Positions 1 to 64,000 of a stretch of 64,000 bases of DNA are shown piece by piece. The first letter of the stretch is position 1, and every line of letters starts with the position of its first letter. Under the pieces are notes generated by a model, which made no database searches, was not told the DNA's origin, and was given only the letters and a program-made list of their open reading frames with translations. The DNA lies in the NCBI GenBank assembly GCA_017429985.1, contig JAFRNW010000019.1:13291-77290 (forward strand). Reading direction: 5' to 3'. Made by a program: the position numbers and the translations under genes. Origin of the DNA: Clostridia bacterium (GTDB taxonomy: Bacteria > Bacillota > Clostridia > Christensenellales > CAG-138).

Positions 1-583
1 TGCCCCCGCTCAGCCGGATCTCCAGGGACGGATTCAGATCCGCGGGGGACAGGAGCCCGTTCTGAAGAGGGAGATCTGCATAGCTCACGATCCGGAAGGA
101 CTGGTCGTAAAGGTGCATCGGCACGATATCCGATCTGGCCGATTCGTAGGATACGAAGCCGAAATCCGCGATCCCGCTGTCCATCATGTCATAGACCTCG
201 GAAGAATCGCAGATGTGGAGCTTCACCGAAATATCCGGGTTCTTTTCCAGGAAAGGGATCAGCCGCGGCTCGAGGTAATCGTAATATACGCTTTCGGGAG
301 CGGCGATCCGAAGGACCATCTGCGCGTTTTCCCCGATCAGTTCCGCTTCTTCAAACAGGTCCAGCCATCTCCTTGCCACGCTGGTGAATTCCTGGCCTTC
401 CCGGGTCAGTTCGATCTCGCGTCCGCCCCTGTTCCGGACAAAGAGCGGATAGCCAAGTTCCTGTTCGAGTTTTTTGATCTTTGTGCTTACAACGCTCTGG
501 GACATGGAGAGCTGCTCGGAAGCTTTTGTTATGTTTCTTGAACTGGCGGTTTCTAGAAACAATTCGATATCCTTGATCTGCAC
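1..583 (-). CDS. LysR-family transcriptional regulator (runs off the window start)
   Basis: Manual translation from GTG at 583: MQIKDIELFLETASSRNITKASEQLSMSQSVVSTKIKKLEQELGYPLFVRNRGGREIELTREG, a LysR HTH. Upstream RBS-like GAAAGGGGG. Confidence 0.85.
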   Translation of the reverse strand, partial: MQIKDIELFLETASSRNITKASEQLSMSQSVVSTKIKKLEQELGYPLFVRNRGGREIELTREGQEFTSVARRWLDLFEEAELIGENAQMVLRIAAPESVYYDYLEPRLIPFLEKNPDISVKLHICDSSEVYDMMDSGIADFGFVSYESARSDIVPMHLYDQSFRIVSYADLPLQNGLLSPADLNPSLEIRLSGG

Positions 584-725
584 CGGACGGCCCCCTTTCG
601 AAGAGAATAGAAGCAAAAAATCGGATACTGGCTGTCAAAAAGAAGAAATTATCCAGTTTTCCGATAATTTATCCATTATTTTTTCAAAAAAGGGAATATT
701 TGTCAATAGCAAACGGGTAAGTTGT

Positions 726-1760
726 TCAGGAATCGTGATCCGGCAGACAGATCCGGTATGCGGTCGGCAGAGAATGCAGATCGGGATCGAGAGAGAGCCA
801 GCCTTCAGGCAGGCGGTCCGCAAGGAGTGAAACGGAAACGGCAAACACTTTCATATGCCATTCCATATGGGTAAAGACATGTTTTCTGCTGTAGATGCGG
901 ATCTCCCCGGCAGGATTCAGGCCGTGCCCCTTCAGATAGGGAAGGAACGATTCATCCGGAAGAAACGAGACTTCGTCGGGAAGCTGATACAGACCCGCCA
1001 GAAGACCGTGTTCCGGCCGGCGGTAACCGAGATACTGGCCGTTCAGCGACAGAGCAAAAACGGTCTTGTTTTCCGTTCTCCGGGAGGGTTTGGACTGCTT
1101 TAACGGGTATTTCTGCTCGCTGCCGTTCTGATGGGCAGCGCAGTGGCTGTGCAGAGGACAGCCCCCACAGAGCGGGGCGCCGGACGGAAGGCAGACGGTC
1201 GCTCCCAGCTCCATCAGAGCCTGGTTGAAGGTTCCCGGCATATCGGGAGGGATGACCGATTTGAGGAATGTTTCCGCTTCCCTGCGGAAGGCGGGAGACT
1301 TGACGTCGGACGGATCCTCGTGCAGCCGCGCGAGCACGCGGAGCACGTTTCCGTCGACGGCGGGAACGGGAAGCCGGTAGGCGATGGACGCGATCGCGCC
1401 TGCCGTATAGCTGCCGATACCCGGAAGCGCGAGGAGCCCGTCGTAATCCGCCGGGAGAGCGCTTTTCCCGGAATCCGCGATGCGTTCCGCGGCACGCTTC
1501 ATGTTGCGCACGCGGCTGTAGTAACCCAGACCTTCCCAGAGTTTCAGAAGTTCGTCGTCGTCCGCCGACGCGAGAGAGGGGATATCGGGATACCGCTGGA
1601 TAAACCGCAGATAATAGGTTTTAACGGCCTCGACCCGCGTCTGCTGCAGCATGATCTCGCTGACCCATATCCTGTACGGGTCGGAGGTGCGCCGCCAGGG
1701 AAGATCCCGGGCGTTCTGCGTATACCATTCGGTCAGTTGAGGAACCCATTCGTTCTGCAT
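726..1760 (-). CDS. mutY: A/G-specific adenine DNA glycosylase MutY
   Basis: RDLPWR, VSEIMLQQT, WEGLGYYSR, HhH LPGIGSYTA, VDGNVLRV and Fe-S motif C-x6-C-x2-C-x5-C. Start taken at MQNEW (1760), not the ORF-track start. Confidence 0.95.
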   Translation of the reverse strand: MQNEWVPQLTEWYTQNARDLPWRRTSDPYRIWVSEIMLQQTRVEAVKTYYLRFIQRYPDIPSLASADDDELLKLWEGLGYYSRVRNMKRAAERIADSGKSALPADYDGLLALPGIGSYTAGAIASIAYRLPVPAVDGNVLRVLARLHEDPSDVKSPAFRREAETFLKSVIPPDMPGTFNQALMELGATVCLPSGAPLCGGCPLHSHCAAHQNGSEQKYPLKQSKPSRRTENKTVFALSLNGQYLGYRRPEHGLLAGLYQLPDEVSFLPDESFLPYLKGHGLNPAGEIRIYSRKHVFTHMEWHMKVFAVSVSLLADRLPEGWLSLDPDLHSLPTAYRICLPDHDS

Positions 1761-1832
1761 AGAAACAAGTATAACATACCGGAACCCTGTGCTATAATAA
1801 GAAACCGTGATTACAGGAAAAGAGGGACCGCC

Positions 1833-2396
1833 ATGAATTACACTGACATTACGAGACAGGCATCGGAAGCCATCCGGATCCTTCTGGATTCCGCCAAGCC
1901 CCGCAGGGGGGATATCTGCGTGATAGGATGCTCGACGAGCGAGGTCCGGGGCAGGATGATCGGGTCGGATTCCAGCGCGGACGTTGCGGCAGCGCTTCTC
2001 GACGGTATTCTCCCGCCGCTGGAAGAGGCAGGTGTATTTCTCGCAGCGCAGGGATGCGAGCATATCAACCGCGCGCTGTGCGTCAGCAGATCCTGCATGG
2101 AGAAGTACGGGCTTGAGCAGGTCTGCGTGGAACCCTGGCTGCATGCGGGCGGCGCGTTCGTGACGGAGGTCTTCGGAACGCTTCAGGACGCGGTCATGGT
2201 GGAGAATCTGCGTTCCGGAGCGGCGCTCGGGATGGATATCGGGGATACGCTGATCGGAATGCATCTGAGACCGGTGGCCGTTCCCGTTCACACGGCATTC
2301 CGGAAGATCGGGGAGGCCAATATCGTAATGGCGCGGACAAGGCCGAGGTATGTCGGAGGGCCGCGCGCGCATTACCCGGACGGAAGCGGCGCATAA
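1833..2396 (+). CDS. YwlG/UPF0340 (TIGR01440-like) protein
   Basis: VIGCSTSEV, QGCEHINRAL, HAGG, DIGDTLIGMHLRPVAVP and TRPRYVGGPRA motifs. AGAGGG RBS before ATG 1833. Confidence 0.88.
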   Translation: MNYTDITRQASEAIRILLDSAKPRRGDICVIGCSTSEVRGRMIGSDSSADVAAALLDGILPPLEEAGVFLAAQGCEHINRALCVSRSCMEKYGLEQVCVEPWLHAGGAFVTEVFGTLQDAVMVENLRSGAALGMDIGDTLIGMHLRPVAVPVHTAFRKIGEANIVMARTRPRYVGGPRAHYPDGSGA

Positions 2397-2455
2397 AAAG
2401 GTATCAAACGGCATCTTTTGTGTGTAACCCTTCCGGAATTGTATATATTTAGTAT

Positions 2456-2484
2456 TGGACAATTTCAAATACGTAATATATAAT
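2456..2484 (+). promoter_or_regulatory. sigmaA-type promoter for the raiA-motif RNA and zinc-ribbon gene
   Basis: TGGACA-17bp-TATAAT, ending 15 nt before the RNA motif. Confidence 0.7.
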
Positions 2485-2499
2485 GTAACAAGTATTTGC

Positions 2500-2700
2500 G
2501 CAGTGGGTCTGTGGTTGAAAGTCGAAGCCAGTCGCAGGCGAAACGATCCACGTAAGCGGGAAAATTTCCGTGATCATAGTGCGGCCTAGATGTAAGTCCA
2601 ACCGGAGCGATCCGAGAGAAGCAGTAGTGGGGAGCCGAACGGCTTAGGAGCGAACCTTCCAGTTGGCGGGTGTGGGGGTAAAAGCCAGGTCAGACACTGC
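2500..2700 (+). ncRNA. raiA-motif structured noncoding RNA
   Basis: Contains blocks I recognise from the raiA RNA consensus: TGTGGTTGAAAGTCGA.GCCAGTCGCAGGC.AAACGATCCACGTAAG, GTGCGGC.TAGA.GTAAGTCC, AGCGAA.CTTCCAG and GTGTGGGG...AAA..CCAGGTCA. Closed by a GCAGTG...CACTGC terminal helix; about 200 nt. Confidence 0.88.
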
Positions 2701-2747
2701 CGGATACTGATAATCATCAGCCTGACAGGCCAAAAGGGGAAAGAGAC

Positions 2748-3026
2748 ATGTTCGAAGACAAAGTGTTGGTGTGCAAAGATTGTGGCGCGGAGTTCGTCTT
2801 TACCGCAGGAGAGCAGGAGTTCTACGCGGAAAAAGGATTCCAGAATGAACCCGTCCGCTGCAAAGCTTGCCGTGCTGCCCGCAAGACTCAGCGTGGCGGC
2901 GAGCGTGAGATGTTTGATGCAGTTTGCGCGGAATGTGGAAAACCCACAAAGGTTCCGTTCCAGCCCCGCAACGACAGACCCGTTTACTGCAGCGAATGCT
3001 TCCAGAAGCATAAGGGCATGAACTGA
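2748..3026 (+). CDS. Small double zinc-ribbon protein (CxxC-x17-CxxC domain)
   Basis: CKDC...FTAGEQEFYAEKGF...CKAC, then CAECG...PF.P...RPVYCSEC. Confidence 0.9.
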   Translation: MFEDKVLVCKDCGAEFVFTAGEQEFYAEKGFQNEPVRCKACRAARKTQRGGEREMFDAVCAECGKPTKVPFQPRNDRPVYCSECFQKHKGMN

Positions 3027-3056
3027 ACAGATCCGCATAAATAGGCAAGACGCTAG

Positions 3057-3082
3057 AAAGGCATCCGTTCGGATGCCTTTTT
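3057..3082. terminator. Bidirectional intrinsic terminator
   Basis: AAAGGCATCC-GTTC-GGATGCCTTTTT between convergent genes. Confidence 0.8.
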
Positions 3083-3090
3083 AGGTTGCG

Positions 3091-3963
3091 TTATTTCTGG
3101 TGTTTCTGACTGCCTTCTTCATAGGGGATTTCCAGCGGGACATCCTCGATCCGCCAGTTATCGGTCGAAGGGATCTCTCCTGAAACAAGGCTGACGCGCT
3201 CTTCCGGCCGTTCCGACAGAACAAGCGCCTCCCGGATCGCGGCGGTCTCGGAATCGTCCGGATCCCCTTCCCGGATCTCGACTTCCGTACCGTAGCCGAG
3301 GTTGTAGAAAATGAACCGCGCGTCCGGAACGGTAAGCCGGATACATCCGTGGGAGTCAGGCGTTCCGAGCGCGTCGTAGGTAGATTCGATGTAGGTGTCC
3401 GCGTTCCGTTCCGAGTAGAGAAGGGAATGGAAATAGATCCTGCCCTTGATCAGCGTCCAGTACTGGCCGTAGGTCCTGTCCTTTTGAAAGAAGCCGAACC
3501 GCACGCGGTACCGGAGCAGATGAAAGGTCCCGCAGGGGGTCGATCCTTTCAGTCCGGACGAACAGAGCATGTATCGGACCGGCACCGTATAATTGCCGGA
3601 GCCGTCCTTTCCGTAGACCATCACGACCTGATGGCAGAGATCCACCACGACACGGTAGGTGTCGGGCGAGGGGTATCCGAGCGGGAGATCGTAATTGCCG
3701 TTGTCTCCGACCAGTTCCTCGAAGGACATTCGGGTCGTGGGGGCGTAATAGGACAGAGGAACGGCAGTGGGTTCCGGGGTCGGGGAGGCGGTAGGTTCGG
3801 GAGAAGGCGGAACCGGGGAGGGTGTGACCGGAACGGGTGTGAGCGTCGGGACTTGCGTGGCGATTTCAGCAGGAACGGAAGGAACCGCAGACCTGCAGGC
3901 TGCGGCACAGAAAAGCGCCGCAGCGGAACAGCAGACCAATAATATGTAGCGGAGACGGTTCAT
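3091..3963 (-). CDS. L,D-transpeptidase (YkuD family), secreted or lipoprotein
   Basis: Signal peptide, Pro/Thr linker, then IYFHS...SHGCIRL catalytic motif. Confidence 0.88.
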
Positions 3964-4559
3964 CCGAGCAGACGTCTGCCTTCCAGAGCTTTCGCGAGCG
4001 TTACTTCGTCGGTATATTCGAGATTGCCGCCGATCGGAATGCCGTGGGCGATCCTAGTGCACGTGATGCCCATAGGTTTCAGAAGCCTCGCAATGTAGGA
4101 AGCGGTCGCCTCCCCCTCCACGTCGGGATTGGTGGCGAGAATCACTTCTTTCACGGTGCCGTCGCTGACGCGCTCCACCAGTTCGCGGATGCGGATATCG
4201 TTTGGACCGATGCCTTCCATCGGCGAAAGCACACCGTGCAGCACATGATACTTTCCGCGGAACTCGCGGACTTTTTCCATGGCTGCCACGTCGCGCGGGT
4301 CACAGACAACGCAGATGACGGAACCGTCACGCCTGTCGTCCGAGCAGATTCTGCAGGGAACGACGTCCGTATACGTTCCGCAGACGGGACAGTTGCATAC
4401 GTTCTCACGTGCTTCCGTAATGGCGTCCGCCAGTTCTTTCGCCTGCGCTTCCGGTACGCTCAGGATATGATACGCAAGCCGCTGTGCGGTCTTTCTTCCG
4501 ATGCCCGGAAGGCGCGAAAGCTGCGTCGTCAGTTTTTCGATCGGTTCGATGGTGATCAC
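3960..4559 (-). CDS. recR: Recombination mediator RecR
   Basis: [14 protein letters not shown]4 zinc finger, Toprim [12 protein letters not shown]; conserved dnaX-ybaB-recR synteny. Confidence 0.97.
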
Positions 4560-4575
4560 GGGACGCTCCTGCCTG

Positions 4576-4911
4576 TCAGAAACCGAGGTTCATTCCGGTG
4601 ATTTTGCCCATCACGCGCTCCGCTTCTTCGGAAGCCTTGCGCATGGCTTCGTTTACCGCAGCGCAGACAAGATCCTGCAGCATTTCCACATCGTCGGGAT
4701 CCACACACGCCGGGTTGATCGTGATGGATTTCAGCTCCCGGCCTCCGGTGACCGTCGCGGAAACCATTCCGCCGCCCGCGTCAGCCGAGAACTCCCTTGC
4801 CTGCAGTTCTTCCTGCGACCGCTGCATGTCGGCCTGCATTTTCTGGGCCTGACGCATCAGCTGCTGCATGTTGGCCCCGCCCATTCCGGGGAATCCGCCG
4901 CCTTTTGCCAT
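4576..4911 (-). CDS. ybaB: YbaB/EbfC nucleoid-associated protein
   Basis: [12 protein letters not shown]...AGGGMV...[12 protein letters not shown]. Confidence 0.95.
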
Positions 4912-4973
4912 ATCTGTTCTCCTGTGTTTTCCAAAAAGTAGTGTTTCAAGTCCCTCCGGACCGGTATCTGCCG

Positions 4974-6623
4974 TTATTCTTCTATCGTCAGTTTGTCTCC
5001 GAATTCCGCCCGGAGACGGGCTTCCGTTTCGTCGGAAACCGGCTGACGGGTGGTCAGTACGGTAGCGAGTCTTGTGCCCGGCCGCACCTCTTCCAGAGCA
5101 CGGCTGATTTTATCCTGATGGGTTTTCGTGTTGACGATATTATACAGCGCCTCCCTGCTTTTGTCATATCCGACGGTCAGCACATTGTTCTGCAGGGACT
5201 GCGGGAAAGCATGTGAAAGAAATTCGACTTCCAGCGGGTTGTTCCTTTCCACCGCCATCAGGACCGCGTTCCATACCGCTTCCGCGCCGGCGTCGTTCCT
5301 CAGCGGTGCGGAACGGAGTTCCGGCGCTTTTTCCGTGCGCAGCGCGGGGGGGGCGGGAGAGATATCCGCGGGCGTCTGAACGGCAGAATCTTCCGCGGGG
5401 TCCGCAGGACCGGGACCCGCCGAGGGACCGGGAGAAGGCGGAACGGGCGCGAGAACGGCTGCTCCGGAAGCAAGCGCCGAGAGCTGCTTTTCAAGAAGGG
5501 CGATCCTGGTTTCAAGGTTTGAGACCGAGACAGCCGCTTCCGGGTGACAGATGCGCACGAGAGCCGATTCCAGCGGAATGCGCGGGGAGAGGAAATACCG
5601 GAGTTCGCTGCGTACCCGGAGGAGCGTTTCCAGAGACGACAGAAGCCAGCTTCCGGACGCTTTTTCCGCCTGGCGCAGATAACGGTCCATCAGCTCCGGG
5701 GTGCATTCCAGAATGTCCTCGCATCTGCCGCATGTTTTTGCGAGCAGCAGCGAACGGAAATGACCCGCAAGATCCTGGCAGAAGACGGGAAGCGTTCTTC
5801 CGCTGCGGACGACTTTATCCAGCATCTGAAGGGTTTTGTCCGCGTTCAGGGCGATGAGTTCTTCCGAAAGCTGAAACAGGAAATTCTGTTCCATGCTTCC
5901 GAGGATGTCGTTGACATCCGCGCTTGTGATGGTTCCCCCGCAGAACGAGAGACACTGATCTGCGAGGGAAAGCGCGTCGCGCATGCTTCCTTCCGCCGCG
6001 TGCGCGATGATAGAGAGCGCCTCGTCATCCGCTTGTGCGTTTGCCTGGTTCAGAACGCTTCTCAGGTTCGATTCGATATCCGCGGCCGTAAGCCGGTGGA
6101 AATCAAACCGCTGGCATCTGGAGATGATCGTGGCGGGAATCTTCTGCGGCTCCGTTGTCGCGAGTATGAATACGACGTGGGAAGGCGGTTCCTCGAGCGT
6201 TTTCAGAAGCGCGTTGAAGGCGGGACCGGTGATCATATGCGCCTCGTCTATGATGAAGACCCTCTTTTTCAGTTCGAGCGGGGTGTACTGCGCCTTTTCG
6301 ATCAGGCTTCTGACGTTGTCGACGCCGTTGTTGGTGGCGGCGTCCATTTCGACGATATCCGGACAGTCCTGCCTGGCGGAGCGTACGCACGCCCGGCAGA
6401 CGCCGCAGGGTTCTCCCCCGACGGGACTTTCGCAGTTGAGGGCGCGGGCGAATATTTTGGCGGTGCTGGTTTTGCCGGTTCCCCGGGAACCGCAGAACAG
6501 ATAGGCGTGCGCCACATGTTCCGCCGAGATCTGGTTCTGCAGAATCGTCGTGATGTGCGACTGCCCGATCACTTCCTGAAATAGCTTTGGACGGTATTCA
6601 CGGTATAATGCGCGGTATGCCAT
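4974..6623 (-). CDS. dnaX: DNA polymerase III gamma/tau subunit
   Basis: YRALYREYRP, GSRGTGKTS, IIDEAHM, LLKTLEEPP, TIISRCQRF. Confidence 0.97.
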   Translation of the reverse strand: MAYRALYREYRPKLFQEVIGQSHITTILQNQISAEHVAHAYLFCGSRGTGKTSTAKIFARALNCESPVGGEPCGVCRACVRSARQDCPDIVEMDAATNNGVDNVRSLIEKAQYTPLELKKRVFIIDEAHMITGPAFNALLKTLEEPPSHVVFILATTEPQKIPATIISRCQRFDFHRLTAADIESNLRSVLNQANAQADDEALSIIAHAAEGSMRDALSLADQCLSFCGGTITSADVNDILGSMEQNFLFQLSEELIALNADKTLQMLDKVVRSGRTLPVFCQDLAGHFRSLLLAKTCGRCEDILECTPELMDRYLRQAEKASGSWLLSSLETLLRVRSELRYFLSPRIPLESALVRICHPEAAVSVSNLETRIALLEKQLSALASGAAVLAPVPPSPGPSAGPGPADPAEDSAVQTPADISPAPPALRTEKAPELRSAPLRNDAGAEAVWNAVLMAVERNNPLEVEFLSHAFPQSLQNNVLTVGYDKSREALYNIVNTKTHQDKISRALEEVRPGTRLATVLTTRQPVSDETEARLRAEFGDKLTIEE

Positions 6624-6722
6624 TCGGTTGCCCTTTCCTTCAGCAGCAGATGATATTTAATCATACCATAGTTTCCCGATTCAGGACAGTTTCCAATTCC
6701 GGGCGCAAGGGAAAATGCGCAT

Positions 6723-6754
6723 AAAAAAGGAACCGTTCCGGGAGGAACGGTTCC
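6723..6754 (-). terminator. Intrinsic terminator of the symporter gene
   Basis: GGAACCGTTCC...GGAACGGTTCC hairpin with an A-run on + (U-tract on -). Confidence 0.75.
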
Positions 6755-6790
6755 GTGTCGTTTCGGGATACTGTCAGACTATTTCATGCA

Positions 6791-8281
6791 TTACATGGGC
6801 TGCTGCTCGGCAGCGATGACCTTAGCGGCTTCTTCATCCGAGAGATAAGCGGACGGCGCGGGTTCGACACCCCTCGCCCACTCGATCCAGTTGACGACGA
6901 AGAACGTGATGACGGAGACAAGGCTTCCGAATACAACGGGCATCAGGTAGGTGTTGACGCTCGGGAGCAACTGCCAGACGATAAATCCGATCGTACCGGT
7001 GATGATGGAGAAGAGACCGGAATTCTTGGTCGCCTTCGGAACAACAAGGCCGAGCGCATAAGCGGAGAACGGACCTGCGCAGCGGATACCGAATGCGAAG
7101 GTGTTCAGCGCGATAATGCTGCCGGCGATGCCGAGCAGCTGGATCGCCATGGCGATTAAAGCACCGATGACGTTGCTGAAACGTGTCCAGAAGATGATCT
7201 GTTTTTCGGAGAGCTGCTTCTTTCCGCCAAAGCCCTTGTAAAGGTCGTTGATGATCATCGTGGACATGCACAGCAGGTTGGAGTCAGCAGAGGACATCGT
7301 CGCGCAGATGATAGCTGCGGAGATAAGACCTGTGATTAAGCCCGGTGCATATGTTCCAGTGACCATCATCATGGCATTGGAACCATTTTCCGCGATGCCG
7401 GGGATCTGATCCTTGAGCGCGAACGCAGCAAGACCGAGCAGGGTCGGGAAGATGGACATGGCAGCCATCAGCACAGCAGAGAGGAAAGACGCATTGCGTG
7501 CGGTCTTCTCGTCCTTCGCAGTCTCGAAACGGGTTACCATTTCCGGTCCTACGAGGAATGTGCAGATGTACTGGAAGATGTATCCGATGATGGATGCCCA
7601 GCCGATCTGCGTGAAGTTCAGCTTCTCGCCCGGCAGTTTCGCAGCGATGGCACCCCAGCCGCCTGCATTTTTGAGGACGATGGGGGTCGCGATTGCGAGA
7701 CCTACGAGGATGATGATGAACTGGACCAAGTCGGAGATCTGGTCAGCGATCATGCCGCCGAGCGTCGTGTACAGAATGATGACGATACCGGCGAAGATCA
7801 GGCAGACATTCAGCGGGATCGACGGGATCAGGGCGCTGATGACGGAGCCGGATGCCAGGATCTGGGACGAAGTCAGGCAGAACAGCGAGAACACGGACAG
7901 GATCGCCGTGAAGTTGGAGGAGAGCTTGCCGAAACGGCGGCCTACAACTTCGGGGATCGTGATAGCCAGCGTTTTACGGATCTTCGGCGCGAAGTAGGCG
8001 AGCGGGATCATGGCGATCGAGCATGCCAGAACATACCAGCATGCGGACAGGCCCCAGTTGCCGAACGCTTTCTGCGCGACGCCGGTGGTGCAGCCGCCGC
8101 CGATATTGTTCGCGGACAGAGAGAATGCAACCATGAACAGACCCATACGACGGCCTGCTACCAAGTAGTCTTTAGAGTTTTTGATCTTCAGCTTGCTTAC
8201 AAAGAAGCCGACGACCAACATGCCGACCAGATATGCCACTACGATAATGAGCGGAACAATTTGGATCTGCATACCTTCCAT
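6791..8281 (-). CDS. Sodium:solute symporter (SSS family)
   Basis: About 13 hydrophobic segments; DYLVAGR, YTTLGG, ATMSSADS. GGGAGG RBS before ATG 8281. Confidence 0.9.
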   Translation of the reverse strand: MEGMQIQIVPLIIVVAYLVGMLVVGFFVSKLKIKNSKDYLVAGRRMGLFMVAFSLSANNIGGGCTTGVAQKAFGNWGLSACWYVLACSIAMIPLAYFAPKIRKTLAITIPEVVGRRFGKLSSNFTAILSVFSLFCLTSSQILASGSVISALIPSIPLNVCLIFAGIVIILYTTLGGMIADQISDLVQFIIILVGLAIATPIVLKNAGGWGAIAAKLPGEKLNFTQIGWASIIGYIFQYICTFLVGPEMVTRFETAKDEKTARNASFLSAVLMAAMSIFPTLLGLAAFALKDQIPGIAENGSNAMMMVTGTYAPGLITGLISAAIICATMSSADSNLLCMSTMIINDLYKGFGGKKQLSEKQIIFWTRFSNVIGALIAMAIQLLGIAGSIIALNTFAFGIRCAGPFSAYALGLVVPKATKNSGLFSIITGTIGFIVWQLLPSVNTYLMPVVFGSLVSVITFFVVNWIEWARGVEPAPSAYLSDEEAAKVIAAEQQPM

Positions 8282-8349
8282 AAAAATACCTCCCATTAGA
8301 TTTGTTGTAGAAAAGTGTTTTCCGACATATTTTCCCGAATCTAAACCAT

Positions 8350-8378
8350 ATTATACATACCAATCGCGCGTTTGTAAA
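8350..8378 (-). promoter_or_regulatory. sigmaA-type promoter of the symporter
   Basis: TTTACA-17bp-TATAAT on the - strand, with TG before the -10. Confidence 0.65.
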
Positions 8379-8462
8379 AGATTTTGTATATGATCATACA
8401 GAAATGCGTGCCCCCGTTTTTCCACGCATGCGCCGAAAGGCGGGGATGACAGATTTTTTCCG

Positions 8463-8924
8463 TTATATGATGAAATAGGGAACGGCGTTTTCCGCGTTCC
8501 CGTACAGGGGAACATCCGCAACATCGATGACCGGATATCCGCGTTCCAGCAGGAGCTGTGCTGTTATGCCGGAGCCCGGGATCTTCCTGCCGCGGAAGGA
8601 TCCGTCGTAGATCTCACGGACGCCGCAGCTCGGGCTCCTGGACTGCAGGATGATCAGGTCGGGCTTTTCTTCCTCCGCGAGTTTCAGAACGGCCTGTGCG
8701 CCGAGACGGAATTCCGCGTCGACCGACCTGCCGGTCCTGTCCCGGACGGTTCCGTTCACGATTTCCGCGGGCTCGCGCGGGATCGGGAGTCCGCCGAGGA
8801 TCTCGGGGCAGACGGGGATCACGGCGTGTCCCCGGAGGAACGCCGACAACGGTTCAGAGAAGTTGCTTCCGCCGCTGTATTTCACCTTTTCGCCTATGAG
8901 GCAGGCGCTGACCATGATCTTCAT
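8463..8924 (-). CDS. DUF523 family protein (2-thiouracil desulfurase-like)
   Basis: VSACLIG, PVCPEILGGLPIPREPAEI, LQSRSPSCG. Confidence 0.88.
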   Translation of the reverse strand: MKIMVSACLIGEKVKYSGGSNFSEPLSAFLRGHAVIPVCPEILGGLPIPREPAEIVNGTVRDRTGRSVDAEFRLGAQAVLKLAEEEKPDLIILQSRSPSCGVREIYDGSFRGRKIPGSGITAQLLLERGYPVIDVADVPLYGNAENAVPYFII

Positions 8925-9203
8925 ACAGGATCCCCTTTCGTGAGGATGATGATTCTGATTATAGTACTTCCTGCGCGGGCAGGAAAAGTCCGACCGGAAC
9001 AGGACGCCCGATCATAACCTTCTGATCATAAAAAACAGCACGACCCGATTGCGGCAGGAGGAAGATTTTGAGATAATAAAATCGGAAGGATATGGCGCCG
9101 AATGATCCCGACTCCGCTAGCGCGGGAAGACGGCTGCCGCCCGTGTGTCAGAAGGATGCGCGGTCAAGACTCCTGAAATACTGAACCGGTAAGAGGAAGA
9201 AAC

Positions 9204-9911
9204 ATGATTATTGCAGGTCTGCAGAAGCTCAGCCTTGTGGATTTTCCCGGAAGAGTCGCCTCCACCGTATTCACGGGGGGATGCAATCTGAGATGTCCGT
9301 TCTGTCACAACAGCGGTCTGCTCGAAGCGCCGCCGGCCGTGATGACGCCCGAGGAGTTTTTCGGGTTCCTTTCCGGACGGAAGGGAAAGATCGACGGCGT
9401 GTGCATTACGGGGGGAGAGCCCTGCCTGCAGCCCGATCTGTGCGATTTCATGAAGCAGATCAAGACGGCGGGATTCGCGGTGAAGCTGGATACAAACGGA
9501 TGTTTTCCGAAACACCTTGAGAAAGCGCTGAGTCAGAACGTGGTTGATTATGTGGCGGTCGACGTGAAAAACGGGCCCGAGCAGTACGCCGCGACAACCG
9601 GAACGGAACGGTTCGATACGGACAATCTGCTCAGGAGCATCGAACTGCTACTGACGTCCTCGGTTCCGTTCGAACTGAGGACGACGGTCGTCGAGCCGCT
9701 GCATACGGCGGAATCCGTGAGGTCGATCCGCACCATGCTTGAACCGCTGACAGCGCGGACCGGACGGAAGATCCCGGAGTATTATCTGCAGCCGTTTGTG
9801 GACCGGGACAGCGTTCCTTTTGCGGGGCTGAAGGCGCCGGAGAGGGAAAAACTGGCGGAATATGCGGAGATTCTGGCCCCGGTGACCGAAAAAATCAGAA
9901 TCCGCGGATAA
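9204..9911 (+). CDS. nrdG: Anaerobic ribonucleotide reductase activase (radical SAM)
   Basis: CNLRCPFCHN radical SAM motif, ITGGEP, KLDTNG; adjacent to nrdD. Confidence 0.92.
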   Translation: MIIAGLQKLSLVDFPGRVASTVFTGGCNLRCPFCHNSGLLEAPPAVMTPEEFFGFLSGRKGKIDGVCITGGEPCLQPDLCDFMKQIKTAGFAVKLDTNGCFPKHLEKALSQNVVDYVAVDVKNGPEQYAATTGTERFDTDNLLRSIELLLTSSVPFELRTTVVEPLHTAESVRSIRTMLEPLTARTGRKIPEYYLQPFVDRDSVPFAGLKAPEREKLAEYAEILAPVTEKIRIRG

Positions 9912-9956
9912 CTATATCTTGTGGTCATTTATGAATAATCTGTCAATATCTTGTAT
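9909..9956 (+). promoter_or_regulatory. Tandem NrdR boxes
   Basis: TAACTATATCTTGTGG (9909-9924) and TGTCAATATCTTGTAT (9941-9956) match acaCwAtATaTwGtg and start 32 bp apart. Confidence 0.8.
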
Positions 9957-9963
9957 TTTCTCG

Positions 9964-9992
9964 TTGACATGGCATGGAAACGTTGCTATACT
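9964..9992 (+). promoter_or_regulatory. sigmaA promoter of nrdD
   Basis: TTGACA-17bp-TATACT. Confidence 0.85.
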
Positions 9993-10048
9993 ATGCTACG
10001 GTCAAAGCCGATTGGCGGGCTTATAGAGGAATGTGAGGGGTAAAAACA

Positions 10049-12442
10049 ATGTACATGGTAGTGAAAAGGGACGGTAAGGTCGTAGATTTTGATATCGACA
10101 AAATCCGCGTGGCTATTACCAAAGCGTTTGACGCGCTCGAGAAACAGTATCATCCCACGGTGATCAACATGCTCGCCCTGCAGGTGACGGCGGATTTTGA
10201 AAGCAAGATCCGGGACGAACACATCACGGTCGAGGACATTCAGGACAGCGTCGAGAAAGTCCTTTCCGAGGCGGGATTCGCTGATGTAGCGAAAGCATAC
10301 ATCCTTTACCGCAAACAGAGGGAAAACGTCCGCAACGTCAATTCCACACTGCTCAACTACAAAGAGCTTGTCGACAATTACCTGCGCGTCAACGACTGGC
10401 GCGTCAAGGAGAATTCAACGGTCACGTATTCCGTCGGAGGACTGATCCTTTCCAACTCCGGCGCGATCACGGCGAACTACTGGCTGAGCGAAGTCTATGA
10501 CGCCGAAATCGCAAACGCGCACCGCAGCGCCGCGATCCACCTCCATGATCTTTCCATGCTGACAGGATACTGCGCAGGATGGAGCCTGAAGCAGCTGATC
10601 CGCGAAGGGCTCGGCGGCATTCCGGGCAAGATCACTTCCTCCCCCGCAAGCCATCTCTCCACCCTCTGCAACCAGATGGTGAACTTCCTCGGCATCATGC
10701 AGAACGAATGGGCCGGCGCGCAGGCGTTCTCCTCTTTTGATACCTATCTTGCCCCGTTTGTCAAGGTGGACCATCTTTCCTACAAGGAAGTCAAGCAGTG
10801 CATCCAGTCCTTTATCTACGGCGTGAACACGCCGTCCAGATGGGGCACGCAGGCGCCGTTCTCCAACATCACGCTGGACTGGGTCGTTCCTGCCGACCTG
10901 AAGGACGTTCCCGCGATCGTCGGCGGCGAGGACATGGACTTCACGTACGGCGACTGCAAGGCGGAAATGGATATGGTCAACAAGGCCTTCATCGAGCTGA
11001 TGATCGAGGGAGACGCGAACGGCCGCGGTTTCCAGTATCCGATTCCCACCTATTCGATCACAAAGGATTTCGACTGGTCGGATACGGAAAACAACCGTCT
11101 GCTTTTCGAAATGACCGCCAAATACGGCACGCCGTATTTTTCCAACTATATCAATTCGGATATGGAACCGAGCGACGTCCGCTCCATGTGCTGCAGACTC
11201 CGTCTCGACCTGCGTGAACTGCGCAAGAAATCCGGCGGATTCTTCGGCTCCGGCGAATCAACGGGCAGCGTCGGCGTCGTTACCATCAACCTCCCGCGCA
11301 TCGCCTATCTTGCCACGGACGAGAAGGACTTCTATGCGCGTCTTGACAAGCTGATGGATATCGCTGCCCGCAGCCTGAAGATCAAACGCGACGTCATTAC
11401 GAAACTGCTGGAAAACGGCCTCTATCCGTACACGAAGCGGTATCTCGGAACATTCGCGAACCACTTCTCCACGATCGGCCTGATCGGAATGAACGAGGTC
11501 GGGCTGAACGCGAAATGGCTCCGCATGGATCTGACGCACAAGGAAACGCAGCAGTTCGCACAGGACGTTCTGAACCACATGCGGAACAGGCTGAGCGATT
11601 ACCAGGAGAGATACGGAGACCTCTACAACCTGGAGGCTACTCCCGCCGAATCCACAACCTACCGGTTTGCCAAGCACGACAAGGAGCAGTATCCGGACAT
11701 CATTACCGCCAACATGAACGGCACGCCGTATTACACGAACTCGTCCCACCTGCCCGTCGGCTATACGGAGGACATCTTTGCAGCGCTTGACGTCCAGGAC
11801 GACCTCCAGACGCTCTACACCTCCGGAACGGTGTTCCACGCGTTCCTCGGCGAGAAGCTGCCCGACTGGAAGTCCGCAGCGTCGCTGGTCAGGAAGATCG
11901 CGGAGAACTATAAGCTCCCGTACTACACCATGTCCCCGACCTACTCCGTCTGCAGCGACCACGGCTATCTGACCGGCGAGCAGTACGTCTGCCCGATCTG
12001 CGGCCAGAAGACGGAAGTGTACAGCCGCATTACCGGATACTACCGTCCTGTCCAGAACTGGAACGACGGGAAGGCGCAGGAGTTCAGAGACCGGCTCGTT
12101 TATGACGTTACAAATTCCTGCTGCATGAGGATGAAGGAGCCGAGACCGGAGGTCAAGGAACCTGTGGCGCCGGCAAACGCAGGCGCAGCGGCGGCCGCAC
12201 CGGTATCCGGCGTCCCGGTCATGTACGTCAAGGATCACTGCCCGAAGTGCAAGGGCGCGGAACAGAGGTTCCGCCTTGCAAAGGTGGCGTTCGAGACAGT
12301 CAACTGCTCGGAGCATCTGGAGATTGCCAGAGAGCTCGGGATCACGCAGACACCGACCATTATCGATCCGGACGGAACGAGATACGTCGGCGAGAGCGCG
12401 GCGATCGACTGGATCAAGATGCACAGGGCGGCAGTGAGCTGA
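10049..12442 (+). CDS. nrdD: Class III ribonucleotide reductase with ATP cone and C-terminal glutaredoxin-like domain
   Basis: VVKRDG ATP cone, SMCCRL, ATPAES, Zn site CSDH..CPIC, glycyl-radical motif RITGYY, C-terminal CPKC...TPT redoxin-like domain. Confidence 0.95.
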   Translation: MYMVVKRDGKVVDFDIDKIRVAITKAFDALEKQYHPTVINMLALQVTADFESKIRDEHITVEDIQDSVEKVLSEAGFADVAKAYILYRKQRENVRNVNSTLLNYKELVDNYLRVNDWRVKENSTVTYSVGGLILSNSGAITANYWLSEVYDAEIANAHRSAAIHLHDLSMLTGYCAGWSLKQLIREGLGGIPGKITSSPASHLSTLCNQMVNFLGIMQNEWAGAQAFSSFDTYLAPFVKVDHLSYKEVKQCIQSFIYGVNTPSRWGTQAPFSNITLDWVVPADLKDVPAIVGGEDMDFTYGDCKAEMDMVNKAFIELMIEGDANGRGFQYPIPTYSITKDFDWSDTENNRLLFEMTAKYGTPYFSNYINSDMEPSDVRSMCCRLRLDLRELRKKSGGFFGSGESTGSVGVVTINLPRIAYLATDEKDFYARLDKLMDIAARSLKIKRDVITKLLENGLYPYTKRYLGTFANHFSTIGLIGMNEVGLNAKWLRMDLTHKETQQFAQDVLNHMRNRLSDYQERYGDLYNLEATPAESTTYRFAKHDKEQYPDIITANMNGTPYYTNSSHLPVGYTEDIFAALDVQDDLQTLYTSGTVFHAFLGEKLPDWKSAASLVRKIAENYKLPYYTMSPTYSVCSDHGYLTGEQYVCPICGQKTEVYSRITGYYRPVQNWNDGKAQEFRDRLVYDVTNSCCMRMKEPRPEVKEPVAPANAGAAAAAPVSGVPVMYVKDHCPKCKGAEQRFRLAKVAFETVNCSEHLEIARELGITQTPTIIDPDGTRYVGESAAIDWIKMHRAAVS

Positions 12443-12579
12443 TCCGGAACGCCGAAAGAGATCAGAAGAACCATGCGCTGCGGCATGACCCGGTGCATGG
12501 TTCTGTTATAAAAGGCGGTCTGCGACGCGGGAGCGCGCTGCACTGAGACCGTCGCGACGGAAGAAGGAGAACGTGAAAC

Positions 12580-13488
12580 ATGTATGACATGATCATTATC
12601 GGCGGAGGGCCTGCCGGGCTGACGGCGGCGGTCTACGGAAGAAGGAACGGGAAAAGCGTTCTGGTGATCGAGAAGAGCGTGTTCGGCGGCCAGATCGTCA
12701 ATACGCCGAAAGTTGAAAACATCCCCGGATTCGCCGAGATCAGCGGCGATGAGTTTGCCGACCGGCTTCTCGACCAGGCGATGGGGCAGGGCGCCGAAGT
12801 GACGATCGAAAACGTAACCGAAGCGGAAAAGAAAGACGGGATCTTCGTCATCAACACGGAAGAGGGAGGCGTCTATCAGGGAAAGAGCCTGATTCTCGCA
12901 ACGGGAACGACCCACCGTGTTCTTGGACTGCCCGGGGAGGAGGATCTGATCGGCGACGGCATCCACTTCTGCGCGGTCTGCGACGGCGATCTTTATAAAG
13001 ATAAAAACGTCGTTGTCATCGGCGGCGGCAATTCCGCGTTCGTCGAAGCGAATACGCTCGTCGCGATTGCCGGGAAGCTGACCATGCTGCAGGATCTGCC
13101 GAAATTCACGGCGGACGCCAAATCGCAGGAGACGCTGTTTTCCCATCACAACGTGGAAACGCATCTTTCGACGACGGTCACGGGATACGTAACGGAGAAC
13201 GGAAGACTCACAGGCGTTACCTATATCGAGGGCGGTGAGAACAAGAAGGTCAGCTGCGACGGCGTGTTCCTTGCGGTCGGACTGATTCCGAACAACGGCC
13301 CGTTCGCGAATCTTGCACTGCTGAACCGCTGGGGCTATTTTGAAGCGGATGAAACTGGCGCAACCCGGACGGAAGGCGTATTTGTCGCGGGAGACTGCCG
13401 GTCCAAGACGCTGAGACAGGTCGCAACGGCCTGTTCCGACGGCGCCAACGCCGCGATCAACGCCTGCAATTATCTGTCCGCGACCTGA
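12580..13488 (+). CDS. trxB: Thioredoxin reductase-like FAD disulfide oxidoreductase
   Basis: GGGPAGLTAA, CAVCDG, GGGNSA, GVFVAGD. Confidence 0.88.
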   Translation: MYDMIIIGGGPAGLTAAVYGRRNGKSVLVIEKSVFGGQIVNTPKVENIPGFAEISGDEFADRLLDQAMGQGAEVTIENVTEAEKKDGIFVINTEEGGVYQGKSLILATGTTHRVLGLPGEEDLIGDGIHFCAVCDGDLYKDKNVVVIGGGNSAFVEANTLVAIAGKLTMLQDLPKFTADAKSQETLFSHHNVETHLSTTVTGYVTENGRLTGVTYIEGGENKKVSCDGVFLAVGLIPNNGPFANLALLNRWGYFEADETGATRTEGVFVAGDCRSKTLRQVATACSDGANAAINACNYLSAT

Positions 13489-13504
13489 GACAGTTCCCGC
13501 AGAA

Positions 13505-14236
13505 TCACTGCTTCCCGCAGCAGCGCCGGATTGCTTCTGCCGTGAAGCGGGCGGTTCCTTCGCCGCCTGCCGCGTCGATGTTCTTCGTGAACTCACCGCC
13601 GCTTTCATACGCGGCGCCGAGACTTAACAGGATCTCGTCCGTGCAGCGGTACATATGGTCCGTAATAAACTTTTGAAGTTTCCTCACCTGCGCCTGCGGT
13701 TCCGGATCGTCCGGCTGCAGGTTTTTCATTTGTCCGAATTCTGCAAACAGCCGCATCAGATCATCCGCAAAGGCGCTGTAATCGCTCCGCGTCCAGTTTC
13801 TGGTTCTGCCCTCGTATTCCCGGTAGGCGTCCGTGCTTCCCCATTCCTCTTTTGCCTGTTTCTCGTATTCCTCCAGCTTCGCTGTGTCAAATGCTGAAAA
13901 ATCCATCCCGTTTTCCCTCTTTTCTTTCAGTTCTATCGCATACCGTATTAATTGTTCCAGATGATCCTTTCTGAGCTTCAGCAGCGCGATCTGCTGGTCC
14001 AGAGCCTTATCCCGGTTAAAACCCGGGACGGTCATGATGGCGCGGATCTCTTTCAGGGGGAACTGCAGTTCCCGGAAAAGCAGGATCTGCTGAAGCGTTT
14101 CCAGGGAAGCGCCGTCATACAGACGGTACCCGGATTCCGTACGTTCCGCAGGACGCAGAAGACCGATCCTGTCGTAGTACTGAAGAGTGCGTATGCTGAT
14201 TCCCGTCAGTTTGCTGACCTCGTTGACCGTCATCAT
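13505..14236 (-). CDS. MerR-family regulator with TipAS-like effector domain
   Basis: TVNEVSKLTGISIRTLQYYDRIGLLRP...GYRLY; C-terminal F.KNID..GGEGTA. GGAGGTGA RBS. Confidence 0.9.
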   Translation of the reverse strand: MMTVNEVSKLTGISIRTLQYYDRIGLLRPAERTESGYRLYDGASLETLQQILLFRELQFPLKEIRAIMTVPGFNRDKALDQQIALLKLRKDHLEQLIRYAIELKEKRENGMDFSAFDTAKLEEYEKQAKEEWGSTDAYREYEGRTRNWTRSDYSAFADDLMRLFAEFGQMKNLQPDDPEPQAQVRKLQKFITDHMYRCTDEILLSLGAAYESGGEFTKNIDAAGGEGTARFTAEAIRRCCGKQ

Positions 14237-14261
14237 GGAAGGATCACCTCCGTACAGGATC

Positions 14262-14292
14262 ACTATAAACTATGACGTTACGTAAGAGTCAA
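14262..14292 (-). promoter_or_regulatory. MerR-type promoter with 19-bp spacer and dyad operator
   Basis: TTGACT-CTTACGTAACGTCATAGTT(19)-TATAGT; the spacer contains the dyad TTACGTAA. Confidence 0.8.
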
Positions 14293-14483
14293 TAGGCTTT
14301 CGGAGAATTGACCGTATGATCCTGCCGTATGATCCTGCCACCCTGAACTGCGGAAGAAGGGATGCTATCTGACCGCGTTCGTGATAAGATGTTTTTAGGC
14401 TGGCTGACGGATCCTCCGCAGCAGCGGGCCGTTCACTTCTGTCAAGATGGTCATCTGATATAACGTTTCGAAAGGAGCTCTCT

Positions 14484-15335
14484 ATGATCTACTTACTATT
14501 CAATCCGAAGGCAAACAACTCCAAAGGGGAACAGGATGCGAGAGAGTGGGCTAAAGCGCATCAGGTCGAAGGTGAATTCGTCAGCCTTCTGGACATCCGG
14601 GACATGAAAGGGTACCTTGACGGCCTGAAAGAAGGCGACGAGGTGATCCTGACGGGCGGGGACGGAACCGTCAACCGCTTCGCCAACGACATATACGGAT
14701 ACGAATTCAGAAATCCGGTTTACTACGCAAAATGCGGAAGCGGAAACGATTTCTGGAGGGACAACGAGAAATACGCAAAAGAGGACAGGCTGGATCTGCG
14801 CCCGTTTCTGAAAAACCTGCCCCTGGTCACCGTGAACGGGATCCAGAGACGGTTCCTGAACGGCATCGGCTACGGCCTGGACGGTGAGACCTGCAGGGTA
14901 GGGGATGTCCAGAGAGCGACTTCCGACAAGCCCGTTAATTACTCCGGCATCGCAATCAAACTGCTGCTGGGAGGCTATAAGCTGAACAAGGCGACCGTCA
15001 CGGTCGACGGGGTCACCGCTAAATACGAGAATGTCTGGCTTGCCTCGACGATGAAGGGGCGCTTTTACGGCGGGGGCCTGATGGTCGCGCCGGACCAGGA
15101 CAGGCTCAATGAGGAAGGCACCGTTACGTCCGTGACGATTTACAAGAAGAGCCGCCTGATCACCCTGATGAGATTTCCCTCTCTGAACAAGGGCGAACAC
15201 GTCAAGAAGAAAGACTGGATCACGGTCAAGACGGGGAAAAAGGTAACGGTATCCTTTGAAGAACCCTGCGCGCTGCAGATCGACGGAGACGTGGTCGAAA
15301 ACGTCCTGACCTATACCGTGGAAACAGGGGTATAA
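14484..15335 (+). CDS. Diacylglycerol/lipid kinase family protein
   Basis: LFNPKA, GGDGTVN, GSGNDF, FYGGG, QIDGD. Confidence 0.88.
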   Translation: MIYLLFNPKANNSKGEQDAREWAKAHQVEGEFVSLLDIRDMKGYLDGLKEGDEVILTGGDGTVNRFANDIYGYEFRNPVYYAKCGSGNDFWRDNEKYAKEDRLDLRPFLKNLPLVTVNGIQRRFLNGIGYGLDGETCRVGDVQRATSDKPVNYSGIAIKLLLGGYKLNKATVTVDGVTAKYENVWLASTMKGRFYGGGLMVAPDQDRLNEEGTVTSVTIYKKSRLITLMRFPSLNKGEHVKKKDWITVKTGKKVTVSFEEPCALQIDGDVVENVLTYTVETGV

Positions 15336-15338
15336 GGG

Positions 15339-16871
15339 ATGGAACGGTACGATGTTATCGTCATAGGCGCAGGGAACGGCGGTCTGGCCGCGGCCTGCAC
15401 CGTGCTGAATGCGGGGAAAAGCTGTCTGGTCTGTGAAAAGCACAATATCCCCGGGGGATTCGCGACCAGCTTTGTGAGAGGAAGATTCGAGTTCGAGGCT
15501 TCCCTTCATGAATTCAACGGGATCGGAACGCCAGAACACCCCGGCAGTACCCGGGAGCTCTTTATGAAGCTCGGCGTCGCGGACAAGATCGAGTGGATCC
15601 AGCTGAAGGATGCCTATCATCTGATATCCAAGGAGGAAGGGTATGACTTTGTCATGCCCTTCGGATACGAGGAATTCGCGAAAGCCAACAATATGCTGGA
15701 TCCGGACGGAGAGAAATACATCCGGGAGTTTTTCGCGCTGTGCGAAGAGATCCGGAATGCGATGGCCTATATCGGGGAGATGAAGGGAAAACCGGATCCG
15801 AACGTCATGGCGGAACGGTTCCCCAATTATCTGGCGTGCGGTTCGTATTCCGTCAATGAAGCGTTCGAAGCGCTGGGCTATCCCAAGGCGATCGTTGACA
15901 ATCTGAACACCTACTGGTGCTATCTCGGCGCGGACGGAGACAGCATGAGCTTTCTGCACTACGCCAACATGGTCTACAGTTATTTTTCCAAAGGGGCGGC
16001 AATTCCGAAACACCGTTCCCACGAACTGTCGCTTGCCTTCGAGGAGAGGATCCACGAACTCGGCGGCGAGATCTGGTTCAACAGCGAGGTTGCCAGGATC
16101 CTGACGGACGAAAACGGACATGTCCGCGGAGTCCGGCTGAAGGACGGGAGAGAGATCGCCAGCCGCCACGTCATTGCCAACTGCTCCCCGCATCTGGTCT
16201 ACGGAAGGATGATGGATCCGGAGGCGGTTCCGGAAAGGGCGCGCAGACTGACCAACTTCCGCAAATTCGCGGGACGCGGTTTCACGGTGTTCCTCGGGCT
16301 GAACAAAACAGCGGAGGAGCTGGGGCTTAAGGATCACAACTATTTCATTTACGACACGAGCAACAACATGAAGCAGTACGCCAGCATGAAGGAGCTGTTC
16401 AACTCCGCAGCCCAGGCGACCGTCTGCCTCAACAATGCCGATCCGGACTGCTCTCCTGCGGGAACCTGCATCGTCTATATGACGACGCTGTTCACCGACG
16501 ATGTCTGGAGCGGCGTTCGGGAAGAAGACTACTTCAAAACCAAAAACGAGATCGCCGCGTCCATGATCCGGCGCTTTGAGGAAGCGACAGGGGTCAACCT
16601 CCACGACCACATTGAGGAGATCGCCGTCGCGACCCCGCAGACCTACGCACGCTACTGCGGCCATCCGCAGGGAGTGATCTACGGCTACGAATCGCAGTAT
16701 TATGACGGACTGATGAACCGGATCCAGATGGTGGAAGAGGACCGGTTCGTTCCGGGGCTCAGAATCGCCGGAGGATACGGAGAAAGACTGCTGGGGTATC
16801 CCAGCAGCTACAAGTCCGGCGTCAACGAAGCCGGCAGGACCTTAAGAGATATGGCAAGGGAGGATGGCTAA
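15339..16871 (+). CDS. Phytoene desaturase/CrtISO/RetSat-like FAD oxidoreductase
   Basis: GAGNGGLAAA, EKHNIPGG...F.RGRFEFEASLH, ATPQTYARY...G.IYG. Confidence 0.8.
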   Translation: MERYDVIVIGAGNGGLAAACTVLNAGKSCLVCEKHNIPGGFATSFVRGRFEFEASLHEFNGIGTPEHPGSTRELFMKLGVADKIEWIQLKDAYHLISKEEGYDFVMPFGYEEFAKANNMLDPDGEKYIREFFALCEEIRNAMAYIGEMKGKPDPNVMAERFPNYLACGSYSVNEAFEALGYPKAIVDNLNTYWCYLGADGDSMSFLHYANMVYSYFSKGAAIPKHRSHELSLAFEERIHELGGEIWFNSEVARILTDENGHVRGVRLKDGREIASRHVIANCSPHLVYGRMMDPEAVPERARRLTNFRKFAGRGFTVFLGLNKTAEELGLKDHNYFIYDTSNNMKQYASMKELFNSAAQATVCLNNADPDCSPAGTCIVYMTTLFTDDVWSGVREEDYFKTKNEIAASMIRRFEEATGVNLHDHIEEIAVATPQTYARYCGHPQGVIYGYESQYYDGLMNRIQMVEEDRFVPGLRIAGGYGERLLGYPSSYKSGVNEAGRTLRDMAREDG

Positions 16872-18027
16872 TATGATTTTTCAGCGCAGTAAAACTCCCG
16901 GCGAGGATATCCGGCGTTTCCTGTCCATGACCTCCCAGCGCCGCAGGCTGATCGATGAGAGCTCCGACGCTCTTCCGACAGCGGATTTTGCGGTCAATCA
17001 GCTGTCCCAGAAACTGCATCCCGGCATTTTCAGGGCAGTGATCGCAGGAAAGGAACCGGTTGGGTGCAACGCCGCGAAGATAACGCTTCTGCCGGCGGAA
17101 GGTACGCATTTCCCGTATTTCCGGGCGGGTCAGTTTGTCACGCTCTCCAGCCGTGTCGGGGACAGTTTCCTGACCAGAGCCTATTCTCTCGCGTCTTCCC
17201 CCGGCGAAGCGCGCAGAGGCGTCATGGAGATCATTGTCCAGGAGAACGGACTTTATTCCGGCTACCTTCTGCATCAGGCAAAGACCGGAGAGACCGTCAG
17301 CGTCGGGGAGCCGAGCGGTGATTTCTATCATGACAGCATTAGAGACCGGGGACATGTACTTGCCGTTGCCGGAGGGAGCGGCGTCACGCCGTTTCTGTCC
17401 ATGATGAAAGCGATCCGGGAGGGCAGCGAGGACTTCCGGCTGACGCTGCTTTACGGCGTCAGAAAACTGGACGACGCGCTGTTCGACCCGGATTCGTTCC
17501 GGGACGACAGAATCCGGATCGAACTGATCCTGTCTGAAGAGGAGAGAGAGGGCTTCCGGCACGGGTTCATTACCAGGGATCTGCTGAAAGACTGCATTGA
17601 CGGGGAAACAAGCGTCTTCATGTGCGGACCGGACGCCATGTACCGCTATGTCGGCGGAGAGCTGGAAGCGCTGGGGATCGGACCGCATGCGGTCCGCCGC
17701 GAGCACAACTCGATCGGCATGCGCGAGGTTCCCGAACAGAAGGTGTTCCGTCTTACGGTGCACATCCGGGACGAGCGGTATGTTCTGGAAGCGCGCAACG
17801 ACGAGACGCTTCTGACGGCGCTGGAGAGAGCGGGGATACCTGCGGTCAGCCGCTGCCGCAGCGGCGTCTGCGGATTCTGCCACAGCAGACTGGTGAAGGG
17901 CATGTTTACCGTTCACGATCATGAGGATCACCGCCGCGCGGCGGATATCAAGTTCAACTACCTGCATCCGTGCTGCAGTTATCCGGAATCCGATATGGAG
18001 ATCGAGATACCGGTTTTCAACGTTTAG
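16864..18027 (+). CDS. FAD/NAD(P)-binding reductase with C-terminal 2Fe-2S ferredoxin
   Basis: RAYSLAS, AGGSGVTP, MCGP, CRSGVCGFC...C. Confidence 0.88.
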   Translation: MANMIFQRSKTPGEDIRRFLSMTSQRRRLIDESSDALPTADFAVNQLSQKLHPGIFRAVIAGKEPVGCNAAKITLLPAEGTHFPYFRAGQFVTLSSRVGDSFLTRAYSLASSPGEARRGVMEIIVQENGLYSGYLLHQAKTGETVSVGEPSGDFYHDSIRDRGHVLAVAGGSGVTPFLSMMKAIREGSEDFRLTLLYGVRKLDDALFDPDSFRDDRIRIELILSEEEREGFRHGFITRDLLKDCIDGETSVFMCGPDAMYRYVGGELEALGIGPHAVRREHNSIGMREVPEQKVFRLTVHIRDERYVLEARNDETLLTALERAGIPAVSRCRSGVCGFCHSRLVKGMFTVHDHEDHRRAADIKFNYLHPCCSYPESDMEIEIPVFNV

Positions 18028-18045
18028 CCGTAAGGAGAATACGGA

Positions 18046-18707
18046 ATGACACTGTTTATCGTTGTTTACCTGCTGGCATTATGCTGCTACTTCTACACAA
18101 GAACGTCCGGCAATAAAAAGTACAGGGCCGTTAACAAATACATCATGGCGACCATGTACCTGGTTTTCGCGTTCGTTACGTTTCATCAGAGATATGAACT
18201 GGTCAGCTATGAGACCGTCCTGCTGCTGGCGCTGTTCCTGGCGTGGATGGGGGATGTTTTCCTGGTCTTCGATTTTGGAAGGGGCGGGACTTTTTCCTTT
18301 GCGGGAACTATGCGTTCATCACCTATTACATTCTGACTTTCTATGACCGGGGGTACACACTGGGAGACTTTTGGTGGGCGTTTGTTCTGGCGTGGGTCAT
18401 GCTTACGGGATTTATTCTGGGCTGCCAGTTCAAGCCGGAAACCTTTAAGCTGGGCAAGATGCGGTGGCCGATGACGCTCTATCTGTGCTCCATCTTTTCT
18501 CACGGCATGTGCGGTCTCGCGGCGGTCATCCTGCTGACGGGAACCCGGTTTGCAATGATGGGCGTCGGCTCTCTGCTGTTCATGGTATCCGATATGATCC
18601 TGACGCTGGACCGCTATATCGTGAGAGGGAACAAATGGATCGTCCGGGCCAACAGCCTGACCTATTTTACCGGACTGCTGCTGATCGTTCTCAGCATGGC
18701 GAAATGA
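18046..18707 (+). pseudogene. YhhN/lysoplasmalogenase-like membrane protein with a 1-nt frameshift (pseudogene or sequence error)
   Basis: Frame A ends ...AWMGDVFLVFDFGRGG and frame B continues DFFLCGN...GSLLFMVSDMIL...LTYF. One G appears to be missing at about 18286 (GGCGGG^ACTTTTT). Confidence 0.65.
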
Positions 18708-18779
18708 AAAGAATGTTCCGGGCGGTGACAATCGTTACTGCATATCCCGGGGACGGCATGGAACGGAAAGGAACAGTCA

Positions 18780-20120
18780 GTGAAGAAAACAAAGAAAAAG
18801 GGATCTTTTATTAAAGTGCTGCTGATCATCATTGGAATTCTTGCCGGGATCTTTCTGATCCTGCTGCTGACGAACTGGGGGGTCTCTCTTGCGCTCCGCC
18901 ATTATGTCCGCTCCTTTGAGCCGGTCGAATACGCGGACACAGACAGGATCGTGCCGGAATATGACGAGGCGCTCGGTCATTACACGGTCACGGCGGAACG
19001 GGACCTGAAGATCATGATGCTGACGGACATCCACATCGGAGGCGGATGCTGGAGTTTTAGGAACGATAAAAAAACCGTCTTTGAAGTGATCTCCATGCTC
19101 CGGAAGGAGAAGCCGGATCTGGTGATCCTCTGCGGGGACAACACCTTCGCCGTGCCGGGGCCGCTTTTCAACGGCGGCGGTACGCTCAACAACAACATGG
19201 CCGCAAAGGACGTGATCGAGATCTTTGAACACGAAGGAGTCTATTTCACGACCGTATTCGGAAACCATGACACGGAGGCCTTCGGATATACGGACCGGAT
19301 CCATCTGGGAAGGACCTACCAGAACAGCAAGCTGAAATACAGCCTGTTCCGGTCGGAATTTTCCGATCCGGAGGCGGACCGGCCGAGCGTCACGAATCAG
19401 ATCCTCGTCGTGAAGAACGCGGACGGCAGCATCGGGAAACTGATCCTTCTGATGGACACCAATGATTATATCGACGGGAGCTTTTCATCGACGCTCAACT
19501 GGAGATATGACACGATCCACGAGTCACAGATCCGCTGGGCGAAGGAGGAGATCCTTGCGCTGTCCCGGAAAGCCGGGACGGGAAACGGAGAGACGTTGAA
19601 AACGCTGTGCTTCTTCCATATTCCGATCGGCGAGTATGAAACGGCATATCGGGAGCTTTTCCTGAACGATTTTCAGGATACGGAGAACAGTTCGTATATT
19701 GAAGGAGTCTGGGACGAAAAGATAGACGATGAGATGGGAGGCAGGATCTGGTTCGGCGGATGCCATCATACGGACCAGAAGCCGGAACACGCCGACGGTT
19801 TCTTTGAGACGCTTGGCCCGGACGGAATCGACACGCTTGAAGCATGTTTCTGCGGTCACGATCATGTGAATTCCGCGGTGGTCCGGTACAAGGGAGTCAT
19901 ACTCGGCTACGGGCTGTCGGTGGACAACAACGCGTATGACGACATCCGTTATCATGGCCTTCAGAGGGGATGCACGGTATTTACGCTGAAGGACGGCGGG
20001 GACTGGTCCTACCAGCATAAAAACGCATATCTGGATTATGAAATTCCGACGGATACGTTCAATTCCATTCGACTTGACACGCATCTGTATCCGGACTGGG
20101 TTCCTTCCAAGCCTAATTGA
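18780..20120 (+). CDS. Membrane-anchored calcineurin-like metallophosphoesterase
   Basis: N-terminal TM segment; DIH, GD, GNHD, FFHIP, GHDH motifs. Confidence 0.88.
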   Translation: MKKTKKKGSFIKVLLIIIGILAGIFLILLLTNWGVSLALRHYVRSFEPVEYADTDRIVPEYDEALGHYTVTAERDLKIMMLTDIHIGGGCWSFRNDKKTVFEVISMLRKEKPDLVILCGDNTFAVPGPLFNGGGTLNNNMAAKDVIEIFEHEGVYFTTVFGNHDTEAFGYTDRIHLGRTYQNSKLKYSLFRSEFSDPEADRPSVTNQILVVKNADGSIGKLILLMDTNDYIDGSFSSTLNWRYDTIHESQIRWAKEEILALSRKAGTGNGETLKTLCFFHIPIGEYETAYRELFLNDFQDTENSSYIEGVWDEKIDDEMGGRIWFGGCHHTDQKPEHADGFFETLGPDGIDTLEACFCGHDHVNSAVVRYKGVILGYGLSVDNNAYDDIRYHGLQRGCTVFTLKDGGDWSYQHKNAYLDYEIPTDTFNSIRLDTHLYPDWVPSKPN

Positions 20121-20347
20121 ACATAAGTAACGGATACAACAGACAATACCGCAAATGTTCCGCTGAAACGGAAAATCTGCGGTATTTCTTTATTATCACG
20201 CCAACAGGGAACGGGATTTCTGCCGGACGCAGGGGGCAGGCGAGGCAAGGGAAGGAAGCAACGAATCCGGACATCTGCTCCGGAGAGCTTTTTTCTGTAA
20301 ATTCGTTCGGGAGCATCGCAGGGCAACACAAAAGCGCAATGATAAAC

Positions 20348-20387
20348 AAAGCAAAAGCCGGTCGGTTAGCTGACCGGCTTTTGCTTT
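20348..20387. terminator. Bidirectional intrinsic terminator
   Basis: AAAGCAAAAGCCGGTC...GACCGGCTTTTGCTTT. Confidence 0.8.
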
Positions 20388-20423
20388 ATAATTCGTTATG
20401 TGATTCGCGCGCATGCCGCGAGA

Positions 20424-20867
20424 TCAGTCGGAGAACACCGCAGCGCAGTACGCCTTCATGATATCCGCAACGGAACCCGCAGCGCCGGAAAGGATCACGC
20501 GGCATACTCCGCGGTCCCATCCGTATGAAAAAACGGCGTCGGAGGTCTCGTTCATCCGGTCGCAGAAAAACGCCGAGATCGCATTACCCTTCGCTACGGA
20601 AGCGGGAATATCCAGAATGACGCAGGAACGGTCCGTTTTTTTGTTTCTGTCGGCCATGAAATCAAAAACCACGCTGCTCCGTTTGATCCGCAGGCCTTCT
20701 TTGACAAAGGGTTCCCCGAAGAACCGGTCGACGTCTTCCGCCGTGAACTGCCATACGCCGTTTGTCTTTTCTCCTTTCAGGAGTCCCTGATTCAGATAGT
20801 TGCGCAGTGTCCGGGTGGTAAATCCGGCCATCAGGGCGAGGTCGTTCAGGTTATATGTTCCATCCAT
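20424..20867 (-). CDS. Small MerR-like HTH protein
   Basis: YNLNDLALMAGFTTRTLRNYLNQGLLKGEK..GVWQF; AAGGAG RBS before ATG 20867. Confidence 0.75.
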   Translation of the reverse strand: MDGTYNLNDLALMAGFTTRTLRNYLNQGLLKGEKTNGVWQFTAEDVDRFFGEPFVKEGLRIKRSSVVFDFMADRNKKTDRSCVILDIPASVAKGNAISAFFCDRMNETSDAVFSYGWDRGVCRVILSGAAGSVADIMKAYCAAVFSD

Positions 20868-21223
20868 CGTATTGCATCTCCTTTTTTCGATTCTGTCTGT
20901 ATTCAGCATAACGGAAACGATGACGGAATCCAATTTGAAATGCCGGGAGTTTTTCATAGCCTGCGGTATTGTACGGAGGCACCCTGCACTTGCGGCAGCG
21001 GTTTCTGCCCGAATAACTTCCCGCCGGCGGGTCTGATCCGGACGAAATGCAGGGAGACATTTGATACAGGGCAGATGACGGGGCATGTTTTCCGTGCACA
21101 GAGCGGAGTAAATCATATATTGTATATCGGGCATGGTGATTTGTTGAACTTTTCCCTCTGACGATATATAATCAAAAAAACACTTCTATTTTTTTCCTGA
21201 TTCAGACACGGGAGAGAGAATTC

Positions 21224-22069
21224 ATGAACACAAGAGTCAAACAACGCATTTTCACTGTACTGAAAATACTGTTCGGAGCATTGTTGCTTTTCATCGCGAT
21301 GTTCCCGATCTACTGGCTGCTTGCCATGGCGATTCGGGAAACGGACGAAATGCGCGGGCATATTCCGGTTTTGCCGCAGTCCTTTACCCTCACGCACTTT
21401 GCGCAGCTGTTTGCGGAGAAGGGCTTCGGAACGGCACTGGTCAACAGCCTTCAGACCACGTTCGGCTCGCTGCTGGTCTCCCTGATCGTCGGCGTCTGCT
21501 GCTCCTACATCCTGGCGCGCAGCCGCTTCCGGTTCGGGCTTAAGAAGCCGCTGACTTACTGGGTGCTCCTCGTCCGCGTTCTGCCCCCAATCGCATTCAC
21601 GATCCCGCTGTACATCATGTTCAACAAGTTCGGGCTTCTGAACACGCGCCTTCCGGTCCTGCTAGCCTGCGTACTGATCAACGTGCCGCTGATCATCTGG
21701 TTCCTGGTCAGTTTCTTCCGGGATCTGCCGGAAGAGATCGAGGAAAGCGCGAAAATCGACGGCGCCAGCGAATGGCAGATGTTTATGCGGATCGTTCTCC
21801 CGCTGGTCGCGCCGGGCATTGCGGCGGTCGCGATGCTGTCGTTCATGTACGCATGGAATGAATACACCTACTCGGTCATCTTTACCCGCAGCCCCGCCAA
21901 CAGCACGGTCCCGCTCGCACTGGCGCTGCTGAACACCGAGGACGCACTGACGAACTTCGGCCTTGTGGCCGCAGGCGGCGTGATTTCTGTCGTCCCCATC
22001 ACTCTGTTTGTAATCTTTGCACAGAACTACCTGATCTCCGGGTTGTCAAGCGGTGCTGTCAAAGGTTAA
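21224..22069 (+). CDS. Carbohydrate ABC transporter permease (MalG-like)
   Basis: EAA loop EIEESAKIDGA; AWNEY; ends GLSSGAVKG. Confidence 0.92.
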   Translation: MNTRVKQRIFTVLKILFGALLLFIAMFPIYWLLAMAIRETDEMRGHIPVLPQSFTLTHFAQLFAEKGFGTALVNSLQTTFGSLLVSLIVGVCCSYILARSRFRFGLKKPLTYWVLLVRVLPPIAFTIPLYIMFNKFGLLNTRLPVLLACVLINVPLIIWFLVSFFRDLPEEIEESAKIDGASEWQMFMRIVLPLVAPGIAAVAMLSFMYAWNEYTYSVIFTRSPANSTVPLALALLNTEDALTNFGLVAAGGVISVVPITLFVIFAQNYLISGLSSGAVKG

Positions 22070-22124
22070 CAATAACAAGAATCTTCCCCAGACACCGGGG
22101 GAAAATAAAACAGGAGGAAAGAAA

Positions 22125-23357
22125 ATGAAAAAACTGCTTGCTTTGGTTCTTGCACTGGTCATGGCGCTGAGTCTGGTCGCCTGCTCCGGGTCGAAGACCG
22201 AAAAGCCTGCTGCCGCTTCCAACGAGCCGGCCAAAATGACGATCGCCCTGCGCGCAGGCGCATACGGCGATGCCATCAAATCTTGTCTTCCGAAATTTGA
22301 AGAAGACAACAACGTGAAGATCGAAGCCATGGAGCTCTCCGAGGACGATCTGCACAGCTCCATCGCGCTGGATGCCACCAACGCAACAGGCGCGTACGAT
22401 TTCGTGATGGCCGACGCGTCCTGGATGGCGGAATTCGCGGACGCCGGCGTTCTGGCGGACCTCGGTTCTCTCGGATATGCGTTTGACGACGACATCATCC
22501 CCGCCACCACCGCAGCGTGCGTTTACGACGGGAAGACCTACCTTGCCCCGTACGGCGGCAACGTGACGGTTCTGATGTACAACAAGGCGCTGGTCGAAGC
22601 GGCCGGATACACCCCGGAGAACATCAAGAGCCTCGACGACATGATGAAGATCTGCAAAGCATCGAAGGATGCCGGAAAGAAAGGCTTCATCTACCGTGGC
22701 GACACGAACAACAACTTGACCGTTGACTTCCTGTCGATCCTTGCCAGCTTCGGCGGCTGGGTCGTCGACGACAACAAGAAGGCCACCGTCAATACGCCGG
22801 AATTCAAAGAAGCCATCGAATTCTATCTCGAACTCATTGCAACCGGCGATGCGGAGAAGAAGGATGACCTGATCGCTTCCGTCGAAGGCGGAGCGGGCAC
22901 GATGGGCATCGGCTGGCCGGGCTGGTACAAATCGGACTTCACGGGCTGCGACTATACCGCGATCACCGGTGTTGCCCATGACGGCGGCAAAGCCTACAAC
23001 GCGAACGTCTACGGTGTTTGGCTGGTTGGTATCCCGGCAAATGCCCCCAACAAGGAGCTCTCCGCCAAGCTGCTTACGTACCTGATGGACAAGGATGTGC
23101 AGAAGGCAACGATCCCCGGCGGCGGCGTTCCCTGCCGTTATTCCTGCCTGCAGGATCCGGAAGTTCTGAAGGATCATCCGCAGTTCGAAGTTGTCTGCAA
23201 GGCTCTCGAGGGCGGCGTCTATCGTCCGATCATGAAAGAATGGCCGCAGATGTATGAGATCATCGGTTCCGAACTCGGCAATATCATCAACGGCATCAAG
23301 ACCGTTGACGCAGGTCTTGCCGATGCACAGAAAGCGCTGGACGACCTTCTTAAGTAA
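22125..23357 (+). CDS. Carbohydrate ABC transporter substrate-binding lipoprotein
   Basis: Lipobox LVAC, LMYNKAL; AGGAGG RBS. Confidence 0.9.
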   Translation: MKKLLALVLALVMALSLVACSGSKTEKPAAASNEPAKMTIALRAGAYGDAIKSCLPKFEEDNNVKIEAMELSEDDLHSSIALDATNATGAYDFVMADASWMAEFADAGVLADLGSLGYAFDDDIIPATTAACVYDGKTYLAPYGGNVTVLMYNKALVEAAGYTPENIKSLDDMMKICKASKDAGKKGFIYRGDTNNNLTVDFLSILASFGGWVVDDNKKATVNTPEFKEAIEFYLELIATGDAEKKDDLIASVEGGAGTMGIGWPGWYKSDFTGCDYTAITGVAHDGGKAYNANVYGVWLVGIPANAPNKELSAKLLTYLMDKDVQKATIPGGGVPCRYSCLQDPEVLKDHPQFEVVCKALEGGVYRPIMKEWPQMYEIIGSELGNIINGIKTVDAGLADAQKALDDLLK

Positions 23358-23374
23358 ACGATACCTACAGATGT

Positions 23375-23405
23375 CCGGAAGGAAAGCGGAATGCTTTCCT
23401 TCCGG
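23375..23405 (+). terminator. Intra-operon stem-loop after the binding-protein gene (mRNA stabiliser or partial terminator)
   Basis: Perfect 13-bp stem CCGGAAGGAAAGC-GGAAT-GCTTTCCTTCCGG. Confidence 0.65.
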
Positions 23406-23439
23406 TTTCGAACAAAATCTGTCCATGGGAGAATGAGCC

Positions 23440-24339
23440 ATGAAGAAAAAGAATCCGGGTCGGTTTGTCAGCGGCTCCCTGCAGGCAAAGCGCTTCGGCT
23501 ACGAAATGATCACGCCGACGCTGATCGTGATGGCCATCATGACGGCGTATCCGCTGATTTTTACGTTTTATTACAGTTTTACGGACTACGACCTGCTGCA
23601 GGTGCTGAAAGAGCCGGCCAAGTTCGTCGGATTCGGCAACTATGTCAAGCTGCTGTCCACCTATTATTTCCGCAACGCGATATGGAACACCGTGCGTTTT
23701 TCGCTGCTCGCGGTAGTGTTTGAAATGCTCATTGGCTTCATCATGGCGGAATTTGTGCACCGGCTCCAAAGGGGGCAGAAGGTCATGCGTACGCTGCTTC
23801 TGATCCCCTACCTGCTGCCGACCGTCACCGTCGCGCTGATCTGGCGCATGATGCTTTCGCCGAACTACGGCATTGTCAACCAGGTTCTCGAAGCGCTGCA
23901 TCTTCCGGTCTACAACTGGTTTTACGACATTAAAACCGCGTTCCGGGCGATTCTCGTGATCGATATCTGGCAAAGCTCCCCGTTCGTGTTCCTGCTGATG
24001 TACGCCGCGCTGCAGGCCGTTCCCGAGGATCAGTATGAAGCCGCCAAGCTGGACGGAGCGAACTATTTCCAGTCTCTGTTTTACATCACGATCCCGAACA
24101 TCAAGAACTCGCTTGCGCTGTGCGCGCTGCTCCGTACGATCGACTCGTTCCGACTGTTCGACAAGGTCAACCTGCTGACCGGCGGCGGACCTGCAAACTC
24201 GACCGCGACGATCACGCAGTACCTGTACAATACAGGCATCAAGGTCTACCATTTCGGCTACGCGAGCGCCGGCGCCATCGTTATGACGCTGATCGTCCTA
24301 ATGCTTGCCAGTGTCTACATCAAGCGCGCGATGAATTGA
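23440..24339 (+). CDS. Carbohydrate ABC transporter permease (MalF-like)
   Basis: FVGFGNY, YEAAKLDGA, LLTGGGP. Confidence 0.92.
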   Translation: MKKKNPGRFVSGSLQAKRFGYEMITPTLIVMAIMTAYPLIFTFYYSFTDYDLLQVLKEPAKFVGFGNYVKLLSTYYFRNAIWNTVRFSLLAVVFEMLIGFIMAEFVHRLQRGQKVMRTLLLIPYLLPTVTVALIWRMMLSPNYGIVNQVLEALHLPVYNWFYDIKTAFRAILVIDIWQSSPFVFLLMYAALQAVPEDQYEAAKLDGANYFQSLFYITIPNIKNSLALCALLRTIDSFRLFDKVNLLTGGGPANSTATITQYLYNTGIKVYHFGYASAGAIVMTLIVLMLASVYIKRAMN

Positions 24340-24349
24340 CGGAGACGGC

Positions 24350-25360
24350 ATGAAACATTTTACCCTGACATTTGCAAACGTCGGTTATGGCGAAGCCATG
24401 CTGATCGAGTTATCCGACCCCTCTTCCAAACGGGGGGTCTTTTCTGTTCTGTTTGATGGAGGCGGGGCAGACCCCGATACGTTTGCCGACCGGGCAGCGG
24501 GAAGACGTCCGTTTGTCGAGCATCTCAGATCCATCGGTACGGATCATATCGACGCGGTCATCATCTCCCATATCCATGAGGACCACGTATCCGGACTGTT
24601 GCCGGTTGTTCAAGCGTTTCCGCCCAAAACGGTGTATCAGACGCTCCCTCCGGATTTCTGGCGGGAAGAGATGAGAAAGCTTAGCGCGGAGGCGGGGGAA
24701 ACGGTCTCGCTTCGCAAGTTCACGCAGAGCCTCAATGACTTCCGGGAAATCATGAAGATCACCTCCGACTACGGGGGAACGGTGCGGCAGGTGCTGGCCG
24801 GAGACTCGATTTCCTTTCCGGACGGGATGACCGCATTCGCGCTCGCTCCCAGCGCTGCGAAAGCGGACGAACTGGAAGCAAAGCTGACGGAACTGTACCG
24901 GACGGCGGAAGGCGGCGTGCCGGATCAGCGGCTGCTCCGCCACCTGGACGGGCATATGAACAACGTGAGCCTCATGCTGCGGTTCGATTACGGGGAGACC
25001 CGGGTCCTGCTTCCGGGAGACACGAACAAGGCGGGATTTGACGGGATCGCGGAAGAGGAGCTTTGCGCGGACCTTTATAAGGTCGGGCATCATGGCCAGA
25101 TCGACGGAGCGGACGAGCGGCTGCTTTCCGCAGTGCGGCCGAAGGCCGTAGTCTGCTGCGCTTCGAGCGACCGGCTGTACAACAGTGCGCATCCCGATCT
25201 GCTCCGGCTGATCCGGAAGGGCGGCGCCGAGCTGTGGTTTTCCGATTGTCCTCCGGATCCGGAGGGAGAACCCGTCCCATCCCACGGACTGCTCCGGATC
25301 ACGGTCGACGATCACGGCGGGCTGGAGGCTGTCTATCTGCCTGCAGACAGAGAGGACTGA
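24350..25360 (+). CDS. Metallo-beta-lactamase-fold hydrolase (ComEC/Rec2 C-terminal-like)
   Basis: NVGYGEA, SHIHEDH, NNVS, LLPGD, KVGHHG. Confidence 0.85.
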   Translation: MKHFTLTFANVGYGEAMLIELSDPSSKRGVFSVLFDGGGADPDTFADRAAGRRPFVEHLRSIGTDHIDAVIISHIHEDHVSGLLPVVQAFPPKTVYQTLPPDFWREEMRKLSAEAGETVSLRKFTQSLNDFREIMKITSDYGGTVRQVLAGDSISFPDGMTAFALAPSAAKADELEAKLTELYRTAEGGVPDQRLLRHLDGHMNNVSLMLRFDYGETRVLLPGDTNKAGFDGIAEEELCADLYKVGHHGQIDGADERLLSAVRPKAVVCCASSDRLYNSAHPDLLRLIRKGGAELWFSDCPPDPEGEPVPSHGLLRITVDDHGGLEAVYLPADRED

Positions 25361-25397
25361 TGCGTCCGCCGGCAAGTTCGGCAATATTCAAAATAAG

Positions 25398-25428
25398 ACA
25401 GTCCCGGAACGCTGCGTTCCGGGACTGT
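25398..25428. terminator. Terminator hairpin between convergent genes
   Basis: ACAGTCCCGGAACGC-T-GCGTTCCGGGACTGT inverted repeat. Confidence 0.7.
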
Positions 25429-25467
25429 TGCTTAACCTGATAGAACAGGGGTTCCGTTCGGGATTTA

Positions 25468-26883
25468 TTAAACAGCATGCATTCCGTGGGAAATATCCGC
25501 TTTATGCTTATCCAGCAAAACGGCATAGGACTTCTTCTGGAACAGCCTTCCGATCGGATCGGATAAAACGCCGGCGGCGACGCCGACGATCCAGACATGC
25601 TTCCATCCGGCAAGCGTTCCGGCAAGAACCATGAGCGCTGCCGCGGCTGCCCAATACACCCCCCTGAACCTGCGGTTTTTCCGGTTGAGCTCTTTGATCA
25701 TATCAAAGCCGTTTGACGTGTGCGGCGCGTTTTCAATAAACTCGGCTGCGCCGGCAGGTCCGGGGCAGGAGCGGAAGTCCGCACTGCATTCCCGTGCTGC
25801 GTGCGCATACGCGGAATGCGCCAGAATCTCCTTCACGGCAGAGCGTATGCCGTTTTCCGAATCGTCACGCAGAAGGATGCCCGCATGGAGATCGGCTGCC
25901 CTGGCAGCCACCGCTTTCTGCTCGCTTGTCTGGGGATACAGAATCATGGGGGTCGCCATGTAAAGGCTTTCCGAAACGCTGTTCATGCCGCAGTGGGTAA
26001 TAAAGACGTTTGCTTTTGAAAGTATGTCAAGCTGGTCGACGTAAGGATAAACCCGGATATTGGCGGGCAGAGGACCGAGAGAGCCGCTGTCTATGGAATT
26101 CCCGCAGGAGATCACAACGTCAACGTCCTCATCCCTGAGCGCGCGGATGCATTTCTGATAGAGATCGGGCCTGTCGTTGATGACCGTTCCCATGGAGATG
26201 TAGACGAGCGGACGGTGCTCTTTATCCGGTTCGGCTTTTGAAAAGACCGAAGGGCCGACAAAGGCGAAATGATCGGAGAAACTCTCAGCAAACGGTTGAA
26301 ATCCCTCGGATGTATATACCACGGTATCCGTGCTGTTGTCGTTCTGCACCAGCGACAGGGCGCTTTTGACGTGATAGCCGAGCGGCGCAAGGCTTTTCAG
26401 CTCTCTGGAAATCCTCGGGAGCCCCAGTATCATGTCGGCCAGCTCCTTGGGAGAGTTCTTCATGTACTGAGAGGATACCTGATTGAAGGCAAACGTGCTG
26501 GTGGAAACGACCATCGGAACATTATGCTTCCAGGCATTCAGTTTTCCCCAGAAGCATACGGAATCCGTGTATACGACATCGGGCCGGAATGATTTGAACT
26601 CCCCATCAAGAAACCCGTCCATAGCGAGCGTGATACGGATGTCCTGCACCGCAAGTTCCGTGGAGGAGACCGTGTTCAGACCCTGCTTTTCTCGCTCTGT
26701 CAGAGACGGCAGAAATCCGTCGCAGGAAACGAAAGCCGCCCCCGTTGCTTCGATCTTCTGCCTGAATTCGCCGAACGAATAGAACCGGACGGCATTTCCG
26801 CGCTTCACTAGTTCTTCCGCAACGGGAAGCATCGGATTCGTATGTCCGTGCGCGGGGATACAGAATAGAGCGATTCTTTTCAT
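25468..26883 (-). CDS. MGT-family (macrolide-type GT1) glycosyltransferase with C-terminal membrane extension
   Basis: PAHGHTNP, VYISMGT, FITHCGMNS.SESL, EQ; hydrophobic tail. Confidence 0.85.
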   Translation of the reverse strand: MKRIALFCIPAHGHTNPMLPVAEELVKRGNAVRFYSFGEFRQKIEATGAAFVSCDGFLPSLTEREKQGLNTVSSTELAVQDIRITLAMDGFLDGEFKSFRPDVVYTDSVCFWGKLNAWKHNVPMVVSTSTFAFNQVSSQYMKNSPKELADMILGLPRISRELKSLAPLGYHVKSALSLVQNDNSTDTVVYTSEGFQPFAESFSDHFAFVGPSVFSKAEPDKEHRPLVYISMGTVINDRPDLYQKCIRALRDEDVDVVISCGNSIDSGSLGPLPANIRVYPYVDQLDILSKANVFITHCGMNSVSESLYMATPMILYPQTSEQKAVAARAADLHAGILLRDDSENGIRSAVKEILAHSAYAHAARECSADFRSCPGPAGAAEFIENAPHTSNGFDMIKELNRKNRRFRGVYWAAAAALMVLAGTLAGWKHVWIVGVAAGVLSDPIGRLFQKKSYAVLLDKHKADISHGMHAV

Positions 26884-27098
26884 TTGCCGCTGCTTCCCTT
26901 ATCCTGGAATGCCGCTTCAAGGATCTCGGCAAACGCCCCTTTCGGAGGGATCGCGATGCCCCGGTCCTGATCGCCAAGCAGAAGCAGGGTATCTCCGGGC
27001 CTGATCCCGAACAGATCGCGCGCCTGCTTGGGTATTACAATCTGGCCCTTTTCGCCAACGGTTGCCGTCCATGCATATTTGCCTTTCGGAGCGTTCAT
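26880..27098 (-). CDS. AbrB/MazE/SpoVT-family DNA-binding protein
   Basis: TVGEKGQIVIPKQARDLFGIRPGD. Confidence 0.9.
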   Translation of the reverse strand: MNAPKGKYAWTATVGEKGQIVIPKQARDLFGIRPGDTLLLLGDQDRGIAIPPKGAFAEILEAAFQDKGSSGK

Positions 27099-27193
27099 TT
27101 TCGTTTACCTCATAAGTATGATATGTATTACAAATCGTACGTACGGATACGCGGTTTGTCAAGACGGCACGGCCGTCTGCACCGGTTCCTTGT

Positions 27194-28048
27194 TCAGAAT
27201 ACGTACATCCAGATGCCCAGCCACTGGAGCAGTGCGCCGGCGAGCACAAAGATGTGCCAGATAAAATGAGAACCCTTTACCTTCCACGCAAAGGGGATCA
27301 TCCCGAGCGTGTAAACAATGCCCCCGGAAAGGATGAACCACAGCAGCGCCGGACTGGCAGACCACATACGCGGTATGAAAACTGCCGCGCTCCATCCGAT
27401 GGCGAAGAACAGCGCAAAATGCAGAGCCCGCACGAACATCGGGCCGAAAACTCCCACAAAGGTTACGCCGACGGCGATCAGAACCCACATGGCGATGCAC
27501 AGGACCGTTCCCGGCGTTCCGCCAATGAACAGCAGATGGATCGGCGTGATGGTCCCGCCGATCAGGAGGTAGATCGAGCAATAGTCAAATCTTCGCCAGA
27601 TCCGCTTTACGGTGCTTCCGGTGCGGAAGGCATGATAGAGACAGCTCATGAGGAACATCAGAAACAGGCAGCCGCCGTAAACGATGCCGGAAAAGACCGC
27701 TTCAGGCCGGTCCGCTTTCAGCAGAAGAAGGATCAGCGTGACGATGCTCAAAGCCGCGCCGGCCCCATGGGTCACGCTGGAACCGACCTCTTCCAGGACG
27801 GTGCGGACGGGAGGTTCCGAAAGCAGCCGGCGTCTTTTCCTCCGTTCGGCGGTCCGTTCCCTGCGGGCGGTGAGATACTGCGCCCTTTCCCGCTCCTTCT
27901 CCTCAGACCAGTCATGCAGCACGGCGCGGCGTTTCTCCCTGAGGTCGCGCCTGCGCCGCCGGTACGTTTCCCTGGCTTCCCGCAGTTCGGAGTCGATCTC
28001 GGACAGGCGGGCTCTATTTTTGTCTGCTTTCTCATCCATAGGCGTCAC
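27194..28048 (-). CDS. Hemolysin III / PAQR family membrane protein with charged N-terminal extension
   Basis: EE..SSVTHG, SCLYH, RRFDYCSIYLLIGGT.TP, HFIWHIFV. Confidence 0.88.
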   Translation of the reverse strand: MTPMDEKADKNRARLSEIDSELREARETYRRRRRDLREKRRAVLHDWSEEKERERAQYLTARRERTAERRKRRRLLSEPPVRTVLEEVGSSVTHGAGAALSIVTLILLLLKADRPEAVFSGIVYGGCLFLMFLMSCLYHAFRTGSTVKRIWRRFDYCSIYLLIGGTITPIHLLFIGGTPGTVLCIAMWVLIAVGVTFVGVFGPMFVRALHFALFFAIGWSAAVFIPRMWSASPALLWFILSGGIVYTLGMIPFAWKVKGSHFIWHIFVLAGALLQWLGIWMYVF

Positions 28049-28060
28049 TCCGGCGGATCC

Positions 28061-28993
28061 TCACTTCAGGGAGGAAACGATTTTGCTGATGGGGCGGCTT
28101 TCCAACCGGGCCTTATCGCGATCGATGTCTTCTTTCAAAGCCTTCATTTCGTCGGTGGCGTTTTGTTCGTCATACAGCATCGCGATCAGGGCGTCTTGCC
28201 GGCTGATGATTTCGCTGTTGATGAGAACGGAAGGCTCCAGCTTGTCGGATACCGTTTCCCTGTACTCTGCCAGCCGCTTTTCCGCCTCCCTGCGCATCTT
28301 TTCTGCTTCGGCCTTTGCTTCCGCGATCCGGGCGCTGATCCGTTCCGTCCGGTAAGTCACTTCAGGATAGGCGTCGGCAAAACGCTTGTGGAAAACGGAC
28401 TTGTCAGAAAGAAGCAGATAGACTTCCTTGCGGATCTCTTCCGTGTTGTCCGCTTCGCTCTTTTCGACCCCGATCTTGACGAGTTTCAGCACAAAATGGG
28501 TCAGGATAAAGTCCGCGGAGAACAGCGCGAGCAGAACACATGAAACGGCTTCCTTGACGGAGAGGGGGATGGAGTCAAAGATCCGGTAAAGGACCGGATT
28601 GATGAAATGAATGATCGCGACGCCGCCCAGTCCGAAGAGGATAAGATTCCCGATCCAGACCCGCCCGTGCAGATTCATGGGTTTCTGGCTGTAGTCCCAC
28701 CAGCGGGCATGGAACCGTTTCTCCATGAAATAGCTGGTCAGATACTCAACAGCGCCGCAGATCAGAAAGGACAGGGCAAAGGTGGTCCCGTAGGCGGATT
28801 CGAAAGGAGAGAGCCCTCCGACGAAAATGGTGATCAGCGCGGCGCCGCTGCCGTAGATCGGAAGAATGGGGCCTGTGAAAAAGCCGCGGTTAATGAACCG
28901 GTGGAACTGGAAATACTTGAGGGTCACCTCAATACACCAGCCCAGAAGCGAATAGGCAAAGAACAGTAATACCAGATTCACAATGTATTCCAA
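28061..28993 (-). CDS. Putative ABC-permease-like membrane protein (DUF1113/CmpB-like)
   Basis: YSLLGWCIEV, NRGF..GP.LPIYG, RWWDYS..P.NLHGRV. Confidence 0.8.
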   Translation of the reverse strand: MEYIVNLVLLFFAYSLLGWCIEVTLKYFQFHRFINRGFFTGPILPIYGSGAALITIFVGGLSPFESAYGTTFALSFLICGAVEYLTSYFMEKRFHARWWDYSQKPMNLHGRVWIGNLILFGLGGVAIIHFINPVLYRIFDSIPLSVKEAVSCVLLALFSADFILTHFVLKLVKIGVEKSEADNTEEIRKEVYLLLSDKSVFHKRFADAYPEVTYRTERISARIAEAKAEAEKMRREAEKRLAEYRETVSDKLEPSVLINSEIISRQDALIAMLYDEQNATDEMKALKEDIDRDKARLESRPISKIVSSLK

Positions 28994-29397
28994 TGCGGTA
29001 TCCCTCCCGGATAATAGTCAAATACAGGGATTAGTATACCCGTTTTTTGAATTGTTTGACAGGTTTTCCTCCGGGGGGACACGGATCCAGCGCCGGGAAA
29101 CCGTATCCTCCCCGGCCGACACAAACAATCGTCGGGGCGTTTTAAGCATCTGTTTTGAATGCCGGAGCGCATTGTCCCGGGCTTCCGCACGAATGGAATG
29201 TACGCGTTTTCGTGAAAACAAAAAACAACACCGGGAAAACTTCGGAAAAGCCCTGTGTTTCTCGGTGTTTTTTGGCTCTGGATCACAACGTTAACAAAAG
29301 CACCCGCATCGCAGACTTTCGCAACGTAAAGGGTTTTTGCTTCTTCGTATGAAAGAACAGCAGGATCCTCAGACGGGATTCGCTGTGCATTCCTTCT

Positions 29398-29604
29398 TCA
29401 GAAGTAGAACAGCTCTTCAAACTTCTTATCCAGCGCGATGCAGATGATCAGCGCCAGCTTGGCTGTAGGGTTGAACTGTCCGGTTTCAATGGAACTGATG
29501 GTATTCCTGGAAACGCCGACCAGTTTTGCAAGCTCCGTCTGGGACAGTCCCTTCTCTTTTCTCACAAGCGCAAGGTGATTGTGCAGGACAAGTCCGTCTT
29601 CCAT
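29398..29604 (-). CDS. XRE-family HTH transcriptional regulator
   Basis: LSQTELAKLVGVSRNTISSIETGQFNPTAKLA. Confidence 0.9.
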   Translation of the reverse strand: MEDGLVLHNHLALVRKEKGLSQTELAKLVGVSRNTISSIETGQFNPTAKLALIICIALDKKFEELFYF

Positions 29605-29930
29605 TAAAGCACCCCCGTCAACTGCAGGATCCATACAGCCAGCATGGAGAACGCCAGCACACCCCAGATGATCGTCATAATCAGCTCATGCTTCTTCCGC
29701 AGGCGAAGGTACTTTGTCAGAAACATCGCAAACGCCATGGAAAACAGCGCAAAGTCCGCGCCGCGGTTCACATAGTGCAGCACAAAGCCGTTCACGGTGT
29801 CCACAAGGATGAGCAGCACCACGCCGAGGATATATGCCGTCCAGGCGCCGTTTCGCTGTGCTTCACGGTCCGGCAAGTCCTGCTGTTTTCCCTCGCTCTG
29901 TGCTTTCGCCAGAATTTCTTCTCGATTCAT
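29604..29930 (-). CDS. Small membrane protein (DUF6442-like) coupled to the XRE gene
   Basis: MNREEILAKAQ, three hydrophobic segments; stop overlaps the XRE start; GGGAGG RBS. Confidence 0.7.
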   Translation of the reverse strand: MNREEILAKAQSEGKQQDLPDREAQRNGAWTAYILGVVLLILVDTVNGFVLHYVNRGADFALFSMAFAMFLTKYLRLRKKHELIMTIIWGVLAFSMLAVWILQLTGVL

Positions 29931-30114
29931 TTTATCCAAACCTCCCCGGTGCAAAGTTTACTTGGCACACCGATATCATAGCAATGCCAAGAAAACTTGT
30001 CAATACTTTTTGCAAAGTTTTCTTTGCATTTTTGCTGTGCGGGGCCGGAGACCGTTTTTCCGGCATTTCAAACAAAAAAAGATTGCCGTTTTTGATAAAA
30101 CAGCAATCTTGTTC

Positions 30115-30159
30115 TGGCGTGCCTGGGAGGATTCGAACCTCTGACCTACAGAGTCGGAG
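30115..30159 (-). other. Displaced 3' half of the original tRNA-Arg(CCG) (attR-like)
   Basis: - strand CTCCGAC-TCTGT-AGGTCAGAGGTTCGAATCCTCCCAGGCACGCCA; followed on - by a terminator-like hairpin at about 30074-30110. Confidence 0.92.
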
Positions 30160-30325
30160 AAGTACAGATAATGATTAGAAAAAAGTTAGTAGCATGGGGA
30201 AAAACGCTTATTTTTGGCGGTTTTTGACAGCTTGGCTATGTCAAAATATATGATAAAGAGTATCGTTATAAAAGGCCTTTTTTAATAGCTCTGTAGTAAA
30301 AATGTAGTATGTTTTCAGCTATAGA
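30115..30325 (+). repeat. About 210-bp direct repeat, copy 1 (tRNA 3' half plus cassette end)
   Basis: Aligns nearly end to end with 37851-38062, including CTGTAGTAAAAATGTAGTATGTTTTCAGCTATAGA. Confidence 0.92.
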
Positions 30326-30570
30326 TATCCTTATAAGGAGTATCAGCAATGCCTATTGTATTTAGCCGCATATTCTTTTTGTCTAATATAGGTTTTCAGA
30401 TATTCTAAAACGGCCTGACATCATATACGATATAATTGCTGGAACTGTGTTTTAATGAGCATAAGGCTTTTCTGTGCATCGTTAGAATTATTTCTGTCAA
30501 ACTAATGAGTTTTCGAGTATAATAATACAATTAAAATGATTTTTTTTCTGATTATTTGAGGTTAAAACTA

Positions 30571-32082
30571 GTGCGCACAAAAAACGTATTGGAGTATTTG
30601 GAAAACAGCGGCGCTCGATTCACAAACAAAACGGCGGTTATAGATGATTCTGGAGCCTGCACTTATCTGGAACTGCGGACTGTCTGTCAAAAGATCGGGA
30701 CGGCTCTGGCATGCAAGATTACTGTTGGTACTCCGGTGGCGGTACTAATGGAAAAAAGCATATCCGTTCTCCAGGCATTCTTTGGAATCGTTTATGCCGG
30801 TGGCTATTATGTTCTGTTAAATCCCGACCTTCCAGAGAAGCGTCTGGGGCAAATCCAGAAAGTCCTGCAGGCTCCCATTGTCATCACGGACGCCGGGCAT
30901 CACAACCTGGCCCGCACCCTGTTTCCCGAGAACGCAATATGTCGAATCGAAGAATTGGCCGACGGGCCGATCCAGGCAGAAGTCTTGCAAAGGATTCGCA
31001 ACCGCATGATCGATACCGACCCGTTGTATGCCAACTTCACCTCCGGCTCAACCGGTATTCCAAAAGGCGTGATGGTCAATCACCGCTCTGTAATCGATTT
31101 TATTGATGTCTTTACGGAACTATTCCGTCTGAATAATACGGATGTTTTCGGCAATCAAGCGCCTTTTGATTTTGATGTTTCCGTCAAAGACATCTATTCG
31201 TCCGTCTATGTGGGCGGAACGCTGGTCATCCTGCCAAAGCGTCTGTTCTCGAATCCGAAAGAGCTGCTGGATTGGCTCAATGACCGCAAGATTACAACCT
31301 TGATCTGGGCCGTCTCCGCCCTTTGCCTTGTCAGCACCTTTCACGGTCTTGACTACCGAACACCTGAAACGGTACGAAATGTGCTGTTCAGCGGCGAGAT
31401 GATACCGGAGAAGCATCTGCGGACATGGCGTGATCATCTGCCCGACGCCCAGTTCGTCAATCTCTACGGCCCGACGGAGATCACCTGCAACTGCACCTAT
31501 TACATTCTGGACAAAAACCTCAATTATACCGAAGGCGTTCCCATTGGACGTCCGTTCCCCAACGAACACGTATTTCTGCTGGATTCAAATGATCAGGAGG
31601 TCAAGGCGAAAGATGTCGTTGGAGAAATATGCGTTCGTGGCACGGCACTTGCACTGGGCTACTGTCGCGCCCCAGAACAAACAGCAGCAGCCTTTACACA
31701 GAATCCTCTGAATATCTGTTATCCGGAGTTGATCTATCGCACTGGCGATTTGGGCAAATACAATGATCTCGGCGAACTCATGTTCTGCGGACGCAAGGAT
31801 TTTCAAATCAAGTATATGGGTCACCGGATCGAGTTGGAGGAAATCGAGCGTGTCATCGGCGCGATGCCAGACGTGGAAAGATGCTGCTGTATATTTGATC
31901 CGCTGAAAAGCAAGTTGTATGGCTTTTATGTCGGACTTGCAGAGCCTAACGAGCTACGCAGACGGCTCCAGCAGGAACTTCCTCTCTATATGGTGCCCGG
32001 GGCTTTGCGCCAGCTGTCGGAGTTGCCTCTCAACAAAAACGGCAAGATCGACCGAAAGAGATTACTGGAACGAAAGGAATAG
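30571..32082 (+). CDS. Stand-alone amino-acid adenylation enzyme (DltA-like)
   Basis: FTSGSTGIPKGV, FDFDVSV, NLYGPTE, YRTGD, GRKDFQIK.MGHRIEL.EIE, NKNGKIDR. GTG 30571 follows GAGG; TTG 30556 is an alternative start. Confidence 0.9.
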   Translation: MRTKNVLEYLENSGARFTNKTAVIDDSGACTYLELRTVCQKIGTALACKITVGTPVAVLMEKSISVLQAFFGIVYAGGYYVLLNPDLPEKRLGQIQKVLQAPIVITDAGHHNLARTLFPENAICRIEELADGPIQAEVLQRIRNRMIDTDPLYANFTSGSTGIPKGVMVNHRSVIDFIDVFTELFRLNNTDVFGNQAPFDFDVSVKDIYSSVYVGGTLVILPKRLFSNPKELLDWLNDRKITTLIWAVSALCLVSTFHGLDYRTPETVRNVLFSGEMIPEKHLRTWRDHLPDAQFVNLYGPTEITCNCTYYILDKNLNYTEGVPIGRPFPNEHVFLLDSNDQEVKAKDVVGEICVRGTALALGYCRAPEQTAAAFTQNPLNICYPELIYRTGDLGKYNDLGELMFCGRKDFQIKYMGHRIELEEIERVIGAMPDVERCCCIFDPLKSKLYGFYVGLAEPNELRRRLQQELPLYMVPGALRQLSELPLNKNGKIDRKRLLERKE

Positions 32083-32085
32083 TTT

Positions 32086-33282
32086 ATGAACGACTCCCAA
32101 CTGAAGGCGGTTCTGGAGTTGGAGAAAACTCCTCTCTATATTTTTGACCTGTCAGAGTTGTCAGACAGGATTTGTTTCCTGAGGAACCATCTGCCGGCAT
32201 CCGTCCTGATCTGCTATGCGGTGAAAGCAAATCCGTTCCTTGCGCAGGAGGTCAGCGGATTGGTGGAACGGCTGGAAATCTGCTCTCCGGGAGAGTATCG
32301 CATCTGTCAGAATCTCGGCCTTTCGCAGGAACAATTCGTAGTATCCGGTGTTTACAAAACACCTTCTCTGATGCACGACATGATAGCTCGGGACGATGCG
32401 ACGGGGCTCTTCACGGTGGAGTCTTTGCAACAGTTTTTCCTTCTTTACGAGGAGGCTAAAAGCGGACACAAACGGATCCCTGTCCTGCTGCGCCTTACCA
32501 GCGGTAATCAATTCGGTTTGGATGAGCCCGATGCGGAAAAGCTGATTGCAGACTACCAGCATGATGTGCACCTGGATATCCGGGGAATCCAATACTTCTC
32601 CGGAACCCAGAAGACTTCGCTGAAGCGACTTGAGCGGGAACTGGAATACCTGGACAGCTTTCTAGAACGGTTGCAGACCTCCTATGGTTACCGTGCTCAG
32701 GAGCTGGAATTTGGGCCCGGATTCCCGGTGTCCTATTTTCAAGGGGAAGAACTGGCGGAGCCAGAGTTTTTTAAGAGCTTTTCCGCGCTGTTGACCGGGA
32801 TGCGTTTCGGAGGACTGATTACGCTGGAGATTGGGCGAAGCATCGCGGCCAGCTGCGGCTACTACTTGACAAGAGTGGTCGATACAAAAATCAACAAGGG
32901 CCGAAACTACGCCATTGTGGATGGGGGCATCCACCAGCTGGTCTACTTTGGTCAGTTTATGGCCATGAAGCGCCCTCACGTGCGTATTCTGTCCCCCTCC
33001 ATCCGCGGAAGCGAGGAGGAATGGAATATATTTGGTTCTCTCTGTACCATCAACGACGTGCTAGTCAAAAGCCTTCCCCTGCCGGGGCTTCATGTCGGGG
33101 ATACGCTCGTGTTTGAGAATACAGGCGCATACTGTATGACCGAGGGAATATCCCTGTTTCTCAGCCGAGACTTACCCGCCGTGGTGCTATTTCAGTGCAA
33201 TGGCACGCCTCTCCTTGTGCGGGGCCATATCTCCACAGCTTTCTTAAATGCACCAGATTATGAAAGGAGTAATAAAAAATGA
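32086..33282 (+). CDS. Fold-type III PLP enzyme (diaminopimelate/ornithine decarboxylase-like)
   Basis: TPLYIFD, YAVKAN (PLP lysine), GPGFP, EIGRSIAA, VDGGIH, GSLCTINDVL, TGAY. Confidence 0.85.
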   Translation: MNDSQLKAVLELEKTPLYIFDLSELSDRICFLRNHLPASVLICYAVKANPFLAQEVSGLVERLEICSPGEYRICQNLGLSQEQFVVSGVYKTPSLMHDMIARDDATGLFTVESLQQFFLLYEEAKSGHKRIPVLLRLTSGNQFGLDEPDAEKLIADYQHDVHLDIRGIQYFSGTQKTSLKRLERELEYLDSFLERLQTSYGYRAQELEFGPGFPVSYFQGEELAEPEFFKSFSALLTGMRFGGLITLEIGRSIAASCGYYLTRVVDTKINKGRNYAIVDGGIHQLVYFGQFMAMKRPHVRILSPSIRGSEEEWNIFGSLCTINDVLVKSLPLPGLHVGDTLVFENTGAYCMTEGISLFLSRDLPAVVLFQCNGTPLLVRGHISTAFLNAPDYERSNKK

Positions 33283-33506
33283 AACAGTTAATTGAGATTC
33301 TGGAGGATGTCAATCCGGGCGTGGATTACAATACTTGCACCGATTTGGTTGACGGCGGTTACCTTAATTCCCTCTCCATCCTCGCTATAGTGGCGGAACT
33401 GGAAGAAGCATTCGACATTGTGATCTCAACAGTAGAGGTAACTCCGAAAAACTTCAACTCCGCCCAGAGTCTTTGGGAAATGGTGCTGCGGCTGAAAGAA
33501 GAATAA
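33279..33506 (+). CDS. Acyl/aminoacyl carrier protein (DltC-like)
   Basis: 75 aa, acidic; GYLNSLSI phosphopantetheine Ser motif; NFNS near the C terminus. Confidence 0.88.
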   Translation: MKQLIEILEDVNPGVDYNTCTDLVDGGYLNSLSILAIVAELEEAFDIVISTVEVTPKNFNSAQSLWEMVLRLKEE

Positions 33507-33510
33507 TACA

Positions 33511-35112
33511 ATGCTCCCGTTGTCTTCCTATTTCTCACTGCTTTACCTAGCAATACTGTTGCCGGGAACCGTGCTGGCTTATACTGTCCTTCCGCAAAAA
33601 TATCGTCGTGCAGTACTCTTGCTGAGCAGTTACGCCGTGTTCTGGCTCGTCAGCGGGAAACTGCTGTGCTATCTTCTATTTTCCACTATCTCGGTTCATC
33701 ATATCGGCTTGTGGTTGGAGAATACCCAACTCGAGGCAAACAGGCTGCTTGAGACTGCGCCGAAAGAAACGCGAAAGGACATTCGGGCACGGACTCAGCA
33801 GAGACGGAAAAAAATAGTAGCATTTGGGATTGCTGTGCAGTTCGGTATTTTGCTGGCGTTGAAATACGGGGCGTTTTTCATCTCCAACTTCAACGAACTT
33901 GCTGACTTAATGAAGGTTACAGTGAAACTACCTGTCCCTTCCGTCATTTTGCCGATTGGCATCTCCTTTTATACCATGCAAGCAGCATCCTACATGCTGG
34001 ATGTGTATCGAGAGAATATCCCTGCAGACCGAAATCTGATGCGTCTCGCTCTTTACATGAGTTTTTTCCCCCAGCTCATGGAAGGGCCGATCTGCCGATA
34101 TTCAGAAACCGCGCAGCAGCTCTGGGACGCTCCGCCTATGCGTTGGAAAAACTTAATGTTAGGCCTCCAACGCATTCTGTGGGGCATCATGAAAAAAATG
34201 GTGGTTGCCGACCGCTTGAATCTGTTAATCACTGAAGCGTTTGACAACTATGTCCACTACGACGGATTCATGATTGCTGCAGCTGTCGTGTGCTACACAG
34301 TTCAACTCTATATGGACTTCTCCGGCACCATGGATCTTGTGCTGGGCAGCGGACAGATATTCGGCATCAAACTGCCGGAAAACTTCCAGCGCCCCTTCTT
34401 TTCACGCACGATTCAGGAGTTTTGGCGTCGCTGGCATATTACGCTTGGTGCATGGTTCCGAGACTACGTTTTTTATCCTATATCACTCAGCGCTCCAATA
34501 AAAAAGCTGCCTCTCCTGCTACAAAAACGGCTGGGAAGAACCTACGGGTTCATTTTTTCCAGTATACCCGCCCTGTTCTGTGTATGGTTATGTAACGGTC
34601 TGTGGCACGGGGCAGGCTGGAACTTTATTTTTTTCGGGATGTACCACTTTGCTTTGATCCTTGTTGAAAATATAATGGAACCCCCTGCTGTCTGGCTGGC
34701 AAAAAGGCTCCATATCAACCGGGACGGCATTCTGTACCGATGTATGCAGATCGTCCGCACCGCCGTACTATTTTGCATCGGCGAACTGTTTTTCAGGGCA
34801 TCTTCCCTGAAAGCGGGGTTTGCCATGTTTAAAAAGATATTTACTGATTTTACACTGGCAAGAGTTAAAGATAACACATTCTTTTCCCATGGTGCAGATA
34901 AGCATGATTTTTTAATCGTTGTCGTGACACTGGCGTTGATTCTGGCGGTCGGGTGCATCCAGGAACGAGGAGTTTCCGTGCGACAGTGGATAGAAAAGAG
35001 AAATCTTGCGGTCCGTCTTTCTCTGTGGTATCTTCTGATTCTTTTTATCGTGATATTCGGCGCATACGGTACCGGATATATTCCGGTTGACCCAATCTAT
35101 GCAGGCTTCTAG
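33511..35112 (+). CDS. MBOAT-family acyltransferase (DltB/AlgI-like)
   Basis: LPIGISFYT, FFPQLMEGPI, YMDFSG, FWRRWHITL, GLWHG; ends PIYAGF. Confidence 0.93.
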   Translation: MLPLSSYFSLLYLAILLPGTVLAYTVLPQKYRRAVLLLSSYAVFWLVSGKLLCYLLFSTISVHHIGLWLENTQLEANRLLETAPKETRKDIRARTQQRRKKIVAFGIAVQFGILLALKYGAFFISNFNELADLMKVTVKLPVPSVILPIGISFYTMQAASYMLDVYRENIPADRNLMRLALYMSFFPQLMEGPICRYSETAQQLWDAPPMRWKNLMLGLQRILWGIMKKMVVADRLNLLITEAFDNYVHYDGFMIAAAVVCYTVQLYMDFSGTMDLVLGSGQIFGIKLPENFQRPFFSRTIQEFWRRWHITLGAWFRDYVFYPISLSAPIKKLPLLLQKRLGRTYGFIFSSIPALFCVWLCNGLWHGAGWNFIFFGMYHFALILVENIMEPPAVWLAKRLHINRDGILYRCMQIVRTAVLFCIGELFFRASSLKAGFAMFKKIFTDFTLARVKDNTFFSHGADKHDFLIVVVTLALILAVGCIQERGVSVRQWIEKRNLAVRLSLWYLLILFIVIFGAYGTGYIPVDPIYAGF

Positions 35113-35125
35113 GAGGAACGGCTTA

Positions 35126-36079
35126 ATGATTTATCTAAAACGAACGGGCTGTGTCATGTTATTCCTGCTGGGGCTGCTGGTAATACTGCTTGCTGCCTCT
35201 GCCATTTTCAAGCCAAAGAACAACATCCCATCGGCAGGGATGGAGGAAACACTTGCAAACGGTATTCTGGGTGAGCCGGAAAACACGATTGATGTTTTGA
35301 TCATTGGTGACAGCGAATCCCGTTGCGCCATATGTCCCATGCAAATTTGGAAAGAAACCGGATTCACCACATATGTGTGTGCGACAGCAGCCCAAAAGCT
35401 TTCTTACAGTTATACCATGCTCGACCGCGCATTTCAGCGACAAAAGCCAAAAATCGTAATTCTTGAGACGCTGGCGATTTTCCGGGAGATGTCATTGGAA
35501 GACGCGGTTAAAGAAATATTATATCATAGGCTTCCTGTTCTCCGCTATCATGATCGATGGAAATGTTTGCATGCCAATGATTTTGGTGGTGCGGTTCTGC
35601 CAGTCTGGACCAATGACAGCAAAGGATATTGGAATACAAAAAAGGTTGATCCCGGTAGTAACGAGCCGTACATGGGTGCCATGGATAACAAATCAAGCGT
35701 CTCACTGCTGAACAGACGTTATGTCCGGGCCATTAAAACACTTTGTGAAAAAAACGGATCCCGACTTCTTCTGTTGAGTACGCCCAGCACCATCAATTGG
35801 AATTATGCTCTGCACAATGGCATTCAGGCAGTAGCTGAGGAACTGGGTATTGAATACATCGACATGAACCTCATGAACGACCGTATCAAAATTGACTGGA
35901 GCAGGGATACTTTCGACAAGGGCGACCATTTGAACCACAGCGGCGCAGTCAAACTTTCCTTGGTACTGTCAGAGTATCTGCAAGAGCAAGGCATTTTCAA
36001 GGATCACCGTGGCGATCAAGCTTATGCAAAGTGGGAGGATATTCTGAAAAACCGCGGGACCGAACCTGAAGAAGAATAA
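35126..36079 (+). CDS. Membrane-anchored SGNH-like acyltransferase (DltD/AlgJ-like)
   Basis: N-terminal TM segment, IGDSE and DKGDHLN motifs; AGGAGG RBS. Confidence 0.75.
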   Translation: MIYLKRTGCVMLFLLGLLVILLAASAIFKPKNNIPSAGMEETLANGILGEPENTIDVLIIGDSESRCAICPMQIWKETGFTTYVCATAAQKLSYSYTMLDRAFQRQKPKIVILETLAIFREMSLEDAVKEILYHRLPVLRYHDRWKCLHANDFGGAVLPVWTNDSKGYWNTKKVDPGSNEPYMGAMDNKSSVSLLNRRYVRAIKTLCEKNGSRLLLLSTPSTINWNYALHNGIQAVAEELGIEYIDMNLMNDRIKIDWSRDTFDKGDHLNHSGAVKLSLVLSEYLQEQGIFKDHRGDQAYAKWEDILKNRGTEPEEE

Positions 36080-36178
36080 TTGTTTTCATAATCCTCCCTG
36101 CTGGTCTTGATAATCTCCGGAGCATGAACGCTCAAATGAGTTCAGAATGCATTTCAAAATGATCGACACAGAAACTAC

Positions 36179-37400
36179 ATGAGCCTGACTATGATTGCGA
36201 GACGAATCATCACCGTTGTCTTGTTACTCATTGTGATGCTTTTTCTGGAACTGAATCAGCATTTTACATGGGGTATGTTTCTGACCGTTCATTTGACCAC
36301 TACGATTTTCATATTGTTCGAAGCGAAACTTCTGCCGGGAATTCCGCAAGGCAGCAGCGTGGACGGGCTATATCCTCCTTACCGCGCTCATTCTTGTCAT
36401 CACGTTCCCTTCCATAATCAGGTCGATGCGATTAACAGAAAAACCTGCAGAGAAACAGGCGCTGTAGCGATGAAGGACGGCAAAGTCAGCGGTGTCATGA
36501 GGGCGGACGGAGCGACGCGGACATCCCGTACTCTGCTCCACCCATGAGAGATCTTTGCTGTAAGGAACCGCAGGACGTGACCGCCTAGGATGGGACCCTA
36601 AAAGCAAATCATTTTACTGCCATGTCCATGCAGATCCGGAAGCTCCCAATCATAGACTCCCTCACGAATATCATAGACAATCACGATTACAGCTGGCTAG
36701 ATTTCAGTGACAACTATATCGCTACGGCATCTAAGGACTCGCTTTACGAAAATGTTAGGAAACCCGCGGGAGAACAGAAGAATCTCCCGTACTGGTTTTC
36801 GTTCACGGCTACTCCCTGCTGTCCGGCCAGCCCTGGTACGCGGATTACAGCGGCGAATGCCTAGCGCGGGACAGCGTCATCGTCGTCAATATAGGATGCC
36901 GTCTGTGCGCATTCAGATTTCTTGCTCTGGACAAACTTGCCGCGGAATCTGAACACTGCACGACCGGAAACCACGATCTTCTGGATTAGATCAAGGCGCT
37001 GGAATGGGTCCGGGACAATATCGCTTCCTTCGGTGGCGATCCTGATAACATCACCGTGGCTTGAGAATCCTCTGGCGCCTCTTCCGTGAGCGTCCTCTGT
37101 ACTTCGTCTCTTGCGGCTGTTCCGCTGGGTCATTCTGGAAAGCTCCATCGTGGCTAGCCGGAAGCCGCCTCATTCCTTCTGCTCCATGGAGGAAGCACTG
37201 CCTTCTTGAAAAGAAGTTCTTCCACGATACCATGCAAAAAACGTATCGGATCTGCGCAGACTGCCCGAAGATTCAATCGCGGGATCCATGGATACGGAAC
37301 ACTACATCACCGTGGACGGCTACGTCCTGCCTGAAACGCCCTGTCAATCCTATCAAAAGGGCATTCATAACGAGGAAGCTATCCTACACGGGTTTCTGTC
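36179..37400 (+). pseudogene. Decayed type-B carboxylesterase
   Basis: Fragments across frames with stops: SKDSLYENVRKP (SEDCLYLNV-like) and [36 protein letters not shown]. Ends are approximate. Confidence 0.75.
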
Positions 37401-37516
37401 GCTTGTCATTTGCGATGGGAAATGCTGATATTGCCGTCAAAAATAGGGCAACAGCGGTGGCTCCGCCGCATTACGCGGATGGTGTGGTGCAGATTCTGGA
37501 GCGTTACTTCCTGTAA
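37400..37516 (+). pseudogene. C-terminal fragment of a Cof-type HAD hydrolase
   Basis: SFAMGNA...K..A..VAP....DGVVQILERYFL. Confidence 0.55.
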
Positions 37517-37850
37517 AAGCATTTGCCTCTAGTATTTATCCAGAGGCAAATGTTTTTCATATAGTATTGGCGCGTGCAAATCAGGTCAACGAAGTGTTCC
37601 AATCAGTTTTATCCTGCTTTTTTCTCCCTGTTGTTTAATTTCTTTATGCCGGTGAGCAATATAGTTCAAAAGAAAATGTAGTAAAATGTAGTAAATCTGG
37701 ATTTTAGGACCGAAAAACGGCTTTCTTGAAAATGCATAAACAGAAGGATATGCATTTTGAACAATAGACTGTAATTCTTTTTTGTAGAAAAAATCTGCTA
37801 CAAAAATGCAAAACAAATGCCCCGAAAACATAGTGTTTTCGGGGCTTTTT

Positions 37851-37895
37851 TGGCGTGCCTGGGAGGATTCGAACCTCTGACCTCAAGAGTCGGAG
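37851..37895 (-). other. Second tRNA-Arg 3' half (junction between the cassettes)
   Basis: - strand CTCCGAC-TCTTG-AGGTCAGAGGTTCGAATCCTCCCAGGCACGCCA; hairpin GCCCCGAAAAC...GTTTTCGGGGC at 37819-37846. Confidence 0.92.
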
Positions 37896-38062
37896 GAGTA
37901 AGGATAACGATTCGAAAAAAAGTTAGTAGCTTGGGGAAAAACGCCTATTTTTGGCGATTTTTGACGGATTGGCTATGTCAAAATACATGATAAAGAGACT
38001 TGTTAAAAAAGGCCTTTTTTATTAGTTCTGTAGTAAAAATGTAGTATGTTTTCAGCTATAGA
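37851..38062 (+). repeat. About 210-bp direct repeat, copy 2
   Basis: Homologous to 30115-30325; TGTAGTA pair at 38029-38046. Confidence 0.92.
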
Positions 38063-38069
38063 ACATAAG

Positions 38070-39080
38070 CTATGAAACCCGAATATCTTTCAATTGTGAT
38101 ACATCAAACTTATAAGAAAGCGGGGCTCTTTCAATGATTAGTGTTCCATCGGGTTTTAATCCAACAATGTAATCATCTCCTGCCCGAACTGCAACTATGT
38201 TTTTCCAGTTTGAAACATCATATGACTTACTGTTTTCTCCCGCAACGACAACTATCCCGTCTTTTTTTAGCCCAATACAGTCATTGTTTTTAACAGAGAT
38301 AGCTATAATATTATCCCATGTTTTGACAGCTTGTTCTATTTTGTAATCATCTAAACCATACCTTGTAGCAGCAACAACAGTTCCGTTCTTTTTAAGACCA
38401 AGAACAAGACGTTCATCGACAGAGATGGCTACGATATTACTCCAATGTTTTACATTCATGCTCTTATTTGATGAAACAACTCGTCCATCAGCTTTTAATC
38501 CTATGGTAACGCTATACGCTGTCCCAGCAGCAACGATGTCTCTCCAATTTGTTGGACTGCTATCGTGTTTATCTATTTCCCCAGCATAAAAAACATGCCC
38601 ATTTTTATCTACGCCTACCGCATGCGTAAGCGAGGAGGAAACATCAATAATATCAGACCATTTTGAAACTCTTCCTTCGCCGAAAACGTTCGTCCCGACA
38701 AAGGTCACGTTTCCGGCTGCGTCAATAGCATAAAAGTTTTTGGAATCTGCTGAAATGGAGACTATATTTTCTAATTTTGATATAGCGGAATTGTCTATTT
38801 CCTTGCCTGGTGCTAGCACAGATCCATCTGTTTTAATGACGTAAATAATAGTGCTATCGGCTGCAATATTATTCCTGCGGCAGATGGAAGCTTGAGTTGC
38901 TGCATCTTTGTAATTGCCTGCCGCCTGGTAATAGACCAGCGCATTAAACGAATCACCGGAAGCTTTGTATTCTGTAGCTTTGTTATAATAAACTTTAGGC
39001 AAAACAGCGAAATTCAGAATCAACCAAACTATAGTACAAAACGCAACTAATGTAGCGAGAATATAATGACTGCGAACCAT
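38070..39080 (-). CDS. RCC1/BLIP-II-like repeat protein with N-terminal TM segment (possibly 5'-truncated)
   Basis: Repeated W.NIVAIS....IGLKKDGTVV units and GNYKDA motif; AT-rich. Confidence 0.78.
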   Translation of the reverse strand: MVRSHYILATLVAFCTIVWLILNFAVLPKVYYNKATEYKASGDSFNALVYYQAAGNYKDAATQASICRRNNIAADSTIIYVIKTDGSVLAPGKEIDNSAISKLENIVSISADSKNFYAIDAAGNVTFVGTNVFGEGRVSKWSDIIDVSSSLTHAVGVDKNGHVFYAGEIDKHDSSPTNWRDIVAAGTAYSVTIGLKADGRVVSSNKSMNVKHWSNIVAISVDERLVLGLKKNGTVVAATRYGLDDYKIEQAVKTWDNIIAISVKNNDCIGLKKDGIVVVAGENSKSYDVSNWKNIVAVRAGDDYIVGLKPDGTLIIERAPLSYKFDVSQLKDIRVS

Positions 39081-39109
39081 CGTATGTACAAATGCTTGGA
39101 GTCGAGTTT

Positions 39110-40140
39110 ATGAAAAGAAAGATTCTTCCCGTTCTGGGGCTTCTGATATGTCTTGCCGCCTGTTCATCCTGTTCACACGCTAAGGGAAAAACAGCTCTTC
39201 GTGCGATTATCGTTCCGAAATTCGAGATCGGGGAGATGAACGGCGACTTTCCCGGAGAAGCTCAGCTGTTCTATGAGCGCTACTGTCCCGGATGCAGGGA
39301 GATCGAAATTCCGCATATTCCTTCGAGCGGGCATCTCTATGTCAATGAGGAAAACGGCGTCGGGATCCTTGTGACGGGTTCCAGGAAAACAGCCGCCGGG
39401 CTTTCACTCATGTCGGTCCTCTCCTCGGATCTGTATGATTTCTCCGATACGTATATCGTCTCTGTCGGTTGCTCCGGAGGAAGCGCAACGATGTGCACAC
39501 TTGGAGATGTGGTCCTTGTTTCTGCGGTCTGTGATTATGATCTCGGGCATCATGTCGACGCGCATGAAAAAAACGAACGGGAATTCACGCATCATGTGGT
39601 TTCCAGACGATGCCTATGCGGATTATGAATTCGAGATTCTGAATGCCGAACTTCGTGAAAAAGCATACGAAAGGATCAAGAACTGTTCGCTGCAGACGAC
39701 AGAACAGGCGAAAGCCGTTATGGCGGAGAATTTTCCGGCACGTGATGAGGACGGGCTTCTTCCTTCTGTCAAAAAAGGGACTGCACTGTCAGGGGACAAT
39801 TACTGGAAAGGGATCTACGGGCATGTGACTGCAAACTTTATTGCGCAGTACTACGGCTGTCCGGATCCGTACTGCGCCACTGAAATGGAGGAGATTGCTG
39901 TCGCGAATACAACGGAATGCTTTGATATGCTGGATCGCTTGATCTCTCTCCGCGTCATCGTCAATATGGACGTTTTCATGGATGACGAAACGCCCGAAAG
40001 CACATGGGGAGAGTATCAGAGCTTCAATGAAAAGGTTGAAAATGAAAATGCAGAAACGGTGGATATCTTCGTGCCGGCCATGCACAACCTGTTCGACGCA
40101 GCAAGCATCGTGATTGATGCCATACTGGACGGGGCGATTC
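39110..40140 (+). pseudogene. Purine nucleoside permease (NUP)-like lipoprotein, frameshifted
   Basis: PKFEIGEM.GDFPGEAQL...DYDLGHH, shift at the A7 run near 39567-39573, then GTALSGDNYWKG...TEMEE...SLRVIVNMD. No stop at the expected end, so the end coordinate is approximate. Confidence 0.65.
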
Positions 40141-40237
40141 GATCCGGGACTGCCCCGGACGGGAGATCAAGCCCTGATACAGCGTTCAGATCCGGATCCC
40201 GTTCTTCTTACGGCTTTCCGCTTCAGTCTTTTCCTTG

Positions 40238-40720
40238 TCAGTCGGACCAGCTGGGCTCGTCCCCCTCTTCGGAAATGCTGACGATATCCACGGCGTTCTC
40301 AATCAATTTGATCATTTCCCATATGGAACGGAACTGGATGGTCTTGTCCGCCTCCATCCAAGTGATCCGCCCCTGCCAGCTGCTGTTCTGCCTGTGCTGG
40401 ACGCGGATGATGAAAGTGCCGATATCTCCGTGTTTCTGGAGAAGCTGTTCGTCGCTCATGACTTTGGTCCTTTCCTGATGTGATGAAAATGGTTTGTTTT
40501 GAGGGAAAAAGCTTCGTTCGTTAGTCCCAGGATGCGGAAACTGCAGTTCATCAAACAACTTTTCCATGAGAAGCGTCATCTGTCCAAGGTCCGAGAAAGG
40601 CGTGGGATCCGTCTGGTAGGCGTGGAAAAGATCCCCCGTAAATTCCCAGTCGTTTCTGTGGTCGATACAGACGACGACGGCGTTTGGTGCTGCGATATAC
40701 CACTGTGAATGCTGTTCCAT
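40238..40720 (-). CDS. Conserved hypothetical protein paired with the BTAD regulator
   Basis: VVCID...TFIIRVQHRQNSSWQGRITW...FRSIWEMIKLI; GAGGTG RBS. Confidence 0.72.
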   Translation of the reverse strand: MEQHSQWYIAAPNAVVVCIDHRNDWEFTGDLFHAYQTDPTPFSDLGQMTLLMEKLFDELQFPHPGTNERSFFPQNKPFSSHQERTKVMSDEQLLQKHGDIGTFIIRVQHRQNSSWQGRITWMEADKTIQFRSIWEMIKLIENAVDIVSISEEGDEPSWSD

Positions 40721-40731
40721 AGATGCGCACC

Positions 40732-41937
40732 TCACTCCTGCGGTGTCCAGAACACGCTGTTCACATAGTACTCGATCCCGGTGCGCTGGCGGCCGACGAG
40801 AAAGTGCGCATTGATGCGCTTCTGGATCACATTGCAGTTCTCGCGCGTGGTGTTGATAAGGAGCACCAGATACTGTCCTTTTCCGTAGCGGCACATTGCG
40901 TCACCGCGGCGGATCGAACGGCGAATTGCATCCCCCATCCTGCTGACCAGCTGATTCAGGACATCTCCCTCGCGCATGGGATTGCCTTTACTGTCCACAA
41001 TCGTGCACAGCATGATGTATACCGACTGTCCTCCGCGCTCAAGCATGCGTTCGACCATGCGATAGATTCCAAGGAACACCGGGTAGTTGCAAAGGTATCC
41101 GCCTTGCGATCTGTCGTGCGCCCCGGTAAGTTCCGACTGGATCTGATCCAAGACAGCGTGCCGGTACTGCATCTTTTCCCCGAGCCGGTCGAATTGCTCC
41201 ATGAGCCTCTTCGACGGCCTCAGACCCTGCTCGTTGAAATAAAACTGGACCGTGCTGTCATATAGCTTCCGTGCATCTTCCGCGCGTCCAAGTGAAACGA
41301 GTGCTTCCATGGTGATCGTTTCCCAATCCGCGAGAGGATCGATCCGGGCGGCATAAAGGCCAAGGTCCTCCATCTGGAAATAATCCTGACTGACTCGGAG
41401 GAGCTCAGACGCCCGCTCGACAGCGGTGCAGAACAGCTCCTTGTATCTTCTGGCTTCCCGCGCAGCCCAAACGGCGCTCGTATGAAATGTCAGGAACTCT
41501 CCGCTGTAGGCATAGCATGCTTGTAGGTAGAGGGACAGCCGTTCATCCAGATCCTTTGTATTCTCCGCCTCGTGGAACAATTCCTCAAAGGTGAAGGCAT
41601 CCACGACGGTGGGAACGGAATCCGACCAGCGAAACACGCCCTTTGTCTGTTCGATGCAGTTTTCCGCCGGAATCCCGGCTTTCAGAAGTTTCTGCTTGGT
41701 GTTGTAGATGACGCTCTGGAGCGCATGATGGATGTTGTTCATGTCCCTGTCGCTGAACAGCAGCTCTTCCAACTTGTCCCGGGACACGCCCTTTTCCTTT
41801 TCATGGATGAGGATCTGCAGAAGGCTGGTGTTCTGGGAATCGATCGCCTTGGAACCGCCGGCGACAAGTTTCCCGTTCCAACGGAGAGAAAAGCCTCCGA
41901 GCATTCTTACATACAGAACGTTTTCCTGCTCTTTCAC
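40732..41937 (-). CDS. SARP/BTAD-type transcriptional activator with C-terminal degenerate GGDEF-like domain
   Basis: VRMLGGFSL, wHTH, VDAFTFE, YSGEFL, EQGLRPS; IRRGDAMCRYGKGQYLVLL. Confidence 0.8.
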   Translation of the reverse strand: MKEQENVLYVRMLGGFSLRWNGKLVAGGSKAIDSQNTSLLQILIHEKEKGVSRDKLEELLFSDRDMNNIHHALQSVIYNTKQKLLKAGIPAENCIEQTKGVFRWSDSVPTVVDAFTFEELFHEAENTKDLDERLSLYLQACYAYSGEFLTFHTSAVWAAREARRYKELFCTAVERASELLRVSQDYFQMEDLGLYAARIDPLADWETITMEALVSLGRAEDARKLYDSTVQFYFNEQGLRPSKRLMEQFDRLGEKMQYRHAVLDQIQSELTGAHDRSQGGYLCNYPVFLGIYRMVERMLERGGQSVYIMLCTIVDSKGNPMREGDVLNQLVSRMGDAIRRSIRRGDAMCRYGKGQYLVLLINTTRENCNVIQKRINAHFLVGRQRTGIEYYVNSVFWTPQE

Positions 41938-42474
41938 TTGGATCTCCTTCGTCGCGGAGGTTTTCCGCGAAAAAACCCGATTTCATCCGCGAAAACGTCA
42001 AACACGTGCGGATTTTCTGTTCAGTAGTAACAAATCATTCTACCACGTACGGAATCTGTACGCACGTTTTTTATCGAGATAACGGTGTCAAACATCTCAT
42101 ATTCTGACATCCATTTATATGCGTTAACACGTGTTCGTTTCCTTTCGGTTGAGTCTGCTAACAAAAAACGATGAGACGTTCCGTGTTCTTTTTCAATCTC
42201 TTTTCCGCTATTCAGTTTTCAAGCTTTCCACAAAAATCGTTGATGAACCACAAAAAAAGCCCATCGTTCCGACAGGCGCTTCATATCCGCTCCGCGCCAT
42301 CGGTCAAGCTTTGGCACCTTGCCGTGCGGTCAACGAGATTGTCTCTCGCACGCTCTTTATGGCACTACGACTGTAACAGTTTGGATCCTGCGCGTCAAAG
42401 CTTTTCTACGGATCGGATCATATCACCTCATGCTTTACTGAACCGGAAAAGCCAGACCCCTGCCAACACGAGCA

Positions 42475-42503
42475 AAAGCCCCAGGAATATCGTTCCTGGG
42501 GCT
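42475..42503 (-). terminator. Terminator hairpin after the surface-protein gene
   Basis: AAGCCCCAGGAA...TTCCTGGGGCTT. Confidence 0.65.
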
Positions 42504-42549
42504 TCTGCAGACTAGCTGTGGTTCATTGTTCGTCGGAGGTTCCAATTCA

Positions 42550-45500
42550 TCAGAACGCATTCTCAATGGTGAAGAAGTCGTATTCCGGGTGCGCCTCGTC
42601 GTAGGAATCCCTGTCAAGGACCGGGGAATAGGTCGCTACCGCGATCGTTCCCGCTTCGGCGTTCAGGGTAATCATGCGGAAGAAGCCGAGGCCGTTTTCT
42701 ACGTCTGAAGCGTAGTTGTACATGATCGCGTTCGCGCTGCGTCCGTCTTCATAGGCCTTGCTCCAGCGCGCTGCGCCTTCCGCATTGCCAGAGAGGATCA
42801 GGGAAACGTTGCTGTTGACAGCGACGATCTCGGATTCGACCAGTTTGCCGAACGCTGTCAGCGTTCCATGATCGAGCGTGTCTGCCGGATTCTTTTCGAT
42901 GAAGTCATTTACAAGGAGAATCACGGTATATTCCGAATACGCGGCAAGCATGTCGTTTACGTACTGGATCCATGCCTGCTGAGCACTGCGCTCTTCATCT
43001 GTGGCATTCCCGTCGAGCACCTTCTGGCTTCCGATGCCTACCATAAGGACCTGATTGTCGGCAAACGGATGGACCCAGACGCTGCCGTTACTGTTTCTTT
43101 TTGCTGCTTCAAAGATACCGTTGCTGAGATAATCCGTATAATCTGCGTCGGCACCGACTTCGTTGCATCCCGCGATGTTCAGATAGGGAAGTTCGCCGTT
43201 CTTTCTGTTCATCCCGTCCAGCGCATCACGGATCAGCTTCCAGGCGGCTTCGTCCTTGCCGTCGGCAACCGCGTTCCCCGTCCCGATTAGAGCGGATGCT
43301 CCAAGGAATCTGTTCTCTTTCAGATACCGGATCATTGCCTGGTAGGCTTCCGCCTGTTTTCCACCCGCTGTCAGATCAGTATCCGAGGTGAGGATGAAAG
43401 ACATCGAGCCGATCATTCCGAGAGGAACCTCTTCGTCCGCAATGGTCGTGGTGGTTGATTTTTTGGTCGGAGTATCTTTTTTCGTTTCCGCCGTGAATGA
43501 ACCATGGATCGTTACATCCTGCGCCGGCATCGTGAAGGTCTCACTGTCCCATCCGCTGAATGTATACCCCTTCGCGACAGCGTTTTCCGCGATAACGACC
43601 TTGCTGCCGAATTTTCTGGCCGTTGCTTCCGGAAGCTCGGATGCACCGGAAGGAACCTTGCCGGAGTACTCATAGGAAACCGTGTACTGATTGCGGTCGT
43701 AATAGAGGTTCAGGACCAGGGAATCGTCCAGTGCGACCGTTCCGTCGGATATGGACGCTGCTTCATTGTAGCGGAAACCTTCGTAGCTGTTGGCGTCCAC
43801 GCTGATCGCTTTTCCGGTCAGAGCGCTTTCTTCTTTCTTCTCGGCGAGCGTGTATCCGTCTGTGTCCGCATTTTCGAGGTAATGGTTGACCGTGTACAGG
43901 GAGGCCGGAACATGGCTGTTGGTGATCACTGCGCGGTTTGCGCCATCGCTTGCAACGGCCTTTTCATATCCGTCCGCAACTTCCGTTTCATCCGCGCTGT
44001 ACCGGATCAGCTGATCGGCAGCATAGGCGTCCAGACCCGAGAAGGTGTAAGACCATCCGTTTGCTTCGGAAAGGACCGCTGTCCTGCCTTTGACCGGTTT
44101 TCCGTTTGCAAGAAGCTGCACGGAGACGCTGCCCGGACGGATCCCGTCCTTGTCGTCCGCGTCGTTCCAGACTTTCCGGACGGAAAAGCTTGTCGTGTAT
44201 TTCGCGTAGACGTTGTATTCCTTCGCAGTATTCGCATTCGATGTAACTGCGGGGAGTTTATACTCGAATCCCTTGGAAAGGAGTTCCCCTTTCTCGTTGT
44301 ACCAGCCCTTGAACGAGATATCCGCCTTGGATTCTTCTTTCGTCAGGGAAGGCTCATAGCTGTACACGGAGATTCCGGACTTGAACTGCTCCTCGCTGTG
44401 TGCCAGCGTGCCTTTCACATACCAGTTGACCGTAACGGAGGGTTGCCATTTCGCAAGGAAGGTAATGGTCTTCGTGCTCCCGGGCGCCTGATCCGCGCCG
44501 TCATAGGTGAAAGATCGTCCGGCAGTATAGATCGAACCGTCATCGGTGTTGTACCAGTGAACAAACCTGTAGTGACTGACCGGTGTCTTTTTCGACGGAT
44601 CCGAGAACGTATGGGTGAAGCTGGAGGCGGAATCAAGATTGCTCCAGGAACCGGAACCGGTAGAAACGTTGTCGATATAACGGTAGTTCAAATACCAGTT
44701 CTGCGTCACTTCGTATACCGGGGAGATGCTGATGCGGAGATCGCCGTTTTCATCTTCGGTGAACAGTCTTGTCGAACCATCGGTGAAGTAGACCGTTGCT
44801 TCGTTGACACCGCCGGAGGACTTGTTGCAACGGAACGCGATCTTGGAGATCTCGCTGCTGCCGCCGGCCAGCGTGAATGCGTTCAGGAACTTGTAATTCG
44901 CTCCGATCCCGGAAGCTGTCCGGTTCTTGCCGCCCACATAGGAGAAGAATCCGCTGATCAGTTTGGTCTGGTTGGATGCCGTGAACGATACATACTTTGT
45001 CGCAGGAACTGCTTTTCCGCCGACAGCGCTTACGGTTGCGTCATAGATGCCGGTAATCGCAACGACGATGGACCCTTTGCTGAGCGTGTCGTATGCGGCG
45101 GTATAGGTCTTGTCTCCGCTGACGGACACGACGTTCGGCGTGAATTTCGAAAAGACATAGTAGTTTTTGTCGCTTTCAGCAGATTCCCGGACGGGCGTCT
45201 CTCCGCTGTATGCGGGAATGGAACCCTTCGCGGCGTATTCTTCCTTCAGCACTGATCCGTCCCAGTTTGTCCAGGTGATCAGGTACATTTCCGAAAAGAC
45301 CGCGGTGTAGACCTGATCGCTGTCCGCTTCCTTGACCGCGGGAGTCCAGCCTTTGAACTGATATCTGCACTTCGCAGAAGCCGCTTTCTCGGGGACTGCG
45401 CCAGTATACGAGGGAATAATTCCCTCTTCCACTTCTTTTGTCATAAGGACTGTTCCGTCCGCGTTTTTCCAGGTAATGGTATAGAACACGGGAACAAGCT

Positions 45501-46125
45501 TGGTCTCTTCCTCTTCCGCGTCTTTGAACGTTTCTTCCTCTTCGGTTTCGAGAGCTTCGGGCAGAGCTTCTGCGATTTCTTCTTTCACCTCAGAAAGCTC
45601 TTCTGCATTTTTATCGGTATCCGCTCCGGAAGCTTCCGCGGCGGACTCCTCGGCTTTCTCCTCTTTCAGGGCCTCGGAGAGATCGGCAATCTCCTTGTCG
45701 CCAGCCTCTTCGACGGCTTCAGAAGCAGCCTGCTCCTCCTCCTTCTCTTCCCGGATTGAAGCCTCATTGACCTTAACGGAATCCGCTTCTTTGATTTCGG
45801 CGTTTTCCGCTTTCTTTTCTTCGGCAGCTGCCGCGATTTCGCTGGAAGCCGGCTTGCTTTCGGCCCTGTCTGCGACGTCTTCCGCCTTTGCTTCCTCAGC
45901 TGTGCTGGTTTTCTCTTCTGATTCCTGCTTGGCAGGACGGATCTCTTCTTTCATTTCCGAAGACTCAGAAGCTTTTTCCGTCTCCTTGACCGCCGACTTA
46001 TCTGCGATCGGTTCAGACGGCATGTCCGACACATCGGATCCGTCGGCAAGAGCCGTCGGAACGAGCGCCGCAAGCATCATAACAGCGAGTGTCAGGGAAA
46101 GGATTCTCTTCAAAAACGACTTCAT
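42550..46125 (-). CDS. Large secreted/surface protein (acidic spacer, B-repeat/CnaB/MucBP-like modules, degenerate phosphoesterase-like C terminus)
   Basis: Signal peptide; YTITWKNADG repeats; CnaB-like KVWNDADDKDGIRPGSVSVQLLANG; FTMPAQDVTIHGSF; IADEEVPL. Confidence 0.85.
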   Translation of the reverse strand: MKSFLKRILSLTLAVMMLAALVPTALADGSDVSDMPSEPIADKSAVKETEKASESSEMKEEIRPAKQESEEKTSTAEEAKAEDVADRAESKPASSEIAAAAEEKKAENAEIKEADSVKVNEASIREEKEEEQAASEAVEEAGDKEIADLSEALKEEKAEESAAEASGADTDKNAEELSEVKEEIAEALPEALETEEEETFKDAEEEETKLVPVFYTITWKNADGTVLMTKEVEEGIIPSYTGAVPEKAASAKCRYQFKGWTPAVKEADSDQVYTAVFSEMYLITWTNWDGSVLKEEYAAKGSIPAYSGETPVRESAESDKNYYVFSKFTPNVVSVSGDKTYTAAYDTLSKGSIVVAITGIYDATVSAVGGKAVPATKYVSFTASNQTKLISGFFSYVGGKNRTASGIGANYKFLNAFTLAGGSSEISKIAFRCNKSSGGVNEATVYFTDGSTRLFTEDENGDLRISISPVYEVTQNWYLNYRYIDNVSTGSGSWSNLDSASSFTHTFSDPSKKTPVSHYRFVHWYNTDDGSIYTAGRSFTYDGADQAPGSTKTITFLAKWQPSVTVNWYVKGTLAHSEEQFKSGISVYSYEPSLTKEESKADISFKGWYNEKGELLSKGFEYKLPAVTSNANTAKEYNVYAKYTTSFSVRKVWNDADDKDGIRPGSVSVQLLANGKPVKGRTAVLSEANGWSYTFSGLDAYAADQLIRYSADETEVADGYEKAVASDGANRAVITNSHVPASLYTVNHYLENADTDGYTLAEKKEESALTGKAISVDANSYEGFRYNEAASISDGTVALDDSLVLNLYYDRNQYTVSYEYSGKVPSGASELPEATARKFGSKVVIAENAVAKGYTFSGWDSETFTMPAQDVTIHGSFTAETKKDTPTKKSTTTTIADEEVPLGMIGSMSFILTSDTDLTAGGKQAEAYQAMIRYLKENRFLGASALIGTGNAVADGKDEAAWKLIRDALDGMNRKNGELPYLNIAGCNEVGADADYTDYLSNGIFEAAKRNSNGSVWVHPFADNQVLMVGIGSQKVLDGNATDEERSAQQAWIQYVNDMLAAYSEYTVILLVNDFIEKNPADTLDHGTLTAFGKLVESEIVAVNSNVSLILSGNAEGAARWSKAYEDGRSANAIMYNYASDVENGLGFFRMITLNAEAGTIAVATYSPVLDRDSYDEAHPEYDFFTIENAF

Positions 46126-46248
46126 TTGGAACCTCCGGTTTCGGATCCGCCGCAGCAGATCTCTTTTTCATGTCTTTAGTCTAACCGGGGTGCTGTCACT
46201 AAAATAATCAAAAAAAGCAGAATAAAAAGGTAATTTATCAAAAATTTA

Positions 46249-46410
46249 GGATCTTCAACAAAAGTTGTGGAAAGCTTGCCTCGTTGAAGGCAGTGATAGG
46301 TATTTGATCAAGGTAAAGAAGTAGTCGTCATTGCGGTATCCGCAGCCGACACGCTTCGTGACCTTGGTCTTATTATTGAATCCTTCCAGCTTTCCGGTAC
46401 TGATCGGATA
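46249..46410 (-). mobile_element. ISL3-family transposase 3' remnant with right end
   Basis: YPISTGKLEGFNNKTKVTKRVGCGYRNDDYFF; end CCACAACTTTTGTTGAAGATCC. Confidence 0.8.
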
Positions 46411-46651
46411 AACCGTTTTAAGATCCTTGACCTGAAACACGCCTATACACTCGTGTTTGAGTACATTGAAGCTTTTTACAATACCGTCAGAATCCATAGC
46501 CATTGTAATTACATGTCCCCTGATCAGTTCGAAAAGCTTTACCGCAAGCTCACCGTTGCTTAAGGGGATGACCAGGAACCTGTTCTCAGTATTTATTCTC
46601 TATGTGGAAAATCTCTCATTTTAATTTGCGCTAAATCTTGACATAGGACCA
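46411..46651 (+). mobile_element. IS3-family transposase 3' remnant with right inverted repeat
   Basis: Manual translation NRFKILDLKHAYTLVFEYIEAFYNTVRIHSHCNYMSPDQFE; ends ...TCTTGACATAGGACCA. Confidence 0.78.
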
Positions 46652-46798
46652 CACGGATACCCTTCTCGAGATCATCCGTAATCTCTTTCATTCTTTCATG
46701 TTGCTGATCTGCATCTCTGTCTCCTCTTTTTTGGTAAAAGAAAAACGCCTGCAAAGCAGACGTTTAACCAGACAAACTGGAATTTGTCAGTGTGCCGG

Positions 46799-47671
46799 TC
46801 AAAGTGATCTCTGCATACAATACATGGTATGCCCCTTCGGATAATCCTCAAGCACGCCGGTCACTGTCCCATAACCATTCTTTCGGAAAAACCCAACGTT
46901 CCAATCATATGCTTCAAGAAACACGACGTCGGCCCCGTTTTCTTTGGCCTCCCGCTCATACTCGCGGAGCAGCCGGGTACCGATCCCTTGCCCCCGGTAT
47001 GGCTCGTCCACCCAGAGCGCATCGATATCCGTGCCGTTCCATCCGTCTACGCCACCGACAAGACCGGCTATGATCCTGCCGTTCTCATCCGTGACCTTTT
47101 TCTCGATGGAAACGTATTCGTGCCCGCGCGGCGCGAATGCTTCGACGTGTCTGCGCAGTCTGCCGGAGAGGAACTCCGCATCCTCTTTGCCGCCCGGGAC
47201 GATCTCATATTTATTGGTGTTTGAAGGATCGTGTTCAATTGCGGTTTGATCGAGCCTTTTCGTCATGAAATAGTGCTCATGTCCCTTCGGAACACCCGTC
47301 ATCGTGTCATTCACCATATAGCCGTGGTTTTCGTAGAACGATTTTGCCTGAAAATCGAAAGTTCCGACCATGGCGAGATAGCAGTCAAGCTCTTTTGCTC
47401 TCTTCTCAGTCTCCTTGATCAGCGCGGAGGCAATACCCTGACGACGGTATGCTTCCTCTACCCACAGATCGAATATCGACGCTGTCTTCCGTTCATCGAC
47501 TGTCAGAATACATCCGCCGAGAAGACTTCCTTTTTCATCTGTGACTTTATACACGAATTCTTCTTCCTCGGCACCTTCTTCAGGCGGAGCGATGGTATCG
47601 AACACCCGGCCTGCCTGTTCTTCAATGTATTCAGCGTCTTCTTCAGAACAATGCATCATATTGAATGACAT
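46799..47671 (-). CDS. Tandem-domain GNAT acetyltransferase
   Basis: Two GNAT repeats: LWVEEAYRRQGIA and LWVDEPYRGQGIG. Confidence 0.9.
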   Translation of the reverse strand: MSFNMMHCSEEDAEYIEEQAGRVFDTIAPPEEGAEEEEFVYKVTDEKGSLLGGCILTVDERKTASIFDLWVEEAYRRQGIASALIKETEKRAKELDCYLAMVGTFDFQAKSFYENHGYMVNDTMTGVPKGHEHYFMTKRLDQTAIEHDPSNTNKYEIVPGGKEDAEFLSGRLRRHVEAFAPRGHEYVSIEKKVTDENGRIIAGLVGGVDGWNGTDIDALWVDEPYRGQGIGTRLLREYEREAKENGADVVFLEAYDWNVGFFRKNGYGTVTGVLEDYPKGHTMYCMQRSL

Positions 47672-48006
47672 TTCATTTCCTCCTCAAATCCCGATTAGCT
47701 GAGATCATTATCCCAAAGAAGGAATGTCATCGCAACCGCGGGAAGTCAATGTTTTCAATGACTTTATCGGATGAATTTTCATTCGGAATCATTGTATATA
47801 TGAGGGAGGAGACAACCGGGAAAAAGACGATAAATACCTGTCAAAAAAACATGATTAAAATAAAAATGTAGTAAAATGTAGTAAATCTGAAAAAACAGCT
47901 TAGAAAATGGTCGTTGAAAATGTATAAAAGCACGGTTTATGCATTTAGAATGGAAGGCTGATGCTGATCCGAGTTGTACCCCCATCAATAACGGAAGCGA
48001 AAAAAT

Positions 48007-48042
48007 AAAAGTCCCGAAAACGTTGATTTTTCGGGACTTTTT
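48007..48042 (-). terminator. Terminator after tRNA-Arg
   Basis: AAAAGTCCCGAAAA...TTTTCGGGACTTTT. Confidence 0.75.
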
Positions 48043-48119
48043 TGGCGTGCCTGGGAGGATTCGAACCTCTGCCCTTTGGAGTCGGAGTCCAACGCTCTTT
48101 CCAGCTGAGCTACAGGCAC
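48043..48119 (-). tRNA. tRNA-Arg(CCG), intact, 77 nt
   Basis: GTGCCTGTAGCTCAGCTGGAAAGAGCGTTGGA-CTCCGAC-TCCAAAGGGCAGAGGTTCGAATCCTCCCAGGCACGCCA forms a cloverleaf with encoded CCA. Confidence 0.95.
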
Positions 48120-48162
48120 ACAATAAAGTTTATGCATTTTTCAAGAACCATAGACCGTCAGC

Positions 48163-48201
48163 GTCGGAGTCTGTCACTCTATCCAACTGAGCTACAGGCA
48201 C
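48163..48201 (-). pseudogene. Orphan 5' half of the original tRNA-Arg(CCG) (attL-like)
   Basis: GTGCCTGTAGCTCAGTTGGATAGAGTGACAGA-CTCCGAC; its ACAGA pairs with TCTGT of the 3' half at 30115-30159. Confidence 0.92.
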
Positions 48202-48298
48202 AGGGCGCGGCTGGGATTCATGGACCGGCGTACCGGAAGCGTGACCCGTTCGTGATCACCCCGCGGATCTTTCCGCGATGGTTTTGCGCGCGAAAATA

Positions 48299-48327
48299 AT
48301 TATATCACATCGATTCAGTCAGGACAA
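48299..48327 (-). promoter_or_regulatory. Promoter of the tRNA locus
   Basis: TTGTCC-17bp-TATAAT with extended TG. Confidence 0.65.
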
Positions 48328-49652
48328 TATCGAATCGTATCGATCGCTTCTTCAATGGTCGCGACGGAAATCAAAGTAACGCCGTCGGCAGCTTTCGGAT
48401 GCGCCGATTTCGGAACGATGACCCTGCGGTATCCCAGCCGGGCGCATTCCTTCAGTCTGGTGTCCAGCTGCGCCACGCTTCGGAGTTCCCCGGTCAGTCC
48501 GAGTTCTCCGATGCAGGCGGTGTCGGGAGGAAGAGGATGGCGGTAGAAAGCGGAGGCAACGCAGAGAGCGACCGCAAGATCCACGCCGCGTTCATCCAGA
48601 CGGAGATTGCCGACGACATTGATGTACACGTCCTGATCGGAAAGCCTGATCTGGGCCTTCTGTTCCAGAACGGCGAGCAGGAGGCTCAATCTGCCCGCGT
48701 CAACTCCGGAGGCGGTTCTGCGGGGACTTCCGAAGGAGGTCGGATTCAGCAGCGCCTGAATTTCCGCGAGCATTGGCCTGGAACCTTCCACCGTGCAGGT
48801 AACCGCGCACCCCGGATACCGTTCACCGGAAAGGAACAGCCTTGACGGGTCGGTGACCTGCTGCATGCCGGTATCCGTCATTTCGAAGACACCGATCTCG
48901 TTCGTGGACCCGAAACGGTTCTTGACCGCGCGAAGGAGGCGGAGCCCTGCGTGCCGGTCTCCTTCAAAATAGAGAACGGTGTCGACGATATGTTCCAGAA
49001 CACGGGGACCGGCAATCGCGCCTTCTTTTGTGACGTGTCCGACGATCAGCACGACCGTGCCGTTTTCCTTGGCGTATCTGGTCAGTTCGGCGGTACAGAG
49101 CCTGACCTGACTGACGCTTCCGAGCGCGCTTTCGGATTCCTCGGAATAAAGGGTCTGGATGGAATCGACGATCAGGATGTCGCATTTGGTAGCCTTGGCC
49201 TGGTCCAGAATGCGTTCGAGAGAGGTTTCGCACAGCAGCAGGATGTCCCCGCTGACTTTCAGACGGTCCGCCCGGAGCTTCAGCTGGGCGGAACTCTCCT
49301 CTCCGGACGCGTACAGCACGGTGCTGTTTGCGGACATGGAGTCAGCTGCCTGCATCAGTAACGTGGATTTTCCGATTCCGGGATCCCCGCAGAGAAGCGC
49401 GACCATGCCGGACAGCAGTCCGCCGCCCGTCACTCTGTCAAGCTCGGACATGCCGGTCGAGATCCTGGCTGTATGGCGGACCGACACCTCGGAAAGATGC
49501 TGAACGGCTCCGCCGGATGAGGCCGGACGTATCTTGATCTGCTGGTCTTCCACGATGGTGTTCCAGCTGCCGCATGCGGGACAGCGCCCGAGCCATTTCA
49601 TGCTCTCGAACCCGCATTCCCCGCAGATATAAACTGTCTTCGTTTTTGCCAT
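48315..49652 (-). CDS. radA: DNA repair protein RadA/Sms
   Basis: C4 zinc finger, GDPGIGKST, KNRFG, Lon-like C terminus. Confidence 0.97.
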   Translation of the reverse strand: MAKTKTVYICGECGFESMKWLGRCPACGSWNTIVEDQQIKIRPASSGGAVQHLSEVSVRHTARISTGMSELDRVTGGGLLSGMVALLCGDPGIGKSTLLMQAADSMSANSTVLYASGEESSAQLKLRADRLKVSGDILLLCETSLERILDQAKATKCDILIVDSIQTLYSEESESALGSVSQVRLCTAELTRYAKENGTVVLIVGHVTKEGAIAGPRVLEHIVDTVLYFEGDRHAGLRLLRAVKNRFGSTNEIGVFEMTDTGMQQVTDPSRLFLSGERYPGCAVTCTVEGSRPMLAEIQALLNPTSFGSPRRTASGVDAGRLSLLLAVLEQKAQIRLSDQDVYINVVGNLRLDERGVDLAVALCVASAFYRHPLPPDTACIGELGLTGELRSVAQLDTRLKECARLGYRRVIVPKSAHPKAADGVTLISVATIEEAIDTIRYCPD

Positions 49653-49754
49653 GGTTACAGTGTATCACGGATAACAGCATTTTCAACAAAGTGAAAATCA
49701 TATGATATAATATAATTTACGAAAAAAAGGAACAGTATCTATGGAGGCATAAAA

Positions 49755-50930
49755 ATGACGAAAGTTGATATATTCTCCGGATTCCTCGGAGCAGGGAAAA
49801 CAACGCTGATCCGCAAACTGATCCGGGAGGCGTATCAGGGCGAGAAACTGGTTCTGATCGAAAATGAGTTCGGCGAGATCGGTATCGACGGGACATTCAT
49901 GCAGGATGCGGGGATTGAAGTAACGGAGCTGAACTCCGGCTGCATCTGCTGCTCGCTTGTGGGTGATTTCGGGAAAGCGCTCAAGATGGTGGTCGACACC
50001 TATGCGCCCGACAGGATCCTGATCGAGCCCTCCGGCGTCGGCAAGCTTTCCGACGTGACGCTGGCGGTGGAATCGTCCGGCGCGAAAGATCTCGTGATCA
50101 ATTCCATGACGACCGTGGTGGACGCCAAAAAAGCAAAGGCATACATCGCCAATTTCGGCGAGTTCTACAACAACCAGATCGAAGCTGCGAGCTGTATCGT
50201 GCTCAGCCGGACGGATGATATCTCCGAAAAGAAACTTGCGGACGTCGTTGCGCTTCTGAAACAGCACAATCCGAACGCGACGGTCATCACGACGCCGTGG
50301 CCGCAGCTCGACGGGGAGACGATCCTGTCCGCCATGGAAAAGAAAGACACGCTTGCGGAAGCGCTGAAAGAACTGGCTGAACAGGCGGAACATGAAGAAC
50401 ATCATCACCATCACCATGATGAGGATGAGGACGAACATGAAGAACATCATCACCATCACCATGATGAGGATGAGGATGAGGACGAACATGAGCATCATCA
50501 CCACCATCATCACGACGAGGATGAGGATGAGGACGAACATGAGCATCATCACCACCATCACCACGACGAAGATGAGGATGAGGACGAGCATGAATACCAT
50601 CACCACCATCATGACGGGCACGGGCATCACCATCATCATCACGGCCATGACGCGGACGAGGTGTTCGTAAGCTGGGGACTGGAAACGCCAAGAAAGTATT
50701 CCGAAGAGGAACTGAAAGCCATTCTGGCGAAACTGGATGACCCGGAGACGTACGGAATCGTTCTCCGCAGCAAGGGCGCGGTCGATTCGACCGACGGGAC
50801 ATGGATTTATTTCGACTATGTTCCCGAAGAGACCGATATACGGCGCGGGGCAACGTCCGTGACAGGCAGGATCTGCGTGATCGGGTCTCAGTTGAAAGAA
50901 GACGCTTTGAAGGAGCTGTTCGGCGTATGA
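49755..50930 (+). CDS. CobW/COG0523 metallochaperone GTPase with His/acidic insert
   Basis: GFLGAGKTT, ENEFGE, GCICC, EPSG, LRSKG. Confidence 0.93.
   Translation: MTKVDIFSGFLGAGKTTLIRKLIREAYQGEKLVLIENEFGEIGIDGTFMQDAGIEVTELNSGCICCSLVGDFGKALKMVVDTYAPDRILIEPSGVGKLSDVTLAVESSGAKDLVINSMTTVVDAKKAKAYIANFGEFYNNQIEAASCIVLSRTDDISEKKLADVVALLKQHNPNATVITTPWPQLDGETILSAMEKKDTLAEALKELAEQAEHEEHHHHHHDEDEDEHEEHHHHHHDEDEDEDEHEHHHHHHHDEDEDEDEHEHHHHHHHDEDEDEDEHEYHHHHHDGHGHHHHHHGHDADEVFVSWGLETPRKYSEEELKAILAKLDDPETYGIVLRSKGAVDSTDGTWIYFDYVPEETDIRRGATSVTGRICVIGSQLKEDALKELFGV
50388..50650 (+). repeat. Coding tandem repeat (EHE-H6/7-DEDED units)
   Basis: About five units of 45-51 bp built from CAT/CAC and GAT/GAG triplets. 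Confidence 0.9.
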
Positions 50931-51874
50931 CGGATATCCCGGTATTTCTGTTCACGGGTTTCCTGGATTCCGGGAAAACGACATTCATCCAGAGCGTGCT
51001 TTCTGATCCGGGCTTCAACAAGGGTCAGCGGATCCTTGTGCTGCAGTGCGAGGAGGGGGAGGAGGAACTGGATCCCTCGGAGTTCGCCTCCAGCGACAAC
51101 GTGTTCATTGAAACGGTACTGGATCAGAAAAAACTGACAGAAGCGCTTCTGGACAGACTGACAAACAAATATGACGCGGAGCAGGTCGTGGTGGAATACA
51201 ACGGCATGTGGCTCCTGACGGATTTCTTCCAGATCCTTCCGAGGGAGTGGGTCATCGCGGGCGAGACCATGTTCGCGGACAGCACGACGTTTCTGCAGTA
51301 TAACGCCAATATGCGCCAGCTTGTTTTCAACAAGCTGAACACAGCGGAGATGATCGTATTCAACCGCGTTCCCAAATCCATGGACCGGATGGAACTGCAT
51401 AAAATCGTCCGCGGAGCGAACAGACAGGCGCAGATCGTCTACTCCGATGAAAACGGAAAGGCGGAATACGATGAGATTGTCGATCCGCTGCCCTTTGATG
51501 TCAATGCACCGGTGATCGAGATCGAAGACAAGGACTACGCTCTGTTTTACGTGGATCTGATGGAGAACACGAAAACATATGTCAACAAAACGGTCAGCCT
51601 GAATGTGATGGCGCTCTCGGAGAAGGGAATGCCCAGGAAAACGTTCGCGGTCGGCAGGCAGCTGATGCAGTGCTGCGTGGAGGATATCCAGTTTGCGGGA
51701 CTTGCCTGCCTGTACGATCATCCGGAGCAGATCTGTTCCAAACGGTGGTATAAGGTTGAGGCGAAAGTAATAGAACGGTTTACATCTCTTTACGGCAAAA
51801 AGGGCCCCGTTCTGGTTCTCAGCTCGATCCGGCCGTCTTCCGAGCCGGAAGAACCCGTTGCCACGTTTTATTGA
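50927..51874 (+). CDS. CobW-partner GTPase-like protein (TIGR03943-like C terminus)
   Basis: FTGFLDSGKTT, VEYNGMW, GRQLMQCCVEDI; ATGA overlap with the upstream gene. Confidence 0.78.
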   Translation: MTDIPVFLFTGFLDSGKTTFIQSVLSDPGFNKGQRILVLQCEEGEEELDPSEFASSDNVFIETVLDQKKLTEALLDRLTNKYDAEQVVVEYNGMWLLTDFFQILPREWVIAGETMFADSTTFLQYNANMRQLVFNKLNTAEMIVFNRVPKSMDRMELHKIVRGANRQAQIVYSDENGKAEYDEIVDPLPFDVNAPVIEIEDKDYALFYVDLMENTKTYVNKTVSLNVMALSEKGMPRKTFAVGRQLMQCCVEDIQFAGLACLYDHPEQICSKRWYKVEAKVIERFTSLYGKKGPVLVLSSIRPSSEPEEPVATFY

Positions 51875-51876
51875 GT

Positions 51877-52329
51877 ATGGATGAAGGAATCAAAAACGGA
51901 TCCGGACCCTACGACGATATTATCGGGCTTCCCCATCATCAATCGGTCAAACACGCAAGAATGCCGCTGATGAAACGGGCTGCGCAGTTTGCTCCGTTTG
52001 ACGCCCTGTCCGGTTACGGGGACGTGATACGGGAGACCTCGCGCGAAACGGCTGAGAGGGTGCAGCCGGAGGAGGACGCGTGGCAGGAACTGGACAGAAG
52101 GCTCCGTTTTCTGCTGAACCGCGGAGAGGACAGACCGGAGGCGGACTTCCGGTATTTCGCGGAGGACGGGAAGAAAGCCGGAGGGGAATACCGGACGAAG
52201 CGAGGCAGCGCCAGCCGGGTCGACCTGTACAGAAGGGAGCTCGTTCTGTCAGACGGAACGCGGATTCCGCTGGACGATCTGGTTTCCATCGAAAGCGATG
52301 CTTTTTCGGAAATGATTGAAGATTACTGA
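51877..52329 (+). CDS. YolD-like hypothetical protein
   Basis: YDDIIGLPHH.S.KH.RM....RAAQFAPF.AL.GY. Confidence 0.75.
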   Translation: MDEGIKNGSGPYDDIIGLPHHQSVKHARMPLMKRAAQFAPFDALSGYGDVIRETSRETAERVQPEEDAWQELDRRLRFLLNRGEDRPEADFRYFAEDGKKAGGEYRTKRGSASRVDLYRRELVLSDGTRIPLDDLVSIESDAFSEMIEDY

Positions 52330-52346
52330 GGGGAGGTCCGGATACG

Positions 52347-53045
52347 GTGCGTACGGACAACAGAAACGACTGTGAGCTGAGGGAGATTTCGATCCTTCCG
52401 GATTACACGAAAACTGCCGGCGGATCTGCGCTCATCAGCTGGGGAAACACGCGGGTGCTCTGCACCGCGCTTCTGGAAAGCGGTACGATGCCGTTCCTCA
52501 AAAACACGGGGAAAGGGTGGCTGACAGCCGAATATGCCATGCTTCCGTCTTCCACCGGCGCAAGGAAGAAGAGGGGAACGGACGGAAGAGCGACGGAGAT
52601 CCAGCGTCTGATCGGCAGAAGCCTCCGGGAGTCGGTTGATCTGATTCGGCTCGGGGAGAACGTCATCTACGTCGACTGCGATGTCCTCCAGGCGGACGGC
52701 GGGACGCGGACTGCGTCCATTACAGGCGCGTATGTCGCGGTCCGGCTCGGGATCCGGAAGTGGCTGCAGGAAGGGCGGATCCAGGAGGATCCCTTCCTTC
52801 ATCAGATTGCGGCGGTGTCGGCGGGCATCGTGGATGACCGCGTGCTGCTGGATCTCTGCTATCAGGAGGATTCCAGAGCGCAGGTGGACATGAATATCGT
52901 CATGAACGAACAGGGGGATTATATCGAACTGCAGGGAACCGGCGAGGGGAGAGGATTCAGCCGGACGGAACTGGACACGATTCTGGAATATGGAAAGACG
53001 GGGATCCTTACACTCTTTGCGCTTCAGAATGCTGCGATCGGATAA
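52347..53045 (+). CDS. rph: Ribonuclease PH
   Basis: GWLTAEYAMLP, EIQRLIGRSLR, DCDVLQADGGTRTASITG, QGTGE. Confidence 0.95.
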   Translation: MRTDNRNDCELREISILPDYTKTAGGSALISWGNTRVLCTALLESGTMPFLKNTGKGWLTAEYAMLPSSTGARKKRGTDGRATEIQRLIGRSLRESVDLIRLGENVIYVDCDVLQADGGTRTASITGAYVAVRLGIRKWLQEGRIQEDPFLHQIAAVSAGIVDDRVLLDLCYQEDSRAQVDMNIVMNEQGDYIELQGTGEGRGFSRTELDTILEYGKTGILTLFALQNAAIG

Positions 53046-53326
53046 GCCTGTCCTCCATGTGCGGGCTTCCGCCCGGAAGTCCGGGAATCACGGCAAGAGA
53101 AAAAACTACGCACCGCTGAAAGATGCCGTGCGTATTTTCTTTACCTGCAGCCCTGCGGATCGCTCCGCACGGCAGACCGTGCAGGATCGGAAAACGGCAT
53201 GTCATGGAAGAAACCTCATCGCCGACAGTAAGAGAAGTATGCACGGAAGGGCGGTAAATTTGATATACTGATTCCGATCAGCCGTCTACGGATCACAGAA
53301 GGGAGAAGCCGGCGCGGCCGGCGGGT

Positions 53327-53602
53327 ATGAAAATGAAAGCGATAGTAACAGTCGTCGGAAAAGACAGTGTCGGGATCATCGCGGGAGTCTGCCAGATCCT
53401 TGCGGAGTTCGGGATCAATATCCTGGACATCAGCCAGACGATCATGCAGGGATATTTTACGATGATGATGATCGTGGATCTGGACGGATGCAGCATTCCG
53501 TTCAGGGAGCTGAGCGGGACGCTGTCCGATTACGGAAATACCAGAGGCCTGTCCATCCGGATCCAGCGCGAGGATACATTCGACGCCATGAACCAGCTGT
53601 AG
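53327..53602 (+). CDS. ACT-domain protein (UPF0237)
   Basis: KAIVTVVGKD.VGIIA...NILDISQT. Confidence 0.9.
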   Translation: MKMKAIVTVVGKDSVGIIAGVCQILAEFGINILDISQTIMQGYFTMMMIVDLDGCSIPFRELSGTLSDYGNTRGLSIRIQREDTFDAMNQL

Positions 53603-53613
53603 AGGAGTAAGGA

Positions 53614-54972
53614 ATGCTCAGCCATAACAATATTTTTGACACGATTGCCATGTTTGACCAGCAGCATCTGGATATCCGCACCATCACGATGGGGATATCC
53701 CTGTTGGACTGTGCGTGCGAGGATACGGGAAGATGCGTGCAGCGGATGTACGATAAGATCGCAAGAAAGGCGGAGCGTCTGGTCTCCGTCGGAGAAGCGA
53801 TCGAAAACGAGTACGGGATCCCCATCGTGAACAAAAGGATCTCCGTGACCCCGATCGCCATCGCCGCCTCGGGCTGCGACACGGACGACTATACCGTGTT
53901 CGCGAAGATGATGGAACGGGCAGCGGAAGCCTGCGGCGTGAATTTCATCGGTGGGTTTTCCGCGCTCGTGCAGAAGGGCTTTACCCCCGGCGACCTGAAA
54001 CTGATCCGGACCATTCCGCGTGCGCTGTCGGAGACGGAACTTGTCTGCAGCAGCGTCAACATCGGATCTACAAAAGCCGGTATCAATATGGACGCCGTTG
54101 CCATGATGGGGAGGATCGTGAAAGAGACGGCGCATCTGACTGCGGACAGAGATGCGATCGGGTGTGCAAAACTGGTGGTCTTCTGCAATGCGGTGGAGGA
54201 TAATCCGTTCATGGCGGGCGCATTCCACGGAATCAGCGAGGCGGATTCGGTCATTCATGTCGGCGTTTCCGGACCGGGCGTGGTATACCATGCGCTTCAG
54301 GGATGCAGAGAAGCGCCGCTGAACGTGGTCGCGGAAACGGTGAAAAAGACTGCGTTTCAGATTACGAGAATGGGCCAGATGGTTGCCGCGGAAGCTTCGA
54401 AACGCCTCGGAACGGAGATGGGTATCGTGGACCTTTCCCTTGCGCCGACGCCGGCGGTCGGGGACAGTGTTGCCCGGATACTGGAAGAGATGGGGCTTGA
54501 AACGTGCGGAACGCACGGAACAACCGCCGCGCTTGCCCTGCTGAACGATTCCGTAAAAAAAGGAGGCGTCATGGCTTCCGGACATGTGGGAGGACTTTCG
54601 GGCGCATTCATTCCCGTGTCTGAGGACGAGGGGATGATCGCGGCCGCGGAGGACGGTACGCTGAACATGGATAAGCTGGAAGCAATGACCTGCGTCTGTT
54701 CGGTCGGAATCGATATGGTCGCGATCCCGGGAGATACGGATGCAGAAACTATATCGGCCATTATCGCGGACGAAGCGGCGATCGGGATGGTCAACAGCAA
54801 AACGACTGCGGTCAGGATACTGCCGGTCGAAGGGAAGCACGTCGGCGATCGGATCGAGATGGGAGGACTTCTGGGCTCCGCCCCGATCATGCCCGTACAT
54901 AAGAAATCCTCCTCGGCATTTATCCGCCGCGGAGGAAGAATTCCCGCACCTCTTCAGAGCCTGAAAAACTGA
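53614..54972 (+). CDS. PFL-like DUF711/UPF0210 protein
   Basis: [41 protein letters not shown]. Confidence 0.92.
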
Positions 54973-54980
54973 TTCCTGAA

Positions 54981-55736
54981 TCAGACAAAGAAACCGTTTT
55001 CCGAGAGGAAACGGATGGAACGCTCTGTGTTTTCCAGATTCCCCGTCTCCAGCGTGACGGGGATGTTTTTATTCAGACCCCTGTACAGCCGGTCGATCGT
55101 GCCCCACGGAATGGATCCCTCTCCGAGCGGAAGATGCTCGTCAAAAAAACCGTGATTGTCAGACAGATGGAGATACCCGATTCTGTCTCCCAGCGCGTCG
55201 AACCATTTTTCCGGAGGAACCCGGGAATAATTGGCGTGGCCGATGTCGAGACAGCAGTTCACATGGCGCCGGTCGGCGTGTTTCATAATTGCTGAAAGCG
55301 GATCCGGATCCAGATCGAAACTGTTTTCGAGAAAGACGCGAAGTCCGTATTGTTCCGCGATTTCCGTGTAGAAAGAAGCCGCAAGTTCGGCGTGGCGAAC
55401 CAGATAGTCACCCCGGAGAAACGGGAAACAGGAACAGTGGAACACGATGTTGGACGCATGCACGTGCACGGCCATCGTACAGCTTTCATGCACCCGCTTC
55501 TGCGACAGAAGAGCGAAATCTCTGTCCGCACTGAACGGATTGACATCGATGTAGGCTCCGTGTACCGACTCCGTGATGCCGCAGGAGAAATACCAGCCGA
55601 GACAGCGTTCAAACTCTTCCGCGGATTCCGTTGCCCGGATCCTTGTCAGCTCGTGCGTTTCAAACGCGAACGAATACTTGGCCGCCAGGCCGGCCCACTT
55701 TTCCTTTTCATGATAGGAAGGCTGAATCTGCAGCAT
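54981..55736 (-). CDS. Sugar-phosphate isomerase/epimerase (TIM barrel)
   Basis: FLEN, CLDIGHAN, HLSDN...DEHL.LGEG. Confidence 0.82.
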   Translation of the reverse strand: MLQIQPSYHEKEKWAGLAAKYSFAFETHELTRIRATESAEEFERCLGWYFSCGITESVHGAYIDVNPFSADRDFALLSQKRVHESCTMAVHVHASNIVFHCSCFPFLRGDYLVRHAELAASFYTEIAEQYGLRVFLENSFDLDPDPLSAIMKHADRRHVNCCLDIGHANYSRVPPEKWFDALGDRIGYLHLSDNHGFFDEHLPLGEGSIPWGTIDRLYRGLNKNIPVTLETGNLENTERSIRFLSENGFFV

Positions 55737-55739
55737 GGA

Positions 55740-56216
55740 CTACCTCCCCAGTTGCCTGTAACGCAGGGCAAACCGCTTCATTTTTTCCAGCAGGGTGCGC
55801 TTCTTGGGCGTGTCCTGCTCGGCCTCCTCGAGGTACTCGCTGATTGTCCGGCAGGCGTCAAGATAGTCGTCGGTCAGTTCCCGCATGCGGATGCTCATAT
55901 GTTCCATGATCTTCAGGATCTTTTCCGGCTTGTTATTGAAATAGTCGCTGAACCCGTCAATCGTGATCTCCAGCAGCTGTGTTCCGTTCTCTTCCACGAC
56001 GATGGTGGCAGAACGCGGCATGGTGTCGAGAAGGCCGAGCTCTCCGAAGTATTCCCCGGCATGCAAGACGGTGAGGCGTTTTTCATCCGGCCCGCCGTAT
56101 CCTGCGTAGACGCCGACGGAACCCCAGCGGATATCGTACATGGAGGAACCGTATTCTCCCTCCCGGAATACAATATCGCCTTTGTTGTAGCGGACAGGGT
56201 CGAAGGTTGCGTTCAT
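55740..56216 (-). CDS. Cyclic-nucleotide-binding domain protein
   Basis: IVFREGE...GEYFGELGLL...PRSATI. Confidence 0.88.
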   Translation of the reverse strand: MNATFDPVRYNKGDIVFREGEYGSSMYDIRWGSVGVYAGYGGPDEKRLTVLHAGEYFGELGLLDTMPRSATIVVEENGTQLLEITIDGFSDYFNNKPEKILKIMEHMSIRMRELTDDYLDACRTISEYLEEAEQDTPKKRTLLEKMKRFALRYRQLGR

Positions 56217-56395
56217 GGGCGTTCGCTCCGTTTTTTCTATATGATACCACGGACGGGATTCCGGAGAACAGATATCTGCGGAAACTCGGAACGGCGAGGG
56301 ATTTTTGATTCAGGGGGGGATATGATATAATCAGAACAAGTTATCAATGCGGTGTCCGGCACGGAACAAGCAGAACGACGGGAAGGCGGAACAAT

Positions 56396-57493
56396 ATGAA
56401 GGTAGTACTGAAAGATCTCACGAAACGCTTCAAGAGTCGCGTAAAGGGCGACCCGGATGTAATTGCAGTCAACGATTTTGATTTTGAGATTCCGGACGGG
56501 CAGCTGGTCGCGCTGCTGGGGCCCTCCGGATGCGGGAAAAGCACCATGCTGAACCTGATTTGCGGTCTCGAGAAGCCGACCGAAGGGAGAATCTTCTTCG
56601 GAGAGGACGACGTAACGGACTTGCCCCCGGAAAACAGGGGAGTCGGGATGGTGTTTCAGAACTACGCTCTGTATCCCCATATGACGGTGGCGCAGAATAT
56701 CATGTTCCCGCTGCAGAATCTCAAGGGGGACCAGAAGCTTTCCAAGGAAGCGATGAGCGAAAAGGCGTTGGAAGCGGCGCGCCTTGTGCAGATCGAACAG
56801 CTGATGGATCGCAAGCCCGGCGAGATGTCGGGCGGCCAGCAGCAGCGCGTGGCGATCGCCAGAGCGCTGGTGAAACGGCCGAGGGTCCTCCTGCTGGACG
56901 AACCGCTTTCCAATCTGGACGCGCGTCTCCGTCTCCAGACAAGGGAGGAGATCCGGAGGATTCAGAGAGAGACGAAAATCACGACCCTGTTTGTCACGCA
57001 TGACCAGGAGGAAGCGATGAGTATTTCCGATATGATCGTGGTCATGAAAGCGGGGATCCTTCAGCAGATCGGGAAACCGCAGGAGGTCTACGACGATCCC
57101 GTCAATCTGTTTGTCGCGAAGTTCCTCGGAACGCCCGCGATCAACGTTTTTGACGGAAGCATCCGCGACGGGAAGTTGTACGTCGGGGATGACTGCATCC
57201 TGGACGTCGGGGATATCCCCGATCAGGAGGTATATGCCGGCATCCGCCCGGAGGGATTTATCCCGGACGAGAACGGGCCTCTCTGCTGCGGGCTGACCGG
57301 CATCGAAGTCATGGGCCGCGATACCAGCGTGGTTTCCACGCATCCCGCCGCGCCAGGCGCTATCATCCGTTCCATTGTGAGCACCGAATGCAGGATCGAC
57401 ACTTCCCTGCCGACGGTCCGCTTCTCCGTGAAGCCGTATAAGACCCTGATCTACAGCAGGGATACGGAAGAGCGGATCCGCTTCCGTTTCTGA
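56396..57493 (+). CDS. ABC transporter ATPase (MalK-like)
   Basis: GPSGCGKS, MSGGQQQR, LLLDEP, VTHDQ. Confidence 0.95.
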   Translation: MKVVLKDLTKRFKSRVKGDPDVIAVNDFDFEIPDGQLVALLGPSGCGKSTMLNLICGLEKPTEGRIFFGEDDVTDLPPENRGVGMVFQNYALYPHMTVAQNIMFPLQNLKGDQKLSKEAMSEKALEAARLVQIEQLMDRKPGEMSGGQQQRVAIARALVKRPRVLLLDEPLSNLDARLRLQTREEIRRIQRETKITTLFVTHDQEEAMSISDMIVVMKAGILQQIGKPQEVYDDPVNLFVAKFLGTPAINVFDGSIRDGKLYVGDDCILDVGDIPDQEVYAGIRPEGFIPDENGPLCCGLTGIEVMGRDTSVVSTHPAAPGAIIRSIVSTECRIDTSLPTVRFSVKPYKTLIYSRDTEERIRFRF

Positions 57494-57504
57494 GGGGCAA
57501 GAAG

Positions 57505-58395
57505 ATGAAGAACAATCAGATGAAAGGGTGGCTGTACCTGCTGCCGGCGCTTCTGTTTCTCGGCGCCTTCATGATTTATCCTCTTGTCGACGTTGTCGTA
57601 TATTCCTTCGAGGAGGGATATAACTCCGCGTCGCAGACCTTCTTCGGGACAGGGCTGTACAATTATTCCTACGTGCTGCACGATCCGTATTTTCTGCAGG
57701 CGGTCAAGAACACGTTTATCCTTGTGATCTTTACGGTCCCGATCTCGACCGGGCTTGGGCTGCTGATTTCGCTCGGACTGAATTCCATTAAGAAACTGAA
57801 AGACCTGTATCAGACCGTGTTCTTCCTTCCCTATGTCACGAACACCCTCGCGGTGGGACTTGTCTTCATGATCCTGTTCAAGAAAACGGCGTACACGGAC
57901 GGCATGGTCAATCTCCTGATCAATCTGTTCGGAGGGGCGTCGGTCGATTTTATCGACGGTCCCTACTGGGCGAAAATGTTCGTCATGTGCTTCTATACGA
58001 TCTGGATCGTTCTCCCGTTCAAGATCCTGATCCTGACCAGCGCGCTGGCGTCAGTCGACCAAGTCTACTATAACGCCGCGAAGGTGGACGGTACGTCCAA
58101 ATGGCGGATCTTCACGAAGATCACGCTGCCGATGATCTCTCCCATGATCTTCTACCTTGTGATCACGGGCTTCATCGGGGCGTTCAAAGCGTACAGCGAC
58201 GCGGTCGCCCTGTTTGGAACGGACCTGAACGCGGCAGGGATGAATACGATCGTGGGGTATGTATACGACATGCTGTACGGAAACAGCGGCGGATATCCGT
58301 CCTACGCTTCCGCAGCCGCGCTGATCCTGTTTGCCATCGTGCTCACCATCACCTGCATCAACCTGCTGGTCAGCAGAAAAAACGTCCAGTACTGA
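57505..58395 (+). CDS. ABC transporter permease
   Basis: YNAAKVDG EAA loop; hydrophobic segments. Confidence 0.92.
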   Translation: MKNNQMKGWLYLLPALLFLGAFMIYPLVDVVVYSFEEGYNSASQTFFGTGLYNYSYVLHDPYFLQAVKNTFILVIFTVPISTGLGLLISLGLNSIKKLKDLYQTVFFLPYVTNTLAVGLVFMILFKKTAYTDGMVNLLINLFGGASVDFIDGPYWAKMFVMCFYTIWIVLPFKILILTSALASVDQVYYNAAKVDGTSKWRIFTKITLPMISPMIFYLVITGFIGAFKAYSDAVALFGTDLNAAGMNTIVGYVYDMLYGNSGGYPSYASAAALILFAIVLTITCINLLVSRKNVQY

Positions 58396-58405
58396 GGAGA
58401 CCGCC

Positions 58406-59281
58406 ATGGAAAAACAGACAGAATACGACAGAATCGAAAAAAGAGCCCGAACAAGAAAACGGGTCGGGAACACGGTCACCTATACGCTTCTGACATTCTG
58501 GGCGGTCATGGTGCTGTTCCCGTTCTACTGGATGGTGCTGAGTTCCGTAAAGAGCTACAGTTCGTATAACGGGGAATATGTTCCGAGCTTTTTCACGCTG
58601 TCCCCGACGATTCAGAACTATGTCGACGCGTTCACAACTGTACCGCTGGCAAGATACTTTACCAACACGCTGATCTTTACGGTCGCGACAACGCTCCTGA
58701 TGCTCGTTGTGATCGTGCTTTCCGCCTTCGCGTTCGCAAGGCTGGACTTCAAAGGGAAAAACCTCGTGTTCACGGCGTTCCTCGCCCTGATGATGATCCC
58801 GAACGAGCTGGTGATCATCACCAACTTCCAGACGATCACGAATCTGGGGATGCGGAACACGTTCTGGGGCCTGATCCTCCCGTCCGTGACGTCGGTCTTT
58901 TACATATATCTCCTCAAGGAGAACTTTGAACAGGTTCCGGAGGAGCTGTACAAAGCCGCAAAAGTGGACGGGACCTCGGATCTGAAATACCTGTTCAAGG
59001 TCATGATCCCGATCTGCCAGCCCACGATCGTCACGATCGTGATCCTGAAGGTGATCGAATGCTGGAACTCCTACGTGTGGCCGCGCCTCATCACCGACGA
59101 TGAAGCGTACTTCCTCGTTTCGAACGGCATCCAGGAGATCCGTGAGAACGGGTTCGGCAGGGAGAACATTCCCGCGATGATGGCGGCGGTCGTGGTCATT
59201 TCCGTTCCGCTGATCGTTCTGTTCCTGATCTTTCACAAGAAGATCATGGCCGGCGTGTCGAGAGGGGGTACGAAAGGATGA
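58406..59281 (+). CDS. ABC transporter permease
   Basis: YKAAKVDG, WNSYVWP; GAGGAG RBS before ATG 58406. Confidence 0.92.
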   Translation: MEKQTEYDRIEKRARTRKRVGNTVTYTLLTFWAVMVLFPFYWMVLSSVKSYSSYNGEYVPSFFTLSPTIQNYVDAFTTVPLARYFTNTLIFTVATTLLMLVVIVLSAFAFARLDFKGKNLVFTAFLALMMIPNELVIITNFQTITNLGMRNTFWGLILPSVTSVFYIYLLKENFEQVPEELYKAAKVDGTSDLKYLFKVMIPICQPTIVTIVILKVIECWNSYVWPRLITDDEAYFLVSNGIQEIRENGFGRENIPAMMAAVVVISVPLIVLFLIFHKKIMAGVSRGGTKG

Positions 59282-60882
59282 GGAGCAGAGTACGGAAGTC
59301 CGCCGCCGTGATCCTTGCCCTTGCCGTGCTGTGCGACGTTTTTGCCGGCTGCCACGGTTCGGTCGGGGCGGACGCATTCGCCATTCCGGAGGAATTCGAT
59401 ACGCAGGGGCAGTATGCCATTACGTTCTGGGCCAAGAATGACACGAACCGGACGCAGGTTGCCATCTACAGGAAGGCAATCGCGGATTTTCAGGAGTATT
59501 ATCCGAACGTTACGGTGAATCTCAGACTGTACACGGATTACGGAAAGATCTATAACGACGTGATCAGCAATATCGCCACGGGCACGACCCCGAACGTGTG
59601 TATCAGCTATCCGGATCATATCGCGACCTATCTGACCGGCGTCAATACCGTCGTGCCGCTGGAGGATCTGTTCCGGGACGCCCGGTACGGCCTCGGCGGG
59701 AGCGAGGTCCGGTTTGAAGCCCCGCGCACCGAGGAGGTCGTTCCGGAGTTTCTGAACGAATGCCGGATCGGAGAGCATTTCTACGCGATCCCCTTCATGC
59801 GCTCCACCGAAGCGCTGTATATCAACAAGACCTATGTGGAGAAACTCGGGTATGAGATCCCGGACGTGCCGACCTGGGATTTCGTCTGGGAGGTGGCGGA
59901 CGCCGCCACGGAGAAGGACGCCGGAGGCGTATACAAGGTGAACGGGCAGAAGGTCATGATCCCGTTCATATACAAATCCACGGACAATATGATGATCCAG
60001 ATGCTGAAGCAGCGCAACGCGGGCTATTCCGATGCGGAAGGCGGGATCGAGATCTTCAACGACACGACAAAGGAGATCCTGTACACGGTGGGAGAGCACG
60101 CGGGGAAAGGCGCGTTCTCCACGTTCAAGATCTCCAGCTATCCCGGGAACTTCCTGAACGCCGGGCAGTGCATCTTCGCCATCGATTCGACGGCCGGAGC
60201 GACATGGATGGGATCCAACGCGCCGCTGATGGATATCAGCGCGGACAAGGTCGTCCCGTTCGAGACGGAAGTCAGAATGATCCCGCAGTTCGACCCGGCG
60301 CATCCGAAAATGATCTCCCAGGGACCGTCGATCTGCGTGTTCAACAAGAAGGATCCGCAGGAAGTGCTCGCTGCGTGGCTGTTCGCCCAGTTCCTGCTGA
60401 CGGACGGCGTGCAGACCGCCTATGCCGAAACGGAAGGGTATGTTCCCGTAACGCTCCGGGCGGAACAGTCGGCGGAGTATCAGGATTACCTTTCGAGAGA
60501 GGGAGAGGACAACAAAACCTATTACGACGTGAAGATCCGCGCGTCGAAGCTTCTGATGGAAAATACCGGGAATACGTTTGTTACGCCTGTTTTCAACGGA
60601 TCGACCTCGCTCAGGGACGCCGCGGGGCAGATGATTGAGAACGTTGCCAAATCGGTCAGGCGGAAGGAGAAGATCGACGACGCGTATCTTGAGAAGCTGT
60701 TCGACGACGTGACTGCGCTTTACAGGCTCAATCAGCTTTCAAGCGCAAATACGTCCGGGAGAAAGGATCTCGGACCGCTGCCGAAGACGTCGGTGGCCCT
60801 GCTGGCCGCACTCTGTACCGCATGGGTGCTGATCGGCGTCTATGTCCTCGTGAACAGGCTGAGGAAAAAGGATAAGAAATGA
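59278..60882 (+). CDS. Extracellular solute-binding protein with C-terminal TM anchor
   Basis: AGC lipobox-like signal, PFMRSTEALYIN, QGPSI; ends with a TM segment and RLRKKDKK. Confidence 0.85.
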   Translation: MRSRVRKSAAVILALAVLCDVFAGCHGSVGADAFAIPEEFDTQGQYAITFWAKNDTNRTQVAIYRKAIADFQEYYPNVTVNLRLYTDYGKIYNDVISNIATGTTPNVCISYPDHIATYLTGVNTVVPLEDLFRDARYGLGGSEVRFEAPRTEEVVPEFLNECRIGEHFYAIPFMRSTEALYINKTYVEKLGYEIPDVPTWDFVWEVADAATEKDAGGVYKVNGQKVMIPFIYKSTDNMMIQMLKQRNAGYSDAEGGIEIFNDTTKEILYTVGEHAGKGAFSTFKISSYPGNFLNAGQCIFAIDSTAGATWMGSNAPLMDISADKVVPFETEVRMIPQFDPAHPKMISQGPSICVFNKKDPQEVLAAWLFAQFLLTDGVQTAYAETEGYVPVTLRAEQSAEYQDYLSREGEDNKTYYDVKIRASKLLMENTGNTFVTPVFNGSTSLRDAAGQMIENVAKSVRRKEKIDDAYLEKLFDDVTALYRLNQLSSANTSGRKDLGPLPKTSVALLAALCTAWVLIGVYVLVNRLRKKDKK

Positions 60883-60919
60883 ACTGGATCCTGCGGCGAA
60901 TGAGACCGGGAGGTGTGGA

Positions 60920-61543
60920 ATGATCCGCAACATCGTTTTTGACATGGGCAATGTGCTCCTGCGGTTCGACCCGGACCGCTTTATGGACCGTGTCGGCCTG
61001 ACGGAGCCTTCGGACAGGGAATGGATGGACAGGGAGGTTTTCCGTTCCGTCGAATGGGCGAAGACCGACCGCGGTTCCCTGACGCCCGATGAAGCGGCGC
61101 GGATCATGAAGCCCCGGGTTCCGGAACATCTGCGGCCTTTCGTGGACAGACTGGTGTGCGGATGGGCGGACGAGATCCTGCCGATGCCCGGCATGGCGGA
61201 TCTGATCGGCGAACTGAAGGCGGCGGGTTACCGAATCTATCTGCTCAGCAACGCCGGGACCAACCACGGCGAATACTGGACGAGGATCCCGGGGAGCGAT
61301 CTGTTCGACGGGCTGGTCGTATCGGCGGAAGTGGGATGCATCAAGCCGGAGCGTGAAATTTATGGGATCCTGATCGACCGGTTTTCCCTCGTGCCGGAGG
61401 AGTGCGTGTTCGTCGACGATCTTCCTCTGAACGTGGAAGCGGCGACCCGGTGGGGGATGCGCGGCATCGTATTTCATGAGGACGCTGGGGAGCTGCTGAG
61501 AAAACTGAAGGAAATCGGCGTGGACCTCCGCGGACGCGCATAG
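60920..61543 (+). CDS. HAD-superfamily phosphatase
   Basis: FDMGNVL, LLSN, KP, FVDD. Confidence 0.9.
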   Translation: MIRNIVFDMGNVLLRFDPDRFMDRVGLTEPSDREWMDREVFRSVEWAKTDRGSLTPDEAARIMKPRVPEHLRPFVDRLVCGWADEILPMPGMADLIGELKAAGYRIYLLSNAGTNHGEYWTRIPGSDLFDGLVVSAEVGCIKPEREIYGILIDRFSLVPEECVFVDDLPLNVEAATRWGMRGIVFHEDAGELLRKLKEIGVDLRGRA

Positions 61544-61667
61544 GCGCTTTTCATCGTCCAAAATGCGAATTTATGCGGAATTTCATGTGACAATTGTTGA
61601 TTTGTCGAATCTTTTCAGTATAATGAAACTGTTCGATGAACGATAAAATGAAGGAAGGAATCAGAAA

Positions 61668-62444
61668 ATGAAAAAGATAGTTGCATGCATGCTCGTATTA
61701 TTGATGGCTCTTGCGGCAGTCGGCTGCGCCAAGAAGACCGAGGCGCCGGCAGCGGAAAAGGATATTTTCGCGAAATCCGAGGGCGTCATGTCCTATGCGG
61801 ATTATGTCGCTGCGGAAGACGGAGCTGACATTGTGATTGAAGCATTTGTGCAGGCGATCGCCTACAATGCAACCTATGGCAATGCTTCTCTGTTCCTCGC
61901 AGATAAAGACGGCGCATATTATGTGTACAGAATGCCCTGCACGGACGCGGATGCTGCAAAGCTGACCGTTGGATCCAAGATCAAAGTGACCGGCCAGAGA
62001 GGATCCTGGTCCGGCGAGCTGGAAGTCGCGGAGGGGACGGCCACCTATGAGCTTCTGGAAGGAAACTATGTCGCGCCGGCGGTTGACGTCACCGACGATA
62101 TGGACGCAGAGGACGTACTGGTCCAGAAAATGAATCAGCGTATCGCCATCAAGGGAGCGGAAGTCGTTGCCTCCCCGATCGAGGGCGATGCGACGGAATA
62201 TGTGTTCTGGTACGGCTGGGAGAATACGGCACAGCCCGGCGAGAACGCAGACCTGTATTTCAATGTCGCTGTGAACGGCGTCAACTACAATCTCTGCGTT
62301 GAGTCCGACGAGTGCGGCCAGGATACGGACGTCTACAAAGCGGTCGAAGGCCTGAAGATCGGCGACAAGGTGGATCTGGAAGGATTCCTGTACTGGTACA
62401 ACGGCGCGAACCCGCACATTACCTCCGTTGTGAAAGCCGGCTGA
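61668..62444 (+). CDS. Lipoprotein, probably two OB-fold-like domains
   Basis: AVGC lipobox; L.VGSKIKVTG and LKIGDKVDLEG repeats. Confidence 0.7.
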   Translation: MKKIVACMLVLLMALAAVGCAKKTEAPAAEKDIFAKSEGVMSYADYVAAEDGADIVIEAFVQAIAYNATYGNASLFLADKDGAYYVYRMPCTDADAAKLTVGSKIKVTGQRGSWSGELEVAEGTATYELLEGNYVAPAVDVTDDMDAEDVLVQKMNQRIAIKGAEVVASPIEGDATEYVFWYGWENTAQPGENADLYFNVAVNGVNYNLCVESDECGQDTDVYKAVEGLKIGDKVDLEGFLYWYNGANPHITSVVKAG

Positions 62445-62469
62445 CCTGCCTGACAGAATCGGATAACAC

Positions 62470-62497
62470 AAGGCTGCCCGAACGGGGCAGCCTTTTT
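62470..62497 (+). terminator. Intrinsic terminator
   Basis: AAGGCTGCCC...GGGCAGCCTTTTT. Confidence 0.8.
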
Positions 62498-62557
62498 CAT
62501 TTGTCTGTTTTGCAAACCGGAACAGGATCGGAAGACATTTGGTTGCTGCTTGCGGGA

Positions 62558-63730
62558 TCATTTCAGCTTTCCGGGTCTGCCGCAGAAGACGATGTCCATG
62601 CCGGCATGATCGGATGACCCGTCCCATTCCCTGACGCAGACGCGGCCGACCTTGCTGCTTGCCTCCACGATATACTTGGTCCCGTCCACTTCACCGAGAT
62701 AGACGGCGGCATGGTGGATGCCCATATACCGCTTGCAGTGCGGCGCCGTGCTGCAGGTGCAGACGATGCCGGGCTTGTATGCAAAGAACATGAAGTCCCC
62801 GGGTTTCAGATCGGTATACTTGACCTCGTGCTTTTTCAGCGTTTCCGCCTGCCAGTCCGAACGCCTCGGGAGCGTGATCCTGTTGTCCAGGCCCGCATAG
62901 AACAGAAGCATGCTGCAGTCGATGTTGCCTTCCCTTGTACCGTAGTACCGTCCGGTATATCGGAGAGCGGACAGAACGATGGCTTCGCCGGTATGGTGGG
63001 TCTCATCGAGAGAGTCGATGTACGCCTGCACGTCGTCCGCGTTTTCGCGCGTGAGCTTCGTCCCGCTGTAGAGGCAGTTCTTGATGTTGATCGTCTTGTT
63101 CGGCTGCGGACGGTCGGAAGTGACGCGGATCTTGCAGACGGCCCTGTTTCCCGTCCCGTCGTTCGCTTTTGCCGTGATGGTGGCGGTCCCTTTTTTGAGC
63201 CCGACCACGACGCCGTACTCGTCGATCAGCGCAATGGACTTATCCGAGCTCTTCCACGTCGTCGTGCTGCACTCGTTGTCGTCCGAATAGCAGTATGAGA
63301 TCAGCTGGCAGACGCCGCCGCCGTAAATGTCCGTTTCGGAAAGATTGAGATAGAAAGCGGGTTTCGGCGTTGCGTCCGGATCCGGGGTATCCTTCGGGGA
63401 TTCCGTCTTTTTTGCCCGGGGCGTTTTTGTCGGCTTGGGCGAAGGGGTCGGTTCCTCGGTCGGCTCCGGCGTAGGCGTCGGTTCCGGCGTCGGCGTCGGG
63501 GAAGGCGTCGGAGTGGGGGTGCACGGTACGGGAGACGCCGCGCGGACGACGGAGAGATCCACAAGAACCGGTTCGGGCGACGGAGACGCGGTCGGTTCCG
63601 GAGGGTCGGCCACGACCGCCTCGTGAGAGGCGCAGGCAGCGAGGGAGAGCGCAAGGCAGACCGAAATAACGACCGTTTCCGCCGCCCGCTTCACTCGCAG
63701 TATTCCGTTTGCCAGGTTATTCGTATCCAT
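62558..63730 (-). CDS. NlpC/P60 peptidoglycan hydrolase with Ig-like (Big_2) domain
   Basis: PT linker; WKSSDKSIA...G.V......GTATITA; IDCS, LPR, LKPGD..FF, HHAAVYLG. Confidence 0.85.
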   Translation of the reverse strand: MDTNNLANGILRVKRAAETVVISVCLALSLAACASHEAVVADPPEPTASPSPEPVLVDLSVVRAASPVPCTPTPTPSPTPTPEPTPTPEPTEEPTPSPKPTKTPRAKKTESPKDTPDPDATPKPAFYLNLSETDIYGGGVCQLISYCYSDDNECSTTTWKSSDKSIALIDEYGVVVGLKKGTATITAKANDGTGNRAVCKIRVTSDRPQPNKTINIKNCLYSGTKLTRENADDVQAYIDSLDETHHTGEAIVLSALRYTGRYYGTREGNIDCSMLLFYAGLDNRITLPRRSDWQAETLKKHEVKYTDLKPGDFMFFAYKPGIVCTCSTAPHCKRYMGIHHAAVYLGEVDGTKYIVEASSKVGRVCVREWDGSSDHAGMDIVFCGRPGKLK

Positions 63731-63952
63731 CGTGAACCGCCCGCTGATATTTCAGCATAAACGTACCATGCGGAGGAGGAATCATCCATGCGCGAAGGGA
63801 ACAGTTTTCTATTTTTTAACATTATGTCCATCCCGGGATGAGGCGCCGGAAGGGGCTGAAAATGTCACAATTCACACAATTACATTTGTATTTGTTTTAA
63901 CAATTTTCAGGTATGATATGATATGGAATAAGCGAAATCAGGAGCGATCACT

Positions 63953-64000
63953 ATGAAGCGTTTTTTTCAGAATATCGGTTACAGATTCAGTCAGTGGATG
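63953..64000 (+). CDS. Start of a gene running off the window
   Basis: AGGAG RBS, then ATG MKRFFQNIGYRFSQWM, open to the window edge. Confidence 0.45.
   Translation, partial: MKRFFQNIGYRFSQWM

Follow-up and report, generated by a model that had tools for sequence, protein, structure and literature searches.

Integrons have an IntI-type integrase beside the array, attI and attC sites and a common promoter, and a sublocation scheme for integration into tRNA genes (tDNA) was reportedly set out by Williams in 2002. CIMEs (cis-mobilizable elements) and their tandem accretion with ICEs and IMEs are described, in the excerpted text of PMC5704250, for the ICESt1/ICESt3-related elements of Streptococcus thermophilus and the tRNA-Lys elements of S. 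agalactiae; the primary papers that it cites for CIME accretion are Pavlovic 2004 and Bellanger 2011. For tDNA islands, an excerpt of PMC4383910 describes the attP as containing a piece of the tDNA by which the gene is restored, and says that Islander demands an integrase in each member of an array, so that units like those described below would be filtered out.

Here we describe an 18-kb insert, located at 30160-48162 of the window (the whole stretch of 64,000 nucleotides that was analysed). We consider it likely that this insert is a composite of two non-autonomous, integrase-less CIME-type units, which lie in the anticodon loop of a host tRNA-Arg(CCG) adjacent to radA.

Anatomy of the two-unit insert

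ARAGORN predicted a single tRNA-Arg(CCG), located at 48043-48119 on the minus strand. The anticodon-loop 7-mer GTCGGAG was found at 30153, 37889, 48081 and 48163, the same positions as in a preliminary description of this locus. By itself the 7-mer is not unusual in the window (20 matches versus 12.6 expected; 4 of 100 shuffles reached 20). The copies at 30153, 37889 and 48081 terminate 45-nt copies of a tRNA 3′ half (86 nt including the terminator), while the copy at 48163 starts a copy of a tRNA 5′ half. Direct tRNA-gene repeats ending in the anticodon loop bound the island, as in tDNA islands. The distances from core to core are 7736 and 10192 bp; the first had been reported correctly, whereas the 10274 bp given for the second unit run to the outer core at 48163.

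When the ends of the two units were compared, the left ends (30179-30325 and 37916-38062) matched at 92% over 147 nt and at 90% over 165 nt, in line with the common left end of about 165 bp that had been noted. The right ends, also noted as homologous, matched at 86% in each of two aligned segments (37658-37699 with 47848-47889, and 37810-37895 with 48002-48087). Both left arms lose similarity at one shared point, 16 nt past the doublet described next; if each arm had been cut by a deletion of its own, such a coincidence would be unexpected, which is a point against a deletion model. The heptamer TGTAGTA occurs 10 times in the window (1.33 expected; none of 100 shuffles reached 10), and eight of these copies form four same-strand doublets, at 30292/30303, 37677/37687, 38029/38040 and 47867/47877. 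The same-orientation doublet claimed for each unit end was thus recovered in all four places, and among the 95 copies of TGTAGTA in the 2.13-Mb assembly no other doublets are found. From a core, these direct repeats lie at a distance of 139 bp on its right side and of about 200 bp on its left. All four outer doublets are perfect though the surrounding sequence has diverged, which fits continued selection for integrase binding and is likewise a point against a deletion model.

The left boundary of the insert is core copy 1 (30153-30159, plus strand). It is preceded by an orphan tRNA-Arg(CCG) 3′ half (30115-30152, minus strand) and by a hairpin terminator 3′ of this displaced host half (30074-30114, minus strand), which was read from the sequence and is unlike the terminators of both right arms. 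The left arm of unit 1 (30160-30325, plus strand) carries its doublet at 30292-30309, 139 bp from the core. Cargo 1 is a Dlt-like operon (30556-36079, plus strand) for an adenylation enzyme, a PLP decarboxylase, a carrier protein, a DltB-like MBOAT protein and a 330-aa unknown protein. It is followed by the right arm (37658-37850, plus strand) with a doublet at 37677-37693, a degenerate inner repeat and a terminator at 37810-37850. The hybrid att junction of units 1 and 2 (37851-37895, minus strand) is made up of core copy 2 and a tRNA 3′ half whose stem, CAAGA, is of a third type. The stem of this half is that of the functional tRNA in the related genome G028, and the match of this stretch to G028 is 94%.

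Unit 2 starts with a left arm (37896-38062, plus strand; doublet at 38029-38046) and a 336-aa ORF with weak RCC1-repeat matches (38070-39080, minus strand), which occupies the position of the integrase in relatives; the G+C content of the 38001-39000 bin around it is 38.5%. Further along we found a NUP-family gene in two overlapping frames, likely a frameshifted pseudogene (39092-40478, plus strand), and, all on the minus strand, a BTAD/winged-helix regulator with a weak GGDEF match (40732-41937), a 1191-aa surface protein with Cna_B and Listeria-Bacteroides repeat domains (42550-46125), an 82-aa ISL3 transposase fragment of which only the last 34 profile positions were matched (46255-46503) and a double GNAT acetyltransferase (46799-47671). 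The right arm (47848-48042, plus strand) holds a doublet at 47867-47883 and a terminator at 48007-48041.

The right arm is adjoined by the intact, insert-borne tRNA-Arg(CCG) with the stem TTGGA/TCCAA, which includes core copy 3 at 48081-48087. On the element side of the outer junction lie a spacer and an imperfect copy, about 18 nt long, of the variable-loop/anticodon-stem region of the tRNA, which we call the mimic (48120-48162, minus strand). The outer core (48163-48169, plus strand) forms the right boundary and is followed by the orphan host 5′ half of tRNA-Arg(CCG) (48170-48201, minus strand; stem strand TCTGT on the plus strand). A sigma-70-like site 5′ of this half (48299-48327, minus strand), predicted by consensus match only, is the sole promoter-like site upstream of the tRNA in a scan of 47700-48400, the other site (47707-47735) being downstream. 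The host gene radA/sms (48315-49652, minus strand) is syntenic with tRNA-Arg(CCG) in relatives and adjoins it in seven of them.

Missing recombinase and the element family of relatives

The 20 ORFs scanned with Pfam contained no integrase, relaxase, Rep or phage family, as the preliminary description had stated without mentioning the ISL3 fragment. In a six-frame search of the genome with PF00589, all six matches were located on other contigs and none on this contig. Likewise, six-frame searches for relaxase, coupling protein and resolvase (PF03432, PF02534 and PF00239) gave no match on this contig, and tblastn with three integrases of the family described below gave no island match better than E 0.19. 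None of the ICE hallmarks (integrase, relaxase, coupling protein and type IV secretion genes) was present in 30160-48162, and no homology was found between the cargo and the elements of relatives that were compared with it. Since neither unit contains a remnant of an integrase or a conjugation gene, deletion descent from a conjugative element is something that we infer only.

Related genera have this arm geometry at the corresponding radA-linked tRNA; the left arms align over four genera and the right arms over five, with the doublets in identical columns. The arm repeat word varies by element and is TGTAGTA, TGTGGTA or TGCAGTC. Tyrosine integrases of 388 and 385 aa, which share 50% identity, adjoin an arm in G010 and G028, and the integrases of two other Clostridia assemblies (L069 and G012:C86) use TGTAGTA arm sites. 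These data support the presence, in related genomes, of an integrase family whose arm repeats co-vary with the integrase. The integrase adjoins the left arm in G010, G012 and L069 and the right arm in G028, so this family of integrase elements is not uniform. In G010, which holds the only element whose genes were scanned widely, a 47.5-kb unit (42764-90224) encodes a relaxase, a T4 coupling protein, a VirB4-like ATPase and an NlpC/P60 protein. A 12.8-kb unit in the same genome (29947-42763) gave no PF00589 match and has a two-component system and ABC-2 permeases among its cargo; G010 also contains an integrase pseudogene, which adjoins a truncated left arm. In the metagenome contig L198, only the last 55 integrase codons are left next to a TGTAGTA left arm.

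The cores and arms of our two units align with those that bound integrase elements in G010, G012 and G028, as expected for the attL and attR of a CIME. Based on the integrase-adjoining arms of relatives, the element with conjugation genes and the integrase-less unit of G010, and the truncated integrase of L198, the units are best filed as CIME-type elements stacked by accretion, and not as an integron-like system. The earlier view of lambda-type att boundaries, with a 7-bp anticodon-loop core, direct-repeat arm sites and recombinase-less units stacked at one tRNA, was borne out. It had been added that the units would be deletion relics if the same ends in relatives always enclosed a full integrase-bearing element; this holds in part, as the ends of relatives bound integrase elements, of which that of G010 has conjugation genes, and L198 represents a truncated-integrase intermediate.

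A wider reading is that, in this family of gut Clostridia, the radA-linked tRNA-Arg(CCG) serves as a shared docking site for an undescribed element lineage that does not repair the tRNA it splits but puts in its place a complete copy of its own, under the control of the host promoter. Integrase-less units with intact arm sites would then be maintained, exchangeable cargo modules that incoming conjugative elements collect and move in cis or in trans, amounting to a real gene-capture platform on lambda-type machinery. Each insertion would leave another orphaned 5′ half behind, so that the history of insertions could be read from the pile of such halves. We regard this reading as tentative and rather doubtful.

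It is unlikely, in our judgement, that the units belong to a living family of att-flanked cargo cassettes which never had an integrase, are moved in trans and accumulate as an integron-like capture platform, as the preliminary description had proposed. The perfect doublets, unique in the genome, would suit such a family, and TGTAGTA-arm integrases do exist in L069 and G012:C86. The two left arms are mutually closest and end on the same base, which suggests that an integrase-less left end was propagated as such, and G010 has further integrase-less, cargo-only content between att junctions. However, no TGTAGTA-arm integrase was found in this 98%-complete assembly, where the only homologue of the family integrase (40% identity, contig C6) is located at a tRNA-Met and has a different repeat word. 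Of the claim that an integrase is supplied in trans, the supported part is the family with co-varying arm repeats in related genomes. Moreover, these particular left arms are carried by only two units: a comparison with 60 relatives found none beyond the tRNA part, and they were likewise absent from all 37 metagenome stretches that hold their doublet. Of the inner right-arm repeats seen in G008, G012 and G010, unit 1 has degenerate versions and unit 2 has none. The split NUP gene and the ISL3 fragment are signs of cargo decay, and the truncated-integrase intermediate L198 is known in the element family. At 7.7 and 10.2 kb, the units are multi-gene blocks and not single promoterless cassettes; their cargo comprises a Dlt-like operon for surface modification, an adhesin, regulators and an acetyltransferase. 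There is no tyrosine recombinase on the contig, and the junctions are tRNA-derived cores with arm repeats; an integron-like platform is not supported.

A replacement tRNA gene and orphaned host halves

The fourth core, at 48163, had been counted as a core of the array. Judging from the sequence, it belongs to the orphan host 5′ half, and the intact tRNA at 48043-48119, which had been missed as part of the insert, is element-borne. When eight combinations of halves were joined in silico, an anticodon stem with 5/5 Watson-Crick pairs was obtained only for 30115+48170, i.e. the two orphan halves (30115-30152 and 48170-48201), and for 48043+48088. The outer junction (host 5′ half and mimic) gave no gene with ARAGORN and 3/5 stem pairs, and a whole tRNA gene lies 43 nt inward of it. 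An island-carried tDNA fragment that restores the split gene was not seen here, nor in G028, for which the congener G143 provides the empty site. In G143 the tRNA is single and uninterrupted: its 3′ side, together with the left flank, corresponds to the distal fragment of G028, and its 5′ side, together with the right flank, to the outer 5′ half of G028; the G028 tRNA between these two fragments is of another stem type. Within a genus the outermost 5′ half is constant and the inner ones vary, as seen in g29 (G028, G114 and G130 versus the single G143), g9 (G008 versus G079), g3 (G002 versus G103) and g30. Stacked orphan 5′ halves were present in 19 of the 121 genomes of the family.

These data bear on the reading as a canonical tDNA island, in which 48043-48119 is the host gene restored by the 3′ half of unit 2 and 48170-48201 is an old native pseudo-tRNA. 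Restoration by a tDNA fragment is indeed the rule for tDNA islands in the excerpt of PMC4383910, the appearance of the inner junction (37851-37895) is precisely that of a canonical hybrid att site, and the numbers of 5′ and 3′ halves are not one to one in G000 or G010. Yet the distal 3′ half, which pairs perfectly with the outer 5′ half, forms only 2/5 Watson-Crick pairs with the 5′ half of the intact tRNA, and the empty site of G143 is matched in G028 by the outer 5′ and distal 3′ halves combined and not by the intact tRNA. The constant outermost half and the variable island-adjacent tRNA in four genera argue against it as well, as does the order of terminator, whole tRNA, spacer, mimic and core joined directly to the left arm and integrase in G012:C86. 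We therefore consider a canonical island very improbable.

There are three 3′ halves and two 5′ halves at this locus, and G010 is also unbalanced (four versus three), so that a simple model needs an extra event, either the loss of an orphan unit or composite transfer. In addition, the distal 3′ half (30115-30152) and both element-borne 3′ halves have one and the same T arm, whereas two other runs show the 5′ half on the radA side linked to 17 letters from a different T arm. The distal half may therefore derive from an older element and not from the original host.

Bovine and goat gut runs of other studies yielded contigs that contain both units, with no more than five differences in any piece, a sign of stability. 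The Logan contigs of four runs bridge no arm repeat and stop at 30143/30296, 37874/38033 and 48066, so that it is the deposited assembly alone that places the units side by side. Even so, an assembly artefact, with repeated arms misjoined and the units not truly adjacent or in another order, is scarcely credible, as the three 3′ halves and their adjoining sequences differ from each other, so that at the scale of read pairs no two junctions are alike. Moreover, runs from three other studies contain the same pieces, broken at the same points, and a similar array is present in the complete genome of a related genus (G010).

In the preferred reading, a composite of two CIME-type units, both units would bear att arms of a tyrosine-integrase element family that targets tRNA-Arg(CCG) across the bacterial family. 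The attP would consist of a right arm with direct-repeat integrase sites, a terminator, a complete tRNA-Arg(CCG), a short spacer, the mimic of the anticodon-stem side (about 18 nt), the 7-bp core and a left arm with the doublet 139 bp from the core. Crossover in the 7-bp loop would split the host gene and orphan its 5′ half (48170-48201) and its 3′ half (30115-30152) at opposite ends of the insert. The tRNA of the element would take over the role of the host tRNA; its transcription would probably start at the host promoter and run through the orphan half. At the inner junction, 37851-37895 and the left arm of unit 2 would form a hybrid att produced by accretion of the units. Either the units inserted successively and an orphan unit of 82 nt disappeared afterwards, or both arrived together as one composite circle. 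Their integrase may have been lost, or may never have been present. They are presumably immobile cargo in this genome now, and for any movement they would depend on a TGTAGTA-specific integrase brought by an incoming element.

Implications and comparison with known systems

The units have the look of pared-down relatives of conjugative elements which interrupt a host tRNA gene and supply a complete spare copy. Full-text searches of open-access papers gave no description of this replacement-tRNA design. The functional tRNA would be foreign and the host gene would persist only as two orphan halves, a design that alters how island borders and tRNA gene sets are to be read in these genomes. Past insertions can be counted, even in draft assemblies, from the row of orphan 5′ halves, which serves as a simple marker at the sequence level. 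In this ruminant-gut lineage, the integrase-less units carry surface-modification and adhesin genes. As standard island finders require an integrase per unit, according to the excerpt of PMC4383910, the share of integrase-less tRNA islands in the accessory genomes of gut bacteria is undercounted.

Compared with CIMEs as portrayed in the excerpts of PMC5704250, the units are alike in keeping attL and attR without integration or transfer genes, in stacking at the 3′ side of the target gene with a chimeric att between them, and in having relatives with full elements of a matching integrase family at the same site; by analogy, transfer as one composite would be possible. They differ in that no ICE-gene remnant marks their descent, that this genome has no helper and mobilisation is putative, and that the tRNA-Arg(CCG) element family replaces its target with an entire gene, rather than using a fragment to restore it.

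With tDNA islands of the Islander/TIGER class, which belong to tyrosine integrases and have an anticodon-centred attP, again as far as the excerpts describe them, the locus shares the 7-bp anticodon-loop crossover, the displaced 3′ tDNA fragments at island ends, arm-type direct repeats on both sides and tandem arrays. In contrast to these islands, the units have no integrase gene, the attP holds a whole tRNA gene and a short core-side mimic, and the host gene stays broken, with a 5′ fragment displaced besides the 3′ fragment.

The likeness to integrons lies in recombinase-less cargo that is stacked at one site by site-specific recombination. Unlike in integrons, there is no adjoining IntI-type integrase, no evident attI or attC site and no common promoter; the units are multi-gene and have lambda-type arm sites, and the recombinase family of relatives is a classical element-borne integrase.

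Cores, arms and a split tRNA-Arg(CCG) gene

The window holds a single tRNA gene, tRNA-Arg(CCG) at 48043-48119 on the minus strand, and the 7-mer GTCGGAG corresponds to its anticodon loop as read on the plus strand. By itself the 7-mer is unremarkable, since its count in the window (20 observed, 12.6 expected) was reached in four of 100 shuffles. Nevertheless, the four copies singled out as cores in the preliminary description were confirmed: those at 30153, 37889 and 48081 each terminate a 45-nt copy of the tRNA 3′ half, and the one at 48163 opens a second copy of the 5′ half (repeat family D4, 76% over 58 nt). From two of the three 3′-half copies a similar hairpin terminator continues (repeat family D1). 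The first three cores delimit two blocks, units 1 and 2. As had been described, these share a left end (90-92% alike over 147-165 nt) and a homologous right end (two blocks, 86% alike), and each arm contains a same-strand TGTAGTA doublet. TGTAGTA occurs 10 times in the window against 1.33 expected, a count reached in none of 100 shuffles, and eight of these copies make up the four doublets. In the whole 2.13-Mb assembly of this genome (G000) there are 95 copies, and the doublets are those of the four arms only. Of the inner right-arm repeats present in the related genomes G008, G012 and G010, unit 1 has degenerate versions and unit 2 none.

In the outer 5′ half (48170-48201) the stem strand is TCTGT, the perfect complement of ACAGA in the far 3′ half (30115-30152), and the intact tRNA has its own perfect pairing, TTGGA/TCCAA. 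The middle 3′ half (37851-37888) carries a third stem strand, CAAGA, that is without a partner in the window. Among eight in-silico combinations of halves, five out of five Watson-Crick pairs were obtained only for 30115 with 48170 and for 48043 with 48088. When the piece adjoining the outer 5′ half (48125-48162) was joined to this 5′ half in silico, no tRNA was formed. Based on the stem pairing, 30160-48162 reads as a single insert within a split tRNA gene, the host halves of which would now lie 18 kb apart, with the intact tRNA inside the insert. That the outer 5′ half matches the far 3′ half, and not that of the intact tRNA, had been overlooked in the preliminary description.

The same site in related genomes

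The gene to the right of the island is radA, which was also found beside tRNA-Arg(CCG) at loci of seven relatives, with 65-78% protein identity (five genomes searched). A search for the empty site via the left-flank CmpB-like gene (28061-28993) gave no synteny usable over this distance, as homologues were on other contigs in three of five relatives. In many genomes of the family, extra units consisting of a core and a 5′ half lie upstream of the functional tRNA, preceded by a spacer and an imperfect copy of about 18 nt of the variable-loop/anticodon-stem region (mimic). The 5′-half pattern had matches in 70 of 121 genomes, 19 of which have two or three halves 71-92 bp apart on one contig; the 3′-half pattern had matches in 74 of the 121, seven of them with two to four copies. 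G028 resembles G000 in that its outer 5′ half finds its partner in the distal 3′ half, the functional tRNA being of another stem type. In G002, the second 3′ half, located on another contig, likewise suits the outer halves rather than the functional tRNA.

In G143, which belongs to the same genus as G028, the single tRNA is uninterrupted. On its 3′ side and in the left flank it matches the distal fragment of G028 (80% over 161 nt, up to the core), and on its 5′ side and in the right flank the outer half of G028 (88% over 89 nt, from the core onwards). Within this genus (g29), the outer stem strand is the same in G028, G114 and G130 and equals that of the sole half of G143, while the inner tRNAs are of three types. 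The outer half is likewise constant in genera g9 (G008 and G079) and g3 (G002 and G103), and in g30 one outer type is common to three of four stacked genomes. Together, the stem pairing, the empty site of G143 and the constancy within genera indicate that the outermost 5′ half belongs to the host and that the island-adjacent tRNA is foreign. In G114 and G130 the mimic resembles the tRNA of the element, not that of the host, suggesting that it comes with the element. A promoter scan of 47700-48400 in G000 gave one promoter-like site upstream of the tRNA, which is located upstream of the orphan half, and another hit downstream; a terminator follows the intact tRNA. From this arrangement we infer that transcription of the foreign tRNA would start at the host promoter and pass through the orphan half.

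A query of right arm, core and left arm had matches in 35 of the 61 genomes searched, a set that included no congener of G000. Outside G000 the matches essentially comprised the terminator and the tRNA 3′ half, and many stopped exactly at the core; one short match, in G013, covers the doublet. In this search of the ends, which had been proposed earlier, the left arm itself had no match outside G000 in the 61 genomes; the arm design, however, is common to other genera. In the one-contig genome G010, the core is followed by a left arm, whose TGTGGTA doublet lies 139 bp from the core, and by the stop codon of a 388-aa tyrosine integrase. Contig C86 of G012 shows a terminator, a whole tRNA, a spacer, a short stem mimic, a core, a left arm with TGTAGTA and an integrase. 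In G028, a 385-aa integrase that is 50% identical to that of G010 abuts a right arm, and the repeat word is TGCAGTC. The doublets occupy identical alignment columns in all genera and the word varies with the element; a changing word at a constant position would be the behaviour expected of integrase arm sites. Integrases with TGTAGTA doublets, the search for which in relatives had been proposed, exist in G012 and on contig L069.

In the genome collection, a doublet scan returned at least 117 stretches; most among the matches listed were chance occurrences in unrelated phyla, and of all those listed only six lay 204-363 nt from a tRNA-Arg(CCG) core, each of them a right arm. A metagenome scan for the left-arm doublet gave 37 stretches, none with a G000-type left arm. 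A sister lineage with TGTAGTA-type arms targets tRNA-Arg(CCT) with the core TTAGGAG (L051, on G013:C15 at about 7454-7700, L069 and L198), and its left arm has an extra inverted pair of the repeat. In many drafts (G004, G006, G009, G063, G066, G070, G071, G073, G094, G105, G114 and others) the tRNA-Arg(CCG) match is within about 500 nt of a contig end, which suggests that the site breaks assemblies since it is repeated or variable in the sampled populations. The integrase-bearing element of G028 (L045, on G028:C4) encodes at 14940-17645 two SMODS-domain proteins, one with an AGS-C sensor domain, which look like CBASS-type defence cargo.

Integrase-less units and their cargo

The preliminary description saw no integrase, relaxase, Rep or phage gene in either unit, and this was borne out. 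None of the 20 island ORFs scanned matched integrase, resolvase, relaxase, Rep or phage families, and tblastn with three integrases of the family against the island gave a best E value of 0.19. All six matches of a six-frame PF00589 search of the G000 genome were on contigs other than that of the island, as were a coupling protein, two resolvases and a sub-threshold relaxase match. A 336-aa ORF at the integrase position was rejected as an integrase, having weak RCC1-repeat matches and no NCBIfam hits. An integrase with TGTAGTA sites, which was to be looked for in this genome, was absent from the 98%-complete assembly. The sole homologue of the integrase family is encoded on contig C6 and was rejected as a resident helper, being 40% identical, located at tRNA-Met and associated with another repeat word. 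It belongs to a second integrative element (C6:10827-12594), which also includes a small DNA-binding ORF; some 75 nt downstream from its tRNA there is a TTGTACCCCA doublet. Since a coupling-protein gene lies on a separate 6.9-kb contig (C18), the assembly may hold a resident conjugative element in pieces, on several small contigs.

In G010, which has four 3′ halves with left or right arms at each junction, the 47.5-kb unit whose integrase is intact (42764-90224) carries genes for a MobA/VirD2 relaxase, a type IV coupling protein and a VirB4-like ATPase, as well as for an NlpC/P60 hydrolase and a type I methylase. This is the gene set of an integrative conjugative element. The unit 29947-42763 (12.8 kb) of the same genome had no PF00589 match; its cargo comprises a two-component system and two ABC-2 permeases along with a DUF347 and a NAGPA-domain protein. 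Also in G010, an integrase pseudogene (about 10.8-11.6 kb) adjoins a truncated left arm, which is 99% identical to the intact-integrase one. On the metagenome contig L198, a tRNA-Arg(CCT) 3′ half and a core lead into a left arm that has a TGTAGTA doublet; of the integrase, only the last 55 codons remain before unrelated sequence begins. L069 has the same arm with at least the last 139 integrase codons, up to the contig end. These loci indicate that the element family yields integrase-less units, at least some of them via deletion.

G+C per kilobase is 38-54% across 30001-48000 compared to 51-60% elsewhere in the window. Unit 1 contains a Dlt-like operon (30556-36079) with genes for an adenylation enzyme and a PLP decarboxylase, for a carrier protein and a DltB-like MBOAT protein, and for an unknown 330-aa protein. 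The operon resembles a module for aminoacylation of a surface polymer in which the decarboxylase is an unusual component. The DltA-like adenylation enzyme and the decarboxylase resemble the exosortase-A-associated ligase/decarboxylase pair (TIGR03098/TIGR03099, below cut-off) and are combined here with DltC-like and DltB-like proteins. Besides an ISL3 transposase fragment and a NUP-family gene that is split over two frames, unit 2 has genes for the 336-aa protein, a BTAD regulator, a Cna_B surface protein of 1191 aa (42550-46125) and a double GNAT protein. When all 21 cassette ORFs were compared by tblastn with every fetched relative locus, weak AMP-binding matches were the only result. Next to the island, a 21-nt imperfect inverted repeat (29983-30030) separates the orphan 3′ half from the divergent HTH-XRE/DUF6442 genes. 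At exactly this place, contigs from several sequencing runs branch or differ in letters (loose ends at 29984 and 30028 in X1, X9 and X13), and it may be a variable spot, an invertible spot or an operator.

Origin of the array and comparison with known tRNA gene islands

G000 has two 5′ halves versus three 3′ halves, while a simple model predicts equal numbers; in G010 the 3′ and 5′ halves are likewise imbalanced, four versus three. By one route, unit 1 would have entered the host tRNA and unit 2 the tRNA of unit 1, with the later loss of one 82-nt orphan unit. By a second route, both units would have left a donor as a single circle, via the leftmost core and an inner orphan core, and inserted together; as modelled, this would yield exactly the observed structure without a further event. 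The two element-borne 3′ halves have exactly the T arm of the distal one, and in front of the radA-side 5′ half runs X5 and X9 have 17 letters of another tRNA T arm. The distal 3′ half may therefore stem from a still older element, and the state at the outer core differs in other populations.

In contigs of a bovine and a goat gut run from other studies, unit 1 is present together with the first half of unit 2, and no piece has more than five differences; the two units therefore travel with the lineage across hosts. These Logan contigs break at every arm repeat, so that they neither confirm the unit order nor reveal rare excision, and the lack of a joint at any att core among them is no evidence either way. 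With sides of 22-26 letters, the short joints at 30158>30294, 37697>37810, 47887>48001 and 48115>48177 may derive from other organisms. Within the array, it is only the Cna_B gene that is covered little or not at all by contigs of the bovine and goat runs. In X9 and X5 this concerns 43034-46303, and X5 has a joint 42601>46658 with a 28-letter side; cover and joint were too weak to call a deletion variant. The gene may be strain-variable, contig cover being too weak to say.

The idea of an integron-like gene-capture platform fails on every defining feature of an integron. That an external integrase could move such units is a weaker claim, and a rather unlikely one. Judged from sequence comparison, the pair is probably best read as non-autonomous cis-mobilizable elements (CIMEs) stacked by site-specific accretion, and the units as members of a tRNA-Arg-specific family that would replace, and not restore, its target gene. 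Integration followed by decay to a CIME and accretion, as well as transfer of whole composites, is described in a review (PMC5704250). For whole-tRNA replacement with stacked orphan 5′ halves we found no description in open-access full text. According to the Islander work (PMC4383910), the tDNA fragment of attP usually restores the split gene, and each member of an array needs its own integrase. The G000 units differ from such Islander-type tDNA islands on both points, as the gene is not restored by a fragment and the units have no integrase. Measured against this rule as stated there, whole-tRNA replacement combined with integrase-less units would be a departure from it, and the array hence does not appear to be a plain member of that class.

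What the first reader, a model, noticed from the sequence alone, without database searches (positions are those of the whole stretch)
48043..48201. Element replaces rather than repairs its target tRNA: orphan host 5' half followed by a complete foreign tRNA-Arg(CCG)
Seen: the 5' half at 48163-48201 has anticodon-stem strand ACAGA, which pairs fully only with TCTGT in the 3' half 18 kb away (30115-30159), so these two are the original gene. After its core comes a degenerate 3'-half mimic (GCTGACGGTCTATGGTTC versus TCTGTAGGTCAGAGGTTC, 12/18 identical). A complete tRNA with a different stem (TTGGA/TCCAA) and D-arm starts 43 nt after the core. Established: tRNA-targeting elements normally restore the gene by supplying only the displaced half. 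Inference: carrying a whole tRNA behind the host promoter removes the need to match the host anticodon stem, which could widen host range. The cell may now decode CGG with the element's tRNA.
Basis: partly seen in the sequence, partly recalled or inferred. Interest (0 to 1): 0.8.

Follow-up and report, generated by a model that had tools for sequence, protein, structure and literature searches.

The report
Island-borne tRNA replaces split host tRNA
A mobile gene island cut this gut bacterium's only CGG-reading arginine tRNA gene in two and brought a complete replacement tRNA with it, a strategy already shown in some phages but arranged differently here and common among this bacterium's relatives.

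Summary
On the minus strand an orphan tRNA-Arg(CCG) 5' half (48163-48201) ends in the anticodon-loop core CTCCGAC. A 43-nt spacer and a complete tRNA-Arg(CCG) (48043-48119) follow. Two integrase-less cargo islands lie behind it in tandem, E2 of about 10.2 kb and E1 of about 7.7 kb. Each ends in a core plus a 3' half (37851-37895 and 30115-30159).

The complete tRNA is the only CCG tRNA in the assembly. CGG makes up 23% of Arg codons.

The same layout recurs in 35 of 78 related genomes examined. One integrase-bearing element shows the same spacer, tRNA and arm behind two different host orphans and behind a bare element arm. So spacer plus whole tRNA moves as a unit whose edge is the core.

Contigs from the same species in two other studies use the "orphan" 5' half in an intact tRNA, so that half is native.

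Two points stay open. The 82-bp unit may have arrived with E2 or may be an older resident module. The 30115 fragment may not be the original partner.

The principle is already known as tRNA-dependent lysogeny in mycobacteriophages, and pelagiphages do something similar. New here are the tRNA placed next to the core behind the host promoter, the second core inside that tRNA, and the trails of orphan halves. This is a new variant of a known kind.

The parts
48299..48327 (-). Promoter-like site (TTGTCC, 17 nt, TATAAT with TG) upstream of the orphan. It is the presumed host tRNA promoter.
   Evidence: It is the only promoter-like site on this strand between radA and the tRNA. Relatives have TGnTATAAT at the same relative place.
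48163..48201 (-). Orphan host 5' half of tRNA-Arg(CCG), positions 1-38. It ends in the 7-nt anticodon-loop core c0 (48163-48169).
   Evidence: The same 5' half is part of an intact tRNA in same-species contigs.
48120..48162 (-). 43-nt spacer. Its first 18 nt are a decayed copy of a tRNA 3' anticodon-stem, variable and T-stem region.
   Evidence: 12 of 18 identical to the 30115 fragment, and 35 of 44 aligned positions identical to the spacer of an integrase-bearing element in G187 (L060). Homologous spacers occur in genera g63 and g59.
48043..48119 (-). Complete tRNA-Arg(CCG) with anticodon stem TTGGA/TCCAA. It holds a second copy of the core, c1 (48081-48087).
   Evidence: It is 98% identical over 82 nt to the tRNA of seven genomes of genus g19. 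It is the only CCG tRNA in the assembly.
48007..48041 (-). Intrinsic terminator directly after the tRNA (14-pair stem followed by a T run). It belongs to the element and matches the one after the 37851 fragment.
37896..48042 (.). Island E2 (cassette 2). Cargo only: RCC1-like protein, split purine nucleoside permease, BTAD regulator, 1191-aa Cna_B surface protein, ISL3 transposase fragment, GNAT acetyltransferase. It has no integrase. Paired arm motifs lie at 38029 (P arm) and 47867 (P' arm).
   Evidence: GC is 0.497 against 0.55 in the flanks.
37851..37895 (-). Core c2 plus a tRNA 3' half (TCTTG). This is the junction between the E2 P arm and the E1 P' arm.
   Evidence: The junction is bridged by contigs in run X7.
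30160..37850 (.). Island E1 (cassette 1). Cargo only: AMP-binding enzyme, PLP decarboxylase, 75-aa ORF, MBOAT acyltransferase and unknowns. It has no integrase. Its P arm is 90% identical to that of E2. Paired motifs lie at 30292 and 37677.
   Evidence: GC is 0.478.
30115..30159 (-). Core c3 plus a tRNA 3' half (TCTGT). This is the distal end of the array and pairs 5 of 5 with the orphan.
48315..49652 (-). radA-like gene, the conserved host flank upstream of the tRNA locus.
   Evidence: Zn ribbon, KaiC/AAA and ChlI domains. The flank is conserved in relatives.

Best explanation
The feature is the promoter-proximal junction of a tandem array of two decayed, integrase-less islands. They sit in the sole tRNA-Arg(CCG) gene, next to radA.

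The islands belong to a family of tyrosine-integrase elements common in this bacterial family. Record titles of the relatives name Oscillospiraceae or Clostridiales, and the sequencing runs that hold this DNA are ruminant gut samples. The crossover site of these elements is the 7-nt anticodon loop CTCCGAC. Their attachment site continues, right after the core, with a spacer of about 40 nt and a complete tRNA-Arg(CCG).

Integration splits the host gene. The host 5' half stays behind the host promoter as an orphan. The host 3' half is carried to the far end. The element's own tRNA comes to lie 43 nt downstream of the orphan. It is presumably read from the host promoter as one precursor, ended by the element's terminator and trimmed by RNase P. 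The cell then reads CGG with the element's tRNA.

Because the element's tRNA holds a second copy of the core, later recombination can use either core. That would explain three things seen in relatives: half-only junctions, shuffled spacer modules, and trails of one or two orphan halves.

Shown: the anatomy, the recurrence, the movement as a unit, and the native status of the orphan. Inferred: co-transcription, processing, which core was used here, and any host-range benefit.
For: Anatomy. The tRNA is the only CCG tRNA among 48 tRNAs in a 98% complete assembly. CGG makes up 23% of Arg codons, 17.5 per 1000 codons.

Expression signals: the only promoter-like site on this strand between radA and the tRNA lies upstream of the orphan, none lies in the spacer, and a strong terminator follows the tRNA.

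Recurrence: orphan 5' halves lie directly upstream of a complete tRNA-Arg(CCG) in 5 of 9 near relatives, 23 of 29 best-matching family genomes and 7 of 40 further family genomes, so 35 of 78 in all.

Movement as a unit: an identical 44-nt spacer, tRNA, terminator, arm motif and integrase follow a TCAGA orphan in G187, an ACAGA orphan in G171, and a non-tRNA P arm in metagenome locus L100. The left edge is exactly at the core each time. By eye, 11 of 70 metagenome loci show P arm, core, spacer and whole tRNA. The same layout occurs at a tRNA-Arg(CCT) in G171.

Integrase: an intact 385-aa integrase lies next to such a tRNA in G132.

Native 5' half: same-species contigs in X12 and X14 use the orphan in an intact tRNA.

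Need for a whole tRNA here: the orphan plus E2's 3' half gives 2 of 5 stem pairs and is not called a tRNA.
Against: No integrase lies in E1, in E2 or on the contig. The paired arm motif occurs nowhere else in the genome. So nothing shows that these copies can still move, apart from one ambiguous contig joint.

The arm-site spacing (198 nt from c1, 280 nt from c0, 196 nt in E1) says the core inside the tRNA is the standard one.

The same element type occurs at an internal junction in G189 with only a 3' half.

G008 shares its spacer and P' arm with two other species (L053, L055) but has a different tRNA between them. Pure site-specific exchange does not explain that.

There are two islands but only one orphan.

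No free circular form was found: 0 hits and 1 distant hit in viral contigs.

No RNA data were obtained.
Confidence: 0.7

Rival explanations
1. E2 is a standard element that supplies only a 3' half, and it integrated at the core inside an already resident TTGGA-type tRNA. The 82-bp unit (spacer plus 5' half) is an older module left by an earlier whole-tRNA element. That earlier element was later lost or exchanged. The locus was still replaced, but not by cassette 2.
For: The arm motif lies 198 nt from c1, matching 196 nt in E1, but 280 nt from c0. A half-only internal junction of the same element type occurs in G189. Spacer classes and arm classes are combined freely among relatives. G229 keeps 2 orphans with native-looking DNA downstream, so scars outlast islands.
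Against: It needs extra steps, and the earlier element's remainder is not in the array. E1's 3' half pairs with the TTGGA strand with one mismatch and two wobbles. TTGGA/TCCAA across c1 is a perfect match, which is simplest if the two halves were never separated. Spacer, tRNA, arm and integrase demonstrably travel together in another member.
Confidence: 0.22
2. The orphan arose without site-specific recombination. It came from a local tandem duplication of leader plus 5' part of the tRNA gene, or from gene conversion among the repeated tRNA pieces.
For: In G010 the two orphan units are near-identical 71-nt repeats of the tRNA's first 49 nt plus a 22-nt leader. Repeats of this kind can grow or shrink by unequal crossing over. 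The G008 anomaly also hints at gene conversion.
Against: In the window the orphan differs from the functional 5' half at 6 of 32 positions. The sequence before the orphan is not the spacer. tRNA likeness ends at the core in many independent loci. One spacer-tRNA unit follows three unrelated left contexts.
Confidence: 0.05
3. The TTGGA/TCCAA tRNA is the native gene. The orphan and the far 3' halves were all brought in by elements.
For: Genus g19 relatives carry a 98% identical tRNA, some with no orphan (L075, L077, L080). The 28-nt 3' end is identical in all three copies, so a crossover in the T arm cannot be excluded from the 3' fragments alone.
Against: Same-species contigs with 1 mismatch over 543 nt of the radA flank run from the host flank through this exact 5' half into an intact tRNA. 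The orphan directly follows the host leader. The DNA downstream of the complete tRNA matches element sequence (the terminator after the 37851 fragment), not host flank. A T-arm crossover cannot create an orphan 5' half.
Confidence: 0.03

Closest known systems
tRNA-dependent lysogeny of actinobacteriophages (Guerrero-Bustamante and Hatfull, mBio 2024, PMC10865867; abstract and passages read)
   Same: A tyrosine integrase recombines at a short core inside an essential single-copy host tRNA gene. No functional tRNA is rebuilt at the junction. [quoted passage not shown]
   Different: In those phages the tRNA lies elsewhere in the genome and has its own demonstrated promoter. Here it lies 43 nt after the core, in the host gene's orientation, with no promoter-like site of its own. 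It also contains a second copy of the core. The carriers here are cargo islands, without an integrase in this window. Serial events leave trails of orphan 5' halves. Nothing here has been tested at the bench.
HTVC019P-type pelagiphages (bioRxiv 10.1101/410191; passages read)
   Same: The authors state that integration splits the host tRNA-Cys or tRNA-Leu, and that a complete phage-encoded tRNA of the same type is likely used instead.
   Different: Those are lytic/temperate podoviruses of SAR11. The replacement tRNA is not placed behind the host promoter next to the core. No orphan arrays are described in the passages I read.
Standard tRNA-gene islands with an anticodon-loop crossover (Islander, PMC4383910; abstract and passages read)
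   Same: There is an intact tRNA gene at one end and a co-oriented 3' fragment at the other. The crossover is in the anticodon loop. Tandem arrays occur. E1 and the c2 and c3 junctions look exactly like this.
   Different: Standard islands restore the gene with a fragment carried in attP. Here the promoter-proximal junction leaves an unrepaired 5' half and adds a whole gene. Islander also requires an integrase in each island, and none is present here.
CIMEs, integrase-less cis-mobilizable elements flanked by att sites (recalled from the streptococcal ICE literature; no paper read here)
   Same: E1 and E2 are flanked by att-type repeats with conserved arms, and they lack an integrase.
   Different: Mobilisation by a related integrase-bearing element is not shown here. 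No cognate integrase or matching arm motif exists elsewhere in this assembly.

Membership tests
tRNA-gene-targeting tyrosine-integrase island (Islander type, anticodon-loop site) | Intact tRNA gene at one end and a co-oriented fragment of it at the other end | tested here: met
   Complete tRNA at 48043-48119 and 3' fragments at 37851-37895 and 30115-30159, all on the minus strand.
tRNA-gene-targeting tyrosine-integrase island (Islander type, anticodon-loop site) | Integrase gene inside the island | tested here: not met
   No Phage_integrase domain in 20 island ORFs. None of the 6 PF00589 matches in the genome lies on contig C14. Relatives do have one: a 385-aa integrase in G132 scoring 89.9 bits on PF00589.
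tRNA-gene-targeting tyrosine-integrase island (Islander type, anticodon-loop site) | Crossover within the anticodon loop | tested here: met
   The shared sequence at four junctions begins exactly at CTCCGAC. One unit follows three different left contexts with its edge at the core. This is inferred from sequence edges, not from a recombination assay.
tRNA-gene-targeting tyrosine-integrase island (Islander type, anticodon-loop site) | The island restores the split gene by supplying the displaced fragment | tested here: not met
   The orphan plus what follows it is not a tRNA (ARAGORN; no Rfam hit on the orphan at E up to 1). A whole tRNA is supplied instead.
tRNA-dependent lysogeny | Short common core, so no functional tRNA forms at the junction | tested here: met
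   The core is 7 nt. The junction sequence has 3 of 5 stem pairs and no T arm, and it is not called a tRNA.
tRNA-dependent lysogeny | [quoted passage not shown] | tested here: met
   tRNA-Arg(CCG) at 48043-48119.
tRNA-dependent lysogeny | The disrupted host tRNA is single-copy and needed | tested here: met
   One CCG tRNA among 48 in a 98% complete draft. CGG occurs at 17.5 per 1000 codons. A draft assembly can miss tRNA genes.
tRNA-dependent lysogeny | The carrier is a temperate phage whose tRNA has its own promoter | tested here: not met
   No phage genes or integrase in E1 or E2. No promoter-like site lies between the orphan and the tRNA.
tRNA-dependent lysogeny | The element's tRNA is required for survival after integration | not testable with these tools
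   This needs genetics.
CIME (integrase-less element flanked by att sites) | Flanked by att-type repeats with conserved arms and lacking an integrase | tested here: met
   The P arms are 90% identical over 174 bp. The paired arm motif occurs only at the four island ends. No integrase is present.
CIME (integrase-less element flanked by att sites) | Mobilised by a related integrase-bearing element | tested here: inconclusive
   One contig in run X12 joins 37850 to 30115, which is an E1 circle or tandem-copy junction. The joint runs through a 33-nt repeat and could be an assembly mis-join.

The most novel reading that the evidence does not exclude
These elements have an attachment site with two cores. 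One core sits next to the P arm. The other sits inside the element's own tRNA, 82 bp away. The choice of core at integration and excision decides whether the host tRNA is repaired, replaced or left with a scar. The 82-bp unit of spacer plus 5' half would then be a portable adapter that passes between chromosomes and elements. It would free the integrase's host range from the sequence of the host tRNA's stems. The row of orphan 5' halves behind the promoter would be an ordered record of successive tRNA replacements, oldest first. On this reading, horizontal replacement of an essential tRNA gene is routine across genera of a major gut bacterial family.
Probability: 0.45. Interest if true: 0.7.

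Novelty: new variant of a known kind. Interest (0 to 1): 0.55.

Why it matters
Three reasons.

1. It extends "replace, do not repair" from a few phage groups to cargo islands of a major gut bacterial family. It also shows a more compact design, in which the replacement tRNA borrows the host promoter.

2. It means an essential tRNA gene is often of foreign origin. Orphans were found in 35 of 78 related genomes examined. An identical tRNA occurs in at least three genera while the orphans beside it differ. This matters for tRNA-based phylogeny and for how decoding capacity evolves.

3. Island-finding programs that expect a fragment-plus-gene signature with an integrase would mis-set the left edge or reject such loci. 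Orphan 5' halves could instead serve as markers of past integrations.

The host-range idea becomes testable, because natural pairs of mismatched and matched stems are now in hand: 28 against 43 of 71 comparisons.

Tried and rejected
Earlier notes of this scan: none for this genome.

P-arm DNA search across 240 family genomes: besides the window's own genome, only G171 matched, weakly. It still led to the tRNA-Arg(CCT) example.

Free (unintegrated) form: the G132 integrase found 1 distant relative in viral contigs (29% identity). The class-a spacer pattern found 0 viral contigs. The arm motif TACTACA-N4-TACTACA found 15 viral stretches, several beside ~400-aa ORFs or tRNAs at contig ends. These are other elements and only suggest that the motif is an integrase arm site.

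Far ends of the G008, G010 and G132 islands were not reached within 20 kb.

Read laying. The joint 30148 to 48179 with 21 letters between is a tRNA-Arg(CCT) paralogue, not an island-free allele. The X5 joint 30159 to 37819 has only 29 letters on one side and was ignored. The stretch 43014-46183 had almost no cover in the four runs, and one X5 contig joins 41976 to 46729. I draw no conclusion from uncovered parts. I could not see what lies beyond the variant 3' half in X12 and X14.

Of the 70 metagenome pattern hits, 9 were false positives (the 3' end of another tRNA ending in the same heptamer). Seven that my first filter missed were decayed 5' halves (by eye).

In one search I gave wrong coordinates for four of the six sequences. 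Only the window-against-L060 pair is used, and it was recomputed.

Tycheposons were considered and set aside. The preprint passages describe ordinary partial tRNAs.

Literature searches for a description of whole-tRNA att sites or orphan 5'-half arrays found none. One search found the mycobacteriophage precedent. These searches cover only the held open-access library.

The thermodynamic fold of the precursor pairs the orphan's acceptor strand with the tRNA's 3' end (z = -2.6). I treat this only as a hint that the two identical 5' strands may compete.

Full report
WHAT IS THERE. The tRNA locus reads on the minus strand. ARAGORN finds one tRNA in the 64-kb window, tRNA-Arg(CCG) at 48043-48119. 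Rfam scores it at 64.7 bits against a gathering score of 29. Upstream, at 48163-48201, lies a 39-nt copy of a tRNA-Arg(CCG) 5' half. It ends in the 7-nt anticodon loop CTCCGAC, which I call the core, c0. tRNA likeness decays after the core, and 43 nt later the complete tRNA begins. The complete tRNA holds the same heptamer in its own anticodon loop (c1, 48081-48087).

The tRNA's 3' part occurs three times in the window, at 30119, 37855 and 48047, with 0 expected by chance. The two distal copies start exactly at the core (c2 at 37889-37895, c3 at 30153-30159) and run to the tRNA 3' end. So there are two tandem islands, not one: E2 at 37896-48042 and E1 at 30160-37850.

The orphan's stem strand ACAGA pairs 5 of 5 with the c3 fragment, 3 of 5 with the c2 fragment and 2 of 5 with the complete tRNA's own 3' strand. 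ARAGORN does not recognise the last hybrid as a tRNA.

THE ISLANDS. Pfam finds only cargo in E1 and E2.
- E1 holds an AMP-binding enzyme, a PLP-dependent decarboxylase, a 75-aa ORF and an MBOAT acyltransferase.
- E2 holds an RCC1-like protein, a purine nucleoside permease split into two ORFs, a BTAD regulator, a 1191-aa Cna_B surface protein, an ISL3 transposase fragment and a GNAT acetyltransferase.

Neither island has an integrase. None of the six PF00589 matches in the genome lies on this contig. Both islands have lower GC than the flanks: 0.478 and 0.497 against about 0.55.

The island ends next to c3 and c2 (the P arms) are 90% identical over 174 bp. A paired motif, TACTACA-N3/4-TACTACA on the minus strand, occurs at only four places in the whole 2.13-Mb assembly, one in each arm of each island. 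In the P arms it lies 133-134 nt from the core. In the P' arms it lies 196 nt from c2 (E1) and 198 nt from c1 (E2), but 280 nt from c0. In relatives the same kind of paired repeat sits just before the stop codon of a convergent integrase gene. I therefore read the motifs as integrase arm sites; this is an inference.

THE tRNA IS NEEDED. The assembly is 98% complete and has 48 tRNAs. Only one has the CCG anticodon, and the other Arg tRNAs are ACG and TCT. CGG makes up 23% of Arg codons in 963 long ORFs, or 17.5 per 1000 codons. By the standard wobble rules, an ACG (inosine) tRNA does not read CGG. So, in silico, the cell depends on the tRNA at 48043-48119.

EXPRESSION SIGNALS. The only promoter-like site on this strand between radA and the tRNA is at 48327-48299, upstream of the orphan. 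It reads TTGTCC, 17 nt, TATAAT with an upstream TG. Nothing promoter-like lies in the spacer. A 14-pair terminator follows the tRNA at 48041-48007. Co-transcription of orphan, spacer and tRNA, followed by RNase P trimming, is therefore the likely route. It is inferred and not shown.

THE ORPHAN IS NATIVE. I laid contigs of four runs from four studies on 29700-48700. The runs are ruminant gut metagenomes by their record. The four runs marked as a possible source of this DNA were left out.

In X12 and X14, contigs follow the radA flank with 1 mismatch over 543 nt in X14. They pass through this exact 5' half and the core, share four more bases, and then continue as a normal tRNA 3' half with a different T arm. 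So strains of the same species have the "orphan" as part of an intact gene. This rules out the reading that the TTGGA/TCCAA tRNA is native here.

That 3' half is not the one at 30115. Contigs from the left flank also diverge at about 30028-30032 in all four runs. So whether the 30115 fragment is the original partner stays open, despite its perfect pairing.

The E1/E2 junction is bridged in X7. One X12 contig joins 37850 back to 30115, which is what a circular or tandemly repeated E1 would give. The joint runs through a 33-nt repeat and may be an assembly artefact.

THE PATTERN IS GENERAL. All relatives held belong to other genera; the closest shares 72% identity over radA. I counted loci with an ARAGORN-called tRNA-Arg(CCG), at least 100 nt of upstream sequence, and upstream copies of a 5' half ending in the exact core.
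- 5 of 9 near relatives have at least one orphan.
- 23 of 29 best-matching family genomes do. This set is biased, because it was chosen by likeness to the window's spacer and tRNA.
- 7 of 40 further family genomes do. At least four more in this set show decayed orphans by eye.

That makes 35 of 78, with up to two orphans per genome. In metagenome contigs the arrays reach four orphans (L133).

Each orphan is followed by the core, a spacer of roughly 30-55 nt that often begins with a copy of the tRNA's 3' stem strand, and then the next 5' end. Several spacer classes exist. The window's class recurs in genera g63 and g59 at 79-84% identity over spacer, tRNA and terminator. Islands behind these tRNAs carry different paired arm repeats.

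The window's replacement tRNA is 98% identical over 82 nt to the tRNA of seven g19 genomes. One tRNA sequence is identical in G006, G012 and two further MAGs (L053, L055), while the orphans beside it differ.

In G008 the roles are reversed relative to the window. The orphan is TTGGA-type and the functional tRNA is ACAGA/TCTGT.

THE KEY TEST. One integrase-bearing element has an identical 44-nt spacer, the same tRNA, terminator and arm motif, and a convergent integrase. It is found after a TCAGA-type orphan behind one host promoter (G187), after an ACAGA-type orphan behind another (G171 and a matching metagenome contig), and after a non-tRNA sequence homologous to the P arms of this family (metagenome locus L100). 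In all of them the shared sequence starts exactly at the core.

So spacer plus whole tRNA plus arm plus integrase behaves as one recombining unit whose edge is the core. Its spacer matches the window's at 35 of 44 aligned positions. By eye, 11 of 70 metagenome loci show P arm, core, spacer and whole tRNA. A locus in G171 shows the same layout at a tRNA-Arg(CCT), with its own core. Such junctions are either free attachment sites or joints inside arrays, and I could not tell which. The G132 element's integrase is a standard 385-aa tyrosine recombinase.

WHAT REMAINS UNSETTLED. Four facts show that the 82-bp unit is not an obligatory part of each element.
- The arm-site spacing points to c1 as the standard core.
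- The same element type occurs in G189 at an internal junction with only a 3' half.
- Spacer classes and arm classes are combined freely.
- The window has two islands but only one orphan.

A model with two usable cores accounts for this. Excision from the orphan's core picks the unit up. Use of the inner core leaves it behind as a scar; for example, G229 has two orphans and native-looking DNA downstream.

On this view the window's unit either came in with E2 (my estimate 0.7) or was already resident when a half-only E2 arrived (0.22). In both cases a whole foreign tRNA replaced the host gene.

One fact fits neither model cleanly. G008 shares its spacer and P' arm with two other species (L053, L055) but has a different tRNA between them. 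That suggests homologous exchange among the repeated tRNA pieces.

DOES A WHOLE tRNA HELP? In the window, a repair by E2's 3' half alone would give 2 of 5 stem pairs. Across 71 orphan/functional comparisons, a hybrid anticodon stem would have no mismatch in 43, one in 21, two in 5 and three in 2. A hybrid acceptor stem would have no mismatch in 47. In 22 comparisons the orphan's 5' half is identical to the functional one. So a whole tRNA is needed in a minority of cases. The host-range idea is plausible but untested.

COMPARISON WITH WHAT IS KNOWN. The standard model is that attP carries a fragment that restores the gene (Islander paper, abstract and passages). Two precedents for replacement exist.
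- Guerrero-Bustamante and Hatfull (mBio 2024; abstract and passages) showed by genetics that some mycobacteriophages share only about 10 bp with the host tRNA-Lys gene, destroy it on integration, and must carry their own tRNA-Lys. That tRNA lies elsewhere in the phage genome and has its own promoter.
- A pelagiphage preprint (passages) reports split host tRNA genes and a complete phage tRNA "likely used instead".

The principle is therefore known. The differences here are these:
- The replacement gene sits 43 nt from the core, in the host gene's orientation and apparently behind the host promoter.
- It contains a second core.
- The carriers are cargo islands, which in this window have decayed to integrase-less cassettes.
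- Repeated events leave ordered trails of orphan halves.
- It is frequent across a bacterial family.

My searches of the held library found no description of these features. The library lacks most subscription journals, and I read no supplements.

VERDICT. The feature is a new variant of a known kind. Interest is 0.55.

Noticed in passing
window 30556-36079 (E1): A gene set resembling a Dlt-type acylation system: an AMP-binding enzyme, a 75-aa ORF where a carrier protein would sit, and an MBOAT acyltransferase, plus a PLP-dependent decarboxylase. It may decorate a cell-surface polymer. It is carried on a mobile cassette that was covered in all four other runs.
   Followed up: partly
window 42550-46503 (E2): The 1191-aa Cna_B surface-protein gene and the adjacent ISL3 transposase fragment had almost no cover in four runs from other studies. 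One X5 contig joins 41976 to 46729. This is a strain-variable insert within E2.
   Followed up: partly
window 39092-40478: The purine nucleoside permease (NUP) domain is split over two overlapping ORFs (39092-39628 and 39435-40478). This is probably a frameshifted gene.
   Followed up: no
runs X7 and X12, laid between 30148 and 48179: Contigs show a tRNA-Arg(CCT) with the same acceptor, D and T arms as the orphan/30115 pair. The assembly itself has no tRNA-Arg(CCT), so that gene may simply be unassembled.
   Followed up: no
L035 (G171:C6) 2020-3505: A tRNA-Arg(CCT) locus has the same layout: P arm, an 8-nt core, a 42-nt spacer, a whole tRNA, a cassette of about 0.9 kb, a second P arm, a core with one change, and a 3' half. 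The strategy is not limited to the CCG tRNA.
   Followed up: partly
L024/L028 (G008), L053, L055: The spacer and the P' arm are the same in three species, but G008 has a different tRNA between them. Exchange at the core alone does not explain this, so homologous exchange among the repeated tRNA pieces is suspected.
   Followed up: partly
L025 (G024), L027 (G015), L169, L163: In genomes without recognisable orphans the tRNA leader still ends in the same dozen bases as many spacers (AAAACCGAATAT or close to it). Their present tRNA may itself be an old replacement whose orphan has decayed, or this may be the ancestral leader that the elements captured.
   Followed up: no
window 48005-48210 (minus strand): The predicted fold of the presumed precursor pairs the orphan's acceptor strand with the functional tRNA's 3' end (-66.6 kcal/mol, z = -2.6). 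The two identical 5' strands may compete during folding. This is a prediction only.
   Followed up: no
L079 (G229:C1): About 190 nt after the tRNA a second copy of the tRNA's last ~20 nt appears, followed by a repeat of the native-looking downstream sequence. It looks like a short local duplication of the 3' flank.
   Followed up: no
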